DNA from: a virus
Lineage: Duplodnaviria > Caudoviricetes
Virus record (IMG/VR): IMGVR_UViG_3300028374_000002
Coordinates: 1 to 64,000 of that record
Strand: one strand, 5' to 3'
Length of the DNA: 64,000 nucleotides
Shown here: piece after piece, positions 1-64,000 of the stretch
How positions within the stretch are numbered: position 1 is the first letter of the stretch
How the letters are laid out: each line of letters opens with the position of its first letter
Translations under genes and position numbers: made by a program
Notes under the pieces: model-generated
The model's input: the letters and a program-made list of their open reading frames with translations, nothing else
Databases searched by the model: none
What the model was told of the DNA's origin: nothing

Positions 1-828
1 TTCTTCTAAGTCAGGCATTTCTAAATCGTTATCCCTTATGAAAGTTTCTAATCTATCTAGCATAACAGTATCTCTATTTCTAACTATTTCATAGTCTACA
101 AAGTCTTCTATGAGAAAACTATCAGCAGTTTCGATAAAAGTATATAGTAAGTGATATACTGGATTACTATTTAAGTGTATGTTCCCATTTACTTCTGATA
201 AGTATTCTAAATCCTTTAGTTTATTAAATCTATAATCAAAATTACCACCTACTGTTTTTGGACAACCCTTTAGTGATTTTAACTCATTCCCCGAACATTT
301 GAAGTCACCATCTACTGTTTGTGGACTACCTTCTAATGTTTCTAATTTATTTTCAAAGCAATAGAAATCATGATTTATTGTTTGTGGACAACCTTTTAGT
401 GTCTCTAATTTATTAAAAGAACAACTAAAATACCCACCTACTATACTTGGACCACCTTCTAGTGTTTGTAAATAATTGGTGCTACAATCAAAATTACCAC
501 CTACTGTTTGCGGACAACCTTCTAGTGATTTTAAGCCATTTCCAGGGCAATCAAAATCACCACTTACTCTTTGTGGACAACCTTCTAATGTCTCTAATTG
601 ATTCCCTGGACAACCAAAATAACCACTCACATAATTAAATTTAAGAGGTAAATATTCTAATCTTCTATAAGCTAGATTAACATTACCATCAATATCAATA
701 CTTAAATCATCGTTTATGGTATAATTTTCTATTTCATACCTATTACACACTTCTATAACTTCCTCTCTTGTAGTTGGGAAGTTAGGACTTGTACTTTCGA
801 ATATCTTATAAGGTTTTATGTGTTTCAT
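1..828 (-). CDS. LRR paralogue, 6 internal 21-aa repeats, 3' end runs off the window
   Basis: Not in ORF track. My translation from ATG at 828 gives MKHIKPYKIFESTSPNFPTT... and stays open for 276 codons to ...DLEMPDLEE. Confidence 0.9.
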   Translation of the reverse strand, partial: MKHIKPYKIFESTSPNFPTTREEVIEVCNRYEIENYTINDDLSIDIDGNVNLAYRRLEYLPLKFNYVSGYFGCPGNQLETLEGCPQRVSGDFDCPGNGLKSLEGCPQTVGGNFDCSTNYLQTLEGGPSIVGGYFSCSFNKLETLKGCPQTINHDFYCFENKLETLEGSPQTVDGDFKCSGNELKSLKGCPKTVGGNFDYRFNKLKDLEYLSEVNGNIHLNSNPVYHLLYTFIETADSFLIEDFVDYEIVRNRDTVMLDRLETFIRDNDLEMPDLEE

Positions 829-830
829 GT

Positions 831-1499
831 TTATTCTATTATTTTATAGTGTTTTTTAATATCTTCTAGGTCAGGCATTTCTAAATCGTTATCTCTTATA
901 AAGGTTTGAAGTCTGTCTAGCATAACAGTATCTCTGTTTCTAACTATTTCATAGTCTATAAAATCTTCTATCATAAAGCTATCAGCTTTTTTGATAAAGG
1001 TGTATACTAATAAATTTACTAAATTTCCCCTCATATATACATTACCATTTACTTCTGGGAAGTATTCTAAGTCCTTTAATTTATTATCAGTACAATAAAA
1101 ATAACCACCTACTGTTTGTAGACCACCTTCTAATGTCTTTAGTAAATTACTATGACAATTAAAATTACCATTTACTGTTTGTGGACAATCTTCTAATGTT
1201 TCTAGTTTGTTATTATTACAATAAAAATTCCCATTTACTGTTTGTGGACCACCTTCTAATGTTTTCAATCTATTATTAGAACAACTAAAACCACCACCTA
1301 CGTAGTTAAATTTAAGTGGTAGATATTCTAAGCCATTACTAGTTAAGTTAACATTACCATCAACATCAATACTTAAATCGTCACTAATAGTGTAGTTTTT
1401 TATATCATACCTTTTACACACTTGTATAACTTCCTCTCTTGTAGTTGGGAAGTTAGGACTATTGCTCTCGAATATCTTATAAGGTTTTATGTGTTTCAT
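831..1499 (-). CDS. LRR paralogue, 3 internal repeats
   Basis: LxTLEGxPQTVxGxFxCxxN repeats; 222 aa, exactly one 21-aa repeat shorter than the 243-aa paralogues. Confidence 0.9.
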   Translation of the reverse strand: MKHIKPYKIFESNSPNFPTTREEVIQVCKRYDIKNYTISDDLSIDVDGNVNLTSNGLEYLPLKFNYVGGGFSCSNNRLKTLEGGPQTVNGNFYCNNNKLETLEDCPQTVNGNFNCHSNLLKTLEGGLQTVGGYFYCTDNKLKDLEYFPEVNGNVYMRGNLVNLLVYTFIKKADSFMIEDFIDYEIVRNRDTVMLDRLQTFIRDNDLEMPDLEDIKKHYKIIE

Positions 1500-1501
1500 G
1501 T

Positions 1502-2233
1502 TTATTCTATTATTTTATAGTGTTTTTTAATTTCTTCTAAATCTGGCATTTCTAAATCGTTATCTCTAATAAATGTTTGAAGCCTATCTAACATAACAGT
1601 ATCTCGGTTTCTGACTATTTCATAGTCGTTAAAATCTTCTATCATAAAGCTATCAGCATTTTCAATAAAAGTATACACTAGTAAATATACTGTGTTTTCC
1701 TCTATACCTATAGTTCCATTTACTTCTGGGAAATGTTCTAAGTCTCTTAACTTATTATTATTACACGTAAAATCACCATCTACTGTTTGTGGACCACCTT
1801 CTAATGACGTTAATACATTATGAGAACAATTAAAACCACCATATACTGTTTGTGGACTACCTTCTAATGTCTTTAATTCATTTCTATAACAATTAAAATA
1901 ACCACCTACTGTTTGTGGAGAACCTTTTAATGTTTCTAATTGATTATAATCACATCCAAAGCTACCACCTACTCTTTGTGGACAACCTTCTAATGTCTCT
2001 AATTGATTCTCTGGACAACCAAAATAATCACTCACATAATTAAATTTAAGAGGTAAATATTCTAATCTTCTATAATATAAGTTAACATTACCATCAATAT
2101 CAATACTTAAATCATCGTTTATGGTATAATTTTCTATTTCATACTTTTCACAAACTTGTATAACTTCCTCTCTTGTAGTTGGGAAGTTAGGACTTGTACT
2201 TTCGAATATCTTATAAGGTTTTATATGTTTCAT
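1502..2233 (-). CDS. LRR paralogue, 4 internal repeats; first gene of left array
   Basis: Same architecture; TAATATATA 4 nt upstream of ATG. Confidence 0.9.
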   Translation of the reverse strand: MKHIKPYKIFESTSPNFPTTREEVIQVCEKYEIENYTINDDLSIDIDGNVNLYYRRLEYLPLKFNYVSDYFGCPENQLETLEGCPQRVGGSFGCDYNQLETLKGSPQTVGGYFNCYRNELKTLEGSPQTVYGGFNCSHNVLTSLEGGPQTVDGDFTCNNNKLRDLEHFPEVNGTIGIEENTVYLLVYTFIENADSFMIEDFNDYEIVRNRDTVMLDRLQTFIRDNDLEMPDLEEIKKHYKIIE

Positions 2234-2237
2234 AGAG

Positions 2238-2246
2238 TATATATTA
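2238..2246 (-). promoter_or_regulatory. TAATATATA motif, putative late promoter
   Basis: Exactly 4 nt upstream of an ATG here and at 2273, 21428, 23280, 25870, 35293, 57000(-), 61411; further from the ATG at 3053, 6424, 16316, 31705, 37549(-), 55175(-), 55209. Confidence 0.65.
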
Positions 2247-2285
2247 TTTAGCCATACTTCAATTTCAATTCTTAATATATACAGT

Positions 2286-2540
2286 ATGAATTATCTTAAA
2301 CTTTTCGAGGATTTTATTGCAAATAACATAGAAGGTAGCTTAATAAAAGTTGATGATGTTATTGAGTGTATTAATAAAAATGGTTTATTATATGCAGAAA
2401 CTATAAATGATTACCCACAACACAACCCAGATGAGGGTTTGAAAGTGTTAGACGTAGATAACGAAGGACTTGTAACAGTAGAAATTGATTCACAAGCACA
2501 TGAAGTATATTTGGATAATATTATAAGACTAGAATTTTAA
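2286..2540 (+). CDS. Hypothetical protein with CTS-like leader (MNYLKLFEDF)
   Basis: ORF with TAATATATA 4 nt upstream. Confidence 0.75.
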   Translation: MNYLKLFEDFIANNIEGSLIKVDDVIECINKNGLLYAETINDYPQHNPDEGLKVLDVDNEGLVTVEIDSQAHEVYLDNIIRLEF

Positions 2541-2983
2541 CTAAGCAATTTCTTTATTAGAACTTGTCTTCTTAAACTTTTCATATAACTATTAATCTCA
2601 GAACCTCTATTTATTTCTTCATAAGAATATTTATCTTGTAAATACTCTTTGACTTCTTGGTAAAAATTTGGTCTTTTATCTTTTGACAGTACTAAAATTA
2701 GAATTTTATTTTGATTAACACAATAATCTATAAGCTCCACTATATTACCAAACTCATATATATCAGTATTAAAGTTTATTACTAAGTTTTGTTTAATCTT
2801 AGTCATATCAAACTTCTCTAGTCTATTAAAGCCAAATTTGTTTTTAATAGTAAAATCTTTACCTATGCTTTTTTCGGCACTTCTATATAGTAACAAAGAT
2901 GAATCTAGATTATTAGTAAAGTTGAAGATTTGAACTATTGTTCTTAAATCAAAAAAATTATGTAAATTTAACATATATACCAT
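2537..2983 (-). CDS. Hypothetical protein with C-terminal RxxxIxxLL tail
   Basis: Ends LRRQVLIKKLLS; TATATTTG at 3000-3007. Confidence 0.75.
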   Translation of the reverse strand: MVYMLNLHNFFDLRTIVQIFNFTNNLDSSLLLYRSAEKSIGKDFTIKNKFGFNRLEKFDMTKIKQNLVINFNTDIYEFGNIVELIDYCVNQNKILILVLSKDKRPNFYQEVKEYLQDKYSYEEINRGSEINSYMKSLRRQVLIKKLLS

Positions 2984-3103
2984 AATAAATAATTTATAAC
3001 AAATATACTATTTATTTTTCGACTTTAGAAACTATTGTACCAATTAGTTATATAATATATACAAAGGCTAGGCGGAACAGTTCTTATAAAAACAAAAACA
3101 TAT

Positions 3104-4846
3104 ATGATTATTACAAAAAATGTAGAAATGAAATTAGGTATAAGAAATGCTACTAGGATAATTAGCATGTATGACCTAGACAGTAATTTAAAGCCTGGTG
3201 ATACTGCACTAATACCAGTTAATTTATTATCAAAGTCATCAAATTATAAGATAAAAGTAAGTTGTGATTATTGTGGATTAGAATTATATGTTCCTTATAA
3301 AAGGTATAATAAAAGTACTAGTACTATAAGTAAGTATTCTTGCTCTTCAAAGCAATGCTCTAACCAAAAGATAAAAGAAGTTTGCCAAGCTAAGTATGGT
3401 GTAGATAACCCATTTCAATCAGATGTTATTAAAGATAAGATAAAAAAAACACTAAATGAAAAATATGGAAAAGACCACCCAATGTATGTAGATAAAATAA
3501 AATCTAAGATAAAGGATACATGCTTGAAAAGATATGGTGTTAGTAGCTATACCAAAACTAAAGAATATAAAGAGAAAACTATTAAAACTAATCTAGAAAA
3601 GTATGGTGTTAACTGGCCATTACAAAGTGAAGAAGTAAAAAATAAGGGAATAAAGACTAGTTTGGAAAAGTATGGTGTTAAATATTCACAACAATCATAT
3701 CTTATAAGACAAAAAACAATTAGAACTAATCTAGAAAAGTATGGTGTTAAGTGTAATTTACAATCAGATGATTCTAAAGCCAAGATAAAAAAGACTATTT
3801 TGGAAAAGTATGGCGTTGACAATATAATGGAGAATGATGTGTTTAGAGAAAAATTTAATATAACAAAAGATAATTCATATGTTAGTTATTTATCTGATAA
3901 AATGTCTAGATTTAAATGTGAGAAGGGTCACTATTTTGAAATAAGTTCAGATAATTATATTTCAAGACGAAAGAATAATGTAGATTTATGTACTGTTTGT
4001 AATAGTATAGGAGATTCTAAATCCTTAAAAGAAGAAGAGTTATATAATTTTATAAAAAGTATATATAACGGCAAAGTTGAGCAATCATATAGAGATGGTC
4101 TTGAGATAGATATTTACTTACCAACGCTAAATATAGGATTTGAGTTCAATGGTCTTTATTGGCACTCGGAATCCTACAAAGGAAAGGACTATCATTTAGA
4201 TAAGACTGAACATTTTAAAAATAGAAGAATAAAAATAATACACATTTGGGAAGATGATTGGGTAAATAAGACAGATATCATAAAAAGTCAAATAAATAAT
4301 TGGATTGGGTTAACAAGTAAAAAAATATACGGTAGGAAGTGTTTAGTTAGAGAAATAAGTGATAGCAAAGTAGTTACAAAGTTTTTAGATGAAAATCATA
4401 TACAAGGTAAGGTTAGAAGCAGTTTAAAGCTAGGTTTATATCATATGGATGAATTAGTATCAGTTATGACCTTTAGCCACAATGAAGGACGTAAGAAGAT
4501 GCCTAATAGTGAGTGGAACTTATCTAGGTTCTGTAATAAGTTAGATACAAGTGTTATTGGTGGTGCATCTAAATTATTAAAATATTTTCAAAGAAGTTTT
4601 AAACCAACTAGGATAATTAGTTATGCTGATAAAGATTGGTCAACTGGTGATTTATATTATAATCTAGGCTTTAAACTATCAAACATATCTAGACCAGACT
4701 ATAAATATATCATTAATAATAGAAGAGTTCATAAGTCTAGATTTAGAAAGAATAACCTAAATACTGAATTGTCAGAAAGTCAATATATGAAAAAATCCCA
4801 TATTTTGAAAATATGGGATTGTGGAAAAATTAAGTTTGAGATTTAA
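3104..4846 (+). CDS. Hef-like free-standing homing endonuclease
   Basis: N-terminal CDYC Zn ribbon, KTNLEKYGV repeats, PD-(D/E)xK core (EIDIYLP..IGFEFNGLYWHS..HIWEDDW), C-terminal GNAT/Mom-like segment (GGASKLLKYF..SYAD). Confidence 0.75.
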   Translation: MIITKNVEMKLGIRNATRIISMYDLDSNLKPGDTALIPVNLLSKSSNYKIKVSCDYCGLELYVPYKRYNKSTSTISKYSCSSKQCSNQKIKEVCQAKYGVDNPFQSDVIKDKIKKTLNEKYGKDHPMYVDKIKSKIKDTCLKRYGVSSYTKTKEYKEKTIKTNLEKYGVNWPLQSEEVKNKGIKTSLEKYGVKYSQQSYLIRQKTIRTNLEKYGVKCNLQSDDSKAKIKKTILEKYGVDNIMENDVFREKFNITKDNSYVSYLSDKMSRFKCEKGHYFEISSDNYISRRKNNVDLCTVCNSIGDSKSLKEEELYNFIKSIYNGKVEQSYRDGLEIDIYLPTLNIGFEFNGLYWHSESYKGKDYHLDKTEHFKNRRIKIIHIWEDDWVNKTDIIKSQINNWIGLTSKKIYGRKCLVREISDSKVVTKFLDENHIQGKVRSSLKLGLYHMDELVSVMTFSHNEGRKKMPNSEWNLSRFCNKLDTSVIGGASKLLKYFQRSFKPTRIISYADKDWSTGDLYYNLGFKLSNISRPDYKYIINNRRVHKSRFRKNNLNTELSESQYMKKSHILKIWDCGKIKFEI

Positions 4847-6306
4847 TCATGATTTGGATCAATAATTATTTGCTTAACCTTACTATTACTACTTGTAATA
4901 GGAACTTCAACACCAACTGATATCATCAGAATCCTACCTCTTATTTTTGATAGGTCAAGGCTATCACAGTAACCATCGGTTAATACAACTGTATTGTATT
5001 GATTGAATTCATTTACTACATAATCGATTGCTGGTTGTAGCATTGTACCACCTAAACCCTTGATACATATTGTTTCCAATGCTTTTTTGCTTTTTATATT
5101 CTTGACCCATTTTACTTCGGTATCTGCCTCAATCAAATTAACCTCAATATCATTTCTATATATGAAAGATAAGACCTTTTCAAATGTACCACCCATAGAA
5201 CCAGAGGTATCTAGTATACAATTAATTTTAGAACTTACTTTTTTATGACCTTTCAAGCCCTTGATACCTCTTCTATTAGCACGTGTAATAGTCTTTTGTT
5301 TGTTAGTACCAAATATAACATTAGAAATAGATCTTTTTATCTCTCTAAGATAATCCTTTCTTTTCTTACGAAGCTTTCCAAGTGTTTGTTCAATATCACC
5401 ACCTGATAATCCACGAGCTGCTAATCTGTCCATAACATCTTTGACCATTCCCTCTCTCATTTCTTGGGGAACTTCATCTTCAATATGTTTATCTAAGTAC
5501 TCTCCATCACCATTCTCCATATCTTGGAAAATTTGTTCTTTAGACCATGTATCAACAGTACTTCCACTTGAAGAATTTTTACCATAAGGTCCATAAGAAG
5601 GCTTACCTTTAGAATCTTTCCCCTCACCATTACTGTTTCCACTACCTTCACAGTCTGGACAGTCATCTGATTCACTCTTGCCTTCACCATCACCACTTTG
5701 TGGATCACCATCTTTGCCTTCTTCTTCACTCTTATCACCATCACCACTTTCACCACCATCTTCGTCTTTTTTACCAGACCCACCACAAGACTTACACTCT
5801 GATTCTTGTTTCTCTTTCAACCATTTGTCCTTCTCATCTTGCATCCATTCATACAAGTGTTCAAAGATTAGTTCACCATCATATTCTTTAGGTACAAAAA
5901 GTGCCATGTTCTTACCATCACTAGATTTTGGTATCTCAACAAAAGAGTGAGATATATCATCCCATATAATATGGTTGATAATCATATCTTGTACAATATT
6001 CGATAACTTGTGATCAAAATTCCCAGTAACTGTTCTTTTTGGGTGATCAAATAGTAAGTGAAAATCCTCATGGAGAATAATAAAGTTCACTTCTTTTTGT
6101 GACATATCTTGTAGAAACTTAGGAGAGTAGAAAAAATTCATTCCTCTAGATGTTACATTAACTGCACATGTTCCTATTGAATCACGCTCTGTGAAATTGA
6201 CTTGAAGGTTAAACTCACCGTAGTATGGGAGGTTAACCTTCGTGTCGATTAACATTGTTTGCACTCCGTCTACAATTTTTTCGTGAATGTTTTTGTTGAA
6301 TATCAT
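4843..6306 (-). CDS. DUF2201-type putative metallopeptidase with C-terminal vWA domain
   Basis: HEDFH (HExxH), acidic Gly/Ser linker with CxxCxGxG motifs, MIDAS-like ILDTSGSMGG..GGT..LTDG. Confidence 0.85.
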   Translation of the reverse strand: MIFNKNIHEKIVDGVQTMLIDTKVNLPYYGEFNLQVNFTERDSIGTCAVNVTSRGMNFFYSPKFLQDMSQKEVNFIILHEDFHLLFDHPKRTVTGNFDHKLSNIVQDMIINHIIWDDISHSFVEIPKSSDGKNMALFVPKEYDGELIFEHLYEWMQDEKDKWLKEKQESECKSCGGSGKKDEDGGESGDGDKSEEEGKDGDPQSGDGEGKSESDDCPDCEGSGNSNGEGKDSKGKPSYGPYGKNSSSGSTVDTWSKEQIFQDMENGDGEYLDKHIEDEVPQEMREGMVKDVMDRLAARGLSGGDIEQTLGKLRKKRKDYLREIKRSISNVIFGTNKQKTITRANRRGIKGLKGHKKVSSKINCILDTSGSMGGTFEKVLSFIYRNDIEVNLIEADTEVKWVKNIKSKKALETICIKGLGGTMLQPAIDYVVNEFNQYNTVVLTDGYCDSLDLSKIRGRILMISVGVEVPITSSNSKVKQIIIDPNHD

Positions 6307-6329
6307 ATTTTGGATTTTTTATTACAATA

Positions 6330-6359
6330 CAAATGTAAGGCTTTTTATTAGAATACAAA
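6330..6359 (-). promoter_or_regulatory. Bacteroidota sigma70-type promoter
   Basis: TTTG-N18-TACATTTG on the minus strand, 24 nt upstream of the ATG at 6306. Confidence 0.7.
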
Positions 6360-6390
6360 TGCCTTTCTCTGTAAAATATATATTTATTTC

Positions 6391-6416
6391 AAAACCTACC
6401 AAACTATGGTGGGTTT
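6391..6416. terminator. Possible intrinsic terminator hairpin
   Basis: aaacctacca / tggtgggttt stem with a G-U pair. Confidence 0.4.
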
Positions 6417-6457
6417 ATTGATATAATATATATATTAATGAATGTACCACACATATT

Positions 6458-8074
6458 ATGCTATTAGATAAATATATCGAAGTAAAGATTTCTAAGAAGA
6501 ATATAGAACACTTTTCAAAGTATTATAAAAATATATCTATCAAAGATGTATTAAGGATAAGGACTGATGAACTCCAGAGTGGTTCTAATAAGAGGATTAA
6601 AGTTAAATGTGATAATTGTTATATTGAAAACTTTATAAAATACCAGTCTTATTTTAAGAACATAACTTCATCTGAAAAACATCCAATATACACATGTGTT
6701 AAGTGTTCTCATATTAAAATAAAGTCTACTAACATGGATAAGTATGGTGTTGAATATTATTCTAAAACTGATGAGTATAATGCTAGGTTTAGAAAAACTA
6801 TGAAACAAAGGTATAGTGTGGAATACCCAACACAATCTAAAGAAATTTTAAATAAAATTAAAAATACTAACTTACAAAGATATGGTGTTGATAACATATT
6901 TAAAGATAATTCTTATATAAAAGATAAATTCATAGAAAAGTACGGTGTTGACCATCCTAGTAAAGTAAAAGAAATATATGATAGGGTGAAAGAAAGTAAT
7001 TTAAGGTCAACAGGATATGAATCCCCATTATCATCACCAGAAATAAGGGAGCGAATCAAAGAAACAAATAAGAGACTTTATGGTTCTAATACACCAAGTC
7101 AGTCTAATAGTGATAAAGGCATATCCTTGATGTCTTGTAAGAAGAATCATATATATGAGATAAGTTCGTCAAATTATCATAGTAGAAAACGTGATTGTGT
7201 ACCATTGTGTACTGTATGTAATCCTATCAGTTCTACATCTTCTATAAAGGAAAAGGAATTATATGAGTTCATATCTAGTATGTATAATGGTAGTATTATA
7301 AGGTCATTCAAAGATAAAAGAATAGAGATAGATGTATACATACCAGAATTAAAAATAGGCTTTGAATTTAATGGTCTATATTGGCATTCCGAAGAATATA
7401 AAGATAGAGATTATCATATTAAAAAAACAGAGTATTTTAAGGATAAGGGAATAAGGATTATACACATTTGGGAAGATGATTGGGTAAATAAGACAGATAT
7501 CATAAAAAGTCAAGTAAAAAATTGGCTAGGTTTAACAACACATAAGATATATGCCAGAAAATATATTATTAAGGAGGTTAGTGATATAAAAATTATCAGA
7601 AAGTTTCTTGATGAAAACCACATACAAGGCTTTGTAACATCAAGTAAGAAAATAGGATTATATTATGATGATGTGTTAGTATCTATTATGGTTTTTGACC
7701 ATAGAGAAGGTAGGGATAAAATGAATGATAACCAGTGGAACTTGTCTAGGTTTTGTAATAATAAGAATACTGTAGTCATTGGTGGTGCTTCTAGGCTTCT
7801 TAAATATTTTATGAAGTCTTATAGTCCTGTTAGAATTATAAGCTATGCTGATAGAGACTGGTCAGAGGGCAATGTGTACTATAATTTGGGGTTTGATATG
7901 GTAAAATCTAGTAAACCAGATTATAAATATATTGTCAATAGTAAAAGAGTGCATAAGTCAAGATATAAAAAATCTAATTTAGAAACAAATCTGACTGAGA
8001 ATGATTATATGAAAGCTAATAGTTACAAGAAAATATGGGACTGTGGGAAGATTAAGTTTGAAATTATTATATAG
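6458..8074 (+). CDS. Hef-like homing endonuclease paralogue
   Basis: Same domain order and motifs as 3104..4846. Confidence 0.75.
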   Translation: MLLDKYIEVKISKKNIEHFSKYYKNISIKDVLRIRTDELQSGSNKRIKVKCDNCYIENFIKYQSYFKNITSSEKHPIYTCVKCSHIKIKSTNMDKYGVEYYSKTDEYNARFRKTMKQRYSVEYPTQSKEILNKIKNTNLQRYGVDNIFKDNSYIKDKFIEKYGVDHPSKVKEIYDRVKESNLRSTGYESPLSSPEIRERIKETNKRLYGSNTPSQSNSDKGISLMSCKKNHIYEISSSNYHSRKRDCVPLCTVCNPISSTSSIKEKELYEFISSMYNGSIIRSFKDKRIEIDVYIPELKIGFEFNGLYWHSEEYKDRDYHIKKTEYFKDKGIRIIHIWEDDWVNKTDIIKSQVKNWLGLTTHKIYARKYIIKEVSDIKIIRKFLDENHIQGFVTSSKKIGLYYDDVLVSIMVFDHREGRDKMNDNQWNLSRFCNNKNTVVIGGASRLLKYFMKSYSPVRIISYADRDWSEGNVYYNLGFDMVKSSKPDYKYIVNSKRVHKSRYKKSNLETNLTENDYMKANSYKKIWDCGKIKFEIII

Positions 8075-8083
8075 AGTACTTAT

Positions 8084-8269
8084 TTATTTTAATAATTCTT
8101 TTAATCTTTCTGCTCTTAGTTCTTTTTTTATTCTCATTTTTTCAGCTTCAATATCTTCTATTGAAGGCTGAAACATACTAGTCATATTAATGACATTGGA
8201 AACATCCCATTTTGAGATATCAGCATTAGAACTAGTGCAACCTTTAAACCGATTATTTATATTACTCAT
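8084..8269 (-). CDS. Small protein: one DUF285-like repeat plus RxxRLxxLL tail
   Basis: DISKWDVSNVINMTSMF followed by ELRAERLKELLK. Confidence 0.6.
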   Translation of the reverse strand: MSNINNRFKGCTSSNADISKWDVSNVINMTSMFQPSIEDIEAEKMRIKKELRAERLKELLK

Positions 8270-8311
8270 GTCTATTATACTCTATCCATAGCTATAAGTT
8301 GTTATTATATT

Positions 8312-8351
8312 AAGAAAAAAATCCTCTAGTAATATAGAGGATTTTTTTCTT
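8312..8351. terminator. Intrinsic terminator
   Basis: Perfect 16-bp inverted repeat aagaaaaaaatcctct / agaggatttttttctt, 8-nt loop. Confidence 0.85.
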
Positions 8352-8362
8352 AATATAAGAAT

Positions 8363-9526
8363 TTATTTTTCTGAATTATAAGAATTAGATCCAGACAATT
8401 CATCAAATTTTTCATCTTGAACAAAACCTGTTCTAATCATTTTGTCTACTAGTTGATGCCAGTTTAAATCTCCTTGATATTTTATCTTATTTTTATCTAA
8501 GACAGAAATCTTACCTTTGTAATCTATTGAATTAATAGATTCTAGTGATTCTGTATCTAATTGAAATTCCTTGTTTGATATGTCATCTGACTTAGCAATG
8601 CTTATTTCAAAATATCCCTCTGTTAATTGTTCAAACAAGACCTCTTTTTTAAGATTTATAAGATCAGCTATTTTATCAGCAATTTCTCTATTAGCTTCGG
8701 TAAGTCCAATGTCAGATTTCTTCTCTTCTGATACAAAAAATACTAAACCATTTGGTTCTTGTTTAATATTCATACTATCTAATCTTTTCTCTAAAACAGA
8801 TAGTCCATCTGTTATCTCATCTATTTTTTTATCAAGAACTTTCTTATCAGAGTTGAATCTATTGATATCACTCACAGATTCACTTATTCTTAATTTTAAT
8901 TCTTCTAGTTTCTCTTTTTTGGAACTTTCGAATGATTCTTTAATAAGAGAAGCGTAAGTACTTGTTTCATTACTTTGCTCAATATCTTCCTCAATATCAT
9001 CTACTAAATCTTCTGTAGAGTCTTCACCATCAGTGGTTTCACTATTGAAGTCTTTACTCTCTAATAAAGAAGATAATATAGACTTACTTCTATCGCTCAT
9101 TTCTATTTTTTTATCATCTTCTTCAAATATACTATTGAGCTTGCCCATTGGTGTCTGATGATTAACACCTAGATAACATATAGAACCATCTTCATCTTTA
9201 AACGTGAGGTTATTAACAACATGCTTATGTGAATAGTTAATTACTCCCATATCATCAATCTGGTCAAGAAGCCTTTTAAGCATACCCTTATCAGTTATAT
9301 TAGCATCACCTACTTCTTCGAAATCGACAGTACTATCACTTCTTACAGTTAGCTTTAGGCTAACACCTTCTAACATACCAGATAGGACACCCCCATCAAG
9401 AAATGCGAAATCTCTAAAAAGTCTTACCTTAGAGGTTCTGGAACTAGATAGGAATTTTTCATATTTTCTAGAAGTTTTAAACTCACCAATAACATTTTCT
9501 TCTTTGATATTTTCTACTTTGCTCAT
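8363..9526 (-). CDS. Hypothetical protein with acidic linker and coiled coil
   Basis: 387-aa ORF; TATATTTG at 9554-9561. Confidence 0.8.
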   Translation of the reverse strand: MSKVENIKEENVIGEFKTSRKYEKFLSSSRTSKVRLFRDFAFLDGGVLSGMLEGVSLKLTVRSDSTVDFEEVGDANITDKGMLKRLLDQIDDMGVINYSHKHVVNNLTFKDEDGSICYLGVNHQTPMGKLNSIFEEDDKKIEMSDRSKSILSSLLESKDFNSETTDGEDSTEDLVDDIEEDIEQSNETSTYASLIKESFESSKKEKLEELKLRISESVSDINRFNSDKKVLDKKIDEITDGLSVLEKRLDSMNIKQEPNGLVFFVSEEKKSDIGLTEANREIADKIADLINLKKEVLFEQLTEGYFEISIAKSDDISNKEFQLDTESLESINSIDYKGKISVLDKNKIKYQGDLNWHQLVDKMIRTGFVQDEKFDELSGSNSYNSEK

Positions 9527-9596
9527 ATTTATTTATTTTTGATTAATTGAATACAAATATATGAATTAATAATGATTAAGCTACTGAAATTTTTAA

Positions 9597-9962
9597 TTAT
9601 TCTCCTAATATTCTTAAACGACATTCTCTAATACCTTTCTTGTCGTTTATACCTGGTAATTGTTTCCCATATATATCTCTTACAGATTCAATATCTATAA
9701 GTTCATCTTCTGTTTCAATTATTAGTTCAGTTAAATATTTGTTAGTAGTATTCCCCCCATTTAAAAGTTCGTATATATCAAAAGCTTGTTTTCTAAATGG
9801 TAAACAGTTTGATGATACAAAATTATTGTCGTAGTCATGTTTATCAAATGTCATAAGAAGTAGCAAATGAAGTTCTTTATTAGATAATTGTCTCATTGAC
9901 TTTATTCTATTTCTAGTATGGATTGTTAAGAATATATCCACTAGTAAATTACTTACTAACAT
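9597..9962 (-). CDS. Hypothetical protein with C-terminal tail
   Basis: Ends IRECRLRILGE. Confidence 0.65.
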   Translation of the reverse strand: MLVSNLLVDIFLTIHTRNRIKSMRQLSNKELHLLLLMTFDKHDYDNNFVSSNCLPFRKQAFDIYELLNGGNTTNKYLTELIIETEDELIDIESVRDIYGKQLPGINDKKGIRECRLRILGE

Positions 9963-9979
9963 ATTTTAATTTTTTAGTA

Positions 9980-20014: not shown

Positions 20015-21361
20015 CTAATTGATTTTAAAATTTCTTTTAAGATTTGTCAAATCAGTAAGGTACATATCCTTGGGTAATGTTTTTTTTATAACATCTATCT
20101 CTTCTTTCTTAACTTTTAAATCTGCTTTAAGTTTATCAAATAATTCCTTAGTTAATGAATATATAGGCATTCTAAGTAAATAATCATATGTATTATCTAT
20201 CTTATCTAATCCAAGCTTCCCAATACTAATTATTATATCACTTTTTTTAACATTATTTACTTTTAACTTATTGTCTAGTATAGCTTTTATAAACTTAGCC
20301 CTATTACTTAATACCTTATATTCCCTTTCTAACTTACTAATTAGATATTCTTTCCTTTTGTCATAGTATTTCAGTCTAAAGTCTACAAAATATTTAACTA
20401 TTTCCTTTGAAGATTCAAATAACTTAAGTTCACCATTTTCATCTAATGTTGAGAATATCTCATGGGATGTTTCTTCTAATTTAAGTAATTTTACTATATT
20501 TTCATCTGTTAATTTTTTTAGTTCACTTCTTTTGAATTTAATAGTATAGTCTACATTATCTTTACAATTATCTTCATAAGAAATTATCTCTTTCTTATCA
20601 CATAATTTGTCCAATAAAATTTCATATTTTTCATAAGTCATAGATATAGGAAGTTCATACACTTTAATTGTAGTTGTGTTAATCCTTTCAAAACATCCCC
20701 TAATGTACCACTTCTTATTATTTTCCTCATCTTGTCTATATGATCCGATAAAATTATTTAAAGCAGGTGGAATTTCTTTTATCCCCTTTCCATTCAACAA
20801 TTTCTGACAAGCTGTTATTATATCAACCATATCTCTGTTGAGAATATTTGAAGCAAATCCTACTGCAATACCCTTAGAACCGTTTATGAGAACAGTTGGT
20901 ACAATGGGTAAAAAATATTCTGGTTCTATTATCTCACCCTCTTCTTCCTTATGTTTTAATAATTCGAAGTCCTTGTATATAAGTCTAAAATTATTAGATA
21001 GTTTAGTACCAATATACCTTGATGCACCTGCTTTTGGTGATCTTAAACTACCAAATTGTCCATCCTCATCTAATAGTGATGCATTGTTTTTGAAATGTTG
21101 TGCTACTGTTATTATTGAATTTTCTAGACTTTGATTTCCATGGTGGTAAAAAGCATCTGATGCTATCTTACCAGCAAGTTGAAATACCTTTAAAGATTTT
21201 TCATTACCAGTTTTCCATATTTGGTTAGATACGTGTAAAATCTTTCTATGGCTAGGTTTGAAGCCGTCTATAACCGAAGGAATAGCTCTATTTTCTATGG
21301 TATACATAGCAAATTCTTTATATTCATCTGATAAAAATTCGGTAATACTCTTCTTTTGCAT
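20015..21361 (-). CDS. Type IIA topoisomerase breakage-reunion subunit (T4 gp52/GyrA-like)
   Basis: RAIPSVIDGFKPSHRK, YHHG, ASRYI catalytic Tyr, LINGSKGIAVGF. Confidence 0.95.
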   Translation of the reverse strand: MQKKSITEFLSDEYKEFAMYTIENRAIPSVIDGFKPSHRKILHVSNQIWKTGNEKSLKVFQLAGKIASDAFYHHGNQSLENSIITVAQHFKNNASLLDEDGQFGSLRSPKAGASRYIGTKLSNNFRLIYKDFELLKHKEEEGEIIEPEYFLPIVPTVLINGSKGIAVGFASNILNRDMVDIITACQKLLNGKGIKEIPPALNNFIGSYRQDEENNKKWYIRGCFERINTTTIKVYELPISMTYEKYEILLDKLCDKKEIISYEDNCKDNVDYTIKFKRSELKKLTDENIVKLLKLEETSHEIFSTLDENGELKLFESSKEIVKYFVDFRLKYYDKRKEYLISKLEREYKVLSNRAKFIKAILDNKLKVNNVKKSDIIISIGKLGLDKIDNTYDYLLRMPIYSLTKELFDKLKADLKVKKEEIDVIKKTLPKDMYLTDLTNLKRNFKIN

Positions 21362-21440
21362 ATTCTTATTTATTTAGTTCTATATATTAATTAGGTAATT
21401 GTTTTATCAAACAAATGCTTAATTGTTTAATATATAGTAT

Positions 21441-23273
21441 ATGATTGTTTCAAGCAGTGTGAAAATAAAAGTTAATCCTAACATAAGAAAATATTATATA
21501 AGCAAAGGGTATAGCTGTGTAAATAACGAGATTATTGATGTAAAAACTATTGACTTATCGCCTGGTTCTAATCTACGAATTGATACAGAATGTGATAATT
21601 GCAAAGCTAAAAGTTCATCCATTTTTAACAAGTATTATAAATATACCAACTCCTTCAAAGATAATTACTATTGTAAAAAATGTAAGAAATGTAATTCCGA
21701 AAAAGCTAAAAAAACTAGGAAGGAAAGATATGGGGATGAGAACTACACTAATATAGAAAAGGGGAGAGAAACCAAGAAGAAGAAATATGGCAATGAGAAT
21801 TATAATAATAGAGAAAAGGCTAAGAAAACCACAAATATTAAGTATGGTGTTAATAATGTATCTGAAATAGATTTTGTTAAACAAAAGAAAATAAAAACAT
21901 CACTAGAAAAGTATGGTGTTAACAATCCATTCCAGTCAAGTATAATAAAAGCTAAGATAGAGAATACTTGTACCATCAAATACGGTACTAAGCACTACTT
22001 AACATCCGATGACTATAAAGCTAAATATGAAACGTACTGTGATTCAATGGGTGTTAAGCATTATTCACAAAGTGATGAATTTAAAGATAAGTTCAAAGAA
22101 ACTTGTTTGGTGAAATGGGGGTTTAGTACTAATCTATTAAATGATGAGATAAAGAATAAGATAAAGAAGACAAATATTGAAAGATATGGTGTTGATCACT
22201 GTATGAAGAATAAGGATATTTCTTTACTAAACTCTAAATCTATGATAGAAAATAGGAGTGATTACTTTGATAGCCTAGGATATACATATTTAAGTTATGA
22301 CTTTGATAAGAAACTATACGAATTAAAAAACAAGGACTGTGGTCATAAGTTTCAAATAAATTATGATTTATTCAGAAGTAGAATCAAGTACAGTAATAAT
22401 AGCTGTCTTAAATGCTATCCTAAAAAAGACTTGGTATCAATAAAAGAAAAAGAAATAGTTAATTGGTTAAAAGAATTTGATATAGAAATTATAGAGAATA
22501 CTAGAAATATCATAAGTCCATTAGAACTAGATATATATTTACCAAAACATAACATAGCTATTGAATTCAACGGTCTTTACTACCATTCTGATAAATTTAA
22601 AAAAAAGAAATATCATATAAATAAGACTGATAGATGTGAAGTAGAAGGTATTGAGTTAATTCATGTATGGGAGGATGATTGGATAAACAATAAAGATATA
22701 ATAAAGTCTATAATATTAAATAGACTAGGATTTATAAAAGATAAAGTATTTGGCAGAAAATGTGAGATAAAAGAAGTTAGTGTAAAAGATAGTAGAAATT
22801 TTCTTGATAGTAATCATATACAAGGATATACTAACTCATCAATTAAGATAGGCTTATATCATAATGAGGATTTGGTAAGTCTTATGACGTTTGGATCTAG
22901 ACGAACGAATAATAAAAAAGAATATGAACTTATTAGATTTTGTAATAAATTAAATCTAAGTGTACTAGGTGGTTCTTCAAAATTGTTCAAACATTTTGTT
23001 AAACACTATAAGACATCAAGAGTAATATCATATTCTGACAAATCTATGTTTAATGGGAATATGTATAAAGTGTTGGGCTTTAAAGATGATGGGAACACAT
23101 CCCTTAATTATTATTGGACAGATTTATCAAAAAGATATCACAGATTTAATTTTAATAAGAAAAAGCTGGTAGAGAAAGGCTATGATGAATCACTTACAGA
23201 AAATGAGATAATGAAAAGCATTGGTTTTTACAAGATCTGGTCATGTGGACAAATTAGATGGATTATTGAGTAG
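21441..23273 (+). CDS. Hef-like homing endonuclease paralogue
   Basis: KYGV repeats, ELDIYLP..IEFNGLYYHS..HVWEDDW, GGSSKLFKHF. Confidence 0.75.
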   Translation: MIVSSSVKIKVNPNIRKYYISKGYSCVNNEIIDVKTIDLSPGSNLRIDTECDNCKAKSSSIFNKYYKYTNSFKDNYYCKKCKKCNSEKAKKTRKERYGDENYTNIEKGRETKKKKYGNENYNNREKAKKTTNIKYGVNNVSEIDFVKQKKIKTSLEKYGVNNPFQSSIIKAKIENTCTIKYGTKHYLTSDDYKAKYETYCDSMGVKHYSQSDEFKDKFKETCLVKWGFSTNLLNDEIKNKIKKTNIERYGVDHCMKNKDISLLNSKSMIENRSDYFDSLGYTYLSYDFDKKLYELKNKDCGHKFQINYDLFRSRIKYSNNSCLKCYPKKDLVSIKEKEIVNWLKEFDIEIIENTRNIISPLELDIYLPKHNIAIEFNGLYYHSDKFKKKKYHINKTDRCEVEGIELIHVWEDDWINNKDIIKSIILNRLGFIKDKVFGRKCEIKEVSVKDSRNFLDSNHIQGYTNSSIKIGLYHNEDLVSLMTFGSRRTNNKKEYELIRFCNKLNLSVLGGSSKLFKHFVKHYKTSRVISYSDKSMFNGNMYKVLGFKDDGNTSLNYYWTDLSKRYHRFNFNKKKLVEKGYDESLTENEIMKSIGFYKIWSCGQIRWIIE

Positions 23274-23292
23274 TTTACTTAATATATACTAA

Positions 23293-24009
23293 ATGGTAAT
23301 GATTTCAGACACTAACAAAGAAAAAATTAAAGGTTTCATAACGAAGAATGATTTAGACTTCACTATCGTAGATTTAGAAGATGAGATTTCCAAATTCACA
23401 ATAATATCACAAGATGGTATTAATTTCTTTTTCTACACGTATAATGATAAGTTCATACTTGTTAAATACGATTCAGATAAGGATAAGGCTGGGCAAATAT
23501 ATATAAATACACATGAATATTATGAGTTTAAAACCATGATAGAGATGCTAACACAACTCAAATATTATGATGATAATATACCTAAATCATTTTGGGAAGT
23601 GACATTAAACTCGGCAGAAGTTCCCTTCAACAAAGGAAGTTATACAGATGACTGGCATAAAGAATTTCAAAGAGATGCAGAATATACTAGAATAGATTCT
23701 GATGATTTTAATAACTACGAATATATAGTTTACGAAAATCCATTATATTCACCAAATATAAAATCCCCTCATAACACGCTTTCACAAGTAAGTTATATAA
23801 ACTCTGATGAGCAGTCTATAGTTAAAGTCAACAAGCTATACTATGAAATTCATCCAATATCTTGTGAGCCAGGTAGTGAGGAATACTTGTTTAAACTATT
23901 GGCTAATAATGAAGAAACTTTAAAAGAATTCATAAACTACATTGTCCATAAGAAAAAAGGCTTAACTTTGTTGATAAATGATATTTTCAATAACCTATCT
24001 AAAACATAA
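23293..24009 (+). CDS. Hypothetical protein
   Basis: ORF with TAATATATA 4 nt upstream. Confidence 0.75.
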   Translation: MVMISDTNKEKIKGFITKNDLDFTIVDLEDEISKFTIISQDGINFFFYTYNDKFILVKYDSDKDKAGQIYINTHEYYEFKTMIEMLTQLKYYDDNIPKSFWEVTLNSAEVPFNKGSYTDDWHKEFQRDAEYTRIDSDDFNNYEYIVYENPLYSPNIKSPHNTLSQVSYINSDEQSIVKVNKLYYEIHPISCEPGSEEYLFKLLANNEETLKEFINYIVHKKKGLTLLINDIFNNLSKT

Positions 24010-24080
24010 TATAATATAGGAACTACAATTATAAACAATAGCAGTAGTTATTTATATATATCATTAAAATTATATAATTT

Positions 24081-25823
24081 ATGAGTAAAAAAATAGAAGA
24101 CAAGTACAAAATATTATCACATATTGATCATATCTTATTAAGACCACAAACTTATGTTGGATCAAATAAAATAAGAAATGAGCAAAGGTGGGTTGTTGAT
24201 AAAGATAAAATGACTAAAAGTGAGGTATCATATATCCCATCTTTTATTAAAATATTTGATGAAGTAATTACCAATTCTATTGATGAAAGCAAGAGAAATA
24301 AAAAGTTAAATAGAATTGATGTTTGTGTAGATAAAGATAAAATATCTATCAAGGATAATGGTGGTATACCAGTTGTCAAACATAAGGAGTATAAGATATA
24401 TGTTCCAGAGGTTATATTCGGAAATCTTATGTCTGGTACGAATTATGATGATGCAGAGGAAAGAACAGTAGCTGGAGTTAATGGGTTAGGCTCAAAACTA
24501 ACAAACATATTTTCAACTGAATTTAGTGTATCAACTTGTGATGGTAAGAAGTGCTTCAAACAAAAATTCGAAAATAATATGAGAGTTAAGGGAAAGCCTT
24601 CTGTTAAAAAAGGAATTAAAAAACATACACATATAGAATTTAAGCCTGACCTTGAGAAATTTGGGATGAAAGATATAAACAATGACCATTATAAAATAAT
24701 AGAAAAAAGGGTTTATGATTTAGCAGCATGTAATCCAAAAGTTAAAATATATTTCAATGGAAAGCAAGTGAAAATAGACTCTTTTGAAAATTATATAAGT
24801 CTATATGTGTCAGATTATCTATATGAGTCTAATAAAGGGAATGAGTGGGAGGTTGGTGTTGCTTTGTCAGAAGATGGATTTGAACAAATATCATTTGTGA
24901 ACTCAACTGAAACTTATGATGGTGGTACACATGTTGATTATGTGATGAACCAGATAATCACAGAGTTAAGAGCTTATTTTAATAAAAAGCACAAATTTGA
25001 TGTCAAGCCATCAGAACTTAAGCAACACATGTTATTATTATTAAATTGCACAATAATTAACCCATCTTTTTCTTCACAGACAAAGGAAAAGTTGATAACA
25101 GAGGTCAAAGATTTTGGACAAGAGTTTGTAGTTTCTAAGAAATTGATAAACTCTATTTTAAAATCAGAAATAGTTAACTCAGTACTAGATTGGATAGAAC
25201 AAAAGAAACAAGCTGATGAGAATAAACTACAAAGGAAAGTAAATAAAAACTTATCTAAAATAAAAGTAGAAAAGCTAATTGACTCTAAAGGTAAAGACCG
25301 TATAAAACATTCTCTTGGACTTTATGAGGGGGATTGTTTAAGTGAGGATACCGATATAAGAGTTATTAGAGATGGTGATATAATAGATGTGAAAATAAAA
25401 GATGCAAATGTTGATGATTTAGTCATAACACATAATAATACATTTTCAAGTATTTATTCTATGACTAAAAAAATAAAGAAAAAATCAATAATAAAAACAA
25501 AGGATATAGAATTAGTATCTAGTAAAGAACATGAGTGGTATGTATATGATACAGAATTAAATGAGTTTTATTTCGAAAAAACAATTAATATAGATAAAAA
25601 TAAACACAAATTAGTTAAGAATTACCTAGCATTCATAGAATCATTATTAGTTATTGTATATTCGGATGGTAGTACTATTAAATTAGATTCGGGTGATGTT
25701 ATAGACACAAATGATAATCATAGCTTAGCGGTATATGATAAGATTGAAAATAAGTTCAAAATGTGTAGGGCAATTGATATAGATATTAGTAAACATCTAC
25801 TAGTTAATATTTTCAGATTGTAA
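24081..25823 (+). CDS. Type IIA topoisomerase ATPase subunit N-part (T4 gp39/GyrB-like) fused to split-intein N fragment
   Basis: HILLRPQTYVG, EVITNSIDE, DNGGIP, GVNGLGSK, FSSQTKE; reads ..LYEGD then CLSEDT. Confidence 0.95.
   Translation: MSKKIEDKYKILSHIDHILLRPQTYVGSNKIRNEQRWVVDKDKMTKSEVSYIPSFIKIFDEVITNSIDESKRNKKLNRIDVCVDKDKISIKDNGGIPVVKHKEYKIYVPEVIFGNLMSGTNYDDAEERTVAGVNGLGSKLTNIFSTEFSVSTCDGKKCFKQKFENNMRVKGKPSVKKGIKKHTHIEFKPDLEKFGMKDINNDHYKIIEKRVYDLAACNPKVKIYFNGKQVKIDSFENYISLYVSDYLYESNKGNEWEVGVALSEDGFEQISFVNSTETYDGGTHVDYVMNQIITELRAYFNKKHKFDVKPSELKQHMLLLLNCTIINPSFSSQTKEKLITEVKDFGQEFVVSKKLINSILKSEIVNSVLDWIEQKKQADENKLQRKVNKNLSKIKVEKLIDSKGKDRIKHSLGLYEGDCLSEDTDIRVIRDGDIIDVKIKDANVDDLVITHNNTFSSIYSMTKKIKKKSIIKTKDIELVSSKEHEWYVYDTELNEFYFEKTINIDKNKHKLVKNYLAFIESLLVIVYSDGSTIKLDSGDVIDTNDNHSLAVYDKIENKFKMCRAIDIDISKHLLVNIFRL
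25335..25820 (+). mobile_element. Split intein N fragment (162 aa)
   Basis: Block A CLSEDTDI..KIKD...DLV directly after EGD; block B-like SKEHEWYV. Confidence 0.9.
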
Positions 25824-25882
25824 CCCCTTCGAGACTATACACTTCCCTCGAAAAGGCATATTTTAATATTAATATATATAGT

Positions 25883-27187
25883 ATGGTATTAAAATATGTG
25901 TATAAGTCTAGTATTTATCAAGTCTCTATAAAATCCATAGAGAAATTAGAATCAGGGTTTAAATTTTCAATAAGGAAGAGGTTAGATATATCAATAAATG
26001 ATTATTTGATATATTTAGGATTTAATGTCGAAAGATGTAGAATTTGTAATATAGGAGATGTTCCTATTGTTTTAGACATTAGTATAATAGAAGGATTTGT
26101 AAAAGTAAATGGGTTTAAATATAAAAAGAGTATTTATTGCTATAGTTCTAATAATAAATGTGATGGTATAAAGATGAACTCTAATTCATTTGAGTTTATT
26201 TCCAAGGTCGAAAATATTTCTATTGAAGAAGCCAATATATTATTGAAAGAAAGAAATAGAAGTCCTTTTTATAAAGAAAATTGGGATTCTGATAAAGAAT
26301 ATAAGAATTCACAGTCTAGAAACATGGAATATTTTACAAAAAAATATGGTGAAAATGGTGATGTTAAGTACAAAGAGTATATAGACAAACTAGCATATTC
26401 GAATTCTGTTGAACGGTATATAGACGAGTTTGGTGAAGTGAAAGGAGAGGAGATGTTTAATATCATTTCTAATAAAAAGGATTCGATGTCTTTTGATTTT
26501 TTCTTAAATAAAAATGACAATGATAAAGAATTAGCATTGGTAGACTATAATGAAAGGTTAAAGCATGTAAATAATTCTCTCGATAATTGGATTTTTAAAT
26601 ATGGTTATGACAAGGCTATCGAAAAACATAAATTAAGAGCTAATAATCAAAGGGAAACTTTTGCTAAAAATCCAAATATAAATGAAATACATAAATCAAT
26701 GGGAATTACTATTAGTAATTTATACAATAAATATGGTGATTATGACTTAGCGGTTAATAAATACAAAGACTGGTTAAGTAAAGTAACAGTACCATTTTCA
26801 AGAGCATCAAAGGAATCATTATTAATATTTACTGATGTTATTAAGTGGTGTATAGATAATAAAATTGAACATAATGATATTTATATAGGTGATAAAGATA
26901 AGAATGAATATTTTATAAGAGATGGTAAAAACATTTTCTTCTACGATTTCACAATAAGAAGTAAACAAATAATTATAGAGTATAATGGTGTAATATTCCA
27001 TCCTAAGAACGAGGATTCGAAATGGGTAAATCCATTTAATAGAAGCATAACACCAAGCGAAGCATATAACAAACAGAAAAATAAGATTAATTTAGCCAAA
27101 ACTAATGGATTTTCTATACTAGAAGTATGGTCAGATGGTGATAATAATTATGACAAGTGTATAAATTTTATTAAAAAAAATATTTAA
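25883..27187 (+). CDS. Free-standing Vsr/DUF559-like homing endonuclease between the intein halves
   Basis: KYG..G repeats; C-terminal FYDFTI..IIIEYNGVIFH..K.NLAK..GFSILEVW. Confidence 0.75.
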   Translation: MVLKYVYKSSIYQVSIKSIEKLESGFKFSIRKRLDISINDYLIYLGFNVERCRICNIGDVPIVLDISIIEGFVKVNGFKYKKSIYCYSSNNKCDGIKMNSNSFEFISKVENISIEEANILLKERNRSPFYKENWDSDKEYKNSQSRNMEYFTKKYGENGDVKYKEYIDKLAYSNSVERYIDEFGEVKGEEMFNIISNKKDSMSFDFFLNKNDNDKELALVDYNERLKHVNNSLDNWIFKYGYDKAIEKHKLRANNQRETFAKNPNINEIHKSMGITISNLYNKYGDYDLAVNKYKDWLSKVTVPFSRASKESLLIFTDVIKWCIDNKIEHNDIYIGDKDKNEYFIRDGKNIFFYDFTIRSKQIIIEYNGVIFHPKNEDSKWVNPFNRSITPSEAYNKQKNKINLAKTNGFSILEVWSDGDNNYDKCINFIKKNI

Positions 27188-27188
27188 A

Positions 27189-27320
27189 ATGGTAGAGAAT
27201 TTTTTAGAACTAGTAGACATAGAAGATGTAATTCACACAGAAGAATATGTTAACATGGTTGATATAGCTGTTGATGTTGATCAGAGCTTCTTATTAAGTA
27301 ATGGTATTATATCACATAAT
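27189..27320 (+). mobile_element. Split intein C fragment (44 aa)
   Basis: Block F MVDIAVD..SFLLSNG, block G IISHN, Ser+1 at 27321. Confidence 0.9.
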
Positions 27321-27908
27321 TCCGCTGTTGGTGCTTTTAGAAAGTATAGAAACACACAGACAATGGGTGCTTTTGCATTAAGGGGGAAGTTTATGAATGT
27401 ATCTGAGGTAAGTAATGCTAAGTTAGTCAAAAATGCGGAGGTAGTTAATATAATGGCAGCAATTGGATTGAAATTAGGACAACCATTAGATATGAAAAAT
27501 ATAAGATATGGAAAAGTTCTTTTGTATGTAGATTCTGACCATGATGGTAATTCTATTGCTAGTCTGTTATTGAATTTCTTTTATACATATTGGCCAGAGA
27601 TGTTTGATAAAAACATGATATATAAAGTTGAAACACCTATAGTAGTTGCTATACCTAGAAACAATAAACTAAAGAAAATTTCTTTGTATAACCAAAAAGA
27701 GTATAAGCTATGGTCTGATAAACATGATTTAAAGAAATTTGATATAAAGTATAAAAAAGGATTAGCTGCTTTAGTGGGGGATGAATACAATGATATTATA
27801 AATAATCCTAGACTTACACTTATAACCAAAGATATTATGGCTGGTGACTCTTTGAATACTTGGTTTGGGAAGGAATCTGATTTGAGAAAAGATGAATTAT
27901 TGGAATAA
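27189..27908 (+). CDS. Intein C fragment plus topoisomerase TOPRIM C-part (T4 gp60-like)
   Basis: HN|SAVG..ALRGKFMN..YVDSDHDG..KYKKGL. Confidence 0.95.
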   Translation: MVENFLELVDIEDVIHTEEYVNMVDIAVDVDQSFLLSNGIISHNSAVGAFRKYRNTQTMGAFALRGKFMNVSEVSNAKLVKNAEVVNIMAAIGLKLGQPLDMKNIRYGKVLLYVDSDHDGNSIASLLLNFFYTYWPEMFDKNMIYKVETPIVVAIPRNNKLKKISLYNQKEYKLWSDKHDLKKFDIKYKKGLAALVGDEYNDIINNPRLTLITKDIMAGDSLNTWFGKESDLRKDELLE

Positions 27909-27922
27909 TTAACTCTATAACT

Positions 27923-28267
27923 ATGAGAAATCGTGCATGGAGAAGGCATATGAGCGAGAAACATACTAAAAGAAGACTTAAGGAAAAAAATAATATTATT
28001 TTTTCTTTTAGAAATGCTAATGATGTACTGTATTTATGGAACGGTGCAAGATATATAGAACTTTTGAATACTTATTTTTACTACATTGCTAAAGGATGTG
28101 TTTCAACCACACAAGATTCAAGATATAAACAAAAATATTCTAGAAATAATTGTAGAAATAGTTATGCATGGAAAGGAGATAGTAATACTAGAGTAGAAAA
28201 AAGAAATGAACTTAGAAAAATACTTAAAGAAAATGGATTTAGAAGAGGTAATACCACTGGGTTATAG
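27923..28267 (+). CDS. Basic hypothetical protein
   Basis: ORF. Confidence 0.65.
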   Translation: MRNRAWRRHMSEKHTKRRLKEKNNIIFSFRNANDVLYLWNGARYIELLNTYFYYIAKGCVSTTQDSRYKQKYSRNNCRNSYAWKGDSNTRVEKRNELRKILKENGFRRGNTTGL

Positions 28268-28769
28268 ATGTGATAAGAAATGGAATATTAGTGGAGAGTA
28301 TCTTAGATATAAAAAATTTGAGAACTTACCACTAGCTTCAATATCAGAATCTAATATAGTAATGGTATATTTAGATCACCGAATGAGAAAAGAGTGTTTG
28401 AGGCTTATTAAACACCTTTTGGAAAAAGATTATAAGTTTTATTTAATACCACCATATTTTACTAACCCAAAGATAAATCAAGAATATGATGATGTTATAG
28501 AGCATTACTTATATACACATTCTGAGCAGTATTTTTTTGATAAGTTTCCAGATATTGGATTTGATTTAGTATCAAACCTAGTTACTTTCTGTAGAGACAC
28601 AGATACAATGACCTCTCTTAAAACTATAGTGGATAATTTTAGAGTCAAAGTTAATGCTACCGAATGGGATATTTATACAAATAAGCTAAGCCATATATAT
28701 AGTGAGGGAATAAGAAATGAGTTCGATACAATGTTTAGAAGTATAAGGTTAAAGTATATTTTGTCTTAG
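28206..28769 (+). CDS. Hypothetical protein with C-terminal tail
   Basis: Ends FRSIRLKYILS; start uncertain (62-nt overlap). Confidence 0.7.
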   Translation: MNLEKYLKKMDLEEVIPLGYRCDKKWNISGEYLRYKKFENLPLASISESNIVMVYLDHRMRKECLRLIKHLLEKDYKFYLIPPYFTNPKINQEYDDVIEHYLYTHSEQYFFDKFPDIGFDLVSNLVTFCRDTDTMTSLKTIVDNFRVKVNATEWDIYTNKLSHIYSEGIRNEFDTMFRSIRLKYILS

Positions 28770-28822
28770 TATTCTAAACAAACCTAGTATTTTTTCATAT
28801 ACATATTAAATAATAATCAATT

Positions 28823-29803
28823 ATGTTATGTGATTTAATAGTAGACGGAAATTATATGTTATCTAAATTAGTGTTCACACTACACAAACACAATTTACTG
28901 TTTGGTGCATTAGAGGAATCTCTAGAAAATACATTATCAAACTATCGTAAAATGTTCCCATTTGCAAATACTTACTTAGTAAGTGATTCAAGGGAGAAAT
29001 CTTGGAGAAAAGACTTAACTAATAAATATAAAGCAAATAGGAAAAAATCTAGCGACATTGACTGGGAATTTGTCTATAAAACTTATAATAAGTTTAAAGA
29101 GAATGCAAAGACTTATAAAGTTTTAGAAGCACCAACACTTGAAGGTGATGATTGGATAGCTTATCTAGTAAGTAAAGCTAATTCACAAGGTCGATCTGCT
29201 ATGATAGTATCAAATGATTATGATATAAAACAACTTATAAATTATAACATTGACCCTTTATATATAAATATAATGTCTAATGAGATGCATAATAGACAAA
29301 AAGTATTTATGCCAAGTAATTATAAAGTTTTCTTAAATTCATTAAGTAAATTACCAAATGATGATATATTTAACCTAAATGACAACGCAGAATTTCTAGA
29401 ACTTATTTCTAGTTTTCAAGATAAGTATGATGTTCAAGAGGTTGATTCAGTAATGTCACTGGTAGTTAAATTAATATCTGGTGATAAGAGTGATAATATT
29501 AGTTCAGTGTGGTCTCAAAAAGGCACGACTGGTAAGTTAAGGGGGATAGGTGATGCTGGTGCTAAGACTATATATGCCATGTATCTAGAAGAATTTGGAG
29601 AGGTTGATTTAAAAGATTCTGATTTATTCGAAAATATTGCAGATTTAATTTGTGAAAAGAAAAAGCTAAGTAAAACAAAAATAGAGATAATAATAAATAA
29701 CTTGCATAAAAATTCAAAAGTTATTGACTTAGATTTAGAAAATTTACCAAAACCTGTTTTAGAGAAAATGGAAAGTGTATACAGTGAAGTTATAAGATAC
29801 TAA
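28823..29803 (+). CDS. rnh: T4 RNase H / 5'-3' flap exonuclease
   Basis: IVDGN, YKANRK, LEGDDWI, SNDYDIKQL, GDKSDNI..GIG. Confidence 0.85.
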   Translation: MLCDLIVDGNYMLSKLVFTLHKHNLLFGALEESLENTLSNYRKMFPFANTYLVSDSREKSWRKDLTNKYKANRKKSSDIDWEFVYKTYNKFKENAKTYKVLEAPTLEGDDWIAYLVSKANSQGRSAMIVSNDYDIKQLINYNIDPLYINIMSNEMHNRQKVFMPSNYKVFLNSLSKLPNDDIFNLNDNAEFLELISSFQDKYDVQEVDSVMSLVVKLISGDKSDNISSVWSQKGTTGKLRGIGDAGAKTIYAMYLEEFGEVDLKDSDLFENIADLICEKKKLSKTKIEIIINNLHKNSKVIDLDLENLPKPVLEKMESVYSEVIRY

Positions 29804-29814
29804 TTAAAAAAATT

Positions 29815-30084
29815 ATGAAAAAGAAAGACGTATTAACTAAAGGAAATGTTATTGTAAATGAGATTAAAGTTGGTGATATACATTATGAGTATTCTTACAA
29901 CATAGGAACAAAATTAGAAGTTGTATCTACGCCAATTAGAATTGATAGTGATGAGAGTTGGGAATGGAATAGTAAAAGAATTAGTGATGGAATGTTAATT
30001 GCCTTTTATGTGAAAGAAGGCCTTGAGTATTATTCTGCCAATATTTATGACTATGAAGCATATAAAGTAAAAGTGATGTTATGA
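29815..30084 (+). CDS. Hypothetical protein
   Basis: ORF. Confidence 0.7.
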   Translation: MKKKDVLTKGNVIVNEIKVGDIHYEYSYNIGTKLEVVSTPIRIDSDESWEWNSKRISDGMLIAFYVKEGLEYYSANIYDYEAYKVKVML

Positions 30085-30695
30085 AGTATTTAAATAATTT
30101 TAAAAAAATATTCTTCACTAGTGATCCTATACCTTACAATATAATGTGTATGGATGATAATTATGTGATAGTTAGTAGAAAACTAGACTTAAAACAGGAT
30201 ATAGACATCTTACAACATAGTGTAGATATGGATGCTTATATTAGCTTAGAGGATGCTTACAGACACAATAAGGACAATCCCATATATTCTATCATAGACA
30301 GGATTAATGAAAAAAGAGGAACTGATAATTTAGTATTTAGAGTAACAGATTATTTTGATACAGAAAGTTGTATAAAATGCTTGTCTGAACTAAATAGTGG
30401 TGTTGTGTCTATATCAAGGAGAACAGAGACATATCTAGATATTGACATAGAGAAAACATTGAATATAAATAAAAAGTTAATAACTTACGAACAAGCAACC
30501 GAAATATCATTAGGTGTGAAATGGAAAACAAGTGAGTGTACAGAAGGCTCATCTTGTTGGTGTAGAATCATAGAGCCAATTATAAAAATAGAAGACCAAA
30601 ATGACAATGAAATATATATAGCAGGTAGTGGATCTATTCCTAAAGGATATGCCGAACACTTAGTTGAATTACATAATAAATCTTTAAATAATTAA
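30081..30695 (+). CDS. Hypothetical protein
   Basis: ORF; C-terminal C-x5-CWC. Confidence 0.7.
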   Translation: MKYLNNFKKIFFTSDPIPYNIMCMDDNYVIVSRKLDLKQDIDILQHSVDMDAYISLEDAYRHNKDNPIYSIIDRINEKRGTDNLVFRVTDYFDTESCIKCLSELNSGVVSISRRTETYLDIDIEKTLNINKKLITYEQATEISLGVKWKTSECTEGSSCWCRIIEPIIKIEDQNDNEIYIAGSGSIPKGYAEHLVELHNKSLNN

Positions 30696-30698
30696 TCT

Positions 30699-31097
30699 AT
30701 GGCAAATTTAAAAGAGGTTGCAGATGCAATGTTTTATAAAAGACATGTATGGGATAAAATATCTGATGAAGATAAGGAGATTAATTTTTTTATATTCAAT
30801 AGATACTTTTCAAAGAAATATCCAGAAAGGTCTTTTTTATTTAATAACAAGAACATAGATAAAGTAAGTTCTATGAATATATGGTATGCTTTTATGGGTG
30901 GTAAAACTTATCCAAAGTGGTTTTGGAGTAAGAATATACCGAATGGCAATAAAGAGAAAGTTTCTAAAAAAGACTTTGAAATTTTAATCATTAAATTAAG
31001 AATAAAAGAGGTTGATTTGAAATATCTTATAGAAAATCATTACGAGTTCGTAAAAGAAGAGTTAACACACTGGAAAAAATTAGAAAAACAGAATTAA
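30699..31097 (+). CDS. Hypothetical protein, possibly gp62-like clamp-loader small subunit
   Basis: FFIFNRYFS..KWFW loosely resembles gp62-like proteins; weak. Confidence 0.3.
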   Translation: MANLKEVADAMFYKRHVWDKISDEDKEINFFIFNRYFSKKYPERSFLFNNKNIDKVSSMNIWYAFMGGKTYPKWFWSKNIPNGNKEKVSKKDFEILIIKLRIKEVDLKYLIENHYEFVKEELTHWKKLEKQN

Positions 31098-31101
31098 GAA
31101 T

Positions 31102-31632
31102 ATGGAAAATAAAATGAATTGGTATATAGTTAGAACTATGTCAAGTAAAGAAAATACTGTTAAGGATAGACTAGACAGAGAAATAATTGATGGTGTCTTA
31201 AAAGATAAAGTAAAAGATGTTATAGTACCTATGGAAACCATTTTTACAATAAAGAGTGGTAAGAAAAATAAAAGAGATAGAGTTATGTTCTCTGGTTATG
31301 TCTTTGTTAGTTGTAATGACCTAGGAACATTAAAATCAGAACTGAACAGTATTAGTGGTGCTTCTGGATTTCTTAAATCTAGATCTGGTGAAGTACAAAA
31401 ACTATCACAGATAGAAGTTAATAGAATGATTGGTATAGAAGAAAAATCTAAACTAGATGATGTAGATAATCCATTCGTAGTTGGTGAAGATGTTATTATA
31501 ACAAATGGTCCATTCAATAGCATGAGGGCTATTATTGATAAGATTGATAATAATAAAGTAAAACTATCAGTACTCATATTTGGGAGAAAGACACCATTAG
31601 AATTGGATATAGGACATATATCTAAAAATTAA
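31102..31632 (+). CDS. nusG: Transcription factor NusG
   Basis: WYIVRT..KE, FSGYVFV, KOW GEDVIITNGPF, IFGRKTPLEL. Confidence 0.95.
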   Translation: MENKMNWYIVRTMSSKENTVKDRLDREIIDGVLKDKVKDVIVPMETIFTIKSGKKNKRDRVMFSGYVFVSCNDLGTLKSELNSISGASGFLKSRSGEVQKLSQIEVNRMIGIEEKSKLDDVDNPFVVGEDVIITNGPFNSMRAIIDKIDNNKVKLSVLIFGRKTPLELDIGHISKN

Positions 31633-31634
31633 TT

Positions 31635-31665
31635 AAAAAACCTCTGATAATTTAGAGGTTTTTTT
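31635..31665 (+). terminator. Intrinsic terminator
   Basis: aaaaaacctct / agaggttttttt. Confidence 0.8.
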
Positions 31666-31733
31666 AATTAATTTACATTTTGGCTCTATCTCACAATGTT
31701 TTTTTAATATATACTATAAAATATAAATTAATT

Positions 31734-31976
31734 ATGGAAGAACAAGTGAATTATTTTAAGAAATTTTACAATGCAGTTAAGACTTGGGTTGTGAAGAATG
31801 GACTAACTGGTATAGGCGGACTTGCTGCTGGTGTTTTATTATTTATATTTGGATATAAATTTTATTCAGGTGTAGCACTTGGTGTTTTTGCAACCAGAAA
31901 CTGGGATATAATTGTAGACTATATAAAGTCTCTTTTTAGAACTGATGAGGAGGATAATACTGATGAAGAGAAGTAA
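31734..31976 (+). CDS. Small membrane protein (start reassigned to MEEQV)
   Basis: Gly-rich hydrophobic segments; TAATATATA at 31705. Confidence 0.65.
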   Translation: MEEQVNYFKKFYNAVKTWVVKNGLTGIGGLAAGVLLFIFGYKFYSGVALGVFATRNWDIIVDYIKSLFRTDEEDNTDEEK

Positions 31977-31992
31977 ATAAAATACATAAGAT

Positions 31993-32541
31993 ATGAAAAT
32001 ACAAAGATTTAGTCAATATTCGGAAAAGTTAAATGAGATGAATGATACACCAGAGAGTTATATAGCCACAGCACTTAATAAGCTTAAAAGAAAAGTTGAT
32101 AAAATGTTTGCATATTTGGATGGTAAAACACAAGGTGGTAAGATATTAACACCAGAGGGCTTAGAAAAAGTAGATCCGAAAGATATAACGTTTAAAGATT
32201 TAGGACTTCATTTAGATAGTTCTGAGGTCTCTAAATATTCTAAGTTATATGACTCATTTACTATAAAGTTTAGAGATGCTAACAACGCATATACAATGAT
32301 TGTAATGATTGGTGTTGAGGAGGCTATGCCTGAAGAGTCAGAAGAACAATTTGGACAAGATAATATAGAAAATGCTTATATAAAATTTAAGAAGTATGGT
32401 AGTGAGGGTATGGACTTAATTGGACAAATGGATAAAAATGTGAAAATAAAAGATATTGATGAAGCATTCTTGATAGATTTGAAGATTGAACTAGATGATG
32501 AGTATGATGAAAATGAGGATGAATTCGAAATACAAACATAA
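31993..32541 (+). CDS. Hypothetical protein with CTS-like leader (MKIQRFSQYSEKLNE)
   Basis: ORF. Confidence 0.8.
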   Translation: MKIQRFSQYSEKLNEMNDTPESYIATALNKLKRKVDKMFAYLDGKTQGGKILTPEGLEKVDPKDITFKDLGLHLDSSEVSKYSKLYDSFTIKFRDANNAYTMIVMIGVEEAMPEESEEQFGQDNIENAYIKFKKYGSEGMDLIGQMDKNVKIKDIDEAFLIDLKIELDDEYDENEDEFEIQT

Positions 32542-32549
32542 ATTAAAAT

Positions 32550-33053
32550 ATGGTTATACACGTAGTTACAAACATGCAAATAATAAGTAGTATATCAAAA
32601 TCTAAATACTTTGCTAAGAATTTGGGTTTTGTCTCAACAGTAGAAAAAAATGGAAAAAGAATCCCTAATGATAAAGATAATTTCTCACATCGTTATATGA
32701 ACTTATATAGATCAAGTATATATGCACAGGGTAACGTAGGGAATATAAAGTTTTATACTGACCACTACATAAATGACCAAGTTATGGCAGTTTATTATGG
32801 TGAAGAATTAGAAGAATTTATATTTAATTTTGATAGTGAATTTGTTACAAAGAAAGGCATTGACTCTTTTCTAGGGAAGATACTCAAAGAACTAGAGGAA
32901 AGATATGAAGAAAGGATTAAAACAAAAGAAAGCGAAAAAGTAGTAGAAAAGCCTAGGGGTAACTCTGATAAAATATTTAGTAATCCTGGTGATGTTACCT
33001 ATGAAGATTTAAAAGAGTACCTTCGAAAGAAAAAAGAAGAAAAAGAAATGTAA
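32550..33053 (+). CDS. Hypothetical protein
   Basis: ORF. Confidence 0.75.
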   Translation: MVIHVVTNMQIISSISKSKYFAKNLGFVSTVEKNGKRIPNDKDNFSHRYMNLYRSSIYAQGNVGNIKFYTDHYINDQVMAVYYGEELEEFIFNFDSEFVTKKGIDSFLGKILKELEERYEERIKTKESEKVVEKPRGNSDKIFSNPGDVTYEDLKEYLRKKKEEKEM

Positions 33054-33056
33054 ATT

Positions 33057-33092
33057 AAAAAACCCCTCTTAAATTATTAAGAGGGGTTTTTT
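33057..33092. terminator. Bidirectional terminator
   Basis: aaaaaacccctcttaa / ttaagaggggtttttt between convergent genes. Confidence 0.9.
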
Positions 33093-33109
33093 GTAATTAC
33101 ACATATTTA

Positions 33110-34978
33110 TTATTTGACTTCTTCAAAATCCACGTCCTCTGTATCATCAGATTCATTCTTTGTGGTTTCTTCCTCATTATTATATAATTTTGAACTTATA
33201 TCATTCCAAGATGTATTGAGTTTTTCAACCTTTTCATCTATTGCCTCTGCTTCTTCTGACTTATACGCATCTTTGAGTTCGTTTAAGCTATTGCTAAGGA
33301 CTTCTTTATCATCGCTTGATAACTTATCATCAAACTCTTTTAACTGCTTCTCTGTTTGGAAAATAAGCGTATCTGCTTTATTCATCTTATCGACTTTCTC
33401 TTTCTCTAGGTTATCAGCCTCTGCATTTGCCTCTGCTTCTTCTTTCATTTTGCTTATCTCTTCCTTAGAGAGTTGGGAACCACCTTCAATTCTTATTTTA
33501 TTTTCCTTACCAGATGCCTTATCTTTAGCAGATACTGATAGAACACCATTTGCATCAATATCTAAAGATACTGTAATCTGTGGAACTCCTCTAGGGGCTG
33601 GCAAAATGCTATCTAGATGAAATCTGCCCAAAGATTTATTATCTTTAGCCATTGGTCTTTCACCTTGTAAGACATGTATCTCAACACTTGACTGGTTATC
33701 TGATGCAGTTGAGAAGGTTTCTTCTTTTGATGTTGGTATAGTTGTATTGCCTTCAATTAGTTTTGATAATATCCCACCCATAGTTTCGATACCTAATGAT
33801 AGTGGTATAACATCTAATAAAAGAACATCATCTATACTTCCTGTTAGTACTGCTCCTTGTATAGAAGCACCAAGTGCTACAACTTCATCGGGATTTACCG
33901 ACTTATTAGCCTTCTTATTTAAAAACTTCTCTAGTGCTTCTTGAATAGCTGGTATTCTTGTTGAGCCACCAACTAATATAATCTCATCAATATCTGATGG
34001 ATTTAGTTTAGCATTTTTAAGTGCAGACTTTGCACAATCTATTGTTCTTTTAACTAAATTAGATGTTAGTTGTTCAAATTTAGCCTTTGTCAAGGTTTTA
34101 ACAAAATGAAGTGGTCCAGAATTACTTACCGTTATATATGGAAGATTTATTTCTGTTGTACTTGAAGAAGATAACTCTACCTTAGCCCTTTCCCCCGCAT
34201 CTTTTAGCCTCTGTAAAGCCATTGGATCTTTAGACAAATCAATAGAGTTTTCTTTCTTAAAGTCATCTACCATCCAATCAATAATAGCATCATCAAAGTC
34301 ATCTCCACCTAAGTGTGTATCACCATCAGTTGACTTAACCTCAAATACACCATCTCCAATTTCTAATACCGATACATCATGTGTCCCTCCACCGCAATCA
34401 AACACTAGAATCTTAGAATCTGCATCTTTCTTATCAAAACCATATGCTAATGCGGCTGCCGTTGGTTCATTAATAATTCTCTCAACCTTTAAACCCGCAA
34501 TTTCACCTGCCTCAATTGTTGCAGTTCTTTCAACATCTCCAAAATATGCAGGTACTGTGATTACTGCTCTAGTCACTTCTTGACCTAAAAAGTCTTCTGC
34601 TGTTTTTTTCATTTTCTGTAAAATCATTGCAGAAAGTTCTTGTGGAGTAAAAGTTCTATCACCTATCTTCACACTAGGTACATCATTACCACTGCTTACA
34701 ACATTGTATGGTACTCTTGATACCTCCTCTTTTAATTTTGAAAAGCTTTTACCCATAAATCTCTTTATAGAATAAATAGTATTCTCTGGGTTAGTTACTG
34801 CTTGTCTCTTAGCAGAGTCTCCCACTTTTCTTTCACCATCACTTGTAAAGGCTAGTATAGATGGTGTTGTTCTTTTTCCTTCTGAATTAGCTATGATTTG
34901 TGGTTCACCACCTTCAACAACTGAAACACAGCTATTTGTAGTACCAAGGTCAATTCCGATAATTACGTCTTTTTTCAT
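33110..34978 (-). CDS. dnaK: Hsp70 chaperone DnaK (start reassigned to [16 protein letters not shown])
   Basis: [42 protein letters not shown]. Confidence 0.98.
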
Positions 34979-35031
34979 ATATTTATTATTTTTTAGTATA
35001 AATAGCCAATAAATATGCCATTTGTTTTTAC

Positions 35032-35046
35032 ATGACAAAATGTCAT
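35032..35046. promoter_or_regulatory. Palindrome upstream of dnaK, operator-like
   Basis: Perfect ATGACA-AAA-TGTCAT about 55 nt upstream of the start. Confidence 0.45.
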
Positions 35047-35176
35047 ATTTAACTGACTATGTGTTATATAATCAAAAGTTATAAAGTTTAGTAGTTTATA
35101 ATTTTACCTTCTTGTGTCTATGTCTAAATCTTTTTCATTATCAAAATTATCTTCAAATAGTTTAATATATTATGTG

Positions 35177-35200
35177 AAAAACATGCAACATCATGATATA
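35177..35200 (-). repeat. Dispersed 24-bp element, copy 2
   Basis: Exact reverse complement of 17288-17311. Confidence 0.85.
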
Positions 35201-35305
35201 TAAATAATAATTAATTAATATTCACGTTAAATAAGCAATATCAATCACTATTCGTGGTAAGTAACTATTATTCATACGACATATATAATAAATAATATAT
35301 ACTGT

Positions 35306-36565
35306 ATGAATAATTATTTAAAACGATTTAAAACTTTTGAACTAGTTACCTCTCGTGATGAGTTAAATAGCACAAGAGATAGAAGGTCTAGCCTAGTAGA
35401 ACCAGCACTCATGGAACTAGAAGACTATCTAGAATTACTAGGTGCTAACAAGCAACATCCCTCATCTGCGTATCAATTTAACCTATCCGATTCGGAAAAA
35501 TTTGAAAATAAAGACCTTTATGACTATTTGAACACAAAAAAACATGGCTCTGTGTCAGTAAAATACTATATTAGAAATGATAAAGAGCATAACAATTCCT
35601 ATGTTAAAACAAATGATGAAGGTCATGTAGTACGTGATACAAAGGGTATGGCAGTTTATTTAAATAATGATGAATTAAAGGAAAAAGACCTATTAAATAA
35701 ATATGATAAGAATATAGTAGCTATTCATAATGATATTATAGTTGGGTCTGCTCAAGATGAATGGGGTTGTGTCTTAGTGTATGTGGTTGATGAATTTAAA
35801 GGTATAGGGATAGGTCAAGAATTAGTTGAATATTATAGAAAGATATACCCTGATAAGGTATCTGGAGGCACAACAGAGGATGGTTACAAGAACTTAATTA
35901 AATACTATAAGTATCAAGTTAAATTATACCTAAGAAATGGCATATATTCAGACATGGTCAAAAATGGTGATATTTCTAAAGAAAAAGTCAAGAAGATAAC
36001 AGATAGTGTAAAGGGAACGAAATACACCAAATACAAAGATACTATTTATAGTAAATATTTAAATATTGATAGTTATAATAAAGCTTTTGTTTATTCTGAT
36101 GGTGATATTGTATTAATAAATGATAAAATACTAGATTTCTATAATGATTATGATGGAACTGGTAAAGACTTTTATGAAAAATTCGTGTTTGGACACTCAC
36201 ACATTGTAGACAATGAGTATAATCAAAGATTATACTTTATAGAGGGAAAAAGCAATAAAGATATAGAAAGTGTTATAAAGCATTCACTATGCTTTATAAA
36301 TTCATATTATAAAAAAGATTTTGCTACATATTTTGTAACAGAGAATACATCTGACATAGTTAGAAAGTTTTTCAAGAGTATTGATAAAAATACAGATTTT
36401 AAAGTAGAATGGTATGAGAAAGACAGATGTAAAATATACTTTGACAAATGTGACTCTCTGAAAAAAGATTTATTAACAGGAACTAAATGGTTCTATTCTT
36501 TAGATGATAAATATGATGAAATAAAAAACCAATTAATAGAGAACGTTTACTCAACATTTGAATAA
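35306..36565 (+). CDS. Protein with CTS-like leader and internal GNAT-like motif
   Basis: MNNYLKRFKTFE; VYVVDEFKGIGIGQELV resembles GNAT motif A. Confidence 0.6.
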   Translation: MNNYLKRFKTFELVTSRDELNSTRDRRSSLVEPALMELEDYLELLGANKQHPSSAYQFNLSDSEKFENKDLYDYLNTKKHGSVSVKYYIRNDKEHNNSYVKTNDEGHVVRDTKGMAVYLNNDELKEKDLLNKYDKNIVAIHNDIIVGSAQDEWGCVLVYVVDEFKGIGIGQELVEYYRKIYPDKVSGGTTEDGYKNLIKYYKYQVKLYLRNGIYSDMVKNGDISKEKVKKITDSVKGTKYTKYKDTIYSKYLNIDSYNKAFVYSDGDIVLINDKILDFYNDYDGTGKDFYEKFVFGHSHIVDNEYNQRLYFIEGKSNKDIESVIKHSLCFINSYYKKDFATYFVTENTSDIVRKFFKSIDKNTDFKVEWYEKDRCKIYFDKCDSLKKDLLTGTKWFYSLDDKYDEIKNQLIENVYSTFE

Positions 36566-36569
36566 TAAT

Positions 36570-36830
36570 TTAGTTATTAATCCATTTAAGTATTCTTCTT
36601 AAAAATATAACCTTGCTATCTCTATATGCATTATTTCGCTTATCAAGCTTATGTCTTGTTTCCCCACTTAATTCACTTTTAACCCAATTGGCTATATCTA
36701 ATCTATTTTTTTGAAATAGTGAAATTTTTTCATTATGAAGTTCCATTATATTACTAACTATCTCATCAACATTTGACTTTTGGTCATTAAGTTTAATCAC
36801 TTGTTCTTTTATATTTTGTTCTATACTCAT
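36570..36830 (-). CDS. Hypothetical protein
   Basis: ORF. Confidence 0.65.
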   Translation of the reverse strand: MSIEQNIKEQVIKLNDQKSNVDEIVSNIMELHNEKISLFQKNRLDIANWVKSELSGETRHKLDKRNNAYRDSKVIFLRRILKWINN

Positions 36831-36848
36831 TCTTTCTATATTAAAAAA

Positions 36849-37529
36849 TTAATTAAATACTTCTTCATAGACTTCAACATTCTTAATCTTAAATCTTAGT
36901 TTGAATCTTTTTTCACCAGCACCTAAAATAAGTTCAACCCAGTAACCCCTAATTTTTTTAGCTAGACTATATGTAAAGTATACTCTGTCATCTACTTTGA
37001 ACCATACCATCTGTTCTCCCAAAAATGAGAATCTTATGGACAGATACTCTCCTTTGTTATCAGAGAACTCACCCTTACTATTTACATATTTTAGATTAGC
37101 TGAGTGATACCATTTACTCACAGTATTAGGTCTAGTTACCTCACCTACTTGGTGGATAAGCTGTGCATCACCTACTCTTGGTTTGAATATTTGATAGTGA
37201 TTCCAAGCTGGGTTTCTCTGTGCAGACCACATATAAGATAATTTAAATCTATTCCAGGGCGTGGTTGGATAAAGGTTTTTCGCAATGAAAAACCATTCGT
37301 AACCTAAATCATTAGACTTACCATCATTAAGATATATCCATAGTGGAAGAGCTATAAATCTTAATAACATATTATTTGATTCATGATACATCCACCTTAA
37401 CTGTTTTCTTAGAAGATAAGCTAGTGGATATATCACTAGTGCAGTAACTGCAAAAAACCCTGATACTATCATATTTATTAAATATTCTAGTATTGATAAT
37501 GTTTTAATTTTAATACTTGGTTTATACAT
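36849..37529 (-). CDS. Putative membrane protein
   Basis: N-terminal hydrophobic helices; WSAQRNPAWN. Confidence 0.7.
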   Translation of the reverse strand: MYKPSIKIKTLSILEYLINMIVSGFFAVTALVIYPLAYLLRKQLRWMYHESNNMLLRFIALPLWIYLNDGKSNDLGYEWFFIAKNLYPTTPWNRFKLSYMWSAQRNPAWNHYQIFKPRVGDAQLIHQVGEVTRPNTVSKWYHSANLKYVNSKGEFSDNKGEYLSIRFSFLGEQMVWFKVDDRVYFTYSLAKKIRGYWVELILGAGEKRFKLRFKIKNVEVYEEVFN

Positions 37530-37608
37530 ATTGTTTCCTTTTTTTTAGTATATATTAATTTATAATTAGACAATAGTCCAACCTTATGTACAAATTGTTT
37601 ATAAAATA

Positions 37609-37815
37609 TCAATTGGAATCAGAGTTTTTTAATTCTTCAACTAAAGATTTAACATCATCGAATTCTATATATTTACCGTAAACCCATTCTGTCTTTGTAC
37701 CATCTTCTTCTATATCAAAGGCTTTAAATTGTAACATATCTAACTTTTCGATAACATCAGACACTTTTAATTTTTTATCTTTTTCCTCTTTCATTTTATT
37801 ATTTTCATTATTCAT
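37609..37815 (-). CDS. Hypothetical protein
   Basis: ORF; TATATTTG at 37851-37858. Confidence 0.65.
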   Translation of the reverse strand: MNNENNKMKEEKDKKLKVSDVIEKLDMLQFKAFDIEEDGTKTEWVYGKYIEFDDVKSLVEELKNSDSN

Positions 37816-37923
37816 AACCTCTAATTATATTATTGTTTCTAATTATAAAACAAATATACATCAAATAAATATATTATTAAGTAAAATCATTAGATATATT
37901 TATTTTATATAATTCACCAAGTC

Positions 37924-38118
37924 TCATATATTTCTATAATGGTTATACTTAATTATTATTTCACCATCAACTGAAAACTCATCTAATATTGTTTCTAAAT
38001 TATTATTAAGATATTTTACAGCTTCTATTATATCCTTAAATCCTAAATCTTTATAAACCTCATCATATCTTTTATCGGGTGTCTCTTGATACCATGTTTT
38101 CAATATTATTTCGTACAT
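37924..38118 (-). CDS. Hypothetical protein
   Basis: ORF. Confidence 0.6.
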   Translation of the reverse strand: MYEIILKTWYQETPDKRYDEVYKDLGFKDIIEAVKYLNNNLETILDEFSVDGEIIIKYNHYRNI

Positions 38119-38309
38119 TATAAAGTGCTTTTTAATTTATTAATCAAATCATCTATTTCATAAGAATCAACATATTCCCCATTATCGTTATTTTCACGTT
38201 CTGTATCAATGCCATACTCACCCTCTCGATAATTAGTTAAATCGAATCTTTGTAACTTATTTAAAAGTATTATAACACTATGTGTACTATATTCTTTTTT
38301 ATCATCCAT
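38118..38309 (-). CDS. Hypothetical protein
   Basis: ORF; similar in style to 37609..37815. Confidence 0.6.
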   Translation of the reverse strand: MDDKKEYSTHSVIILLNKLQRFDLTNYREGEYGIDTERENNDNGEYVDSYEIDDLINKLKSTL

Positions 38310-38323
38310 TCTATTAATGTTTA

Positions 38324-38467
38324 TTAATTAATATTTCTACCACATTTTAAACATAGTGATCTATATCCATTTGTCTGTATTATATCATCTTCTGGGTGAT
38401 CACATAATTTTAATTCAGTATGACTCTTGCTATTTTTTTCTTTAATAAATTCTTTAGTCTTATTCAT
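38324..38467 (-). CDS. 47-aa Cys/His peptide, not in ORF track
   Basis: MNKTKEFIKE..LCDHPE..CLKCGRNIN. Confidence 0.45.
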   Translation of the reverse strand: MNKTKEFIKEKNSKSHTELKLCDHPEDDIIQTNGYRSLCLKCGRNIN

Positions 38468-38608
38468 TTTATTCTATTAACTAGGTTAAAATACATTTCT
38501 ATGGGGTAAATATAGTTTAATTTACCTCACTATGGGTAAATTACATTTTGATAGCATAAAATATACTGTTTATGAATTACCATATGTGCTATACAACAAG
38601 TTATTATA

Positions 38609-38947
38609 TTAATTCTTTAAATAATTAACAATCTTAATTGGATTAATTGACTTATTCTTCGTTACAAATGTTGATAAATCACCCACTTTACGCTTAATAT
38701 CATCAATTATATCACTAGAATTAGCACCATCAGGATACTTATTACTAAACCAATCTTTATCCGATATCATTGTATTAACTCATGTTTGTAAAGTCTCAAT
38801 ACCATACTCATCTAATCCTAGTGACGTTAAATACTTATTCTTTGGCATTGGACTACCATGGTGGTCTCCTTTGAATTGTGAAACAAGATCATAATTTTCA
38901 TTTATGAATAATGTAAAGTTTTTTATCTTGCTCTTTGGTGTTTCCAT
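38609..38947 (-). pseudogene. 112-codon gene with one in-frame TGA at codon 56
   Basis: METPKSKIKNFTLFINE...LQT*VNTMISDKDW..., open for 56 more codons; TGA at 38780-38782. Confidence 0.55.
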
Positions 38948-39049
38948 CTATCTTATTATTTTACCTTTATATATAAAATAATAAAAATACATAACCCAAT
39001 ACTATTTAATTATATCCCAACTTTATGTATAGCAAGACTAGGTAATAAT

Positions 39050-39292
39050 TTATCTATTTATCTTCCATTTATCTAATTCTTCATGGGTACACATTTTATT
39101 AGTAAGTCTGCAATGTTCCGAAAATCCTAATACCTCATCAGTAGTAAACAAATCTTTATTAGATGAAACGTTTAAATTAATTACTTCTTCTAGACAAACT
39201 ATATATTTTGAAGTTCGTATTGGTATATTAGGTTTGTCCTTATCTGAATACGTTTTCCATTCACTTAAACTTTTCCCTCTCTTTTTGCTCAT
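39050..39292 (-). CDS. Hypothetical protein
   Basis: ORF. Confidence 0.6.
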   Translation of the reverse strand: MSKKRGKSLSEWKTYSDKDKPNIPIRTSKYIVCLEEVINLNVSSNKDLFTTDEVLGFSEHCRLTNKMCTHEELDKWKINR

Positions 39293-39307
39293 GTCTATTA
39301 ACTGTTT

Positions 39308-39634
39308 TTACTTATGTCTATTAACTGTAGTCCAAAAAGTGCTATTACACTTTGTACAATGCTTGGTATGTTCTATACAATGTCGCCCTTTACAATTAGG
39401 ACAAGTTGGTACATTTTTTTCACTTTTAAAGTCATGTATATTTAAGGCATTTCTAACTATCTGTCTCATTTCATTAGGTCCTTCTTTGTGATCTGGTAAC
39501 CCATACTCATAGGAGTCATATATTAAAGCATACTTATCCAAGTCAGAAACTATTTTATCCAATACATTTGGGGATATGCGACTTATGATATCGCCTATAT
39601 GCAATTCTTCACCATTTTCATTAAATATTTTCAT
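39308..39634 (-). CDS. Hypothetical protein with C-terminal Zn finger
   Basis: CPNC..HCTKC. Confidence 0.65.
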   Translation of the reverse strand: MKIFNENGEELHIGDIISRISPNVLDKIVSDLDKYALIYDSYEYGLPDHKEGPNEMRQIVRNALNIHDFKSEKNVPTCPNCKGRHCIEHTKHCTKCNSTFWTTVNRHK

Positions 39635-39654
39635 ATGTATATTTTATAAATAAA

Positions 39655-39861
39655 TTAAAGCGTTTCTCTGTAATCACTTATCAAATCACTTGAATACCAA
39701 GTGCTTACTAAAAGACAATCACCACTTTTTATAAGCGAGTATTTATCTTCATTATTTTTAGCAAATTCTATAAACCCATCATACCTAAATAACTTCCTAT
39801 CATTTCTCTTTGATGATAGTTCAGAATATCTTTTTGATATTTTTTCTATTGAATGTAACAT
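39655..39861 (-). CDS. Hypothetical protein
   Basis: ORF; TATGTTTG at 39887-39894. Confidence 0.65.
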   Translation of the reverse strand: MLHSIEKISKRYSELSSKRNDRKLFRYDGFIEFAKNNEDKYSLIKSGDCLLVSTWYSSDLISDYRETL

Positions 39862-40170
39862 ATTCGTATTTTAGTATTTATAACAACAAACATAAATCAT
39901 GCCTTTATATCTCTTTTTAAATCTAAGTACTCATTCACAAAATATAAAGTCTAAAGTCTTTGTTTTTGGTGTTGATTTACTCCCCACACGAACATATTCA
40001 CATATTAAAATAATTTCTTATAAATAAAACTTCATAATTCTAGTATTTATATTTAATTAGTGAAAATATTATTTGCTATTGGGTTTTAGTAAAATTTGTA
40101 TAATCTACTCAATATATATTGTATAAATGATAGTTCTAATTTATTTCCAATAGTCTCATATCTACTTGTT

Positions 40171-40500
40171 TTAGTTATGCTCTATAAATTTTTTCGCTAA
40201 TTTATTGAGTCCAGTATCATCTTCATTTATTTCAAACTCACCTCTAATAAAGTCATAGTTTCTAAGCATATGACCACAATAACTTTCTGAGTTAGCTAGT
40301 TCATTAAGCCAAGTCATATAATCTAAGGGCTTGTCATTATCTTCTATATGTTCTGTTCTTAATAAAATTATTTCCATAGACCCATGTCCACTTAGTAACT
40401 TTTTTGTTAAAGCGAAATCCTTTATAGTTCCTTTAAACTCTTTCTTAGTTCCCCATCCAAATTCGGGAAGTTTTTGAAATAGACTAATTAAGTTTTCCAT
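40171..40500 (-). CDS. Hypothetical protein
   Basis: ORF. Confidence 0.65.
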   Translation of the reverse strand: MENLISLFQKLPEFGWGTKKEFKGTIKDFALTKKLLSGHGSMEIILLRTEHIEDNDKPLDYMTWLNELANSESYCGHMLRNYDFIRGEFEINEDDTGLNKLAKKFIEHN

Positions 40501-40620
40501 ACCTATTTTTTGTTATGTATAATAACAAATGTTATTAATATTTCTTTATACATCAAAAGTAATCATTATCTATAAGACATACAAGCTTATGTCTAACTAT
40601 TTATGATATTGATTCAAAAA

Positions 40621-40762
40621 GGGCTACATCTAAACTAACCGATATTCCTTTTGGGTCAAGCCGAAGCCCCCTCGGTAGGAACAGATAACAGGCTTTAGAC
40701 ACCTTCAGTTTTAAAATCTTATCTGTTGTTTGTACACCCACTAAGTATATGCATTTAATCCC
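40621..40762 (-). ncRNA. Candidate structured non-coding RNA
   Basis: GC-rich intergenic island with several helices and a C(UUCG)G tetraloop on the minus strand. Confidence 0.4.
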
Positions 40763-40790
40763 TTTTTAAATCAATAATAATTTTTTATAA

Positions 40791-41033
40791 TCATAAGGTT
40801 GTGTCTAAAGAGTCCCACTTTTTCCTAGATAGTTCTCGATGCCTTTTATCATCAATTTTTTTATCTACGCTATACCCCCAGGTGAGTACATATTCTAAAG
40901 AAACTAGTTCTTGCCATTCTTTATCAGTCAAGCAACCTTGTGGGTAGTCGAAGTGTTGACTGGTAATATGTGTGTGTAAAAAGCGTTTTATTACCAATTT
41001 AAATCTATTGGGGGTTTTATTTAGTCTATTCAT
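40791..41033 (-). CDS. Hypothetical protein
   Basis: ORF. Confidence 0.6.
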   Translation of the reverse strand: MNRLNKTPNRFKLVIKRFLHTHITSQHFDYPQGCLTDKEWQELVSLEYVLTWGYSVDKKIDDKRHRELSRKKWDSLDTTL

Positions 41034-41050
41034 TATTCAAATTTATAATC

Positions 41051-41329
41051 CTAACACTTTTCACCACCTTTACCATCAAGACTTTTAAGTAAATGATTTG
41101 ATCCAGCTAAGTCAGTTAGTATTCTTAATTCTTCAAAACTCAAGGTGTTCCTTGCTACTAGTTGACCATCTTTGTGTCTTTCAAGCTGAATTCCTAATGC
41201 AGAAGTCTCTGGTACTATCCTATAGGTTTCATTAGTTTCTGTATTGTGTATATTAGTAATTCCATCAATGTCAGTATAGATATGACACCATTTGTTGGCA
41301 TTTGGTAATTTTTCTCTTGTCTTATTCAT
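41051..41329 (-). CDS. Hypothetical protein
   Basis: ORF. Confidence 0.6.
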   Translation of the reverse strand: MNKTREKLPNANKWCHIYTDIDGITNIHNTETNETYRIVPETSALGIQLERHKDGQLVARNTLSFEELRILTDLAGSNHLLKSLDGKGGEKC

Positions 41330-41339
41330 TTCTTCTTAT

Positions 41340-41879
41340 TTATAATTTATAATTTTTGAAAATATATCTATGAAACTCATCATAATCCATTGATGGTGCA
41401 ATTTCTCTTATTGGATTAATCTTTATTTCTAAATTTATATTAAGTTCCTTATTCAATATTTTAGCAGCCGAATACCTATGATGACCATCTTCGATATAAA
41501 ACCCCTTCTTGTGCTTATCATCTTGCCAGTAAGAGACATCTATTGGCTCTGATAAATCTATTGTCATTGCCCACTTCTTTTTTGATAAAACACTTTTAGA
41601 TATTTCATATCTTACATTTTCTATATCATCATCCCATCTAATTTTTAAGTATTTTGGTTCTAATGTTTTGATATCACCTTCTGAGAACCCATGTGCTAAC
41701 CTATCTAGTGTTTCGATTGAAATACCACCACCCCTTAATAGTTCTTCATCGGTATCATACTTTGCTAGTTCTTTTTTTAAAGAATCTATAAACTCAGTTT
41801 TTAAATAAACTTTATTGCTTTCTATTTGCTCATTAATATATTCACTTATAGTAGTTGATATAAATTTCCGTGATTTCAT
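41340..41879 (-). CDS. ParB/Srx-like domain protein with CTS-like leader
   Basis: PIDV..YIEDGHHRYSAA; N-terminal MKSRKFISTTISEYINE. Confidence 0.65.
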   Translation of the reverse strand: MKSRKFISTTISEYINEQIESNKVYLKTEFIDSLKKELAKYDTDEELLRGGGISIETLDRLAHGFSEGDIKTLEPKYLKIRWDDDIENVRYEISKSVLSKKKWAMTIDLSEPIDVSYWQDDKHKKGFYIEDGHHRYSAAKILNKELNINLEIKINPIREIAPSMDYDEFHRYIFKNYKL

Positions 41880-42060
41880 AGTATTCTATAATTTATTCTA
41901 TATATAAATATTAAATGAACAAAACCCTATGTATTAATGTCTTTGTGTAATTTGTCAATACTTTTTTCTAATTATAAATGTTTATATATTAGCATTCTTA
42001 TTAGACTCCCTTTCGGTAAATCATCATAAAGTTTAGATAACTCTCCCTTATCCATATAAT

Positions 42061-42315
42061 TTAATGTTTTTCTAACATTTCCTTACAAGCCAAATCTTCA
42101 CACCATTGTGAACATGGATTGTTATATACAAGTGCATCAGATGAAACACAGTAAAAAGAATCAATACTATCGAGTAATATTGATTCTTTATTTAGTTTTT
42201 CAATTGAAGCATCTAGCATAAATTGTAATGTTTCGCTAGGAACTGACATATTCTTCTCTCTTAGAAAAACATACGCTTCTCTAATCTCTTTTTCTAATTG
42301 TTTTTTAGCACTCAT
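42061..42315 (-). CDS. Hypothetical protein
   Basis: ORF. Confidence 0.6.
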   Translation of the reverse strand: MSAKKQLEKEIREAYVFLREKNMSVPSETLQFMLDASIEKLNKESILLDSIDSFYCVSSDALVYNNPCSQWCEDLACKEMLEKH

Positions 42316-42341
42316 ATCTTTTATAATTAGGATTAAATTTA

Positions 42342-42581
42342 CTATTCTATAATTAACTTGTGTGTAATAGTTTGTTTATTTTTTATCAAAAAATAACCAC
42401 CAATTGCCAAACCACCAATAAGACCTAACCAAATTTGTCCATCAATAGGAGCTGGAACATCTTTTACAGTACCATCACCAGGCAGCATAGGAGGATTTCC
42501 TCCTGCACCAGGTTGGGCTATAAGAGATCCTACTGAAAAAAGTGAGAGGATAAGAATAAAAAGTATTTTTTTAGTTTTCAT
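42342..42581 (-). CDS. Small secreted/membrane protein of PID-CTERM type
   Basis: Signal peptide, Pro/Gly linker, PAPIDG plus TM helix plus basic residues. Confidence 0.7.
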   Translation of the reverse strand: MKTKKILFILILSLFSVGSLIAQPGAGGNPPMLPGDGTVKDVPAPIDGQIWLGLIGGLAIGGYFLIKNKQTITHKLIIE

Positions 42582-42612
42582 AATTTTGTTTTTATTTATA
42601 TAATTAAAAATA

Positions 42613-45600
42613 TTATTCTACAATTAATTTGTGTGTAGTCGTCTGAGTTTGATAGGTCAGTCTAATTAGATAAACACCAGTGTTCAGACTGCTTGTATTT
42701 AGTTTTAATTCTGATGTAGATATACGTTCATTTTGAATCTCTATATTTTGACCTATGACATTAAAAACTGAAACCTTTAATTCGTTGTTGAAATATGGAT
42801 TATGCGTAATATATACAAATCCCGAATTTGAAGGGTTTGGATAAAGTTGTGTACTTGCTATCCTCTCGTCTTGGGATGTACATAAAGTGCTATCTTGTTC
42901 AAACATAATTTTAAATCTATCTGAATTTACAGAACCTGGTATTGAAGAGTCAATATCAAAAGCAATATCGTTTTCACCTTCATTCAATTGATGATCCTCT
43001 TCAGTGTAAGTATCTCTTAAGAATACATCATAATCTGGCATGTTTTCAACTTCAATATTCATGATATAATCTACATCTCTGTAATTGTCAATCCAAAAGC
43101 TAAATACATCATCGTCTTTAGGAAAAGGTCTTTTTTCGATAGCTAAATAATTTCCATCAGATTGAATTCCGATAGTTTCATCATCATTCCAGAATTTTAA
43201 AGCATCATCAGGACCAGCTTCTTCATTGTAAGTAGCATCAAATTTAAATCTTACACCATCCATCAATTCATTATTAGAGATACTGAAGATATTTAAATCT
43301 ATTTTTGAGGTAGGAACGTCTCTGAAAACTTCATTAGTTGAAGTACTGTCTGTTTTAAATTCTTCTTTAAAAGTCAATGAAGGGGCTTCATTTTCTGGAA
43401 CGACACTATTAGTCTGAACAAATACAGATTGATTGACTTGTAAATAGCGAAATTTTTCTGGACTTATATTAGGAATATTAGGGACGTATTCTATAGGTTC
43501 AGAACTTAAATCAACTGTAACATAACCACCTCTATCACCAATATTTGGTTTATAAGCATAGTAAAACCTTTTGCCCAAATGTGTTGAACTATTTTTTAGA
43601 GTTGCTTTCATATCAACTTCAGCTTGGTATGGATTACCAATTAAAGAAAAACCTTCTGGATTAGGATTTAAATCATCATTTATGTTTACATCACCAGTCA
43701 AAATAGTCCCCAAAGATCTCAATCTTGTATCATCGCCTTTAGCTAAATTATTTAAATACATATTTGTGCCTCTATCACCCCTAATCAAAATTCCGTAGGC
43801 TTTACCAGCTTCTAAAGTGTTTGTGTTTGTATTGGAAATTGTTGACCAAATCCCATTTTGTGAATTCCAAGAAAATAGAGATGGATTTCCAGTGCGTGTG
43901 GCATCAAGTCCATTAGCACCAGTTGTACTGCCTGTAATGTGTGTGCCATAACCAGGATTTGGGTCTTTATTTTCTTCGTAATCATTAACTGTATTGTTAA
44001 CCCCTTCTTGCCAGTTTTCATTTATGGAAGTTGTGGTATTTACAGAAGTGGTCATAAATCTAAAAGCTCTATTTCCCATAGGAATGTAACGTTCAATCAT
44101 AACCTCACCAACTATAGTATTATCATTTTCAATTTCACTAATAATAGCTGTGTGAGTAGCATTAGATTTAAAAGTTACTAGGTTATTATCTGGAATAGCA
44201 TGGTCATAATTTGTGATTAAATCACCAGTTATTAAATTTAAACTACCTAACACATTTACATTACCAGATACTAGATTTAAGCTGTGACCGTTATCGATAG
44301 TCAAGCTGTATACTGAAGTAGTACTATCTGTAGAAAAATTCTGAATTCCAGCTCCTTTAAATGCCAAAGTTGAGTTTCCTGGATTATAGGTACCATTATT
44401 TTCAAAATCACCATAAATATCAATTTGAGATTCATTGGTTTGTGAGACACTAGCACCATTAGCGATCAACAAATTTTTAATTTCTACATTCTCTGAAAAA
44501 ATGGGATCATTTGGTGTGATATTAATCACAATATCACTATTTCTATCAGGGAAGCCATTACTCCAATTGTTTATATTTTCAGCATCAGTAGAAACTACAC
44601 CAATCCAAACGGTTGGCTCTGGTGTACAATCTTCTATACCAACTGTTCCGTTAAACACCCAATTTCTGTCTGGGGGAATTTCTGAGAAACTAGGGATTGT
44701 AATTGCACTTTCATTGTTGGCAGTAATTCTACCTCCCCATCCAGCAACTTCTCCATTTAGGATAATTTTATTACAACCTGAGCTGGATTCTATAAGGCCA
44801 GCATGACTTGTTAAGTTATTAAAAATGATTTCTTCACCGAATTGAATTGTGCCCGTAGAATTGATTACAGTACTTCCAATAATTTCAAAACCAGCATTAG
44901 CTGCAATTTTACCACTCCACACTTTTAAATCACAATTGACAATAAAACTGTTTTCGACAATAAGTTCGGCATTGTTAGAATTGCTTTCTAGATCTCCTAA
45001 AATGGTTAAATCACCAGAAATATTAGCGTATGAATCATTTCTGAATTTTTGAGAGAAATTTATCGTTCCAGAAGAATTGATAGAACCATTACTGTTGGCA
45101 AGATTGTCTTCAAAAGTTGTAGAACCTTCATTATTTAAAGTAAATCCATTGCCCATTTGTTCATACGAACCAGAATTAACATTAAGGACACTACCAGTAT
45201 AAACGTTGATAAGACCACTGTCAAAGTTGGTACCGCCACCAACTAAATTTGTTGATGCCCCATCATAGGAATTTAAAGTACCATTTTGTAATTTTACTAC
45301 AGTAGTAAGTGTACCGTAATTATTTATTACAGAATTATTTTTAATTAAAATCGTAGATTGAGTTCCATGATTAAAATTTCCGTAATTATTAAGTGTTAAA
45401 TTATTTCCGCTATTTGGCCAGTTAAGACCTTGTGAGTTAAATGTTACGCCTTCACCAATACATAATGTTCCATTGTTTCCAATATCTTTCCAATTAGCAT
45501 TGTACGTAAAGTTACCACTTAAACATATTGTTTTATTATTCAAATTACCAGTAGGCCAATCATCATCAGAATCATCAATGACATAATCACAATCGCAATC

Positions 45601-45756
45601 CAAATTTATATCTTGAGAATTTGATTTAATATTAATTAAAACATCACTATTTCTATCAGATTTATTGTTGACTAATTGTTGGTCTTGTGCCATTGAGACA
45701 ATGGATGTCATCAAACCAATTATCAAATAAATCATTACTTTTCTAAATTTATTCAT
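42613..45756 (-). CDS. Large secreted protein with T9SS C-terminal sorting domain
   Basis: Sec signal peptide, Asn/Gly-rich beta-repeat body, C-terminal LYPNPS..VSVFNVIG..LNTGVYLIRL..THKLIVE. Confidence 0.9.
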   Translation of the reverse strand: MNKFRKVMIYLIIGLMTSIVSMAQDQQLVNNKSDRNSDVLINIKSNSQDINLDCDCDYVIDDSDDDWPTGNLNNKTICLSGNFTYNANWKDIGNNGTLCIGEGVTFNSQGLNWPNSGNNLTLNNYGNFNHGTQSTILIKNNSVINNYGTLTTVVKLQNGTLNSYDGASTNLVGGGTNFDSGLINVYTGSVLNVNSGSYEQMGNGFTLNNEGSTTFEDNLANSNGSINSSGTINFSQKFRNDSYANISGDLTILGDLESNSNNAELIVENSFIVNCDLKVWSGKIAANAGFEIIGSTVINSTGTIQFGEEIIFNNLTSHAGLIESSSGCNKIILNGEVAGWGGRITANNESAITIPSFSEIPPDRNWVFNGTVGIEDCTPEPTVWIGVVSTDAENINNWSNGFPDRNSDIVINITPNDPIFSENVEIKNLLIANGASVSQTNESQIDIYGDFENNGTYNPGNSTLAFKGAGIQNFSTDSTTSVYSLTIDNGHSLNLVSGNVNVLGSLNLITGDLITNYDHAIPDNNLVTFKSNATHTAIISEIENDNTIVGEVMIERYIPMGNRAFRFMTTSVNTTTSINENWQEGVNNTVNDYEENKDPNPGYGTHITGSTTGANGLDATRTGNPSLFSWNSQNGIWSTISNTNTNTLEAGKAYGILIRGDRGTNMYLNNLAKGDDTRLRSLGTILTGDVNINDDLNPNPEGFSLIGNPYQAEVDMKATLKNSSTHLGKRFYYAYKPNIGDRGGYVTVDLSSEPIEYVPNIPNISPEKFRYLQVNQSVFVQTNSVVPENEAPSLTFKEEFKTDSTSTNEVFRDVPTSKIDLNIFSISNNELMDGVRFKFDATYNEEAGPDDALKFWNDDETIGIQSDGNYLAIEKRPFPKDDDVFSFWIDNYRDVDYIMNIEVENMPDYDVFLRDTYTEEDHQLNEGENDIAFDIDSSIPGSVNSDRFKIMFEQDSTLCTSQDERIASTQLYPNPSNSGFVYITHNPYFNNELKVSVFNVIGQNIEIQNERISTSELKLNTSSLNTGVYLIRLTYQTQTTTHKLIVE

Positions 45757-45819
45757 TTTTTTTAATTATTTTTATTTCCCGCACTATCAAATACCCTAGT
45801 GTATTAGTGTTCTATGTAA

Positions 45820-46041
45820 CTATATTGGTAGGTATACCCCTACTTTAAAATTAATATCAAAATCTGTCTTATTTATTGTTAGATAAAATTCTTTTGCTTT
45901 ACCTAGCGTTGTTTTTTCTTTTTTACACCAAAGGACTATAATAAAATCATCAACAATCCCTCTTACTTCGCAATATGAAATATTATTTATATTGTTTTCA
46001 TTGTAATACTTTTTAAACTTCAATCCTTTCTTAAGCTTCAT
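45820..46041 (-). CDS. Hypothetical protein
   Basis: ORF. Confidence 0.6.
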   Translation of the reverse strand: MKLKKGLKFKKYYNENNINNISYCEVRGIVDDFIIVLWCKKEKTTLGKAKEFYLTINKTDFDINFKVGVYLPI

Positions 46042-46223
46042 AATTCAAATATTATTAATACTAACCAAGTAATTGTACACGATAAGTTCTGCCCTTATCA
46101 TCTTCCCAAACACTTCTACAATTAATCATGTTTATTTCATCACCGTGTACATTTCGAACATGTCTTAGGTTCAGGCTTTTTGCCTTCTCTATAGTTATAA
46201 CACAAAATGTTCTTAGATACAAA

Positions 46224-46427
46224 TTAAACATATTGGCTTAATGTATCAATAGCGTTTTCAATTTCCCTTTTACCACTCTCAAGTCCATCAGTTGCTTCAT
46301 CAAAACTCTCTAATAATTCACTAAGCTCACTAAATAAATCACGAAGCTTATCTCTTTCTTTTGAAATTACAATCTTTGATTCTTCAATACCTGATAATAC
46401 CTTGTCTAATTCTTCTTTAGTTACCAT
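46224..46427 (-). CDS. Small coiled-coil protein
   Basis: ORF; TATATTTG at 46489-46496. Confidence 0.65.
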   Translation of the reverse strand: MVTKEELDKVLSGIEESKIVISKERDKLRDLFSELSELLESFDEATDGLESGKREIENAIDTLSQYV

Positions 46428-46578
46428 ATCTAGTTAATACTTTATTTTGCCTACTCTATTAAGTTTTCGGCTTCTCTTATTTAGAGTACAAATATAGCAA
46501 TGTTTTTTGGATTACAGAAAGATTACTATATTTTTTATATTCATTTCTGTGTAATTAGATTCATTTGAAGCATTTGTT

Positions 46579-47799
46579 TTACCATATGTTTTTAAATCCT
46601 CTTTTCATTAACCATTCCCTTGCTAATTCTAACCTCTTAGTCTCATTTATTATAGAACTTACAACTAAGTTATAAGTCTCTCTAGATTCTAAGTATCTCT
46701 TATACTTATCATAAGACTCAAAATTATCTTCGATATCTTCTAAAGACATATCTTTAGCTAAAGAATAGTTTTTCATAGATAATATAAATGGTGCATCTTT
46801 ATTACCTTTGAGGTGATTTACTGCATATTCTTTCAATGATAAGCCCTTATACTTATTATATTCATTTTCTAAATATTCAACTCTGTCTTTTGTATAGGAT
46901 TTTACAACGGAAACCAATCTATCTATTCTATCGATAGATTCTATATCTTCCTCTGGTATCTCTGAGATAAGATCATCTATATCATCATTTAAAATATGTT
47001 TTATAAGGATATTTTCTCTGTATAAATCATCTGTTAAAAGTCCGTGTAAATTTCTATACCATTCAGTTTTAACTTTCAATACTATACCTTCCATTTCAAC
47101 AACCCATCCTTCTTTATTCTCAACAGTCTTGGCTAATTCAATAATATCATCTAATGTATAACATTCAAATTCAGCTTTCTTTATATTAACCCCACTTATA
47201 TCGATATACTCACCAGTCAAGTTGTTACGTAATTTTAGTAGAATAAGTTCTTCTTTCATATATCTTAAAACTATTCTATTAGAAGGTGCTACATATTCAA
47301 ATATAGGAACAATGTCATTGTCTAAACAATCATTTACAAAGTTTTTTATTTCCTCATTATCATTATAAACTCTATTAATCCCATCGGCTTGTGAATTATC
47401 AAATCCTATCTTAGATTTGCCAACTATCTTGCCATTTGGTAGCTTTATAAAGGTGGCTAATGAACCATCTTCTTTATTATTGACATTTATAACATTATAA
47501 TCTTTAACAACATCATATAGAGTCTCTGGAACTTGGTTCAAGTTGAAAAACTTCTTTAGTAGCAAGTATCTTTTAAATAAACTACCATCTTCATTAAATA
47601 CAAATGTTAATCCTCTTAACTCATAGGCACTTATATCTGAATCTTCTCCAAAAGGTTTGGCGAAGTCTGACCATTGTGCTAGTCTATAGTTAAATACAGA
47701 AATATTAAAACCTTCAACATTTACTTTAGTTTCATAAAATGCGGAATCTACTAGATTACACAAATCAACACATTGTTTATAAGTTATTAATTCTGACAT
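46579..47799 (-). CDS. T4 Rnl1-like RNA ligase (start reassigned to MSELITY)
   Basis: KFFNLNQ, KEDGSL (motif I Lys), FEY..NRIV, EGWV..KVKTEWY. Confidence 0.85.
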   Translation of the reverse strand: MSELITYKQCVDLCNLVDSAFYETKVNVEGFNISVFNYRLAQWSDFAKPFGEDSDISAYELRGLTFVFNEDGSLFKRYLLLKKFFNLNQVPETLYDVVKDYNVINVNNKEDGSLATFIKLPNGKIVGKSKIGFDNSQADGINRVYNDNEEIKNFVNDCLDNDIVPIFEYVAPSNRIVLRYMKEELILLKLRNNLTGEYIDISGVNIKKAEFECYTLDDIIELAKTVENKEGWVVEMEGIVLKVKTEWYRNLHGLLTDDLYRENILIKHILNDDIDDLISEIPEEDIESIDRIDRLVSVVKSYTKDRVEYLENEYNKYKGLSLKEYAVNHLKGNKDAPFILSMKNYSLAKDMSLEDIEDNFESYDKYKRYLESRETYNLVVSSIINETKRLELAREWLMKRGFKNIW

Positions 47800-47867
47800 C
47801 TTTTTATTTTTAGTTGAAAACAAATATACAACTTTTTTATATATAAATTAAATAAAATATACTTATT

Positions 47868-48485
47868 ATGAAATTATACGAATTACTAAAAGAATATGGC
47901 ATACCAGCTAAAGAAGCCAAGCAGAGGTTGGCTAATAAACAAGTTAAAATAAATGGTGAAATAACTGGCGGGGAGTTTAGACTAGGTAATGTGACTGATG
48001 TTTATGACCAAGGATTTTTCTTAGAGGAATTATACTCTAAGACAGATTACTCTAAATATTCTAAACAAATAATATTCTTTGGTTTAGAGAATTTATTTGG
48101 TAGTAACATAGAAAATGAGGTGGTTGACTTTTTAGCAGACTATAAAATGATAGAAATAGCAAAAGAAAATGTTATATTTCTAAAAATAGACAAGGGAATT
48201 CAAAAAACAAGGCTTAACGTAACATACCATATAGAATCAGAATCTAATTTTGATAGAGAGTATGAAATGCCAAAAGAAATAGATGAGTCTGATATACTTA
48301 ATAAGTTAAAGTCTGATCTAGAAAAGGTAGAAACACAATTATCAAATAAAGGATTTGTGGACAATGCACCATCTTTTAAGGTTGAAGCGGCTAGAAAAAG
48401 ACTAGAGAACATAAAATCAAAAATTGACGAAATAACTAAAAATGAGAAAGTATATTCATTTGAAAGATTTAACAAGCTAAAATAA
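47868..48485 (+). CDS. S4-like domain fused to ValRS C-terminal coiled-coil arm
   Basis: LYELLKEYG..EAKQRLANKQVKINGE; LEKVETQLSNKGFVDNAPSFKVEAARKRL. Confidence 0.7.
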   Translation: MKLYELLKEYGIPAKEAKQRLANKQVKINGEITGGEFRLGNVTDVYDQGFFLEELYSKTDYSKYSKQIIFFGLENLFGSNIENEVVDFLADYKMIEIAKENVIFLKIDKGIQKTRLNVTYHIESESNFDREYEMPKEIDESDILNKLKSDLEKVETQLSNKGFVDNAPSFKVEAARKRLENIKSKIDEITKNEKVYSFERFNKLK

Positions 48486-48486
48486 G

Positions 48487-48513
48487 AAAACCCACCTATA
48501 ATAAGTGGGTTCT
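48487..48513. terminator. Probable terminator
   Basis: aacccac / gtgggtt between convergent genes. Confidence 0.6.
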
Positions 48514-48540
48514 CCATCGAGTAATTAAAACCATTAAAAA

Positions 48541-48957
48541 TTACCCAATCATTTGCTCTAGGTTAGCATTTCTATTTATCATCTTATCACCACCTAATTC
48601 TTTTTTTATCATAGAAACTCTGCATTTTAAATTTCTGTCACTATCACAACTCGTTATAACAGGATATATACTGTTTCTAGGCTTAATATTAGAGATAGTT
48701 CTCTTATGACCGAATCTGTCTGTAAAAGACATTCCAATTACATTTTGTGTAAATCCAACTTTCCTACATAACATTCTTTGTATTTCATAATTTTTACCAA
48801 CATTTTTAGACAATGAGAGTTCGATGTTTATGTTGCAAGATAATACGTTGCTACTATGTTCACTTATTAAATATTCTAGACCTTCTCTTTTTGTAATATC
48901 AGAAATGGCTTTATCTATTTCTTTCTTGATACTGTCAATTTTAATTTTAGTAAGCAT
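48541..48957 (-). CDS. Hypothetical protein with degenerate C-terminal tail
   Basis: Ends INRNANLEQMIG. Confidence 0.7.
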   Translation of the reverse strand: MLTKIKIDSIKKEIDKAISDITKREGLEYLISEHSSNVLSCNINIELSLSKNVGKNYEIQRMLCRKVGFTQNVIGMSFTDRFGHKRTISNIKPRNSIYPVITSCDSDRNLKCRVSMIKKELGGDKMINRNANLEQMIG

Positions 48958-48981
48958 TGTGTATATTTTTTAAGTTGAATA

Positions 48982-49012
48982 CAAATATATAACATAATAT
49001 GGTATATACAAA
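48982..49012 (-). promoter_or_regulatory. Bacteroidota sigma70-type promoter
   Basis: TTTG-N19-TATATTTG. The -7 element also at 3000, 6330, 9554, 14164, 16237, 19988, 37851, 39887, 46489, 47821, 50379, 58887, mostly 17-36 nt upstream of minus-strand starts. Confidence 0.8.
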
Positions 49013-49033
49013 GTATTTGTGCTATTATTTAAA

Positions 49034-49069
49034 AATACTCCCTTGTTATATCTAAAACAAGGGAGTATT
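49034..49069. terminator. Intrinsic terminator
   Basis: 14-bp inverted repeat aatactcccttgtt / aacaagggagtatt. Confidence 0.8.
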
Positions 49070-49074
49070 AGTTT

Positions 49075-50148
49075 TTAGACTATGAAGTCAGATTTTAGTT
49101 CCTTTAGTGTAGCAAGAAATACTTTTATAGCATTATCAACATCATCCTTGTGTGACATCTCAACTGTTGAGTGCATATACTTAAGTGGTGTTGCAATCAT
49201 GGCAGTTTCTATACCTTCTCTAAAAAAAGATAATGTATCATTACCAATAGATCCAATTTCGATTTGTAGTGGTATTTTATTTTCTTTTGCAACATTTCTT
49301 ATCAAAGCATTAATCCTTTTAGAATTCTGGTGTGTATAATGGACACTTGGTCCCTTACCACCTATAACATCACCGTGCTTAGCTTTATTATAAGAAGGTG
49401 TCGTTGTGTTGTGGCAAACATCATGCACTAATGCTAAATTAGGTCTTATTTTCTTGGCCATATGATTTGCACCCTCTAGTCCAACTTCTTCTTGGGAAGA
49501 ATTCACGACATAAAGGTCAAAATCAAGTTGTATTTTTTTACTAACAACAAGCCTTGCTACCTCTGCAATAATAAATCCACCAATCTTGTTATCCACACTT
49601 TTACAAGTGTAGTAATCTCCAATCATAGAGAATTTAGTATCATTTGTAATCAGATTACCCACTTCAACACCACTTTCCAAAACGGCATCCTTATCTTTTA
49701 ATCCTAAGTCAATATAAAGTTCGTGTTGATCAGGGCCATTTTCAACACTATTGTTTCTAGTATGAATAGCAGCCCACCCAAATACACCATTAGAAGTGTT
49801 TCCATTATGGTGGTGTATAATTACTGGTCTTGATGGTGCAATCATATTATCACTACCACCGTTTCTCTTAACTCTTAATAATCCACTATCTTCTATATGT
49901 GAAATCATCCATCCAATTTCATCAACATGTGCCTCTATGACAACTTTTTTTGCATCTGGTTTACCACATCTTATAATGCCATATGAACTATGATAAACAT
50001 CTCTGTGTATGTTTTCTCTGTCTATAAATTTAGACAAATATTCTTCCCATACATCTTGTGCTTCTTTTTCATTACCAGATGGTGAATGTGTGTTTAGATA
50101 ATTCTCTAAAAATCTTTTACTCTTCTTTCTCATTTTTGCTTTTTTCAA
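49075..50148 (-). CDS. M42 family aminopeptidase
   Basis: SPSGNE, EAHVDEIG, KSVDNKIG, SQEEVGLEGA, VHDVCH, YMHSTVE. Confidence 0.92.
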   Translation of the reverse strand: MKKAKMRKKSKRFLENYLNTHSPSGNEKEAQDVWEEYLSKFIDRENIHRDVYHSSYGIIRCGKPDAKKVVIEAHVDEIGWMISHIEDSGLLRVKRNGGSDNMIAPSRPVIIHHHNGNTSNGVFGWAAIHTRNNSVENGPDQHELYIDLGLKDKDAVLESGVEVGNLITNDTKFSMIGDYYTCKSVDNKIGGFIIAEVARLVVSKKIQLDFDLYVVNSSQEEVGLEGANHMAKKIRPNLALVHDVCHNTTTPSYNKAKHGDVIGGKGPSVHYTHQNSKRINALIRNVAKENKIPLQIEIGSIGNDTLSFFREGIETAMIATPLKYMHSTVEMSHKDDVDNAIKVFLATLKELKSDFIV

Positions 50149-50155
50149 TTTATAT

Positions 50156-50353
50156 TTAGTTTAAGTCTTTTAATAATGATTTAGCAGTCTTATACTGCCT
50201 TTCGCTTAGTATTCTTATATTTCGCTTGCCAATATTAACTTTTTCTAAGTATTTATTACTCTTTAATTGCTTTTTTAAGGATGTTAAGAAGGTATTTTCT
50301 CCTTTATAAGTTCTTATTTCTTTATTCAATTCTATCTTTTGTTCCAGTTCCAT
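50156..50353 (-). CDS. Hypothetical protein
   Basis: ORF; TATATTTG at 50379-50386. Confidence 0.7.
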   Translation of the reverse strand: MELEQKIELNKEIRTYKGENTFLTSLKKQLKSNKYLEKVNIGKRNIRILSERQYKTAKSLLKDLN

Positions 50354-50463
50354 TATTTGTATGTGGTTAATATTCGTGCAAATATACTAAAAAATATAAA
50401 TAAGAACCTATAATATTAAACTTTTATACCATTTTATGTTATAATATAAAAATAAATACATAT

Positions 50464-50949
50464 ATGAAAATTTTAATTACACCAGATGATATAATAAAAA
50501 GAGGGTGTTGGGATTCCTATGTATATTACATTATTGGTTCAGACAAGGATGCCCATAAATTATTAGAGGACAATGAAGAGATTGATATGTCCGAAAATGA
50601 TGCACTTGTCATCGGTCTTCTAAAAGTTATTGAGACTAACAATCTAATACACAAGTTTAATACATACATAACAGAGATACTTAGCAACAAGTCTTCAAAG
50701 CAAGAAAAAACACTAATGATCAGAAAGAAAACATTAGATTTTGCATTAGAAAAGTTTTTAAACAAATTTCCCGATTATTGGAACCCCAATGATTACTGGT
50801 TAGTACCATTAGGGGAACTCAGAGTTTATATAGATAACATGAAGGTTAAGATAGATAATCTTGAAATTCATACTATATCTGAAAGAAACTTTGTGAGCGA
50901 ATTCTATACAACTAATAACGTTAAAAAGCTTCTAAAATTTAATTACTAA
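50464..50949 (+). CDS. Hypothetical protein
   Basis: ORF. Confidence 0.75.
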   Translation: MKILITPDDIIKRGCWDSYVYYIIGSDKDAHKLLEDNEEIDMSENDALVIGLLKVIETNNLIHKFNTYITEILSNKSSKQEKTLMIRKKTLDFALEKFLNKFPDYWNPNDYWLVPLGELRVYIDNMKVKIDNLEIHTISERNFVSEFYTTNNVKKLLKFNY

Positions 50950-50950
50950 T

Positions 50951-51865
50951 ATGGAAAATGAAAAGAGTGTGATAATAATAGGTTCTGGACCAGCAGGATA
51001 TACTGCTGCATTGTATGCAGCAAGAGCTGGTTTAAAACCACTAATGATAACTGGGCAGAAAATAGGAGGGCAATTAACTGATACAAATGATGTTGAAAAC
51101 TTCCCAGGATATAGAGAGCCAGTAACTGGTCCAAAAATGATGGAAGATTTTAGATATCAAGCAGAAAAGTTTGGCACTGAAATCATAGAATCCTATATTG
51201 AATATGTTGACACTTCACAATATCCCTACGTTATAAAAGACCATAGAGGTACAGCATATAAAGCTAAGTCAATAATAATATCAACTGGTGCAGAAACCAA
51301 ATGGTTAGGTATTGAATCCGAGACTAAATATAGAGGAATGGGTGTCTCATCATGTGCAACATGTGATGGGTTCTTTTATAAAGACCTTACAGTTATCGTG
51401 ATTGGAGGCGGAGATACCGCTGCCGAGGAAGCCCTTTATCTTTCTAACATATGCAAGTCTGTGATAGTTTTAGTTAGAGGGAATGATATGAAGGCATCCA
51501 AAATAATGCAAAATCGTTTGTTTGATAATGACAAGATAATAGTTCATTTTAATACACATATTGAAGAAATATTAGGTGAGGAAAATAAGGGTGTTACTGG
51601 TGTAAGGATAGGTTCAGGAGATGTGCTTCAGTGTGATGGTGTCTTTGTTGCCATTGGACATAATCCAAGCACAGAAATATTCAAAAATATAATTGATTTA
51701 GACGATGATGGATACATAATAACTAAGCCTAAAAGTACCGAAACTAGTATAGATGGTGTATTTGCATGCGGTGATGTACAAGACAAAAAATATAGACAAG
51801 CTATAACAGCCGCAGGTACTGGATGTATGGCGGCATTAGATGCAGAAAAGTACCTATCAAAATAA
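50951..51865 (+). CDS. trxB: Thioredoxin-disulfide reductase
   Basis: IIGSGPAG, CATCDG, GGGDTA, FACGDV..YRQAITAAG. Confidence 0.97.
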   Translation: MENEKSVIIIGSGPAGYTAALYAARAGLKPLMITGQKIGGQLTDTNDVENFPGYREPVTGPKMMEDFRYQAEKFGTEIIESYIEYVDTSQYPYVIKDHRGTAYKAKSIIISTGAETKWLGIESETKYRGMGVSSCATCDGFFYKDLTVIVIGGGDTAAEEALYLSNICKSVIVLVRGNDMKASKIMQNRLFDNDKIIVHFNTHIEEILGEENKGVTGVRIGSGDVLQCDGVFVAIGHNPSTEIFKNIIDLDDDGYIITKPKSTETSIDGVFACGDVQDKKYRQAITAAGTGCMAALDAEKYLSK

Positions 51866-51881
51866 ATAAAAATAATAAACT

Positions 51882-52406
51882 ATGGAAGATATAACTAAAT
51901 TTTTAAGGGATCGGGGAGTCATAGATGATAACTCAATAAAATTAACTATCATAAAAGATGATGGTGGAGAAATTAACCTTAATGAACTCATAGAGGAATA
52001 CTCTTCTTCTTATAATGAAAAATATATTAGGACACTTGCAGAACTAGAAAATTTCAAAAAACGTGTTAGTAAACAGAAAGAACAACTTAAAAAAGAAGTT
52101 CAATTAAAAACTCTTGAATCTGTTCTTGATATACATAATGAACTATCTATTGCAGTTGAAAAGACTATAAGCGAAGAGGCTAGAAGAAACTTCCAATCAA
52201 TGTTAAAAAAACTTGATAATTCCTTTAAAAGTATAGGTCTTGAAAAGGTTAAGAATAAGCAATATGATGTTGATATACATGAGGTTATAAGTATTGTTGA
52301 TTGTGAAAAGCATGGCATATATGAAGTTGTATCAAATGGTTATATAATGAATGATGAGATAATAAGATATCCTAAGATAATCTTGGGTAAATGTGATGGG
52401 GAATAA
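51882..52406 (+). CDS. grpE: Nucleotide exchange factor GrpE
   Basis: RTLAELENFKKR, YDVDIHEVI, GYIMNDEIIRYPKI. Confidence 0.88.
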   Translation: MEDITKFLRDRGVIDDNSIKLTIIKDDGGEINLNELIEEYSSSYNEKYIRTLAELENFKKRVSKQKEQLKKEVQLKTLESVLDIHNELSIAVEKTISEEARRNFQSMLKKLDNSFKSIGLEKVKNKQYDVDIHEVISIVDCEKHGIYEVVSNGYIMNDEIIRYPKIILGKCDGE

Positions 52407-52409
52407 ATT

Positions 52410-52925
52410 ATGGAAGATTTAGATAAAAGTCAAATGAAAAGGCAAATTATAATAGATTCTTTGTGTACAGGTATTGTAAATACCTCTGACTTCATAGACG
52501 ATATAAACTACTTAATAGATAAAAGGATGTGTGACTTATCTGACGTTTTATATAATATTAGTATATACGATGGTGAAGATGATAAAATCATAGATCTTAT
52601 ATTACCCACATATAGAAAGGTGTGGTCTTCTGTTTATATAAACATTCCAACATATTTCGAATATACATCTAGAGATAGAGATGAAACATTAAAGCTATAT
52701 CAAATAATGTTTAATGCTGATGATTTCTTTGATCATTTTATAGAAGTCATAGATAAGACTAGAGGATCTTTTGAAAGATTTGATTATATAGATAAGACGG
52801 TTACTCATGTTAGTGTTATAGCGGATGATTATATATGCTACTTGATAGATCGTGTCTTAAATTGCAAAGATGTAAAAATGGAGATTAGAAATGCAAAATT
52901 GAAACAAATAAACAGAAGTAAGTAA
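52410..52925 (+). CDS. Hypothetical protein with C-terminal tail
   Basis: Ends IRNAKLKQINRSK. Confidence 0.7.
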   Translation: MEDLDKSQMKRQIIIDSLCTGIVNTSDFIDDINYLIDKRMCDLSDVLYNISIYDGEDDKIIDLILPTYRKVWSSVYINIPTYFEYTSRDRDETLKLYQIMFNADDFFDHFIEVIDKTRGSFERFDYIDKTVTHVSVIADDYICYLIDRVLNCKDVKMEIRNAKLKQINRSK

Positions 52926-52930
52926 CAAGC

Positions 52931-53257
52931 ATGAGCAAACTAAAAAATTGGAAGCTTAAATCAACTAATATTTCTATTAATGATACTACTAGGAAACGTT
53001 GTGAAACTAATGCTGAAATATACATGAATAAGTTTAAAATAATATTTGAAAACTTATTCGAATCGTCTTATTATTGTGGTGGTAATGTACCTACAAAACA
53101 AGAAGTAGAATCCCATTTAAACTCACTTGGATTTAAACTAACTATAAAAAAAGATGGAACTATGGTTTTGAAGTATAGTAGATACTTTGACATAGTACTT
53201 GATAGCAATACAAATTCAATAATAAGAGCAATTAAATTAAAAAATATTTTAAAATGA
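52931..53257 (+). CDS. Hypothetical protein with C-terminal tail
   Basis: Ends IRAIKLKNILK. Confidence 0.7.
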   Translation: MSKLKNWKLKSTNISINDTTRKRCETNAEIYMNKFKIIFENLFESSYYCGGNVPTKQEVESHLNSLGFKLTIKKDGTMVLKYSRYFDIVLDSNTNSIIRAIKLKNILK

Positions 53258-54315
53258 AAGATAACTATTACGAAACACTAGGAATTGACAAAAACGCAAG
53301 TCAAGATGAAATAAAGAAAGCATATAGAAAGATGGCTTTAAAATATCATCCTGATAAAAACCCAGATGATATAGAAGCAGAGGGGAATTTCAAAAAAGCA
53401 GCTGAGGCTTATGATACACTAAAGGATGAATCTAAAAGAAATAATTATGACAGATTTGGAACTAGTGGAAACTCTAATACTGGTCAAAGTTCCAGCCAAG
53501 GCCATGGATTTGGTTTTGAAGACATATTCAATCAATTCGGTGATGTTTTTGGGAATTATTCAAAACAAAGATATAACAATTCTACACAACCTAAAAAGAA
53601 AGGTTCTAATCTTAGACTAAAGGTCAGTTTAACAATAGAAGATATACTAAATGGTGTGAATAAAACATTAAAGTATAATAGAAGGAAACATTGTAACACT
53701 TGTTCTGGTAAAGGTGGTAATGAAAGTTCTTCTTGTAATAAATGTAGTGGTAGTGGATATAAAATAATCATACAAGAAACACCATTTGGTAGTATGAGGC
53801 AACAAGTAATATGTTCTGAATGTGATGGAGATGGTACTCAAATAAAAAACAAGTGTAAAGACTGTGGTGGTCTAGGTACTAAAGAAGAATCAGAAAAACT
53901 AGATGTTGACATACCAGCAGGTGTTACATCTGGTATGAAGATAGGTATGAGTGGGTACGGCAACTATGCTAAGAATGGTATAGCGGGGGATTTACATATT
54001 TTTATTGATGAAATAAAAGAAGATTATTTCACCAGGGATAACAATAATATACTTATAAACAAAGAGATAAATGTAATAGATGCTATACTAGGTAATGAAG
54101 TTGAGGTAAAAACACCAAGAGGCACAATTAAATTAAATATAAACCCAGGTACTAAAGATGGACACGTGGCTAGATTCTCTGGTAAAGGAATACCTGATGT
54201 GAACTATGGTATGGGAAATATGTATGTTAGTATAAAAATAAGAATTCCAGCTGATATAAACGGAGAAGAAAGAAAAGTTTTAGAGAAACTAAAAGGCTCT
54301 GTTAATTTTAAATAA
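53254..54315 (+). CDS. dnaJ: Chaperone DnaJ
   Basis: J domain with HPD, G/F region, four CxxCxGxG repeats. Confidence 0.97.
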   Translation: MKDNYYETLGIDKNASQDEIKKAYRKMALKYHPDKNPDDIEAEGNFKKAAEAYDTLKDESKRNNYDRFGTSGNSNTGQSSSQGHGFGFEDIFNQFGDVFGNYSKQRYNNSTQPKKKGSNLRLKVSLTIEDILNGVNKTLKYNRRKHCNTCSGKGGNESSSCNKCSGSGYKIIIQETPFGSMRQQVICSECDGDGTQIKNKCKDCGGLGTKEESEKLDVDIPAGVTSGMKIGMSGYGNYAKNGIAGDLHIFIDEIKEDYFTRDNNNILINKEINVIDAILGNEVEVKTPRGTIKLNINPGTKDGHVARFSGKGIPDVNYGMGNMYVSIKIRIPADINGEERKVLEKLKGSVNFK

Positions 54316-54517
54316 TTAAACATCACCTATATCGTTCATATATGAGAAAAGAAGTATAAGACAACTTGAAAATATACAAGCTATCGAAATATTGGTAATT
54401 ACGTTATAACCATTCACAGAGTTACTAGAAATGATAAACCACATAATAGATATGGTGATGAATGTTCTTCTGTATTTTGCTATTCTTTTCATAGGATGGT
54501 AAATATACTAAAACTAA

Positions 54518-55153
54518 TTATATAATTGACACTTTAGCCTTTCTTTCGTTTAAAAGTATTTGTAATTCATCTTTTCTAAATGTTTTTAGATAAATATCGT
54601 TCATAGCATCTGTGTTTTGTAAATCCCATTCACTACCATTTGATGTTTGGTATATATATCTCTCATCACCATCAATAATCTCGATACTTCTAGATGTTAA
54701 CTTTTCATAAAACTTTTTAACATCATCATTTACTTTATACATCTTAGCATCTTCCCATCTATCCAAAGAAGAATTCCATGTTTGGAATAACATATAGTCT
54801 GGGTTTTCTAATTCATTAGCATTCATGTCATATATGAACATAAATTTACAGGCTTTATTTAAAAATGTTTGAAAATCATCACTATTCTTAACATCAGACT
54901 TCTTAAGTCCTATGCTAGACAAAGAATTTATAAATTCTATATTATCCGATAGAAATTCAATATCTAAATTATCAACATACACATCTGTTGGTAGGTCTAG
55001 TGTAGTAAATATGTTAACTTCTTCTGCATTTATAGAACTTATTAATGAATCATGCCATATATTTAGTGATTCCATTAAATCATCAAAATGTTCATATTCA
55101 AAATTGAATTGAATTGATTCTTTATAGCTATTGTAGTCCTTGATATATCTCAT
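54518..55153 (-). CDS. Hypothetical protein with CTS-like leader (MRYIKDYNSYKES)
   Basis: ORF; TAATATATA at 55175-55183. Confidence 0.8.
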   Translation of the reverse strand: MRYIKDYNSYKESIQFNFEYEHFDDLMESLNIWHDSLISSINAEEVNIFTTLDLPTDVYVDNLDIEFLSDNIEFINSLSSIGLKKSDVKNSDDFQTFLNKACKFMFIYDMNANELENPDYMLFQTWNSSLDRWEDAKMYKVNDDVKKFYEKLTSRSIEIIDGDERYIYQTSNGSEWDLQNTDAMNDIYLKTFRKDELQILLNERKAKVSII

Positions 55154-55239
55154 ATGTATAATTGGTTGTAAAGATATATATTAATTTTTAAAAACAACAA
55201 TGGTATTTTAATATATAAAGAAAACATATTTATAATTAG

Positions 55240-56607
55240 ATGAAATGGATTAGAAATTACGAGATATTCAAAGAGAGTAAATCATATTCAAATAAAAATT
55301 TAGTTAAAGAAATATGTACTTCAATGGTACTTCTTAACAATACGTTTTTAGATGATTTACTAGACAAAGGTATAAAGGCTAGATATTCGTCAAATTCTGA
55401 TGTATTCCTAACTGATTTAAAAAATCTATTAATTACTAAGAATAGATTAGAGTTAGGTAAGTACATTGATGGTAAATGTCAAAAAGATGATGAAATATCC
55501 AAAGTAATCGAACATTTTGAAGGTGTTAAGTTTGATATAGAGAAAGACTGGAAGTTGTTAGTAGATTCAAGAACTACTGCTAGAAGTATTATTGATAAAC
55601 TTTTAGCAGAGGAAAAGCTAGAAGAGAGTAGAATAAAGAAAGTATATTGGTTAGGACCAAACAAGACAGATGAATATGGTGAAGATATCGTTGTTGAGTT
55701 AAATGATGGTAGACAATTCTCTTTCTTCCTTGATAAAAGCTTATCAAAAACAAAAACAGCATCATTTAATAAGCTATCAGAAGAATTAATAGGTAATGAT
55801 TTAGATAATCTATTCAAGGGTGATTATCTTGAAAAATGGTCAATGCTAACACAAGAATGGATTACACTAATTTATGAGAATGTAAATAAAAATATACAAT
55901 CTCATATTGAAAAATTCATAGACACAAAAAATATTGATAAAATAGGATATTTTGATTTCTTTTCGATAAGACACAATGATTCTAGATATAGACACCTTGG
56001 GGAATATATGAAAGAGTTTGATAGAAACATACTTAATCTTTCTGATTTATTAATAGAAGTTTGGAAGGATAAGAAAATGTTTTTTAAAGATGAAGAATTA
56101 GTAACTAAAAAGTGGAATGAGACAAAAGTTGTTTTGCTCAACTCTAAAATACTAGAAAAGTTATTTACTGATTCTTTCAAAGAAAACTATCTAGATGACA
56201 TCGATAAACTAGATAATAATTTCAAACTAGCAACTGGTGAACTGAAAATGAAGTTATTTAAAATAATTGTTGAAAAATTAGGTTGCGAAGAAAGAAATAT
56301 TTATTACTTAGATAAGGGTAAATCATTCGAGATGATACCTTCTAGACAATTCTTTAGAAGATATTTTGATGATTTAGATATAATGTTTGACTATCACGTA
56401 GATTTTACAACTGATTCTGAAGATGATAATAATTTTGGGATTGTTATAAGAGTCGAAATGGATACTGATAAATTATTAGATTTAGACATTGATATAAAGT
56501 TTGCTGGTGGTGAGATGTCTGGTAAATTGAATGCTAAGTATAGTTTTGATATTTCTAAAAATTTTAACTATTTAGTATCTAAAAAGCAAACGTTTAAAGA
56601 ACAATAA
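55240..56607 (+). CDS. Hypothetical protein with CTS-like leader (MKWIRNYEIFKES)
   Basis: ORF; TAATATATA at 55209. Confidence 0.8.
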   Translation: MKWIRNYEIFKESKSYSNKNLVKEICTSMVLLNNTFLDDLLDKGIKARYSSNSDVFLTDLKNLLITKNRLELGKYIDGKCQKDDEISKVIEHFEGVKFDIEKDWKLLVDSRTTARSIIDKLLAEEKLEESRIKKVYWLGPNKTDEYGEDIVVELNDGRQFSFFLDKSLSKTKTASFNKLSEELIGNDLDNLFKGDYLEKWSMLTQEWITLIYENVNKNIQSHIEKFIDTKNIDKIGYFDFFSIRHNDSRYRHLGEYMKEFDRNILNLSDLLIEVWKDKKMFFKDEELVTKKWNETKVVLLNSKILEKLFTDSFKENYLDDIDKLDNNFKLATGELKMKLFKIIVEKLGCEERNIYYLDKGKSFEMIPSRQFFRRYFDDLDIMFDYHVDFTTDSEDDNNFGIVIRVEMDTDKLLDLDIDIKFAGGEMSGKLNAKYSFDISKNFNYLVSKKQTFKEQ

Positions 56608-56611
56608 CTAA

Positions 56612-56995
56612 TTACTGCTCTTGTGAAAACATTTCTATGAATTCTTCATCAAAGTCACCATTATCATCAAAAACTGGGACTTCGTCATAACCTATTTCAC
56701 ACATAAATGGAAAACTTGACTTAGAGTTGTATGTGGTTTTCATAATGACATCCTCTCCATTTACAGTAATATGGTAATTTGATACATAAAGACCATCACT
56801 ACCTAAATCTATTTCAAAAGGCTCACCACTTTCTTCTATGATTATACTTATACCTTCTGGTAATTGATGGTCTAATATTTTAAGAGCTAGGACACCCATA
56901 CATTTAAGTAATTTACTTTCATTAAAGAAATCTCTAGGTATTACTCTTTTGTAGTCACTATTATACGATTCGAATGTTTTTATGTTTTTTTCCAT
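56612..56995 (-). CDS. Hypothetical protein with CTS-like leader (MEKNIKTFESY)
   Basis: ORF; TAATATATA 4 nt upstream. Confidence 0.8.
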   Translation of the reverse strand: MEKNIKTFESYNSDYKRVIPRDFFNESKLLKCMGVLALKILDHQLPEGISIIIEESGEPFEIDLGSDGLYVSNYHITVNGEDVIMKTTYNSKSSFPFMCEIGYDEVPVFDDNGDFDEEFIEMFSQEQ

Positions 56996-57005
56996 ATGAT
57001 ATATA

Positions 57006-58298
57006 TTAAATTCTTATAGTAATATTGTTAGAACCATCTGTTCTTGTATATCTAGTATTCTCTGAAAATATCACATTATAAGTTGATCTTAAACCATCTA
57101 ATTCTTCTTCTGATAGACCGATTATCTTCTCCCCATTTGGTAGCTCAACATCAAAGACAACTATATCCTCATTTACATTCTCTTCAAAGTCACCAGATAT
57201 ACCAGTTAAATCTTTAACATTAACTACCACATTATCTAAATTATCTAATTCTTTAAGTAATTCATCTATACTAACTTTTCTCTTAACCTCTCCTAGTGTT
57301 GCTTCTATCTTAGTCTGGTCTATATATTTACCAGTTTTAACAACTTCCCAATCTTCTAATATCCTCTCAACCTCATCTATATCATCCTCATCAACACGCA
57401 CAAAGTCATTATTGGGCAGATATTCCATAGAGCGTAATCTTCTAGCTATTGTTCTAGCCCTTCTACCTTCTTTGTCGCTAGAGGTACTATTTTTTATAGC
57501 TGATATAGCTCTTTTTATAAAATCCTCTATTGAAAGAAGTATAGACAATATAGAATTTTTTAAAATTCTATATAATTTACTTAGTATAGCTGATATAGTG
57601 TTTAGTGCGGCTTCTGAACAAAGAACATTGAGTACAGAAAAAAAGGGGAATATAGATAAAGCATCTAATGCCTTTGATTTTAATGACAAAAGTAGCATTA
57701 TTATATCTAATATCATAGTAATCATACCAGGCACATTAAATGCAAATGGTGCTAACATACCAACACCACCTGATATACTTGTTCCGATTGTAACAACTGC
57801 AAAAGCTATTTCTTTCACGAGTTCTACTACCTTTCTAACAAATTCCATTATTTTTTGTTTTATAGTTGCTTTAAGGCTTCTTGCTTTTTTATAGTATGGT
57901 GAATCTTCTGTAAGTGGATATTGTTTTTGTGTGTCTACTTGTTTTTTTATAGACTCATCAATAAGATTTTTTTTAAAAGGTGTATCACCCAATTCTGATA
58001 GATTAGTTAGTTGGTCTTCACTCTGTGATATTCCTTGTGAGGTAAGACCTAAACTTGGTCTAGAAGCTGTGTCTTGGGCTTCCTCGTCCGTAGCATCTGT
58101 GTTAGTTCCTAGATTTTTAAAACCATCTGTCATAAGTTCTATGTCTGCTGGTGGCATTGCGGGATTTTCGTCAGCTATAAGCTTTTTAACTATTTCTTTG
58201 TCATCTAATAAGAACTGGTTTATATCAAAACCAGGAATAGCTGAGCCTAGCTCCCCTTCTATTGAAGTTATATCTTGTAAAAGTTTATTATATGACAT
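57006..58298 (-). CDS. Hypothetical protein with central hydrophobic helices (start reassigned to MSYNK)
   Basis: ORF. Confidence 0.75.
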   Translation of the reverse strand: MSYNKLLQDITSIEGELGSAIPGFDINQFLLDDKEIVKKLIADENPAMPPADIELMTDGFKNLGTNTDATDEEAQDTASRPSLGLTSQGISQSEDQLTNLSELGDTPFKKNLIDESIKKQVDTQKQYPLTEDSPYYKKARSLKATIKQKIMEFVRKVVELVKEIAFAVVTIGTSISGGVGMLAPFAFNVPGMITMILDIIMLLLSLKSKALDALSIFPFFSVLNVLCSEAALNTISAILSKLYRILKNSILSILLSIEDFIKRAISAIKNSTSSDKEGRRARTIARRLRSMEYLPNNDFVRVDEDDIDEVERILEDWEVVKTGKYIDQTKIEATLGEVKRKVSIDELLKELDNLDNVVVNVKDLTGISGDFEENVNEDIVVFDVELPNGEKIIGLSEEELDGLRSTYNVIFSENTRYTRTDGSNNITIRI

Positions 58299-58370
58299 AC
58301 TGTATATATTTTTTATGTAACTTCTCCTAAACATTTTAATAAATATGTATATAACAATAAAATATTTATT

Positions 58371-58595
58371 ATGCCAAAAAGTAAAAATAGAAAAGAACAC
58401 AAATCAAAAGTTCATAAAAGAAATTCTAAAAAAGAGCAAGATAAGAAAGATGTAGAGAGACGTAGGGCAAATTACATAAACCAACTCATAGAAAAAGAGC
58501 AAGAAAATGGTGTGTTTGATAATGTAGAGCCTTATGATGAGATAGATAATGATAAAGAAAGTGATGGTGGTCAAGAACAGAAACCGTTAACTTAA
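58371..58595 (+). CDS. Small charged protein
   Basis: ORF. Confidence 0.65.
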   Translation: MPKSKNRKEHKSKVHKRNSKKEQDKKDVERRRANYINQLIEKEQENGVFDNVEPYDEIDNDKESDGGQEQKPLT

Positions 58596-58808
58596 TTTAG
58601 GTTTTACTTCTGCCTCTGTCTCTTGGAGTTCTTTTATATCTTCTTCAATATAGTGATTGCTTAATACAATATTCATTTCATGTCTTAGGTAATTTCTGAT
58701 TAAACTTATAGATTTAAAGTTAGAAGATGAAAGACAAGATGATGTAAGAAACCAATTTATTAAAAGAATATAATTAATATCCTTTATGTGCTTTATATCT
58801 TTATCCAT
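58587..58808 (-). CDS. Hypothetical protein (start reassigned to MDKDIK)
   Basis: ORF. Confidence 0.55.
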   Translation of the reverse strand: MDKDIKHIKDINYILLINWFLTSSCLSSSNFKSISLIRNYLRHEMNIVLSNHYIEEDIKELQETEAEVKPKLS

Positions 58809-58911
58809 TTGTGTTATAATTTTAACCTTATATATAAAAACTAAAAAATGAATTTTGACTTTTTTCACAGAATACCTAAACAAATCCAAATATATATATA
58901 TATACGTAAAT

Positions 58912-59238
58912 ATGATTAAAGATTTAAACGATAAGGAATTACTAGACTTTCTTATGAACTCAGACTACGAAGAAGATTTAAAACCAGAAGATTTAACTTA
59001 TTTACTCTTTAGGTTTAAATACTTCTATAGAATCTTACATGGTAGAATGGAAAACGCTAAGAGTGAGAAAGGTGCAGAACTTATGAACTTAAAAGATGAT
59101 TTAAAGTCAATAAGTAAAAAAATGATAGATGTTAAAACGGAACTAGCTGATAAAAAAAACTATATAGACCAATTTGAATCTAGAAAGCTAACACTTTCAG
59201 AGCGTTGGAAAGGTAAACTAAATATTAAAAATAGATGA
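58912..59238 (+). CDS. Hypothetical coiled-coil protein (start reassigned to MIKDLND)
   Basis: ORF. Confidence 0.7.
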   Translation: MIKDLNDKELLDFLMNSDYEEDLKPEDLTYLLFRFKYFYRILHGRMENAKSEKGAELMNLKDDLKSISKKMIDVKTELADKKNYIDQFESRKLTLSERWKGKLNIKNR

Positions 59239-60341
59239 AAGTAGAAAAATTTAAAGAATTAGATCAACAGATGAATAACTATAGTTTTAATACTAGTTAT
59301 AGCAACATAAACAAAATAATGAAGGGGTTGTCATACTTTGGTAATATGACATCAATATTCCTTGCTTATTTCTTTATGTCCGATATATTATCTGGGCCAA
59401 TTGGTGATAACCAAGCACTAGTTGTTGCAGCATCGTTAATTATATTAATAGGTGTGGAACTTCTAAAAAGAGATATATTTGACAAGTTTTCCATTCAATC
59501 CCTAAAGGATAATACAATAAAAAAGACTGCCTTACCATTGGCAATATTAAGTGTATTGCTTATATTTTTATCATTTTATTCATCCTTGAGTGGTGCTAAA
59601 AAGTTTTCATTAAAGTCTGATGAAATAGAAGTTAAGACGGTGAATAAACTAGATGTTTATAGAGATAGTTTAACTACTATCTATGATACTAAGATAGGTG
59701 TTATTGAGAATAGGAATAAAATATTGTTTAATCAAAACATAAAATTTGATGAAGAAGCAGCTGAACTACCAGGTAATTATATATCTGCTAAAGAAAATAT
59801 TAGAAGTAACAAAAAGGTAAACTTAGAACAGATTAGTATAAACAAAGAAGAGATAGACGAACTCAAAGAAGAGTTTAAGACTAGGGTAGATGCAAAAAGT
59901 AATTCACTGACTAACAAATCTTCTAAAGAAAAAGAAAAGAATTCAGATAACTCTTTCCTTTTTATCATATTGTCAACATTTATAGAACTTATTATATTAG
60001 GTGGTGTCTATTTCAACCAATACTATAGATTTAGGTCTTATAAAGAATTTAGAAAAAAGATAGAAAAAGATCCAAAATATCAGAAATGGTTATTATATGA
60101 TGAGATACTATCAAATATCGTGTCTAGTGAGACTAAGATGAATGAGAAATTACCATCTAACAAATCAATAATAGACACTTGTAAAGTAAATGATATAATC
60201 ATACTACCCAAGGATATAAAGGACTTTATGAAAGTGTTATTAGGTCTTGGTATAATAAAATCTAGTGGGAGTGCTAGGTATATTATAAAAGAAAGGGAAA
60301 TGGCTAAAGAAACATTAAGAAATCATTTTAATATAAAATAA
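59235..60341 (+). CDS. Multi-pass membrane protein with coiled coil
   Basis: Three N-terminal TM helices, coiled coil, fourth TM helix. Confidence 0.8.
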   Translation: MKVEKFKELDQQMNNYSFNTSYSNINKIMKGLSYFGNMTSIFLAYFFMSDILSGPIGDNQALVVAASLIILIGVELLKRDIFDKFSIQSLKDNTIKKTALPLAILSVLLIFLSFYSSLSGAKKFSLKSDEIEVKTVNKLDVYRDSLTTIYDTKIGVIENRNKILFNQNIKFDEEAAELPGNYISAKENIRSNKKVNLEQISINKEEIDELKEEFKTRVDAKSNSLTNKSSKEKEKNSDNSFLFIILSTFIELIILGGVYFNQYYRFRSYKEFRKKIEKDPKYQKWLLYDEILSNIVSSETKMNEKLPSNKSIIDTCKVNDIIILPKDIKDFMKVLLGLGIIKSSGSARYIIKEREMAKETLRNHFNIK

Positions 60342-60343
60342 TT

Positions 60344-60583
60344 ATGGTAAGATACTTTTGTGATAAATGTAAAAAAGATACTAAAGGGAATAGACTATTA
60401 ACTATCCCTATTTATAGACATATTAAAGACGACAATCCTTTAGATGGGTATTCTGTTATTAATGATGATGGTAATCTAGAACAGATTAGTGGAGTGAGTG
60501 ATGATATAGACCTTTGTATCACTTGTTATAATGTTGTGATGAAACCAATGTGGAATTCTATAAAAAATGAAATAAATGGATAA
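60344..60583 (+). CDS. Small Zn-finger protein
   Basis: FCDKC..DLCITC. Confidence 0.7.
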   Translation: MVRYFCDKCKKDTKGNRLLTIPIYRHIKDDNPLDGYSVINDDGNLEQISGVSDDIDLCITCYNVVMKPMWNSIKNEING

Positions 60584-61388
60584 TTATATTAAGACACCTT
60601 TTAATTATACAGGTAGTAAATTTAAGATACTAAATCAGATAATACCAGAGATGGATTATAATAAGCCATACTTTTGTGACTTATTTTGTGGTGGTGGTTC
60701 TGTTTATACAAATATACTAGAACATTACGACAAAATATTAGCAAATGATATAATAGAAGATTTAATAGACATACATAAGCTTATATTAGTAGATGATAGC
60801 ATCATAGAAGATACAAAAGCATTATGTCCTGGTAAAGATAACAAAGAAGGATTTCTGTCGCTTAGAAGCTCTTATAATGAACATAAAACACCTTCTAAAT
60901 TATGGGCATTAATGCTATCATCAACAAATAATATGATGAGATTCAATAAGAAATTTCTATACAATCAAACTTATGGGAATAGGGGATGGAATCCTAACAC
61001 AGATAATAAAGTTAATGAGTTCAAAACAGAATTAAGAAAATATGGACATAAGATAAGATATACTTCTAAAAGCTTTAGTGATGTTAAAATATCATCTGAT
61101 AAAGTAATGTTATATTGTGATCCACCATATTCAAATACAGAAGCTGGTTATAATGCTTATTGGGAAAAGGATGATGACCAGAAGCTATATGAATATCTGA
61201 AAAATATAGATTCGAGTGGTTCTTCATTTATGGTTTCTGGTTCTTTAAAACATGATAATAAATCTTGCTTTTTACTAGATGAATTAATAAAGGATGGTTA
61301 TTCAGTAAAAAAGATAGAACACAATTATAACAAAGTATCTAGAAGCGGTAATAAGAAGACAGAGGAAATAATTATAATAAACTACTAG
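60576..61388 (+). CDS. Dam-like N6-adenine DNA methyltransferase
   Basis: PFNYTGSK, DLFCGGGSV, LYCDPPY. Confidence 0.92.
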   Translation: MDNYIKTPFNYTGSKFKILNQIIPEMDYNKPYFCDLFCGGGSVYTNILEHYDKILANDIIEDLIDIHKLILVDDSIIEDTKALCPGKDNKEGFLSLRSSYNEHKTPSKLWALMLSSTNNMMRFNKKFLYNQTYGNRGWNPNTDNKVNEFKTELRKYGHKIRYTSKSFSDVKISSDKVMLYCDPPYSNTEAGYNAYWEKDDDQKLYEYLKNIDSSGSSFMVSGSLKHDNKSCFLLDELIKDGYSVKKIEHNYNKVSRSGNKKTEEIIIINY

Positions 61389-61410
61389 GGATATATTAAA
61401 TAGTTTAATT

Positions 61411-61419
61411 TAATATATA
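61411..61419 (+). promoter_or_regulatory. TAATATATA motif at the head of the right LRR array
   Basis: taatatatactctatg, identical to the head of the left array. Confidence 0.65.
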
Positions 61420-61423
61420 CTCT

Positions 61424-62155
61424 ATGAAACACATAAAATCTTACAAGATATTCGAGAGTGCTAGTCCTAACTTCCCAACTACAAGAGAGGAAGTTATAGA
61501 AGTTTGTGAAAAATATAAAATAGAAAAATATAGTATTAATGATGATTTAAGTATTGATGTTGATGGTGATGTTTATTTAGATGGTCAAAGCTTAGAATAC
61601 TTACCACTTAAATTTAATTATATAGAGGGTAGCTTTGATTGTCATTTTAATGAATTAAAATCATTAGAGGGTTGTCCAGAAAAAGTGGGTGGAACTTTTA
61701 ACTGTTCTTTTAATCAATTAAAAACATTAGAAGGTAGCCCACGAACAATAAATGGTCGTTTTAGTTGTTCTAATAATGAATTAAAAACATTAGAATTTAG
61801 CCCACAAACAGTAGGTGGTACTTTTCGTTGTATACATAATGAATTAAAGACATTAAAAGGTAGCCCACAAACAGTAGGTGGTAATTTTTCTTGTTCTCAT
61901 AATGAATTAAAAGATTTAGAACATTTCCCAGAAGTAAATAGTAGAATAGACATATTTGAAAACACAGTAAATTTATTAGTGTATACCTTTATTAAAAAAG
62001 CTGATAGCTTTATGATAGAAGACTTTGTAGATTATGAAATAGTCAGAAACAGAGATACTGTTATGCTAGATAGGCTTCAAACTTTTATAAGAGATAACGA
62101 TTTAGAAATGCCTGATTTGGAAGAAATTAAAAAAGAATATAAAATAATAGAATAG
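61424..62155 (+). CDS. LRR paralogue, 4 repeats
   Basis: Same architecture as left array. Confidence 0.9.
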   Translation: MKHIKSYKIFESASPNFPTTREEVIEVCEKYKIEKYSINDDLSIDVDGDVYLDGQSLEYLPLKFNYIEGSFDCHFNELKSLEGCPEKVGGTFNCSFNQLKTLEGSPRTINGRFSCSNNELKTLEFSPQTVGGTFRCIHNELKTLKGSPQTVGGNFSCSHNELKDLEHFPEVNSRIDIFENTVNLLVYTFIKKADSFMIEDFVDYEIVRNRDTVMLDRLQTFIRDNDLEMPDLEEIKKEYKIIE

Positions 62156-62156
62156 A

Positions 62157-62888
62157 ATGAAACATATAAAACCTTATAAAATATTCGAGAATAAAAGTCC
62201 TAACTTCCCAACTACAAGAGAGGAAGTTATACAAGTGTGTGAAAAGTATGAAATAGAAAATTATACCATAAACGATGATTTAAGTATTGGTGTTGATGGT
62301 AGTGTATATTTAGAGAAGAAAAAATTAGAATACTTACCACTTAAATTTAATTATGTGAGTGGTACATTTATATGTTCTAGTAATAAATTAAAGTCATTAG
62401 AAGGTTGTCCACAAACAGTAAGTGGTAGTTTTTATTGCTTTAATAATAAACTAGAATCATTAGAAGGTAGTCCACAAACAGTAAATGGGGATTTTTATTG
62501 CTTTAATAATAATTTAAAAACATTAAAAGGGTGTCCACAAACAGTAAATGGTAATTTCAGTTGTGACAATAATGAATTAAAATCATTAAAAGGTTGCCCA
62601 CAAACAGTAAATGGTAATTTTGGCTGTAAAGATAATGAATTAAAAGACTTAGAACATTTTCCAGAAGTAAATGGTATTATAGACATAAGGGGAAATCCAG
62701 TAAATCTCTTAACATATACCTTTATCAAAAATGCTGATAGCTTTATGATAGAAGATTTTAACGACTATGAAATAGTTAGAAATAGAGATACTGTTATGTT
62801 AGATAGATTAAAAACCTTCATAGAAGGATTTGATTTAGAAATGCCTAATTTGGAAGAAATTAAAAAGCACTATAAAATAATAGAATAA
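62157..62888 (+). CDS. LRR paralogue, 4 repeats
   Basis: Same architecture. Confidence 0.9.
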   Translation: MKHIKPYKIFENKSPNFPTTREEVIQVCEKYEIENYTINDDLSIGVDGSVYLEKKKLEYLPLKFNYVSGTFICSSNKLKSLEGCPQTVSGSFYCFNNKLESLEGSPQTVNGDFYCFNNNLKTLKGCPQTVNGNFSCDNNELKSLKGCPQTVNGNFGCKDNELKDLEHFPEVNGIIDIRGNPVNLLTYTFIKNADSFMIEDFNDYEIVRNRDTVMLDRLKTFIEGFDLEMPNLEEIKKHYKIIE

Positions 62889-62890
62889 AC

Positions 62891-63622
62891 ATGAAACACA
62901 TAAAACCTTACAAAATATTTGAGAGTGCTGAGCCTAACTTCCCAACTACAAGAGAAGAAGTTATAAAGGTATGTAGAAGATATAAAATATATAGCTACAC
63001 TATTAATGATGATTTAAGTATTGATGTTGATGGTGATGTTGAATTATATAGTAAAAATTTAGAATACTTACCGCTTAAATTTAATTATGTAAATGGTTAT
63101 TTTAATTGTGATTATAACAACTTAAAAACATTAGAAGGGTGTCCACAAACGGTAGATGGGGTTTTTGATTGCTCTCAAAATGAATTAAAATCATTAAAAG
63201 GTTGCCCACAAACAATAGGAATGGATTTTTATTGTAGCTTTAATGAATTAGAAACACTAGAAGGTAGTCCATCAGTAGTGAATGCTAATTTTCTATGTGA
63301 TGATAATGAATTAACGACATTAAAAGGTTGTCCACAAACAGTAAGTGGTGGCTTTAACTGTAAATTTAATAAATTAACAGATTTGGAACACTTCCCAGAA
63401 GTAAATGGTATTATAGCCATAAGGGGAAATCCAGTAGATTTATTAGTACATACTTTTATCGAAACTGCTGATAGCTTTATGATCGAAGATTTTGTAGATT
63501 ATGAGATTGTTAGAAATGGTGATACTGTTATGTTAGATAGACTTCAGACCTTCATTAGGGATAACGATTTAGAAATGCCTAACTTGGAAGACATCAAAGA
63601 ACACTATAAAATAATAGAATAG
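62891..63622 (+). CDS. LRR paralogue, 4 repeats
   Basis: Same architecture. Confidence 0.9.
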   Translation: MKHIKPYKIFESAEPNFPTTREEVIKVCRRYKIYSYTINDDLSIDVDGDVELYSKNLEYLPLKFNYVNGYFNCDYNNLKTLEGCPQTVDGVFDCSQNELKSLKGCPQTIGMDFYCSFNELETLEGSPSVVNANFLCDDNELTTLKGCPQTVSGGFNCKFNKLTDLEHFPEVNGIIAIRGNPVDLLVHTFIETADSFMIEDFVDYEIVRNGDTVMLDRLQTFIRDNDLEMPNLEDIKEHYKIIE

Positions 63623-63623
63623 A

Positions 63624-64000
63624 ATGAAACATATAAAACCCTATAAAATATTCGAGAGTGTTAGTCATAACTTCCCAACTACAAGAGAGGAAGTTGTAAA
63701 AGTGTGTGAATATTACAAAATAGAAAATTACACTATTAATGATGATTTAAGTATTGATGTTGATGGATCTATTGGCTTATATAATAAAAATTTAGAACAC
63801 TTGCCACTTAAATTTAACTATGTAGATGGTGGTTTTCATTGTAATCGTAATAAATTAAAATCATTAGAAGGTTGTCCAAAAACAGTAAATGGTGATTTTT
63901 ATTGCTTTACTAATGAATTAGAGACATTAGAAGGTTGTCCGCAAACAGTAGGTGGTGATTTTTATTGCTTTACTAATGAATTAAAAGACTTAGAACATTT
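63624..64000 (+). CDS. LRR paralogue, 2 repeats, truncated by window end
   Basis: My translation: MKHIKPYKIFESVSHNFPTT..two repeats..LKDLEH. Confidence 0.9.
   Translation, partial: MKHIKPYKIFESVSHNFPTTREEVVKVCEYYKIENYTINDDLSIDVDGSIGLYNKNLEHLPLKFNYVDGGFHCNRNKLKSLEGCPKTVNGDFYCFTNELETLEGCPQTVGGDFYCFTNELKDLEH

What the first reader, a model, noticed from the sequence alone, without database searches (positions are those of the whole stretch)
2286..56995. Shared N-terminal leader resembling the T4 capsid-targeting sequence on unrelated proteins
Seen: MKHIKPYKIFES (all LRRs; first right-array gene has SYK), MNYLKLFEDF (2286), MKIQRFSQYSEKLNE (31993), MNNYLKRFKTFE (35306), KIKNFTLFINE (38947), MKSRKFISTTISEYINE (41879), MRYIKDYNSYKES (55153), MKWIRNYEIFKES (55240), MEKNIKTFESY (56995). 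Core is [IL]-K-x-[FY]-x-x-[FY] followed by E, and the proteins are otherwise unrelated. All these genes lie at or downstream of a T[AT][AT]TATATA motif. Established: T4 IPII/IPIII carry the N-terminal CTS MKTYQEFIAE, cleaved after Glu by the gp21 prohead protease. Inference: a genome-wide packaging tag that defines the set of injected proteins.
Basis: partly seen in the sequence, partly recalled or inferred. Interest (0 to 1): 0.8.

Follow-up and report, generated by a model that had tools for sequence, protein, structure and literature searches.

The report
T4-like capsid address tag, expanded
About one in six genes of this fragment of a giant lake phage starts with the same roughly 11-residue peptide, which matches the clip-off tag phage T4 uses to load proteins into its head, so the phage probably packs dozens of unrelated proteins, including a family of variable binder proteins, but no packaging has been measured.

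Summary
In the 201-kb record, 40 of 237 ORFs carry [ILVM][KR]x[FYW]xx[FYW] within the first 9 positions, against 0.6 expected. Seventeen of them are not LRR paralogues (p about 1e-19) and are mutually unrelated.

- **Conservation:** it acts on the peptide, not the DNA, and orthologues in the complete 634-kb relative LR745206 keep the tag (72 of 946 ORFs).
- **T4 match:** a matrix trained on these leaders ranks T4 IPIII, IPII, IPI and gp61.1 as the top 4 of 269 T4 ORFs. Its two invariant aromatic positions are the published T4 targeting residues.
- **Head machinery:** the phage has T4-type portal, capsid protein, gp21-like protease fused to a scaffold, and a gp55-like late sigma.
- **Scaffold link:** the scaffold holds 11 repeats of YSEYIAE, the same 7-mer as T4's YQEFIAE.

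My best reading (about 0.7) is a T4-type capsid-targeting propeptide used on a far larger scale than in T4. Packaging, cleavage and injection are all untested. The cargo is acidic, unlike T4's basic internal proteins.

Two listed members are weak: 31993 is degenerate and 41879 is unsupported. The upstream motif is the phage's general promoter, not specific to tagged genes. This scan reported the same tag earlier in other windows of this genome and in other huge-phage genomes.

The parts
1..828 (-). LRR gene of the left array, cut by the window start. Its N-terminus at 828 reads MKHIKPYKIFES.
   Evidence: Translation.
831..1499 (-). LRR gene (222 aa) with leader MKHIKPYKIFES.
   Evidence: Matrix score 22.2 bits; member of the LRR BLAST cluster.
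1502..2233 (-). First LRR gene of the left array (243 aa), with the leader. TAATATATA ends 4 nt before its ATG.
   Evidence: AF2 model: residues 1-14 have pLDDT below 50 and the fold starts near residue 20.
2286..2540 (+). 84-aa ORFan with leader MNYLKLFEDF. The promoter-like motif TTAATATATAC lies at 2272-2282.
   Evidence: Matrix 15.7 bits. Orthologue W01 513049 starts MKWVMLFEDF. Motif position.
31993..32541 (+). 182-aa protein with a degenerate leader, MKIQRFSQYSEKLNE.
   Evidence: Matrix score below 4. Its 47%-identical orthologue W01 479412 starts MKIRKYIEFITE.
35306..36565 (+). 419-aa protein with leader MNNYLKRFKTFE. It has a weak GNAT-like hit and matches phrog_29287.
   Evidence: Matrix 11.8 bits; family searches; promoter motif ends 4 nt upstream.
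38780..38947 (-). 55-aa ORFan whose leader starts at residue 8: METPKSKIKNFTLFINE.
   Evidence: Matrix 14.7 bits.
41340..41879 (-). It has a weak ParB-like hit.
   Evidence: Matrix score below 4 and no orthologue in W01; phrog_1033 E = 2e-5.
54518..55153 (-). 211-aa ORFan with leader MRYIKDYNSYKES.
   Evidence: Regex hit but matrix only 6.3 bits. Orthologue W01 556311 starts MRYIKSYKTFKES, 64% identity.
55240..56607 (+). 455-aa ORFan with leader MKWIRNYEIFKES.
   Evidence: Matrix 16.8 bits. Orthologue W01 557002 starts MKWLRNFELFKEA.
56612..56995 (-). 127-aa ORFan with leader MEKNIKTFESY. The promoter motif ends 4 nt upstream.
   Evidence: Matrix 13.8 bits; promoter.
61424..64000 (+). Right LRR array: genes at 61424, 62157, 62891 and 63624, the last running past the window end. 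Each has the leader MKHIK(S/P)YKIFE(S/N). TTAATATATAC lies at 61410-61420 before the first gene.

Best explanation
The shared peptide is most likely a T4-type capsid-targeting propeptide. Its consensus is M-K-x-[IL]-K-x-[YF]-x-x-[FY]-E, with a second form M-I-K-K-[YFW]-x-x-F-[IL]-x-E.

Proposed mechanism:
1. The tagged proteins are made from the same phage-specific promoter type as the head genes.
2. Their flexible N-terminal tag docks them onto the scaffolding core of the assembling prohead. The two aromatic residues three apart are the contact, as at positions 4 and 7 of the T4 tag.
3. The shell closes around the core.
4. The gp21-like prohead protease then cuts after a Glu at or just behind the tag (L/I-x-E in about half of the leaders), freeing the mature protein inside the head.

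The scaffold part of the protease-scaffold fusion carries 11 repeats of Y-S-E-Y-[IVL]-A-E. This is the same aromatic-x-x-aromatic-[IL]-x-E unit as the tag, so the tag may work as a single copy of the scaffold's own repeat.

Shown here: the motif, its enrichment, peptide-level conservation, its quantitative identity with the T4 tag, and the T4-type head genes. Inferred: docking, cleavage, retention in the virion and ejection into the host.
For: 1. Enrichment at N-termini only: 40 of 237 ORFs against 0.57 expected. The 17 non-LRR carriers give p = 1e-19 and are mutually unrelated.
2. Peptide-level selection: synonymous codon use at the conserved K, F, Y and I/L positions equals genome-wide usage. 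In all 13 orthologue pairs with LR745206 the partner keeps a related N-terminus while individual residues vary.
3. T4 control: the regex finds ipI, ipII and ipIII, annotated as internal head proteins. The matrix trained on the huge-phage leaders scores gp61.1 at 19.6, IPIII 18.5, IPII 17.1 and IPI 15.2 bits. These are the top 4 of 269 ORFs, and the best of 5,783 internal T4 windows scores 8.0.
4. The most informative columns are K and the two aromatics (3.1, 3.2 and 3.6 bits). In T4 IPIII, targeting maps to residues 4 and 7 (Y, F) and processing to residues 8 and 10 (I, E) (PMC9026906).
5. T4-type head module in the same record: Gp23 capsid protein E = 5e-28, Portal_T4 E = 3e-53, head maturation protease phrog_207 E = 2e-27. 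hhalign to T4 gp21 gives E = 2e-5, with T4 His85 and Ser140 opposite invariant H74 and S129.
6. The T4 gp23 cleavage site FLTE|A aligns with SINE|N in this capsid protein and with [IL]xE in PTm1, PAU and MA9V-2.
7. [IL]xE lies within 49% of leaders, against 17% of other N-termini and 12% of internal windows.
8. The scaffold has 11 YSEY[IVL]AE repeats. In LR745206, 38 of the 95 proteome-wide occurrences of this 7-mer class are either scaffold repeats (11) or N-terminal (27).
9. An 84-aa protein of the relative (W01 93266) is a leader ending FIE|NA joined to a copy of the capsid protein's mature N-terminus, where the capsid protein has INE|NA.
10. AF2 places the leader outside the LRR fold: residues 1-14 have pLDDT below 50.
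11. The same T[AT]ATATATA element precedes the capsid, protease-scaffold and portal genes and the tagged genes. In LR745206 tagged genes use it 34 times against 1 use of the host-like TAnnTTTG element, while other genes use them 143 and 79 times, p = 2e-5. A gp55-like late sigma is encoded (phrog_234, E = 1e-7).
12. In the cultured relative PAU, at least 16 head-module proteins share a leader MKT[LI]xxL[YF]E. They include gp142 and gp154, annotated 'internal capsid protein', and gp152, annotated 'scaffolding'.
Against: - There are no protein-level data: no virion proteome and no N-terminal mapping.
- Only 49% of leaders have a strict L/I-x-E site. Common forms such as LKTFES have Thr at P3.
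- The tagged proteins are markedly acidic: median pI 4.5-4.9 against 5.6-5.95 for other proteins, p <= 1e-6. T4 IPI-III are described as basic (PMC9026906).
- The scale has no experimental precedent: 7.6% of a complete 634-kb proteome and 17% of this fragment.
- The T[AT]ATATATA element also precedes both topoisomerase genes, so it is not proven to be a late-only promoter.
- T4 gp61.1 carries the same tag and is not known to be packaged.
- [IL]xE is not depleted in the mature parts of non-LRR tagged proteins.
Confidence: 0.7

Rival explanations
1. The docking mechanism is the same but the fate differs. Most tagged proteins are building material of an oversized prohead core (scaffold filler). 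The protease degrades them and they are expelled before DNA enters, so they are not cargo delivered to the next host.
For: - The tag equals the repeat unit of the scaffold.
- The tagged proteins are acidic. T4's gp67 N-terminal region ends in an acidic run (EEPEDEDEDEDDE); that the T4 core proteins gp22, gp67 and gp68 are acidic as a class is my recollection, not computed here.
- T4 core proteins are cut into fragments and leave the head (PMC9026906).
- PAU's annotated scaffolding protein gp152 carries that phage's own leader.
- A head sized for about 640 kb needs a very large core.
Against: - Tagged proteins include folded LRR binders with hypervariable faces.
- In the relative they include enzymes: a 2H-phosphoesterase/Acb1-like plus DEDD exonuclease fusion, a CCA-type nucleotidyltransferase and a NUDIX protein. 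These make little sense as disposable filler.
- Internal [IL]xE sites are not enriched in tagged proteins.
Confidence: 0.15
2. The peptide is an address or recognition tag for a different machine. Candidates are a modifying enzyme (as proposed elsewhere in this scan for a radical-SAM-linked tag), a chaperone, an export route or an intracellular compartment.
For: No direct evidence here places the proteins in the head.
Against: - The tag is quantitatively the T4 CTS, whose function is established by experiment.
- Tagged genes are scattered across the genome and are not linked to any one enzyme gene.
- This record has no radical-SAM gene, and LR745206 has a single one.
- The tag has no hydrophobic stretch typical of Sec signals.
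Confidence: 0.08
3. The similarity reflects a nucleotide-level signal. It would be a promoter-proximal or translation-start element of leaderless mRNAs, or a promoter-plus-5'-end cassette spread by recombination, and not a functional peptide.
For: - The promoter-like motif ends only 4-5 nt before the ATG of many genes, which suggests leaderless transcripts.
- In LR745206 tagged genes are enriched among motif-bearing genes, 19% against 5%.
Against: - 73 of 107 genes (68%) with the motif ending within 8 nt of the ATG have no leader.
- About half of the motif-bearing tagged genes (22 of 48) have the motif 18-48 nt upstream, and the in-array LRR genes lack it within 60 nt.
- Conserved positions use synonymous codons in genome-wide proportions and swap F, Y and W, and six or more I/L codons.
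- Orthologues keep the pattern while changing residues.
Confidence: 0.03

Closest known systems
[quoted passage not shown]
   Same: - It is an N-terminal tag of 10-20 residues placed on otherwise unrelated proteins.
- It has the same K-x-aromatic-x-x-aromatic core, often followed by [IL]-x-E.
- The huge-phage matrix ranks the three T4 internal proteins among the top 4 of 269 T4 ORFs.
- The phage has a homologous gp20 portal, gp21 protease and gp23 capsid protein.
   Different: - Scale: 40 of 237 ORFs here and 72 of 946 in the relative, against 4 in T4.
- The main form is shifted by three residues (M-K-x-[IL]-K...), and Glu often directly follows the second aromatic residue.
- The cargo is acidic, not basic, and includes tandem arrays of variable LRR proteins.
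- Here the scaffold itself carries 11 tag-like repeats, which T4 gp22 lacks apart from its N-terminus MLKEQLIAEA.
- Function is untested.
Leader family of phage PAU (host reclassified as Sphingobacterium, PMC3738902), one of the nearest cultured relatives by portal similarity
   Same: - At least 16 proteins start MKT[LI]xxL[YF]E. They include proteins annotated in GenBank as 'internal capsid protein' (gp142, gp154) and 'scaffolding' (gp152).
- The head module is of the same type.
   Different: - The consensus differs (L-x-x-L-[YF]-E), and the huge-phage matrix does not score it highly.
- PAU's tagged genes sit almost all inside the head-gene cluster, whereas here they are scattered over the genome.
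- I could not see the basis of the PAU annotations.
N-terminal propeptides of inner-head and ejection proteins of phiKZ-like giant phages (phiKZ, 201phi2-1, SPN3US; PMC5694885)
   Same: A diverged gp21-type protease cuts after Glu, and the propeptides are thought to target proteins into the prohead.
   Different: Those propeptides are mostly longer than 100 residues and lack a shared short consensus. They belong to a different phage lineage.
Phage P1 DarB N-terminal packaging signal (PMC9024508)
   Same: A short N-terminal signal of fewer than 30 residues is sufficient to load a reporter into the capsid, and the cargo is anti-restriction proteins.
   Different: The Dar proteins share no consensus. 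The head lineage is unrelated, and no sequence similarity was tested here.

Membership tests
T4-type capsid-targeting sequence (CTS) | It lies at the extreme N-terminus and is 10-20 residues long. | tested here: met
   33 of the 40 hits start at residue index 3, and the internal rate is 2.7e-4 per position. AF2 shows residues 1-14 outside the fold.
T4-type capsid-targeting sequence (CTS) | Two aromatic residues three apart act as targeting determinants (T4 IPIII residues 4 and 7; PMC9026906). | tested here: met
   These are the most informative matrix columns (3.2 and 3.6 bits). T4 IPI-III score 15-18.5 bits against an internal maximum of 8.0.
T4-type capsid-targeting sequence (CTS) | An L/I-x-E processing site for the prohead protease lies at the end of the tag. 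| tested here: inconclusive
   The strict site is present in 44 of 89 leaders, against 17% and 12% in controls. A relaxed hydrophobic P3 gives 78%, against 26% and 20%. The specificity of this phage's protease is unknown. The capsid protein has SINE|N where T4 gp23 is cut.
T4-type capsid-targeting sequence (CTS) | The phage builds its head through a gp20 portal, a gp23-type shell, and a gp21 protease with a scaffold core. | tested here: met
   PF07230 E = 3e-53, PF07068 E = 5e-28, phrog_207 E = 2e-27. hhalign to T4 gp21 gives E = 2e-5 with the T4 His85 and Ser140 columns conserved. The assignment of these two as catalytic residues is from memory.
T4-type capsid-targeting sequence (CTS) | The tag is attached to otherwise unrelated proteins. 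| tested here: met
   17 non-LRR carriers form 17 singleton BLAST clusters.
T4-type capsid-targeting sequence (CTS) | The tag is sufficient for incorporation into the prohead and is removed there. | not testable with these tools
   This needs virion proteomics or reporter fusions.
T4 internal proteins (IPI/IPII/IPIII) as a protein class | They are small basic proteins that lie with the packaged DNA. | tested here: not met
   Tagged proteins have median pI 4.5 in this record and 4.9 in LR745206, and median lengths of 231 and 180 aa. They share the tag with T4 internal proteins, not the protein class.

The most novel reading that the evidence does not exclude
The tag is a single-unit mimic of the scaffold's own 14-residue repeat (..YSEYIAE..). 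It lets any protein co-assemble into the prohead core. With it, these 460-640-kb Bacteroidota phages load 70 or more different, mostly acidic proteins into each head and deliver them with the DNA. The cargo would include a hypervariable LRR binder library and nucleotide- or RNA-processing enzymes. That would amount to a phage-borne effector arsenal defined by a sequence tag readable from the genome.
Probability: 0.25. Interest if true: 0.85.

Novelty: new variant of a known kind. Interest (0 to 1): 0.62.

Why it matters
What the largest known phages carry inside their heads is unknown, and none of them is cultured. If this tag works as in T4, the virion cargo of a whole clade of 460-640-kb phages can be read directly from genome sequence. 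That cargo would be dozens of proteins per genome, including the diversified LRR arrays and candidate counter-defence enzymes.

It would also extend the T4 targeting tag from enterobacterial T-even phages to distant Bacteroidota megaphages. The scaffold-repeat resemblance offers a concrete, testable idea of what the tag binds, which is still unresolved in T4. In practice, the tag could be used to load foreign proteins into phages of Bacteroidota.

Tried and rejected
- **Complex prediction** of the scaffold repeat region (residues 200-470, two copies) with the first 40 residues of an LRR protein gave no verdict: score 0.00, partner pLDDT about 30. It is not used as evidence either way.
- **Depletion of [IL]xE** in the mature parts of tagged proteins was uninformative. 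Observed/expected was 0.99-1.22 in non-LRR carriers against 1.13-1.15 in other proteins, and 0.76 in the non-independent LRR paralogues.
- **Profile of the protease-scaffold family against PDB sequences** gave no hit at E <= 0.01. Direct hhalign to T4 gp21 worked instead.
- **Pfam and PHROG on the window's tagged proteins** were almost all blank. 35306 has only a sub-threshold GNAT hit.
- **Chance or AT-bias** is rejected by the internal rate and by the lack of enrichment in PTm1 (29.7% GC) and PAU (31.3% GC).
- **A by-product of the adjacent promoter, or a DNA cassette,** is rejected by codon usage and by the many promoter-adjacent genes without a leader.
- **A radical-SAM-linked tag** is rejected. 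This record has no radical-SAM gene and the 634-kb relative has one.
- **False positives of the regex:** 143544 is a homing endonuclease, and W01 294395 is an SbcC-like protein.
- **Literature:** no paper held 'capsid targeting sequence' together with huge, jumbo or mega-phage terms, apart from the phiKZ/SPN3US work. The MA9V-1 paper has SDS-PAGE only and no mass spectrometry. I could not read the basis of PAU's 'internal capsid protein' annotation.

Full report
**Context.** The window is the first 64 kb of a 201,264-bp IMG/VR virus record. It has 28% GC, and CheckV estimates it is 28% complete. By portal similarity its nearest relatives are the uncultured 634-642-kb phages LR745206 (81% identity), LR756502 and LR756504. 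More distant are LR756501 (735 kb), LR756500 (462 kb) and the Lak phages. The nearest cultured relatives are the Bacteroidota phages PAU, PTm1/PTm5, pT24 and MA9V-1/2, and only beyond them come the classical T4-like phages. PAU's host has been reclassified as a Sphingobacterium (PMC3738902).

- 40 ORFs carry [ILVM][KR]x[FYW]xx[FYW] starting within the first nine positions, 33 of them exactly at the fourth residue.
- The same pattern occurs only 16 times in 59,359 internal positions, which predicts 0.57 N-terminal hits.
- My regex for the LRR leader picked out 23 paralogues. By BLAST one further carrier, 147153, also joins the LRR cluster.
- The other 17 give p about 1e-19, and after trimming the tag they share no BLASTP similarity.
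- One of the 17, at 143544, is a homing endonuclease and is probably a chance hit.

A position matrix trained only on the relative LR745206, and therefore independent of this record, scores 39 ORFs above the 99.9th percentile of internal windows. In the window these are the six complete LRR genes plus 55240, 2286, 38780, 56612 and 35306. A seventh LRR gene is cut by the window start and has the same N-terminus.
- 54518 scores low, but its orthologue is canonical.
- 31993 is a degenerate copy. Its 47%-identical orthologue starts MKIRKYIEFITE.
- 41879 is unsupported.

**Peptide or DNA?**
- At the conserved positions, synonymous codons appear in genome-wide proportions: AAA/AAG 71/29 and TTT/TTC 70/30. 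F, Y and W interchange, and six or more I/L codons are used.
- There are 115 reciprocal-best-hit pairs with LR745206, at a median identity of 53%. Thirteen involve a tagged protein, and in every one the partner has a related N-terminus with different residues at the free positions.
- 68% (73 of 107) of genes with the promoter-like motif ending within 8 nt of the ATG have no tag.
- The tag is therefore selected as a peptide.
- AT-richness does not explain it. PTm1 (29.7% GC) and PAU (31.3% GC) show 4 hits against 1.6 expected and 1 against 1.05 expected.

**Distribution.** The complete 634,780-bp genome LR745206 has 72 tagged ORFs of 946, against 3.5 expected. I also counted a degenerate DNA proxy for the tag and compared it with the same pattern read backwards as a control.

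| Genome | Proxy hits | Control |
|---|---|---|
| LR756502 | 60 | 4 |
| LR756504 | 45 | 8 |
| LR756500 | 24 | 4 |
| LR756501 (735 kb) | 12 | 11 |
| Lak-A1 | 15 | 9 |

Two forms of the tag exist. The main one is MK[HY][IL]Kx[YF]xx[FY]E. The second is MIKK[YFW]xxF[IL]xE.

**Comparison with T4, tested rather than recalled.**
- I fetched the T4 genome. The regex hits five of its 269 ORFs: ipI, ipII and ipIII, which the record annotates as internal head proteins, plus gp61.1 and one probable chance hit.
- The matrix trained on 88 non-LRR huge-phage leaders scores gp61.1 at 19.6, IPIII 18.5, IPII 17.1 and IPI 15.2 bits. The next ORF scores 10.7, and the best of 5,783 internal T4 windows scores 8.0.
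- The review PMC9026906 states that the first 10 residues of IPIII suffice for packaging. It also states that targeting depends mainly on residues 4 and 7, that processing depends on residues 8 and 10, that gp21 cuts after L/I-x-E, and that the internal proteins co-purify with the scaffold gp22.
- Residues 4 and 7 of MKTYQEFIAE are the two aromatics. They correspond to the two most informative columns of the huge-phage matrix.
- Chryseobacterium phage MA9V-2 has three T4-like tags: MKNFFSFINEA, MKTFTYFINEA and MKTFFTFVNES. The second sits between the portal and protease genes.

**Machinery.** The same record encodes the following head and late-transcription genes.

| Gene | Coordinates in the record | Evidence |
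|---|---|---|
| Gp23-type capsid protein | 139519-141222, minus strand | E = 5e-28 |
| T4-type portal | 149919-151613 | E = 3e-53 |
| Protease-scaffold fusion, 712 aa | 141303-143441 | N-terminal third is a head maturation protease, phrog_207 E = 2e-27, Peptidase_S77 E = 0.0025 |
| gp55-like late sigma | 155093-155458 | phrog_234 E = 1e-7 |

- Some of the more than 3,600 metagenomic homologues of the protease-scaffold carry precomputed PF03420 hits.
- hhalign of the family profile against T4 gp21 gives E = 2e-5. T4 His85 and Ser140 lie opposite invariant H74 and S129. That these two are the catalytic residues is my recollection of Cheng et al. 2004.
- In an alignment of capsid-protein N-termini, the T4 gp23 maturation site FLTE|AEIGG falls on SINE|NAY here, and on FLNE|S, IINE|S and LME|N in MA9V-2, PTm1 and PAU. 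An [IL]-x-E specificity is therefore plausible for this lineage.
- Within the leaders, strict [IL]xE occurs in 49%, against 17% of other N-termini and 12% of internal windows. With a relaxed hydrophobic P3 the figures are 78% against 26% and 20%. The processing site is thus only partly met.

**A new clue to the docking partner.**
- The C-terminal two thirds of the protease-scaffold protein hold 11 tandem 14-residue repeats, NIxYSEY[IVL]AENLDK, which are conserved in all 24 aligned homologues.
- Each repeat contains aromatic-x-x-aromatic-[ILV]-x-E: YSEYIAE, compared with T4's YQEFIAE and the second tag form YNQFINE.
- This 7-mer class occurs 95 times across the LR745206 proteome. Eleven are in the scaffold and 27 lie within the first 12 residues of a protein.
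- T4 gp22 has no such repeat, but it begins MLKEQLIAEA. PAU's annotated scaffolding protein begins with PAU's own leader.
- I infer that the tag docks by imitating one scaffold unit. This is post hoc and unproven.
- One protein of the relative supports equivalence between the tag and the capsid protein's own propeptide. W01 93266 is a leader ending FIE|NA joined to a copy of the mature capsid-protein N-terminus, which follows INE|NA in the capsid protein.

**Structure.** I ran AF2 on LRR gene 1502-2233 with 23 paralogues. Mean pLDDT is 80. Residues 1-14 fall below 50 and have no secondary structure, and the confident fold starts near residue 20. This fits a detachable extension.

**Expression.**
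- T[AT]ATATATA is the dominant upstream 8-mer in both genomes.
- It precedes the capsid, protease-scaffold and portal genes and a tail-like gene, as well as the first gene of each LRR array and 10 of the non-LRR tagged genes.
- It also precedes both topoisomerase genes, so it is not shown to be a late-only element.
- A second element, TAnnTTTG, precedes a different set of mostly small genes. From memory this is the Bacteroidota housekeeping -7 consensus.
- In LR745206, tagged genes use the first element 34 times and the second once, while other genes use them 143 and 79 times (Fisher p = 2e-5). In this record the counts are 14 and 0 against 58 and 18 (p = 0.06).
- Tagged genes therefore look non-early, which packaging requires.

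**What is tagged?** Most tagged proteins are ORFans. In the relative, one is a 2H-phosphoesterase/Acb1-like domain fused to a DEDD exonuclease, one is a CCA-type nucleotidyltransferase, and one is a NUDIX protein. In the window, 35306 has only a sub-threshold GNAT hit. The tagged proteins are clearly acidic: median pI is 4.5 here and 4.9 in the relative, against 5.95 and 5.6 for other proteins. This differs from T4's basic internal proteins. It keeps open the possibility that many are core components removed before DNA enters, rather than injected cargo.

**Verdict.**
- A capsid-targeting tag is well supported by homology and controls. That it marks injected proteins is not tested.
- I file it as a new variant of a known kind: the T4 CTS principle in distant Bacteroidota megaphages, with a shifted consensus, scaffold-like repeats and a cargo list more than ten times longer.
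- In the searchable literature I found no description of a CTS in these phages.
- Earlier notes of this scan reached the same reading on other windows of this genome and on other huge-phage genomes. I re-tested it independently here.

Noticed in passing
G000 141303-143441 (-), outside the window; locus L014:1303-3441: The 712-aa prohead protease-scaffold fusion has 11 tandem 14-aa repeats (NIxYSEY[IVL]AENLDK, residues about 300-440). They are followed by a His/Asp/Glu-rich repeat (EEGMHDEEGMHDEEGKHDEDMHDEE). More than 3,600 homologues exist in metagenomes.
   Followed up: partly
Whole record and LR745206; in the window for example 2272-2282, 23279-23289 and 61410-61420: The distance from the end of the promoter-like T[AT]ATATATA to the ATG is bimodal, at 4-5 nt and 18-28 nt. 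The short class suggests many leaderless or nearly leaderless mRNAs, in a phage of hosts that lack Shine-Dalgarno pairing.
   Followed up: partly
LR745206 (W01) 93266-93520, 291407-291880 and 554784-555284: There are small paralogues of the capsid protein's N-terminal region. One is a leader joined to a copy of the mature capsid N-terminus. Two keep the propeptide-like KKWxPxxE...HSINE segment. T4 gp61.1 (54 aa) looks analogous, with a CTS-like start followed by ..TTSGAV.. as in gp23.
   Followed up: partly
Phage PAU (JQ362498) 100-114 kb; locus L055: At least 16 consecutive or nearby head-module proteins share the leader MKT[LI]xxL[YF]E(A/S)xLNE. They include proteins annotated as internal capsid proteins and the scaffolding protein. 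This is a second, distinct tag family in a cultured relative that could be tested directly.
   Followed up: partly
window 2537-2983, 4843-6306, 8363-9526, 13888-14139, 15996-16217, 37609-37815, 39655-39861, 48541-48957 and 50156-50353 (upstream regions): A TAnnTTTG element, like the Bacteroidota -7 promoter box, precedes a separate set of mostly small genes. These may be the early genes read by the host polymerase.
   Followed up: partly
window 3104-4846, 6458-8074 and 21441-23273; also G000 153251 and 157396: Several 540-610-aa ORFs share an N-terminus of the type IKIKxxxRNIKYYKSxGY. This looks like a family of homing-endonuclease-like genes scattered among core genes.
   Followed up: no
G000 155093-155458 (-), locus L014:15093-15458: A 121-aa protein matches the T4 gp55-type late sigma factor (phrog_234, E = 1e-7). 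This points to T4-like late transcription in this megaphage.
   Followed up: partly
window 42342-42581 and 42613-45756 (-): Two adjacent proteins (79 aa and 1,047 aa) start with classical hydrophobic signal-peptide-like N-termini (MKTKKILFILILSLFSVGSLIAQ, MNKFRKVMIYLIIGLMTSIVSMAQ). They are unlike the tag discussed here and may be exported or membrane proteins of the phage.
   Followed up: no

What the first reader, a model, noticed from the sequence alone, without database searches (positions are those of the whole stretch)
2537..53257. Portable C-terminal tag R-x-x-[KR]-[LI]-x-x-[LI]-L on 12 unrelated proteins
Seen at or near the C-terminus: RQVLIKKLL (2537), RAERLKELL (8084), RECRLRILG (9597), RSYKLEKLG (13596), RSERLSSLL (14302), RKSKINKIL (15067), REYRLKRLF (15996), REEKLKKLL (19555), RSIRLKYIL (28206), RNANLEQMI (48541), RNAKLKQIN (52410), RAIKLKNIL (52931). 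The bodies differ (Zn fingers, a DUF285 fragment, others). Most lie in minus-strand operons under host-type TAnnTTTG promoters and none has the N-terminal leader. Inference: an amphipathic docking helix that sends early proteins to one hub (a phage scaffold or compartment, a protease or unfoldase, or the phage DnaK system). I know of no named function for it. Together with the N-terminal leader it suggests a two-address protein-sorting code.
Basis: partly seen in the sequence, partly recalled or inferred. Interest (0 to 1): 0.85.

Follow-up and report, generated by a model that had tools for sequence, protein, structure and literature searches.

The report
Shared C-terminal tag on megaphage proteins
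About one in fifteen proteins of this giant lake-water phage (up to one in nine in its relatives), all small and otherwise unrelated, end in the same ten-residue helical peptide; it behaves like an address label read by one partner that I could not identify and did not find described in print.

Summary
All 12 listed tails exist: 10 fit R-x-x-[KR]-[LI]-x-x-[LIM] and 2 are near variants. Shuffled proteins give 0.08 such tails, and the Arg lies exactly 10 residues from the end in 10 of 14 genome hits. The constraint is on the peptide, not the DNA: codon use at tag positions matches the genome, all three stop codons occur and the downstream DNA is unrelated.

The tag marks 6-11% of all ORFs in five huge-phage genomes (250 proteins). 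Every carrier within the four closest genomes belongs to a different family. None exceeds 287 aa, and almost none has a Pfam domain. Two complete huge phages and 100 kb of Lak-A1 lack the tag (0-0.7%).

Orthologues with only 24-41% identical bodies keep the tag. AlphaFold2 places it in a terminal helix in two carriers. Three lineages use different "dialects", changed in step across dozens of unrelated carriers. Tagged genes avoid late-type promoters and the N-terminal leader.

This fits a portable docking helix read by one co-evolving partner. The partner is unidentified: phage DnaK/DnaJ/GrpE, a ClpC-like unfoldase and two conserved cassette proteins are leads, none confirmed. The scan has noted analogous, differently spelled tags in other huge phages.

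The parts
2540..2569 (-). Near-tag RQVLIKKLLS at the end of ORF 2537-2983 (148 aa); Leu instead of K/R at position 4
   Evidence: register exact (Arg 10 from the end)
8087..8116 (-). Tag RAERLKELLK at the end of ORF 8084-8269 (61 aa, DUF285 fragment)
9600..9629 (-). Tag RECRLRILGE at the end of ORF 9597-9962 (121 aa, no family)
   Evidence: the G002 orthologue (35% identity) is also tagged
13599..13628 (-). Tag RSYKLEKLGI at the end of ORF 13596-13883 (95 aa)
   Evidence: likely orthologues (matching C-terminal region and gene order) in G001 and G003 end RNYKLEKLGI and REYKLEKLGL
14305..14334 (-). Tag RSERLSSLLK at the end of ORF 14302-15063 (253 aa)
   Evidence: the G002 orthologue (27% identity) is also tagged
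15070..15099 (-). Tag RKSKINKILK at the end of ORF 15067-15345 (92 aa)
16008..16037 (-). Tag REYRLKRLFN, followed by 3 residues, at the end of ORF 15996-16217 (73 aa, zinc-ribbon-like)
19558..19587 (-). Tag REEKLKKLLK at the end of ORF 19555-19851 (98 aa, Cys-rich)
28737..28766 (+). Tag RSIRLKYILS at the end of ORF 28206-28769 (187 aa), between topoisomerase and 5'-3' exonuclease genes
46064..46090 (-).
48544..48573 (-). Variant tag RNANLEQMIG (Asn at position 4) at the end of ORF 48541-48957 (138 aa)
   Evidence: the whole GGDK-x-INRNANL end is conserved in relatives
52887..52916 (+). Tag RNAKLKQINR, followed by SK, at the end of protein X (ORF 52410-52925, 171 aa), between grpE and dnaJ
   Evidence: the tag Arg is one of 9 invariant columns in 68 homologues; AlphaFold2 helix 155-170
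53225..53254 (+). Tag RAIKLKNILK at the end of protein Y (ORF 52931-53257, 108 aa), between X and dnaJ
   Evidence: 120 of 120 homologues keep the tag; helix 90-103 in the model of the G003 orthologue
51882..52406 (+). Phage grpE, first gene of the conserved grpE-X-Y-dnaJ cassette (context, candidate reader system)
   Evidence: PF01025, 2.5e-21; same gene order in L001, L002, L004, L008, L012, L013, L075
53254..54315 (+). Phage dnaJ (J domain, zinc-finger domain and C-terminal domain), last gene of the cassette
33110..34978 (-). Phage dnaK (context); the likely start is at 34978, 20 codons inside the longest ORF

Best explanation
The tail is a portable short linear motif. It is a two-to-three-turn amphipathic helix at the very end of the protein, with consensus hydrophobic-R-[DEN]-x-K-[IL]-x-x-[IL]-[LIG]-x-COOH. 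It works as a docking or address tag. One common partner, phage- or host-encoded, would grip the conserved face (Arg1, Lys4, Ile/Leu5, Ile/Leu8, Leu9). It would thereby handle a whole class of small, fast-evolving, non-late orphan proteins as one group.

Shown: the tag's existence, its peptide-level constraint, its conservation in orthologues, its predicted helicity in two carriers, its restriction to small non-late proteins, and lineage-specific dialects.

Inferred: that a single reader exists and that binding is the function.
For: 1. Excess at the C-terminus is 23-45 fold over internal positions in four genomes, and the distance from the end is fixed.
2. Codon use at tag positions equals genome codon use, all three stop codons occur and downstream DNA is unrelated. 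Same-codon sharing among tags is only slightly above expectation.
3. There are 15, 41, 52 and 44 carriers in G000, G002, G001 and G003, each in its own BLASTP family. Only weak Pfam hits, to 6 families with one member each, appear among the 58 largest carriers.
4. Purifying selection acts on the tag. X-family representatives keep it in 98 of 120 cases and the Arg is invariant in 68 sequences. The Y family keeps it in 120 of 120. G000-G002 orthologue bodies are only 24-41% identical, yet 6 of 7 pairs are tagged in both genomes.
5. AlphaFold2 puts the tag inside a terminal helix set off by a short loop, in two unrelated folds.
6. Dialects changed in step. Position 2 is D/E/N in 113/137 G001-G003 tags but Lys in 39/61 LR756504.1 tags (p = 1e-18 to 1e-23). 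Positions 4, 5, 8 and 9 also shift. G000 itself differs at positions 2 and 4 (p = 4e-4 and 5e-4). The carriers of the two clades are unrelated.
7. The tag is clade-specific: 6-11% of ORFs in five genomes, against 0.5% and 0.7% in LR756501.1 and LR756508.1 and 0 of 108 in 100 kb of Lak-A1.
8. The tag marks a class. None of 250 carriers exceeds 287 aa, although 20% of all ORFs exceed 300 aa. Carriers are depleted of late-type promoters and of the N-terminal leader, and they cluster 2-3 fold.
Against: No partner has been found, and no binding, localisation or half-life has been measured.

Dialects could partly reflect spread of the tag by copying within a lineage. Same-codon sharing is slightly raised in G002 and G003 (0.66-0.68 against 0.54-0.55 expected).

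In X the terminal helix is modelled with fairly high confidence (pLDDT 84-92). It may therefore pack on its own body rather than hang free.

The number of residues after position 9 varies from 0 to 5, so the free carboxylate itself is probably not read.

Only two independent tag-positive lineages were compared.
Confidence: 0.6

Rival explanations
1. The tag is a degron. A Clp/Lon-type machine recognises the tail and removes early proteins at a set time. The machine could be the N-domain-less ClpC-like unfoldase that the relatives encode, working with host or phage ClpP, or it could be a host protease.
For: - The tag is C-terminal, like the ssrA and MuA signals (established knowledge).
- Carriers belong to the non-late class.
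- All four relatives G001-G004 encode a 704-726 aa ClpC-like AAA+ protein that starts directly at D1 and has a VGF loop.
- G001 has two clpP genes.
- The window has an M42 aminopeptidase next to tagged genes.
Against: - The ClpC-like gene is also present in the tag-free genomes LR756501.1 and LR756508.1.
- It was not found in the 201 kb held for G000, which is only 28% complete.
- The tag is modelled as an ordered helix with one conserved face, which suits groove docking better than threading into a pore.
- ClpP is phage-encoded in only one of five records.
Confidence: 0.15
2. The tag is a handle for the phage Hsp70 machine (DnaK, DnaJ or GrpE, perhaps via the cassette proteins X and Y). This machine would hold, fold or deliver the small proteins.
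For: - Two tagged genes (X, Y) sit between grpE and dnaJ in the window and in at least seven related loci.
- DnaK, DnaJ and GrpE are present in every tag-positive genome tested.
- GrpE is one of only 8 of 45 shared genes that are present in all tag-positive genomes and absent from LR756501.1 and LR756508.1.
- The tail is basic and rich in Leu/Ile, like DnaK-binding segments (established knowledge: Ruediger et al. 1997, recalled from memory).
Against: - Lak-A1 encodes DnaK and GrpE, yet no tag was found in 100 kb.
- LR756501.1 and LR756508.1 have DnaK and a J protein without the tag.
- X is absent from LR756504.1, which has 98 tagged proteins. In LR756502.1 grpE abuts dnaJ with no X or Y between them.
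- The i, i+3, i+4 spacing of conserved residues is helical, whereas DnaK binds extended segments.
- Position 2 is acidic in most tags, which DnaK disfavours.
Confidence: 0.15
3. The tag loads proteins into the virion. It would be a second capsid-targeting signal, analogous to encapsulin cargo peptides or the T4 capsid targeting sequence.
For: The principle is known: terminal peptides load cargo into HK97-fold shells. These phages have very large heads. A different N-terminal leader resembling the T4 capsid targeting sequence exists in the same genome.
Against: - Only 7% of tagged genes have a late-type promoter motif upstream, against 31% of other genes and 55% of leader genes.
- Tag and leader are nearly exclusive (1 of 78).
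- Tagged genes lie in operons with replication and host-takeover-type genes.
Confidence: 0.07
4. There is no specific reader. The tail would be a generic amphipathic end helix, either for membrane or nucleic-acid association like the MinD membrane-targeting sequence, or a stabilising cap. Or it is a module inherited or copied within each lineage.
For: - Basic and hydrophobic residues share one helix face, and the helix is terminal as in MinD/FtsA (established knowledge).
- Codon sharing among tags is slightly above expectation in two genomes.
- In X the helix is modelled with good confidence, as if packed.
Against: - There are only three hydrophobic positions, with an acidic residue at position 2 and polar residues at 6 and 7.
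- Arg1 is present in 77% of otherwise matching tails, against a 3.3% background. A generic amphipathic helix would not need this.
- Tagged proteins are not enriched in transmembrane-like segments (5.9% against 11.2%).
- Carriers are unrelated and the tags are not copies at the DNA level.
Confidence: 0.1

Closest known systems
C-terminal clamp-binding peptides of T4/RB69 (gp43, gp33, gp55), bacterial beta-clamp motifs (QL[SD]LF) and PIP boxes
   Same: A short terminal peptide shared by unrelated proteins and read by one hub. It sits at the extreme C-terminus with a few variable trailing residues, and its spelling is lineage-specific.
   Different: The sequence pattern differs: there is no Gln and no aromatic pair. 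No carrier is a replication protein, and the split family-B DNA polymerase pieces are not tagged. Carriers number 15-98 per genome, far more than known clamp clients. No gp45-type clamp was detected with PF09116.
Encapsulation peptides of bacterial microcompartments (PduP, PduD, EutC, CcmN) and encapsulin cargo-loading peptides
   Same: A short terminal amphipathic peptide set off from an unrelated body, which sends many different proteins to one protein shell.
   Different: I did not search for microcompartment shell or encapsulin genes here. The only HK97-type shell expected is the phage head, yet tagged genes avoid late promoters. Encapsulin peptides are extended G/S/L-rich segments, not Arg/Lys helices.
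T4 capsid targeting sequence (N-terminal leader of IPI-III and Alt)
   Same: A portable address peptide on unrelated phage proteins. The same genome appears to have such an N-terminal leader.
   Different: The present tag is C-terminal and has no Leu/Ile-x-Glu cleavage site. It sits on non-late genes and is nearly exclusive with the leader.
C-terminal degrons and adaptor-binding tails (ssrA tag, MuA RRKKAI, SspB XB tail ...LRVVK)
   Same: C-terminal, short and partly basic/aliphatic. One AAA+ machine or its N-domain reads many substrates.
   Different: These signals are read as extended peptides at or near the free carboxylate. The present tag is helical, tolerates 0-5 trailing residues and has a different pattern. 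No turnover data exist.
MinD/FtsA C-terminal membrane-targeting amphipathic helices
   Same: A terminal 8-12 residue basic amphipathic helix. Tails such as REYRLKRLF recall the MinD ending ...KGFLKRLFGG (recalled from memory).
   Different: Membrane-targeting helices conserve amphipathicity, not sequence. The present tag conserves Arg1 and Lys4, has few hydrophobic residues, and shows coordinated dialect changes.

Membership tests
Sliding-clamp-binding C-terminal motifs (T4 gp45 clients, beta-clamp QL[SD]LF, PIP box) | Motif pattern (Q-L-[SD]-L-F, S-L-D-F-L-F or Q-x-x-[LIM]-x-x-[FY][FY]) | tested here: not met
   The consensus is R-[DEN]-x-K-[IL]-x-x-[IL]-[LIG]. There is no conserved Gln or aromatic pair.
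Sliding-clamp-binding C-terminal motifs | Carried by the replicative polymerase and other DNA-handling enzymes | tested here: not met
   No carrier exceeds 287 aa. The family-B polymerase pieces found are not among the tagged ORFs. The 58 largest carriers have only weak Pfam hits, to 6 families with one member each.
T4-type capsid targeting sequence | N-terminal position, ending in a prohead-protease site (Leu/Ile-x-Glu), on late or packaged proteins | tested here: not met
   The tag is C-terminal, has no conserved Glu site and is depleted of late-type promoters.
ssrA/MuA-type C-terminal degrons | Recognition of the last residues and free carboxylate (LAA-COOH or RRKKAI-COOH) | tested here: not met
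   0-5 variable residues follow position 9, and the last residue is variable (K, I, S, A, G, E...).
ssrA/MuA-type C-terminal degrons | Tail-dependent degradation by an AAA+ protease | not testable with these tools
   This needs half-life measurements. A ClpC-like unfoldase exists in the relatives, but also in tag-free phages.
Microcompartment encapsulation peptides / encapsulin cargo peptides | Terminal amphipathic peptide set off by a linker from an unrelated body | tested here: met
   AlphaFold2 shows a short loop followed by a 14-16 residue terminal helix in X and Y. The bodies are unrelated.
Microcompartment encapsulation peptides / encapsulin cargo peptides | A cognate shell (BMC-H/BMC-P or encapsulin) encoded with the cargo | not tested
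   No search for PF00936, PF03319 or PF04454 was run. Among the window proteins I scanned with Pfam, none matched a shell family.
MinD/FtsA membrane-targeting sequence | Conserved amphipathicity with a broad hydrophobic face and little sequence conservation | tested here: not met
   There are three hydrophobic positions only, and Arg1 and Lys4 are strongly conserved. Position 2 is acidic in most tags.
DnaK substrate-binding motif | Extended 4-5 residue hydrophobic core flanked by basic residues, with acidic residues disfavoured | tested here: inconclusive
   The tail is rich in basic residues and Leu/Ile, but the spacing is helical (positions 1, 4, 5, 8, 9) and position 2 is mostly acidic. No binding scale was computed.

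The most novel reading that the evidence does not exclude
Huge phages of this group run a protein-addressing system of their own. One dedicated reader, co-evolving with the tag, collects up to about a hundred small early orphan proteins per genome through a ten-residue C-terminal helix. It then decides their fate together, for example timed removal or delivery. A separate N-terminal leader would address late proteins to the head. Together these would form a two-label sorting code in a virus.
Probability: 0.3. Interest if true: 0.85.

Novelty: new variant of a known kind. Interest (0 to 1): 0.68.

Why it matters
Most genes of huge phages are small orphans of unknown function. A shared tail on 6-11% of them gives the first handle on that dark matter. 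It groups about 250 proteins in five genomes, and hundreds of homologues in metagenomes, into one functional class. It also offers a direct bait for finding the machine that handles them.

If a single reader exists, it would be a phage-specific way of controlling many early effectors at once. The tag could then serve as a portable label for engineering. The lineage-specific dialects make the question testable by swapping tails between phages.

Tried and rejected
**DNA-level element.** Rejected: synonymous codons, stop codons and downstream DNA all vary.

**Composition artefact of an AT-rich genome.** Rejected by four controls:
- shuffled proteins;
- internal positions;
- ORFs overlapping called genes in other frames, 0.6%;
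- three tag-free AT-rich huge phages.

**Paralogy of carriers.** Rejected.

**Structure-based complex test.** I sent the X body (1-150), the Y body (1-88) and a 32-residue tail of an unrelated G003 carrier. The verdict was 'no answer' (score 0.00). This says nothing either way.

**Fold searches.** Searches with the X and Y models against PDB and AlphaFold DB clusters found no significant match.

**X as the universal reader.** Unlikely: X is absent from LR756504.1, and it is not between grpE and dnaJ in LR756502.1.

**GrpE as a phyletic marker of the tag.** It held for six genomes but failed on Lak-A1, which has GrpE and no tag in 100 kb.

**ClpP as a phage-encoded partner.** Present in only one of five records.

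**In-step change inside the X family.** Variants RDLRISKTLKKW and RDKNLK... were checked on two contigs. There were too few neighbouring tags to judge.

**One Pfam call** on the ten largest carriers found nothing.

**Literature.** Five full-text searches and two huge-phage preprints gave no description of such a tag.


Full report
**What the window is.** The 64-kb window is the first third of a single 201,264-bp contig with 28.8% G+C. IMG/VR holds it as a virus record that CheckV rates 28% complete. It is therefore a fragment of a much larger phage genome.

Its DnaK is 72-75% identical to those of the 634-kb and 642-kb uncultured phages LR745206.1 and LR756502.1. Related IMG/VR contigs of 281-483 kb share gene order with it. 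A 1047-aa protein carries a type IX secretion sorting domain, and TAnnTTTG motifs precede several operons. Both point to a Bacteroidota host; this is inference.

All twelve tails are present at ORF ends.
- In the window, R..[KR][LI]..[LIM] occurs 10 times in the last 14 residues of 93 ORFs. Shuffled proteins give 0.08 on average. There are 3 internal hits in 18,285 positions.
- Over the whole contig the Arg lies exactly ten residues from the end in 10 of 14 hits.
- The codons are synonymous variants used as in the rest of the genome. All three stop codons occur and the downstream DNA is unrelated. The constraint is therefore on the peptide.
- ORFs that overlap called genes in other frames carry the pattern at 0.6%, against 6.7% for called genes.
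- Relaxing one position at a time shows the conservation is not imposed by my search pattern. Arg is at position 1 in 110 of 143 otherwise matching tails, against a background of 3.3%.

**Extent.** I fetched three near-complete relatives (G001 483 kb, G002 385 kb, G003 281 kb) and three published huge phages in full.

| Genome | Share of ORFs tagged |
|---|---|
| G000 (this contig) | 6.2% |
| G001 | 8.1% |
| G002 | 8.6% |
| G003 | 10.8% |
| LR756504.1 | 10.4% (98 proteins) |
| LR756501.1 | 0.5% |
| LR756508.1 | 0.7% |
| Lak-A1 (100 kb sampled) | 0 of 108 ORFs |

LR745206.1 and LR756502.1 were sampled only around dnaK or grpE and are also tagged. An unbiased three-position pattern count recovers the tag as the most C-terminally enriched pattern in G003. 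In LR756504.1 tag patterns fill seven of the top eight places. It finds nothing comparable in the two negative genomes.

**Who carries it.**
- Within G000, G001, G002 and G003 every carrier is its own BLASTP family once the tail is removed: 15, 52, 41 and 44 families.
- Of the 58 carriers of 105 aa or more, Pfam gives only weak hits, to 6 families with one member each. In the window only a DUF285 fragment and a zinc-ribbon-like protein have any match.
- None of 250 carriers exceeds 287 aa (median 105), although a fifth of all ORFs exceed 300 aa.
- Carriers cluster: adjacent tagged pairs are 2-3 times more frequent than expected. They more often overlap the next start codon (35% against 18%), which explains their excess of TGA stops.
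- Only 7% have a late-type TATA motif just upstream, against 31% of other genes and 55% of genes with the N-terminal leader (p = 1e-11). Only 1 of 78 leader proteins is tagged (p = 0.018).
- They are not enriched in transmembrane-like segments, charge or CxxC pairs.

**Selection on the tag.** Orthologues between G000 and G002 are typically 45-77% identical. The tagged ones are only 24-41% identical, yet 6 of 7 pairs are tagged in both genomes.

Two tagged proteins, here called X (52410-52925) and Y (52931-53257), lie between grpE and dnaJ. The same order is found in at least seven related loci.
- X has 453 homologues in the large protein collection. Of the 120 best representatives, 98 keep the strict tag. 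The tag Arg is one of nine invariant columns in a 68-sequence alignment.
- Y has 307 homologues, and 120 of 120 keep the tag.

**Shape.** AlphaFold2 models of X (pLDDT 89.5) and of the G003 orthologue of Y (pLDDT 85.1) are an all-alpha fold and an alpha/beta fold. Neither has a significant structural match. In both models a short loop is followed by a 14-16 residue terminal helix that contains the tag. On a helix, positions 1, 4, 5, 8 and 9 share one face; this follows from geometry.

**Dialects.**

| Lineage | Consensus |
|---|---|
| G001-G003 | R-[DEN]-x-K-[IL]-x-x-[IL]-[LIG] |
| G000 | Position 2 is seldom D/N (2 of 14, against 76 of 117). Position 4 is often Arg (6 of 14, against 7 of 117). 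|
| LR756504.1 | R-K-x-[KR]-I-x-x-L-[NLY] |

- The G000 shifts have p = 4e-4 and 5e-4.
- In LR756504.1, position 2 is Lys in 39 of 61 tags, against 7 of 137 in G001-G003 (p = 1e-18). Positions 4, 5, 8 and 9 also shift.
- The carriers of LR756504.1 have no detectable homologues among the carriers of the other clade.
- Tags within a genome share codons only slightly more than expected. Recent copying therefore explains little.
- Coordinated change across dozens of unrelated proteins is what a common, co-evolving reader predicts.

I could not identify it.
- *Phage Hsp70 machine.* It has context in its favour: the grpE-X-Y-dnaJ cassette, and GrpE being one of 8 of 45 shared genes that are present in all tag-positive genomes and absent from two tag-negative ones. 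But Lak-A1 has GrpE and DnaK and showed no tag. The tag-free genomes also have DnaK and a J protein. The helical spacing does not suit the extended binding mode of DnaK.
- *ClpC-like unfoldase.* An N-domain-less ClpC-like protein with a VGF loop is encoded by all four relatives, which would suit a degron reading. The tag-free phages have it too.
- *Protein X.* It is absent from LR756504.1 and is not in the cassette of LR756502.1. It cannot be the general reader.
- *Host protein.* This remains fully open.

**Comparison with known systems.** The principle is known from clamp-binding motifs, degrons, the T4 capsid targeting sequence and microcompartment or encapsulin cargo peptides: a short terminal peptide on unrelated proteins, read by one hub.

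This tag fails the defining features of each family that I could test. Those features are the motif pattern, the carrier types, the position in the protein, the promoter class and the use of the free carboxylate.

Five full-text searches and two recent huge-phage surveys gave no description of it. The scan has itself recorded analogous but differently spelled tags in other huge phages. An overlapping window of this genome carries a note on the same tag. Those notes are leads, not evidence.

**Verdict.** The feature is real, strongly selected and clade-wide. The address-tag reading is the best supported at about 0.6. Any specific fate or reader is at 0.15 or less each.

Noticed in passing
window 51882-54315; also L001, L002, L004, L008, L012, L013, L075: There is a conserved four-gene cassette grpE - X - Y - dnaJ. 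X (all-alpha, pLDDT 89.5) and Y (alpha/beta, pLDDT 85.1) are widespread in metagenomes (453 and 307 cluster representatives). Neither has a Pfam family or a significant structural match. In LR756502.1 grpE abuts dnaJ directly.
   Followed up: partly
G002:285157-287292, G003:27826-29994, G001:315339-317453 (relatives; not in the 201 kb held for this genome): A ClpC-like AAA+ protein of 704-722 aa lacks the N-domain. It starts with an acidic stretch and then goes directly into D1, has two Walker A sites 337 residues apart, and carries a G-V-G-F loop like the ClpP-docking loop. It is also present in the tag-free huge phages LR756501.1 and LR756508.1.
   Followed up: partly
window 42613-45756 and 42342-42581 (minus strand): A 1047-aa protein ends in a type IX secretion C-terminal sorting domain (PF18962, 1.7e-13). 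The neighbouring 79-aa ORF shares the last residues (...T-H-K-L-I-[VI]-E). This suggests a Bacteroidota host and a phage protein exported by the host's secretion system.
   Followed up: partly
window 3104-4846, 6458-8074, 21441-23273: Three large paralogues (DUF7487 in the one tested) share the ending ...KIW-[DS]-CG-[KQ]-I-[KR]-[FW]-[EI]-I. One of them lies between the topoisomerase II subunit genes (20015-21361, 24081-25823, 27189-27908), like a mobile endonuclease-type insertion.
   Followed up: no
window 4843-6306 (minus strand): A DUF2201 protein combines a putative metallopeptidase and a VWA-like domain. It is 68-77% identical across G000-G003, so it is among the better conserved genes. 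Such proteins usually work with MoxR-type AAA+ ATPases; I did not look for the partner.
   Followed up: no
window 33110-35038 (minus strand): The longest dnaK ORF has a 20-codon N-terminal extension that all homologues lack. The true start is probably the ATG at 34978.
   Followed up: yes
window 49075-50148 and 50951-51865: An M42 (TET-type) aminopeptidase and a thioredoxin-reductase-like flavoprotein lie beside the chaperone cassette. This adds to a phage-encoded proteostasis gene set.
   Followed up: no
G000, G001, G002, G003, whole genomes: Tagged genes end in TGA twice as often as other genes (34% against 16%, p = 1e-6). They overlap the next start codon twice as often (35% against 18%). 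Both indicate tight translational coupling in arrays of small genes.
   Followed up: yes
L080 (ENA contig of 95.8 kb), 10001-10866: In one X/Y lineage with 32.6% G+C, the tails are degenerate (X ends RDLRISKTLKKW and Y lacks Lys at position 4). No other tagged gene lies in the 20 kb around them. This may be a lineage in which the tag system is decaying.
   Followed up: partly
G000:98402-101793; G001, G002, LR756504.1: Family-B DNA polymerase matches fall in ORFs of only 409-576 aa, at two separate places in G001 and LR756504.1. The polymerase therefore seems to be encoded in pieces in these phages.
   Followed up: no

Follow-up and report, generated by a model that had tools for sequence, protein, structure and literature searches.

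Why does the N-terminal fragment of a split intein (IntN) in a phage topoisomerase gene hold its block B region twice, and what might the second copy do? The locus lies in a 64,000-nt stretch of viral DNA (the window; positions 1 to 64,000 of IMG/VR record IMGVR_UViG_3300028374_000002, Caudoviricetes), for which a first-pass annotation had described a tandem duplication and had suggested that it provides two alternative catalytic segments or marks an evolutionary intermediate. Coordinates are window positions, and all genes and coding features described here lie on the plus strand.

The gene is in two pieces. Its N-half is a 580-aa ORF (24081-25823, stop codon at 25821-25823) composed of a 418-aa N-extein (24081-25334) that ends in LYEGD, followed by IntN. 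The N-extein covers the ATPase/transducer region of a T4 gp39-like large subunit of phage topoisomerase II; it matches Pfam DNA_gyraseB (PF00204) with an E-value of 1.9e-24, and the alignment of the family profile to the T4 topoisomerase II gp39 structures 8ylu and 8yo3 runs to "teGD". Between the two gene halves is a free-standing 434-aa ORF (25883-27187). The C-half ORF (27189-27908) begins with a strongly acidic, 44-aa IntC (27189-27320) ending in GIISHN and continues, across an HN/SA junction, into a C-extein that starts SAVGA and has 195 aa plus the stop codon (27321-27908). Pfam and PHROG assign to this C-extein, beyond Ser+1, the remaining TOPRIM region and TOPRIM_C: the C-half matches Pfam Toprim (E 1.8e-7, from C-half residue 43), TOPRIM_C (E 3.4e-7) and the topoisomerase II large subunit family PHROG 543 (E 3.7e-54), of which positions 445-634 continue in the C-half. 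The exteins join at a conserved site of the host protein, the one ending in EGD and the other beginning with SA.

The intein has the features of class 1. The Cys1 nucleophile directly follows YEGD and is present in all 153 long-form sequences; a block B His motif ([TS]xxH) was found, with Ser63 kept in 142 of the 153 and His66 in every one; and IntC ends in SHN before SA, with H43, N44, S45 and A46 invariant among 57 aligned sequences. We take [TS]xxH with a conserved His to be the defining motif of block B. The Hint fold was likewise found, as a split intein has it. As we read it, the topoisomerase II large-subunit gene of this presumed huge phage is fractured at TOPRIM EGD/SA by a class-1-type split intein.

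This layout is like that of the "fractured genes" of phages described in the accessible part of Dassa et al. 2009 (PMC2677866), in which an endonuclease gene stands free between an N-half that carries IntN and a C-half that carries IntC, all on one strand. In that part of the article the words "topoisomerase", "gyrase" and "gp39" do not occur, and "duplicat" is used in other senses only. A split Hint domain with an endonuclease between the parts of a metagenomic phage Topo2L gene is mentioned in passing in the portion of bioRxiv 10.1101/2022.08.31.505936 that was available, where neither the IntN length nor an internal repeat is described. Across the open-access and bioRxiv full text that could be searched, no intein was found described as having its block B region duplicated or as possessing a third subdomain.

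IntN extends from Cys1 (codon 25335-25337) to Leu162 (25335-25820) and begins CLSEDT. Translation of the ORF from Cys1 bears out the annotated length of 162 aa, and the annotated interval, 25488-25805, corresponds to residues 52-157 as described. IntN is also, as had been remarked, longer than solved split inteins: the Npu DnaE IntN chain has 101 aa, and gp41-1 aligned over residues 1-89 only. Residues 1-33 (25335-25433) comprise block A, with Cys1, together with the Hint fold's first globular region. Copy 1, residues 34-94 (25434-25616), consists of a basic strand pair, the block B strand Ser63 to His66 (His66 codon, 25530-25532) and the second globular region. The linker KNYLAF, residues 95-100 (25617-25634), is the best conserved stretch in close relatives, with a mean pairwise identity of 0.99 among 89 close sequences. 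Copy 2, residues 101-157 (25635-25805), repeats the order of copy 1 with an acidic strand pair, a second block-B-like strand from Thr125 to His129 (His129 codon, 25719-25721) and a third globular region; residues 158-162 (NIFRL) form the C-terminal end.

That this is a true tandem duplication, as first proposed, was supported by BLASTP, by shuffling and by profile-profile comparison. BLASTP of residues 1-100 against 101-162 aligned 44-94 with 114-157 (18 of 51 positions identical, E 7e-6), and the Smith-Waterman score of 62 was reached by none of 2000 shuffles (mean 29.3, sd 5.6, maximum 60). With family profiles built from the 153 unique sequences, hhalign aligned copy 1 (52-94) with copy 2 (114-157) over 43 columns at a probability of 98.8% and E 1.2e-16. 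The originally reported correspondence of 52-94 with 114-157, including a second block-B-like [ST]xxH motif in the duplicate, therefore stands, but the repeat is wider than had been reported: comparison of segments 1-94 and 95-162 aligned 34-94 with 101-157 (E 1.4e-13), which places its start about 18 residues further upstream and makes the unit about 60 residues long. The DNA retains the same signal: the period is 63 codons, or 189 nt, a direct repeat of 42 nt (25582-25623 and 25771-25812) is 76% identical, and nucleotide identity is 55% over the 43 aligned codons compared with 32% expected from composition. An ordinary mini-intein has about 143 aa. The 206 aa of IntN plus IntC, less the 63-aa period, leave about 143, close to this size and within the range of the solved mini-inteins that were matched (about 127-145 aa), so the duplication accounts for the extra length. 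At the level of sequence, the comparisons confirm that the duplication of a unit of about 60 residues in IntN is real and larger than first noted.

In a search of the phage record (201,264 bases, CheckV completeness estimate 28%) for further copies of the duplicated IntN, the locus itself was the only match. Against Pfam, IntN gave a sub-threshold match to Intein_splicing (PF14890; E 0.054) over residues 95-156. A match to Coilin_N (E 0.0003) fell below that family's own cut-off and was taken as compositional.

The age of the duplication was judged from its spread among relatives. In a word-indexed search, IntN was 161-166 aa long in all of the best 120 of 151 matches; nearly all of those listed proteins were about 580 aa long, and the whole 162-aa IntN was covered at 58-99% identity. 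An exhaustive HMMER search of cluster representatives yielded 86 proteins with identities down to 27%. Among the 77 with an intact intein start, 71 were long, five were short (97-101 aa) and one was contiguous; the long IntN is a family-wide trait, and short forms also occur. Within a protein, copies 1 and 2 are 26% identical; between proteins the value is 25% overall and 21% for distant pairs. This near equality points to a single old duplication, with no marked or ongoing gene conversion, and thus to a tandem duplication of the 63-codon unit that arose once, before the family diversified. An evolutionary intermediate, as had been suggested, is difficult to reconcile with a long form conserved down to about 27% identity and a divergence between copies that fits one old event.

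A duplication of this age could be a neutral relic, tolerated at a permissive split site; the position is one at which inteins tolerate large insertions, and copy 2 is more variable than the rest of IntN and has been lost in some lineages. Against this, lineages that are only 27-35% identical have kept the length of IntN (150-187 aa), the reading frame, the secondary-structure pattern and the motifs, and KNYLAF is 99% conserved among close relatives. We therefore regard a relic as the least probable of the explanations considered, and very remote.

Natural variants without copy 2 serve as controls. In the five short-form relatives, IntN ends 2-7 residues past the KLV motif that closes copy 1. 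One of them, on a 159,837-base viral contig (L001), has an IntN of 101 aa that ends in a true stop codon and is followed by a homologue of the intervening ORF. Its 42-aa IntC is 69% identical to the window IntC over the C-terminal 26 aligned residues, and its N-terminal NNFKLLEID resembles ENFLELVDIED of the window; with IntC nearly the same in a short form, the IntN extension has no counterpart in IntC. The contiguous intein, in P0181, is about 155 aa long, occupies the same insertion site and lacks copy 2; it was used with caution, since the far C-terminus of the protein looks like an assembly chimera. It is the only contiguous intein among the 86 representatives, none of which has a contiguous intein with the duplication. 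The module is dispensable in nature, being absent from natural variants. In a quick tree (about 96 columns, no support values), the short and contiguous forms branched among the long forms at three or more separate points, which would mean repeated loss of copy 2 if the direction of change is loss and not gain. One database protein, P0125, has an unrelated N-terminus, resembling the start of a dehydrogenase-type nucleotide-binding region, joined to IntN from about residue 15, and is probably an assembly or gene-call chimera.

Which copy, then, is catalytic? The first-pass annotation had proposed two alternative catalytic segments. On that view either copy, combined with residues 1-33 and IntC, could complete the active site, and alternative folds, domain swapping or conditional splicing would follow. 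Both copies share an [ST]xxH-type motif and the secondary-structure pattern; copy 2 has weak matches to other Hint domains in their block B regions (E 0.076-1.2); and inteins are known to domain-swap, with PDB entries 4kl6 and 5bkh among the structure matches. The copies are nonetheless not conserved alike. Compared with the invariant His66, His129 is present in 141 of the 153 long forms and replaced in the other 12 by N (5), D (5), K (1) or S (1), and in close relatives of the window copy 2 reads TNxxH, with Thr four residues before His and not three. Copy 1 is the more conserved at both ranges: pairwise identities are 0.71/0.75 for copy 1 against 0.60/0.55 for copy 2 among close sequences, and 0.30/0.32 against 0.19/0.21 among distant ones. 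Among solved relatives the gp41-1 split intein comes closest in sequence (E 7.7e-8), and its block B, EIICSEEH, aligns on copy 1. Residues 1-101 of the IntN model superpose on a complete IntN, copy 2 is predicted to be self-closed, and the short forms presumably splice with the copy 1 geometry only. On these grounds two interchangeable segments appear improbable, and the sole catalytic block B is most likely that of copy 1. The asymmetry of the two histidines, the conservation, the gp41-1 match and the pattern in the AlphaFold2 model together indicate that residues 1 to about 100 form an ordinary, complete IntN and that the rest is extra.

A model of IntN alone was generated using AlphaFold2 with a 34-sequence alignment (mean pLDDT 92.3, pTM 0.73). 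A pattern of strand, strand, short helix and strand appears in it three times, at residues 7-31, 67-93 and 130-158; within residues 1-33 the strands are at 7-12, 15-20 and 29-31, with a short helix. In the full model, residues 102-162 form one compact unit that aligns to small beta-barrel proteins with Z 3-4.2, and when the extension is modelled alone AlphaFold returns a small, closed, Hint-like module with helix 3-7 in the KNYLAF region. Foldseek of the full IntN model against the PDB gave nothing at E<=0.001, the best matches being Hint domains and inteins at E 0.03-0.2. No complete intein aligns past residue ~102 of the model, from which it follows that in this model of IntN alone the strands of 101-129 are not placed in the IntC site. 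A periodic packing of three units, with 67-162 arranged like 1-101 and 101-129 in the IntC site, was considered and is not borne out by the ranges of the structure alignments.

We consider it about an even chance that IntN combines an ordinary catalytic part (residues 1 to about 100) with a selected, non-catalytic accessory module some 62 aa in length (101-162). A unit consisting of a strand pair, the block B strand and the globular region that follows (about 34-94) would have been duplicated in tandem on a single occasion in the distant past, and selection would since have kept the resulting module, which would form no part of the active site. According to the prediction, the module folds autonomously into a small beta structure that closes on itself and corresponds to one pseudo-symmetric Hint subdomain in permuted order, its own two strands filling the groove that IntC strands would otherwise take. 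It would hang at the split site, where contiguous inteins carry nested endonuclease domains. Copy 2 is, from the models, most likely an autonomous accessory Hint subdomain at that site. IntC would dock on copy 1, and the strand part of the module, having switched from basic to acidic, should not compete with copy 1 for IntC. The benefit may be that the N-terminal precursor is stabilised or solubilised while it awaits the separately made C-half; that the module keeps this precursor folded and soluble is a guess on our part. One observation sits uneasily with an accessory role: about 92% of sequences still have His129 together with a Ser or Thr at the third or fourth position ahead of it, which exceeds what a purely structural role obviously requires.

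The two copies also differ in charge. Residues 34-66 carry +5 in the window protein (family mean +4.3, positive in 97% of distant sequences), residues 101-129 carry -5 (family mean -3.5, negative in 83% of distant sequences), and IntC carries -10 (family mean -9.4). The gp41-1 split intein (PDB 6qaz, 6riz) likewise has Cys1, a basic IntN strand and an acidic IntC, the two strands forming a "charge zipper" according to the available text of bioRxiv 10.1101/546465; it consists of two pseudo-symmetric units, whereas the 162-aa IntN of the window has a third, the duplicate of 34-94. With the same sign as IntC, residues 101-129 should neither attract IntC nor compete with copy 1. The acidic duplicate may thus simply stay out of competition for IntC; alternatively, it might act in cis as a mimic of IntC.

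The second of these possibilities would make the module a built-in pseudo-partner, a cage or chaperone whose acidic residues 101-129 cover the basic docking strand until IntC displaces them, so that splicing is delayed or gated or the N-precursor is protected from aggregation. The family-wide charge of 101-129 has the sign of IntC and is opposite to that of the parent segment, and by Hint pseudo-symmetry, as treated in the part of bioRxiv 10.1101/546465 at hand, these strands correspond to those with which IntC begins. Engineered caged split inteins or intein zymogens (Gramespacher et al. 2017, cited in the accessible part of PMC11766414) similarly contain a fused, Hint-derived and charge-matched partner fragment. 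Those cages are derived from the partner, block association by design and are released by proteolysis (PMC11766414, same part), whereas the segment in the window is a copy of IntN's own residues and does not lie on the docking surface in the models. The IntN-only model, as noted, leaves 101-129 out of the IntC site, and the basic strand 44-56 is mostly unpaired in it (DSSP assigns strand only at 51-54). Charges of 34-66 and 101-129 do not covary across the family (Spearman 0.09, p 0.25). Residues 95-129 have no similarity to IntC (hhalign probability 1.7%), a value on which a derivation of the module from IntC was also dropped. Because of the model placement, the lack of charge covariation and the lack of IntC similarity, mimicry of IntC is ranked second, as a rather unlikely explanation.

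The module could instead serve another interaction, for instance by pairing with itself into a two-subdomain pseudo-Hint that unites two N-halves, or by attaching to the extein or to some other protein of the phage. We count it in favour of this reading that topoisomerase II is active as a dimer. A single Hint subdomain is moreover half of a pseudo-dimeric fold, as set out in the available portion of PMC7664689. No evidence for a partner was found, and no stand-alone relative of the module was found either in the HMMER family search, in the ESM Atlas (no usable match) or by Foldseek against BFVD (nothing at E<=0.001). We consider such an interaction highly improbable.

For the accessory module, the work on the origin of the fold offers a point of comparison. 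The part of PMC7664689 available describes the pseudo-C2 symmetry of Hint, the resemblance of its subdomain to EF-P/IF5A-like barrels, and a proposed origin by duplication of a small barrel of this kind. That is a hypothesis on the deep origin of a two-unit fold, whereas in the window a third unit has been added to an intein that was already complete. A bolder reading would make the long IntN a natural three-unit Hint protein in which the extra, charge-inverted unit either substitutes for IntC from within or provides a second block B/globular module that can be swapped in; trans-splicing of the phage topoisomerase would be gated ("caged" or switchable), and the module of about 62 aa would represent the hypothesised single-subdomain Hint ancestor as an autonomous unit; we think this quite unlikely.

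Split inteins are widely used protein-ligation tools whose behaviour is governed by the way in which the N and C fragments meet and fold. A widespread natural IntN family with a conserved, charge-inverted extra Hint subdomain, together with short forms, is a ready-made comparison. It can be tested whether an extra self-folded half-domain brings gains in solubility or in the rate or control of trans-splicing, whether one Hint subdomain by itself folds autonomously, which bears on the proposed origin of the fold by duplication, and how a phage keeps an essential enzyme working with its gene in two pieces, or in three in some relatives.

The 434-aa ORF lies between IntN and IntC on the same strand and is presumed to encode a homing endonuclease. 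It matches PHROG 22677, a family of unknown function (E 2e-13), and has no Pfam match and no PDB match by sequence, so a Vsr-like label is not confirmed for it, a point of difference from the fractured genes of Dassa et al. 2009. The homologue in L001 is at the same place (E 3e-30). Among six long-form loci from viral contigs, L003-L008, found with a smaller family alignment (A4), a homologue at this place is full in three (L005, L007, L008), a remnant in two (L003, L006) and absent in one (L004). As the 162-aa IntN is accompanied by a full ORF, a remnant or none, the extension is not tied to the endonuclease gene.

Straight after the IntN stop codon, at 25824-25857, there is an imperfect inverted repeat, CCCCTTCGAG...CTCGAAAAGG, with a loop of about 14 bases, and an A+T-rich stretch separates it from the next ORF. 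Hairpins upstream of such endonuclease ORFs are described in the accessible part of Dassa et al. 2009 (PMC2677866). A 610-aa homing-endonuclease-like ORF (21441-23273), which ends about 800 bases ahead of the topoisomerase gene, matches PHROG 3339 (E 3e-127) and the HNH family PHROG 559 (E 3.5e-95); with the intervening 434-aa ORF, the stretch holds two mobile-endonuclease-type genes. A 238-aa ORF (23293-24009) lies between this upstream gene and the topoisomerase gene and has no PHROG match at E<=0.001. A single base separates the 434-aa ORF, whose stop codon ends at 27187, from the ATG of the IntC-half ORF at 27189, and P0251 has a single reading frame that runs from the C-terminal end of the endonuclease-like ORF through the IntC half; the one-base gap and the fused frame suggest coupled translation.

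In P0215, P0251, P0312, P0319 and the L004 locus (L004:4490-5692), the C-half is split again by a second split intein, inserted at the TOPRIM D-x-D motif (DAD/C) and with an IntN of ordinary length. Neither of the two inteins of L004 has an endonuclease gene. In these relatives, the topoisomerase large subunit would accordingly be assembled from three polypeptides by two split inteins.
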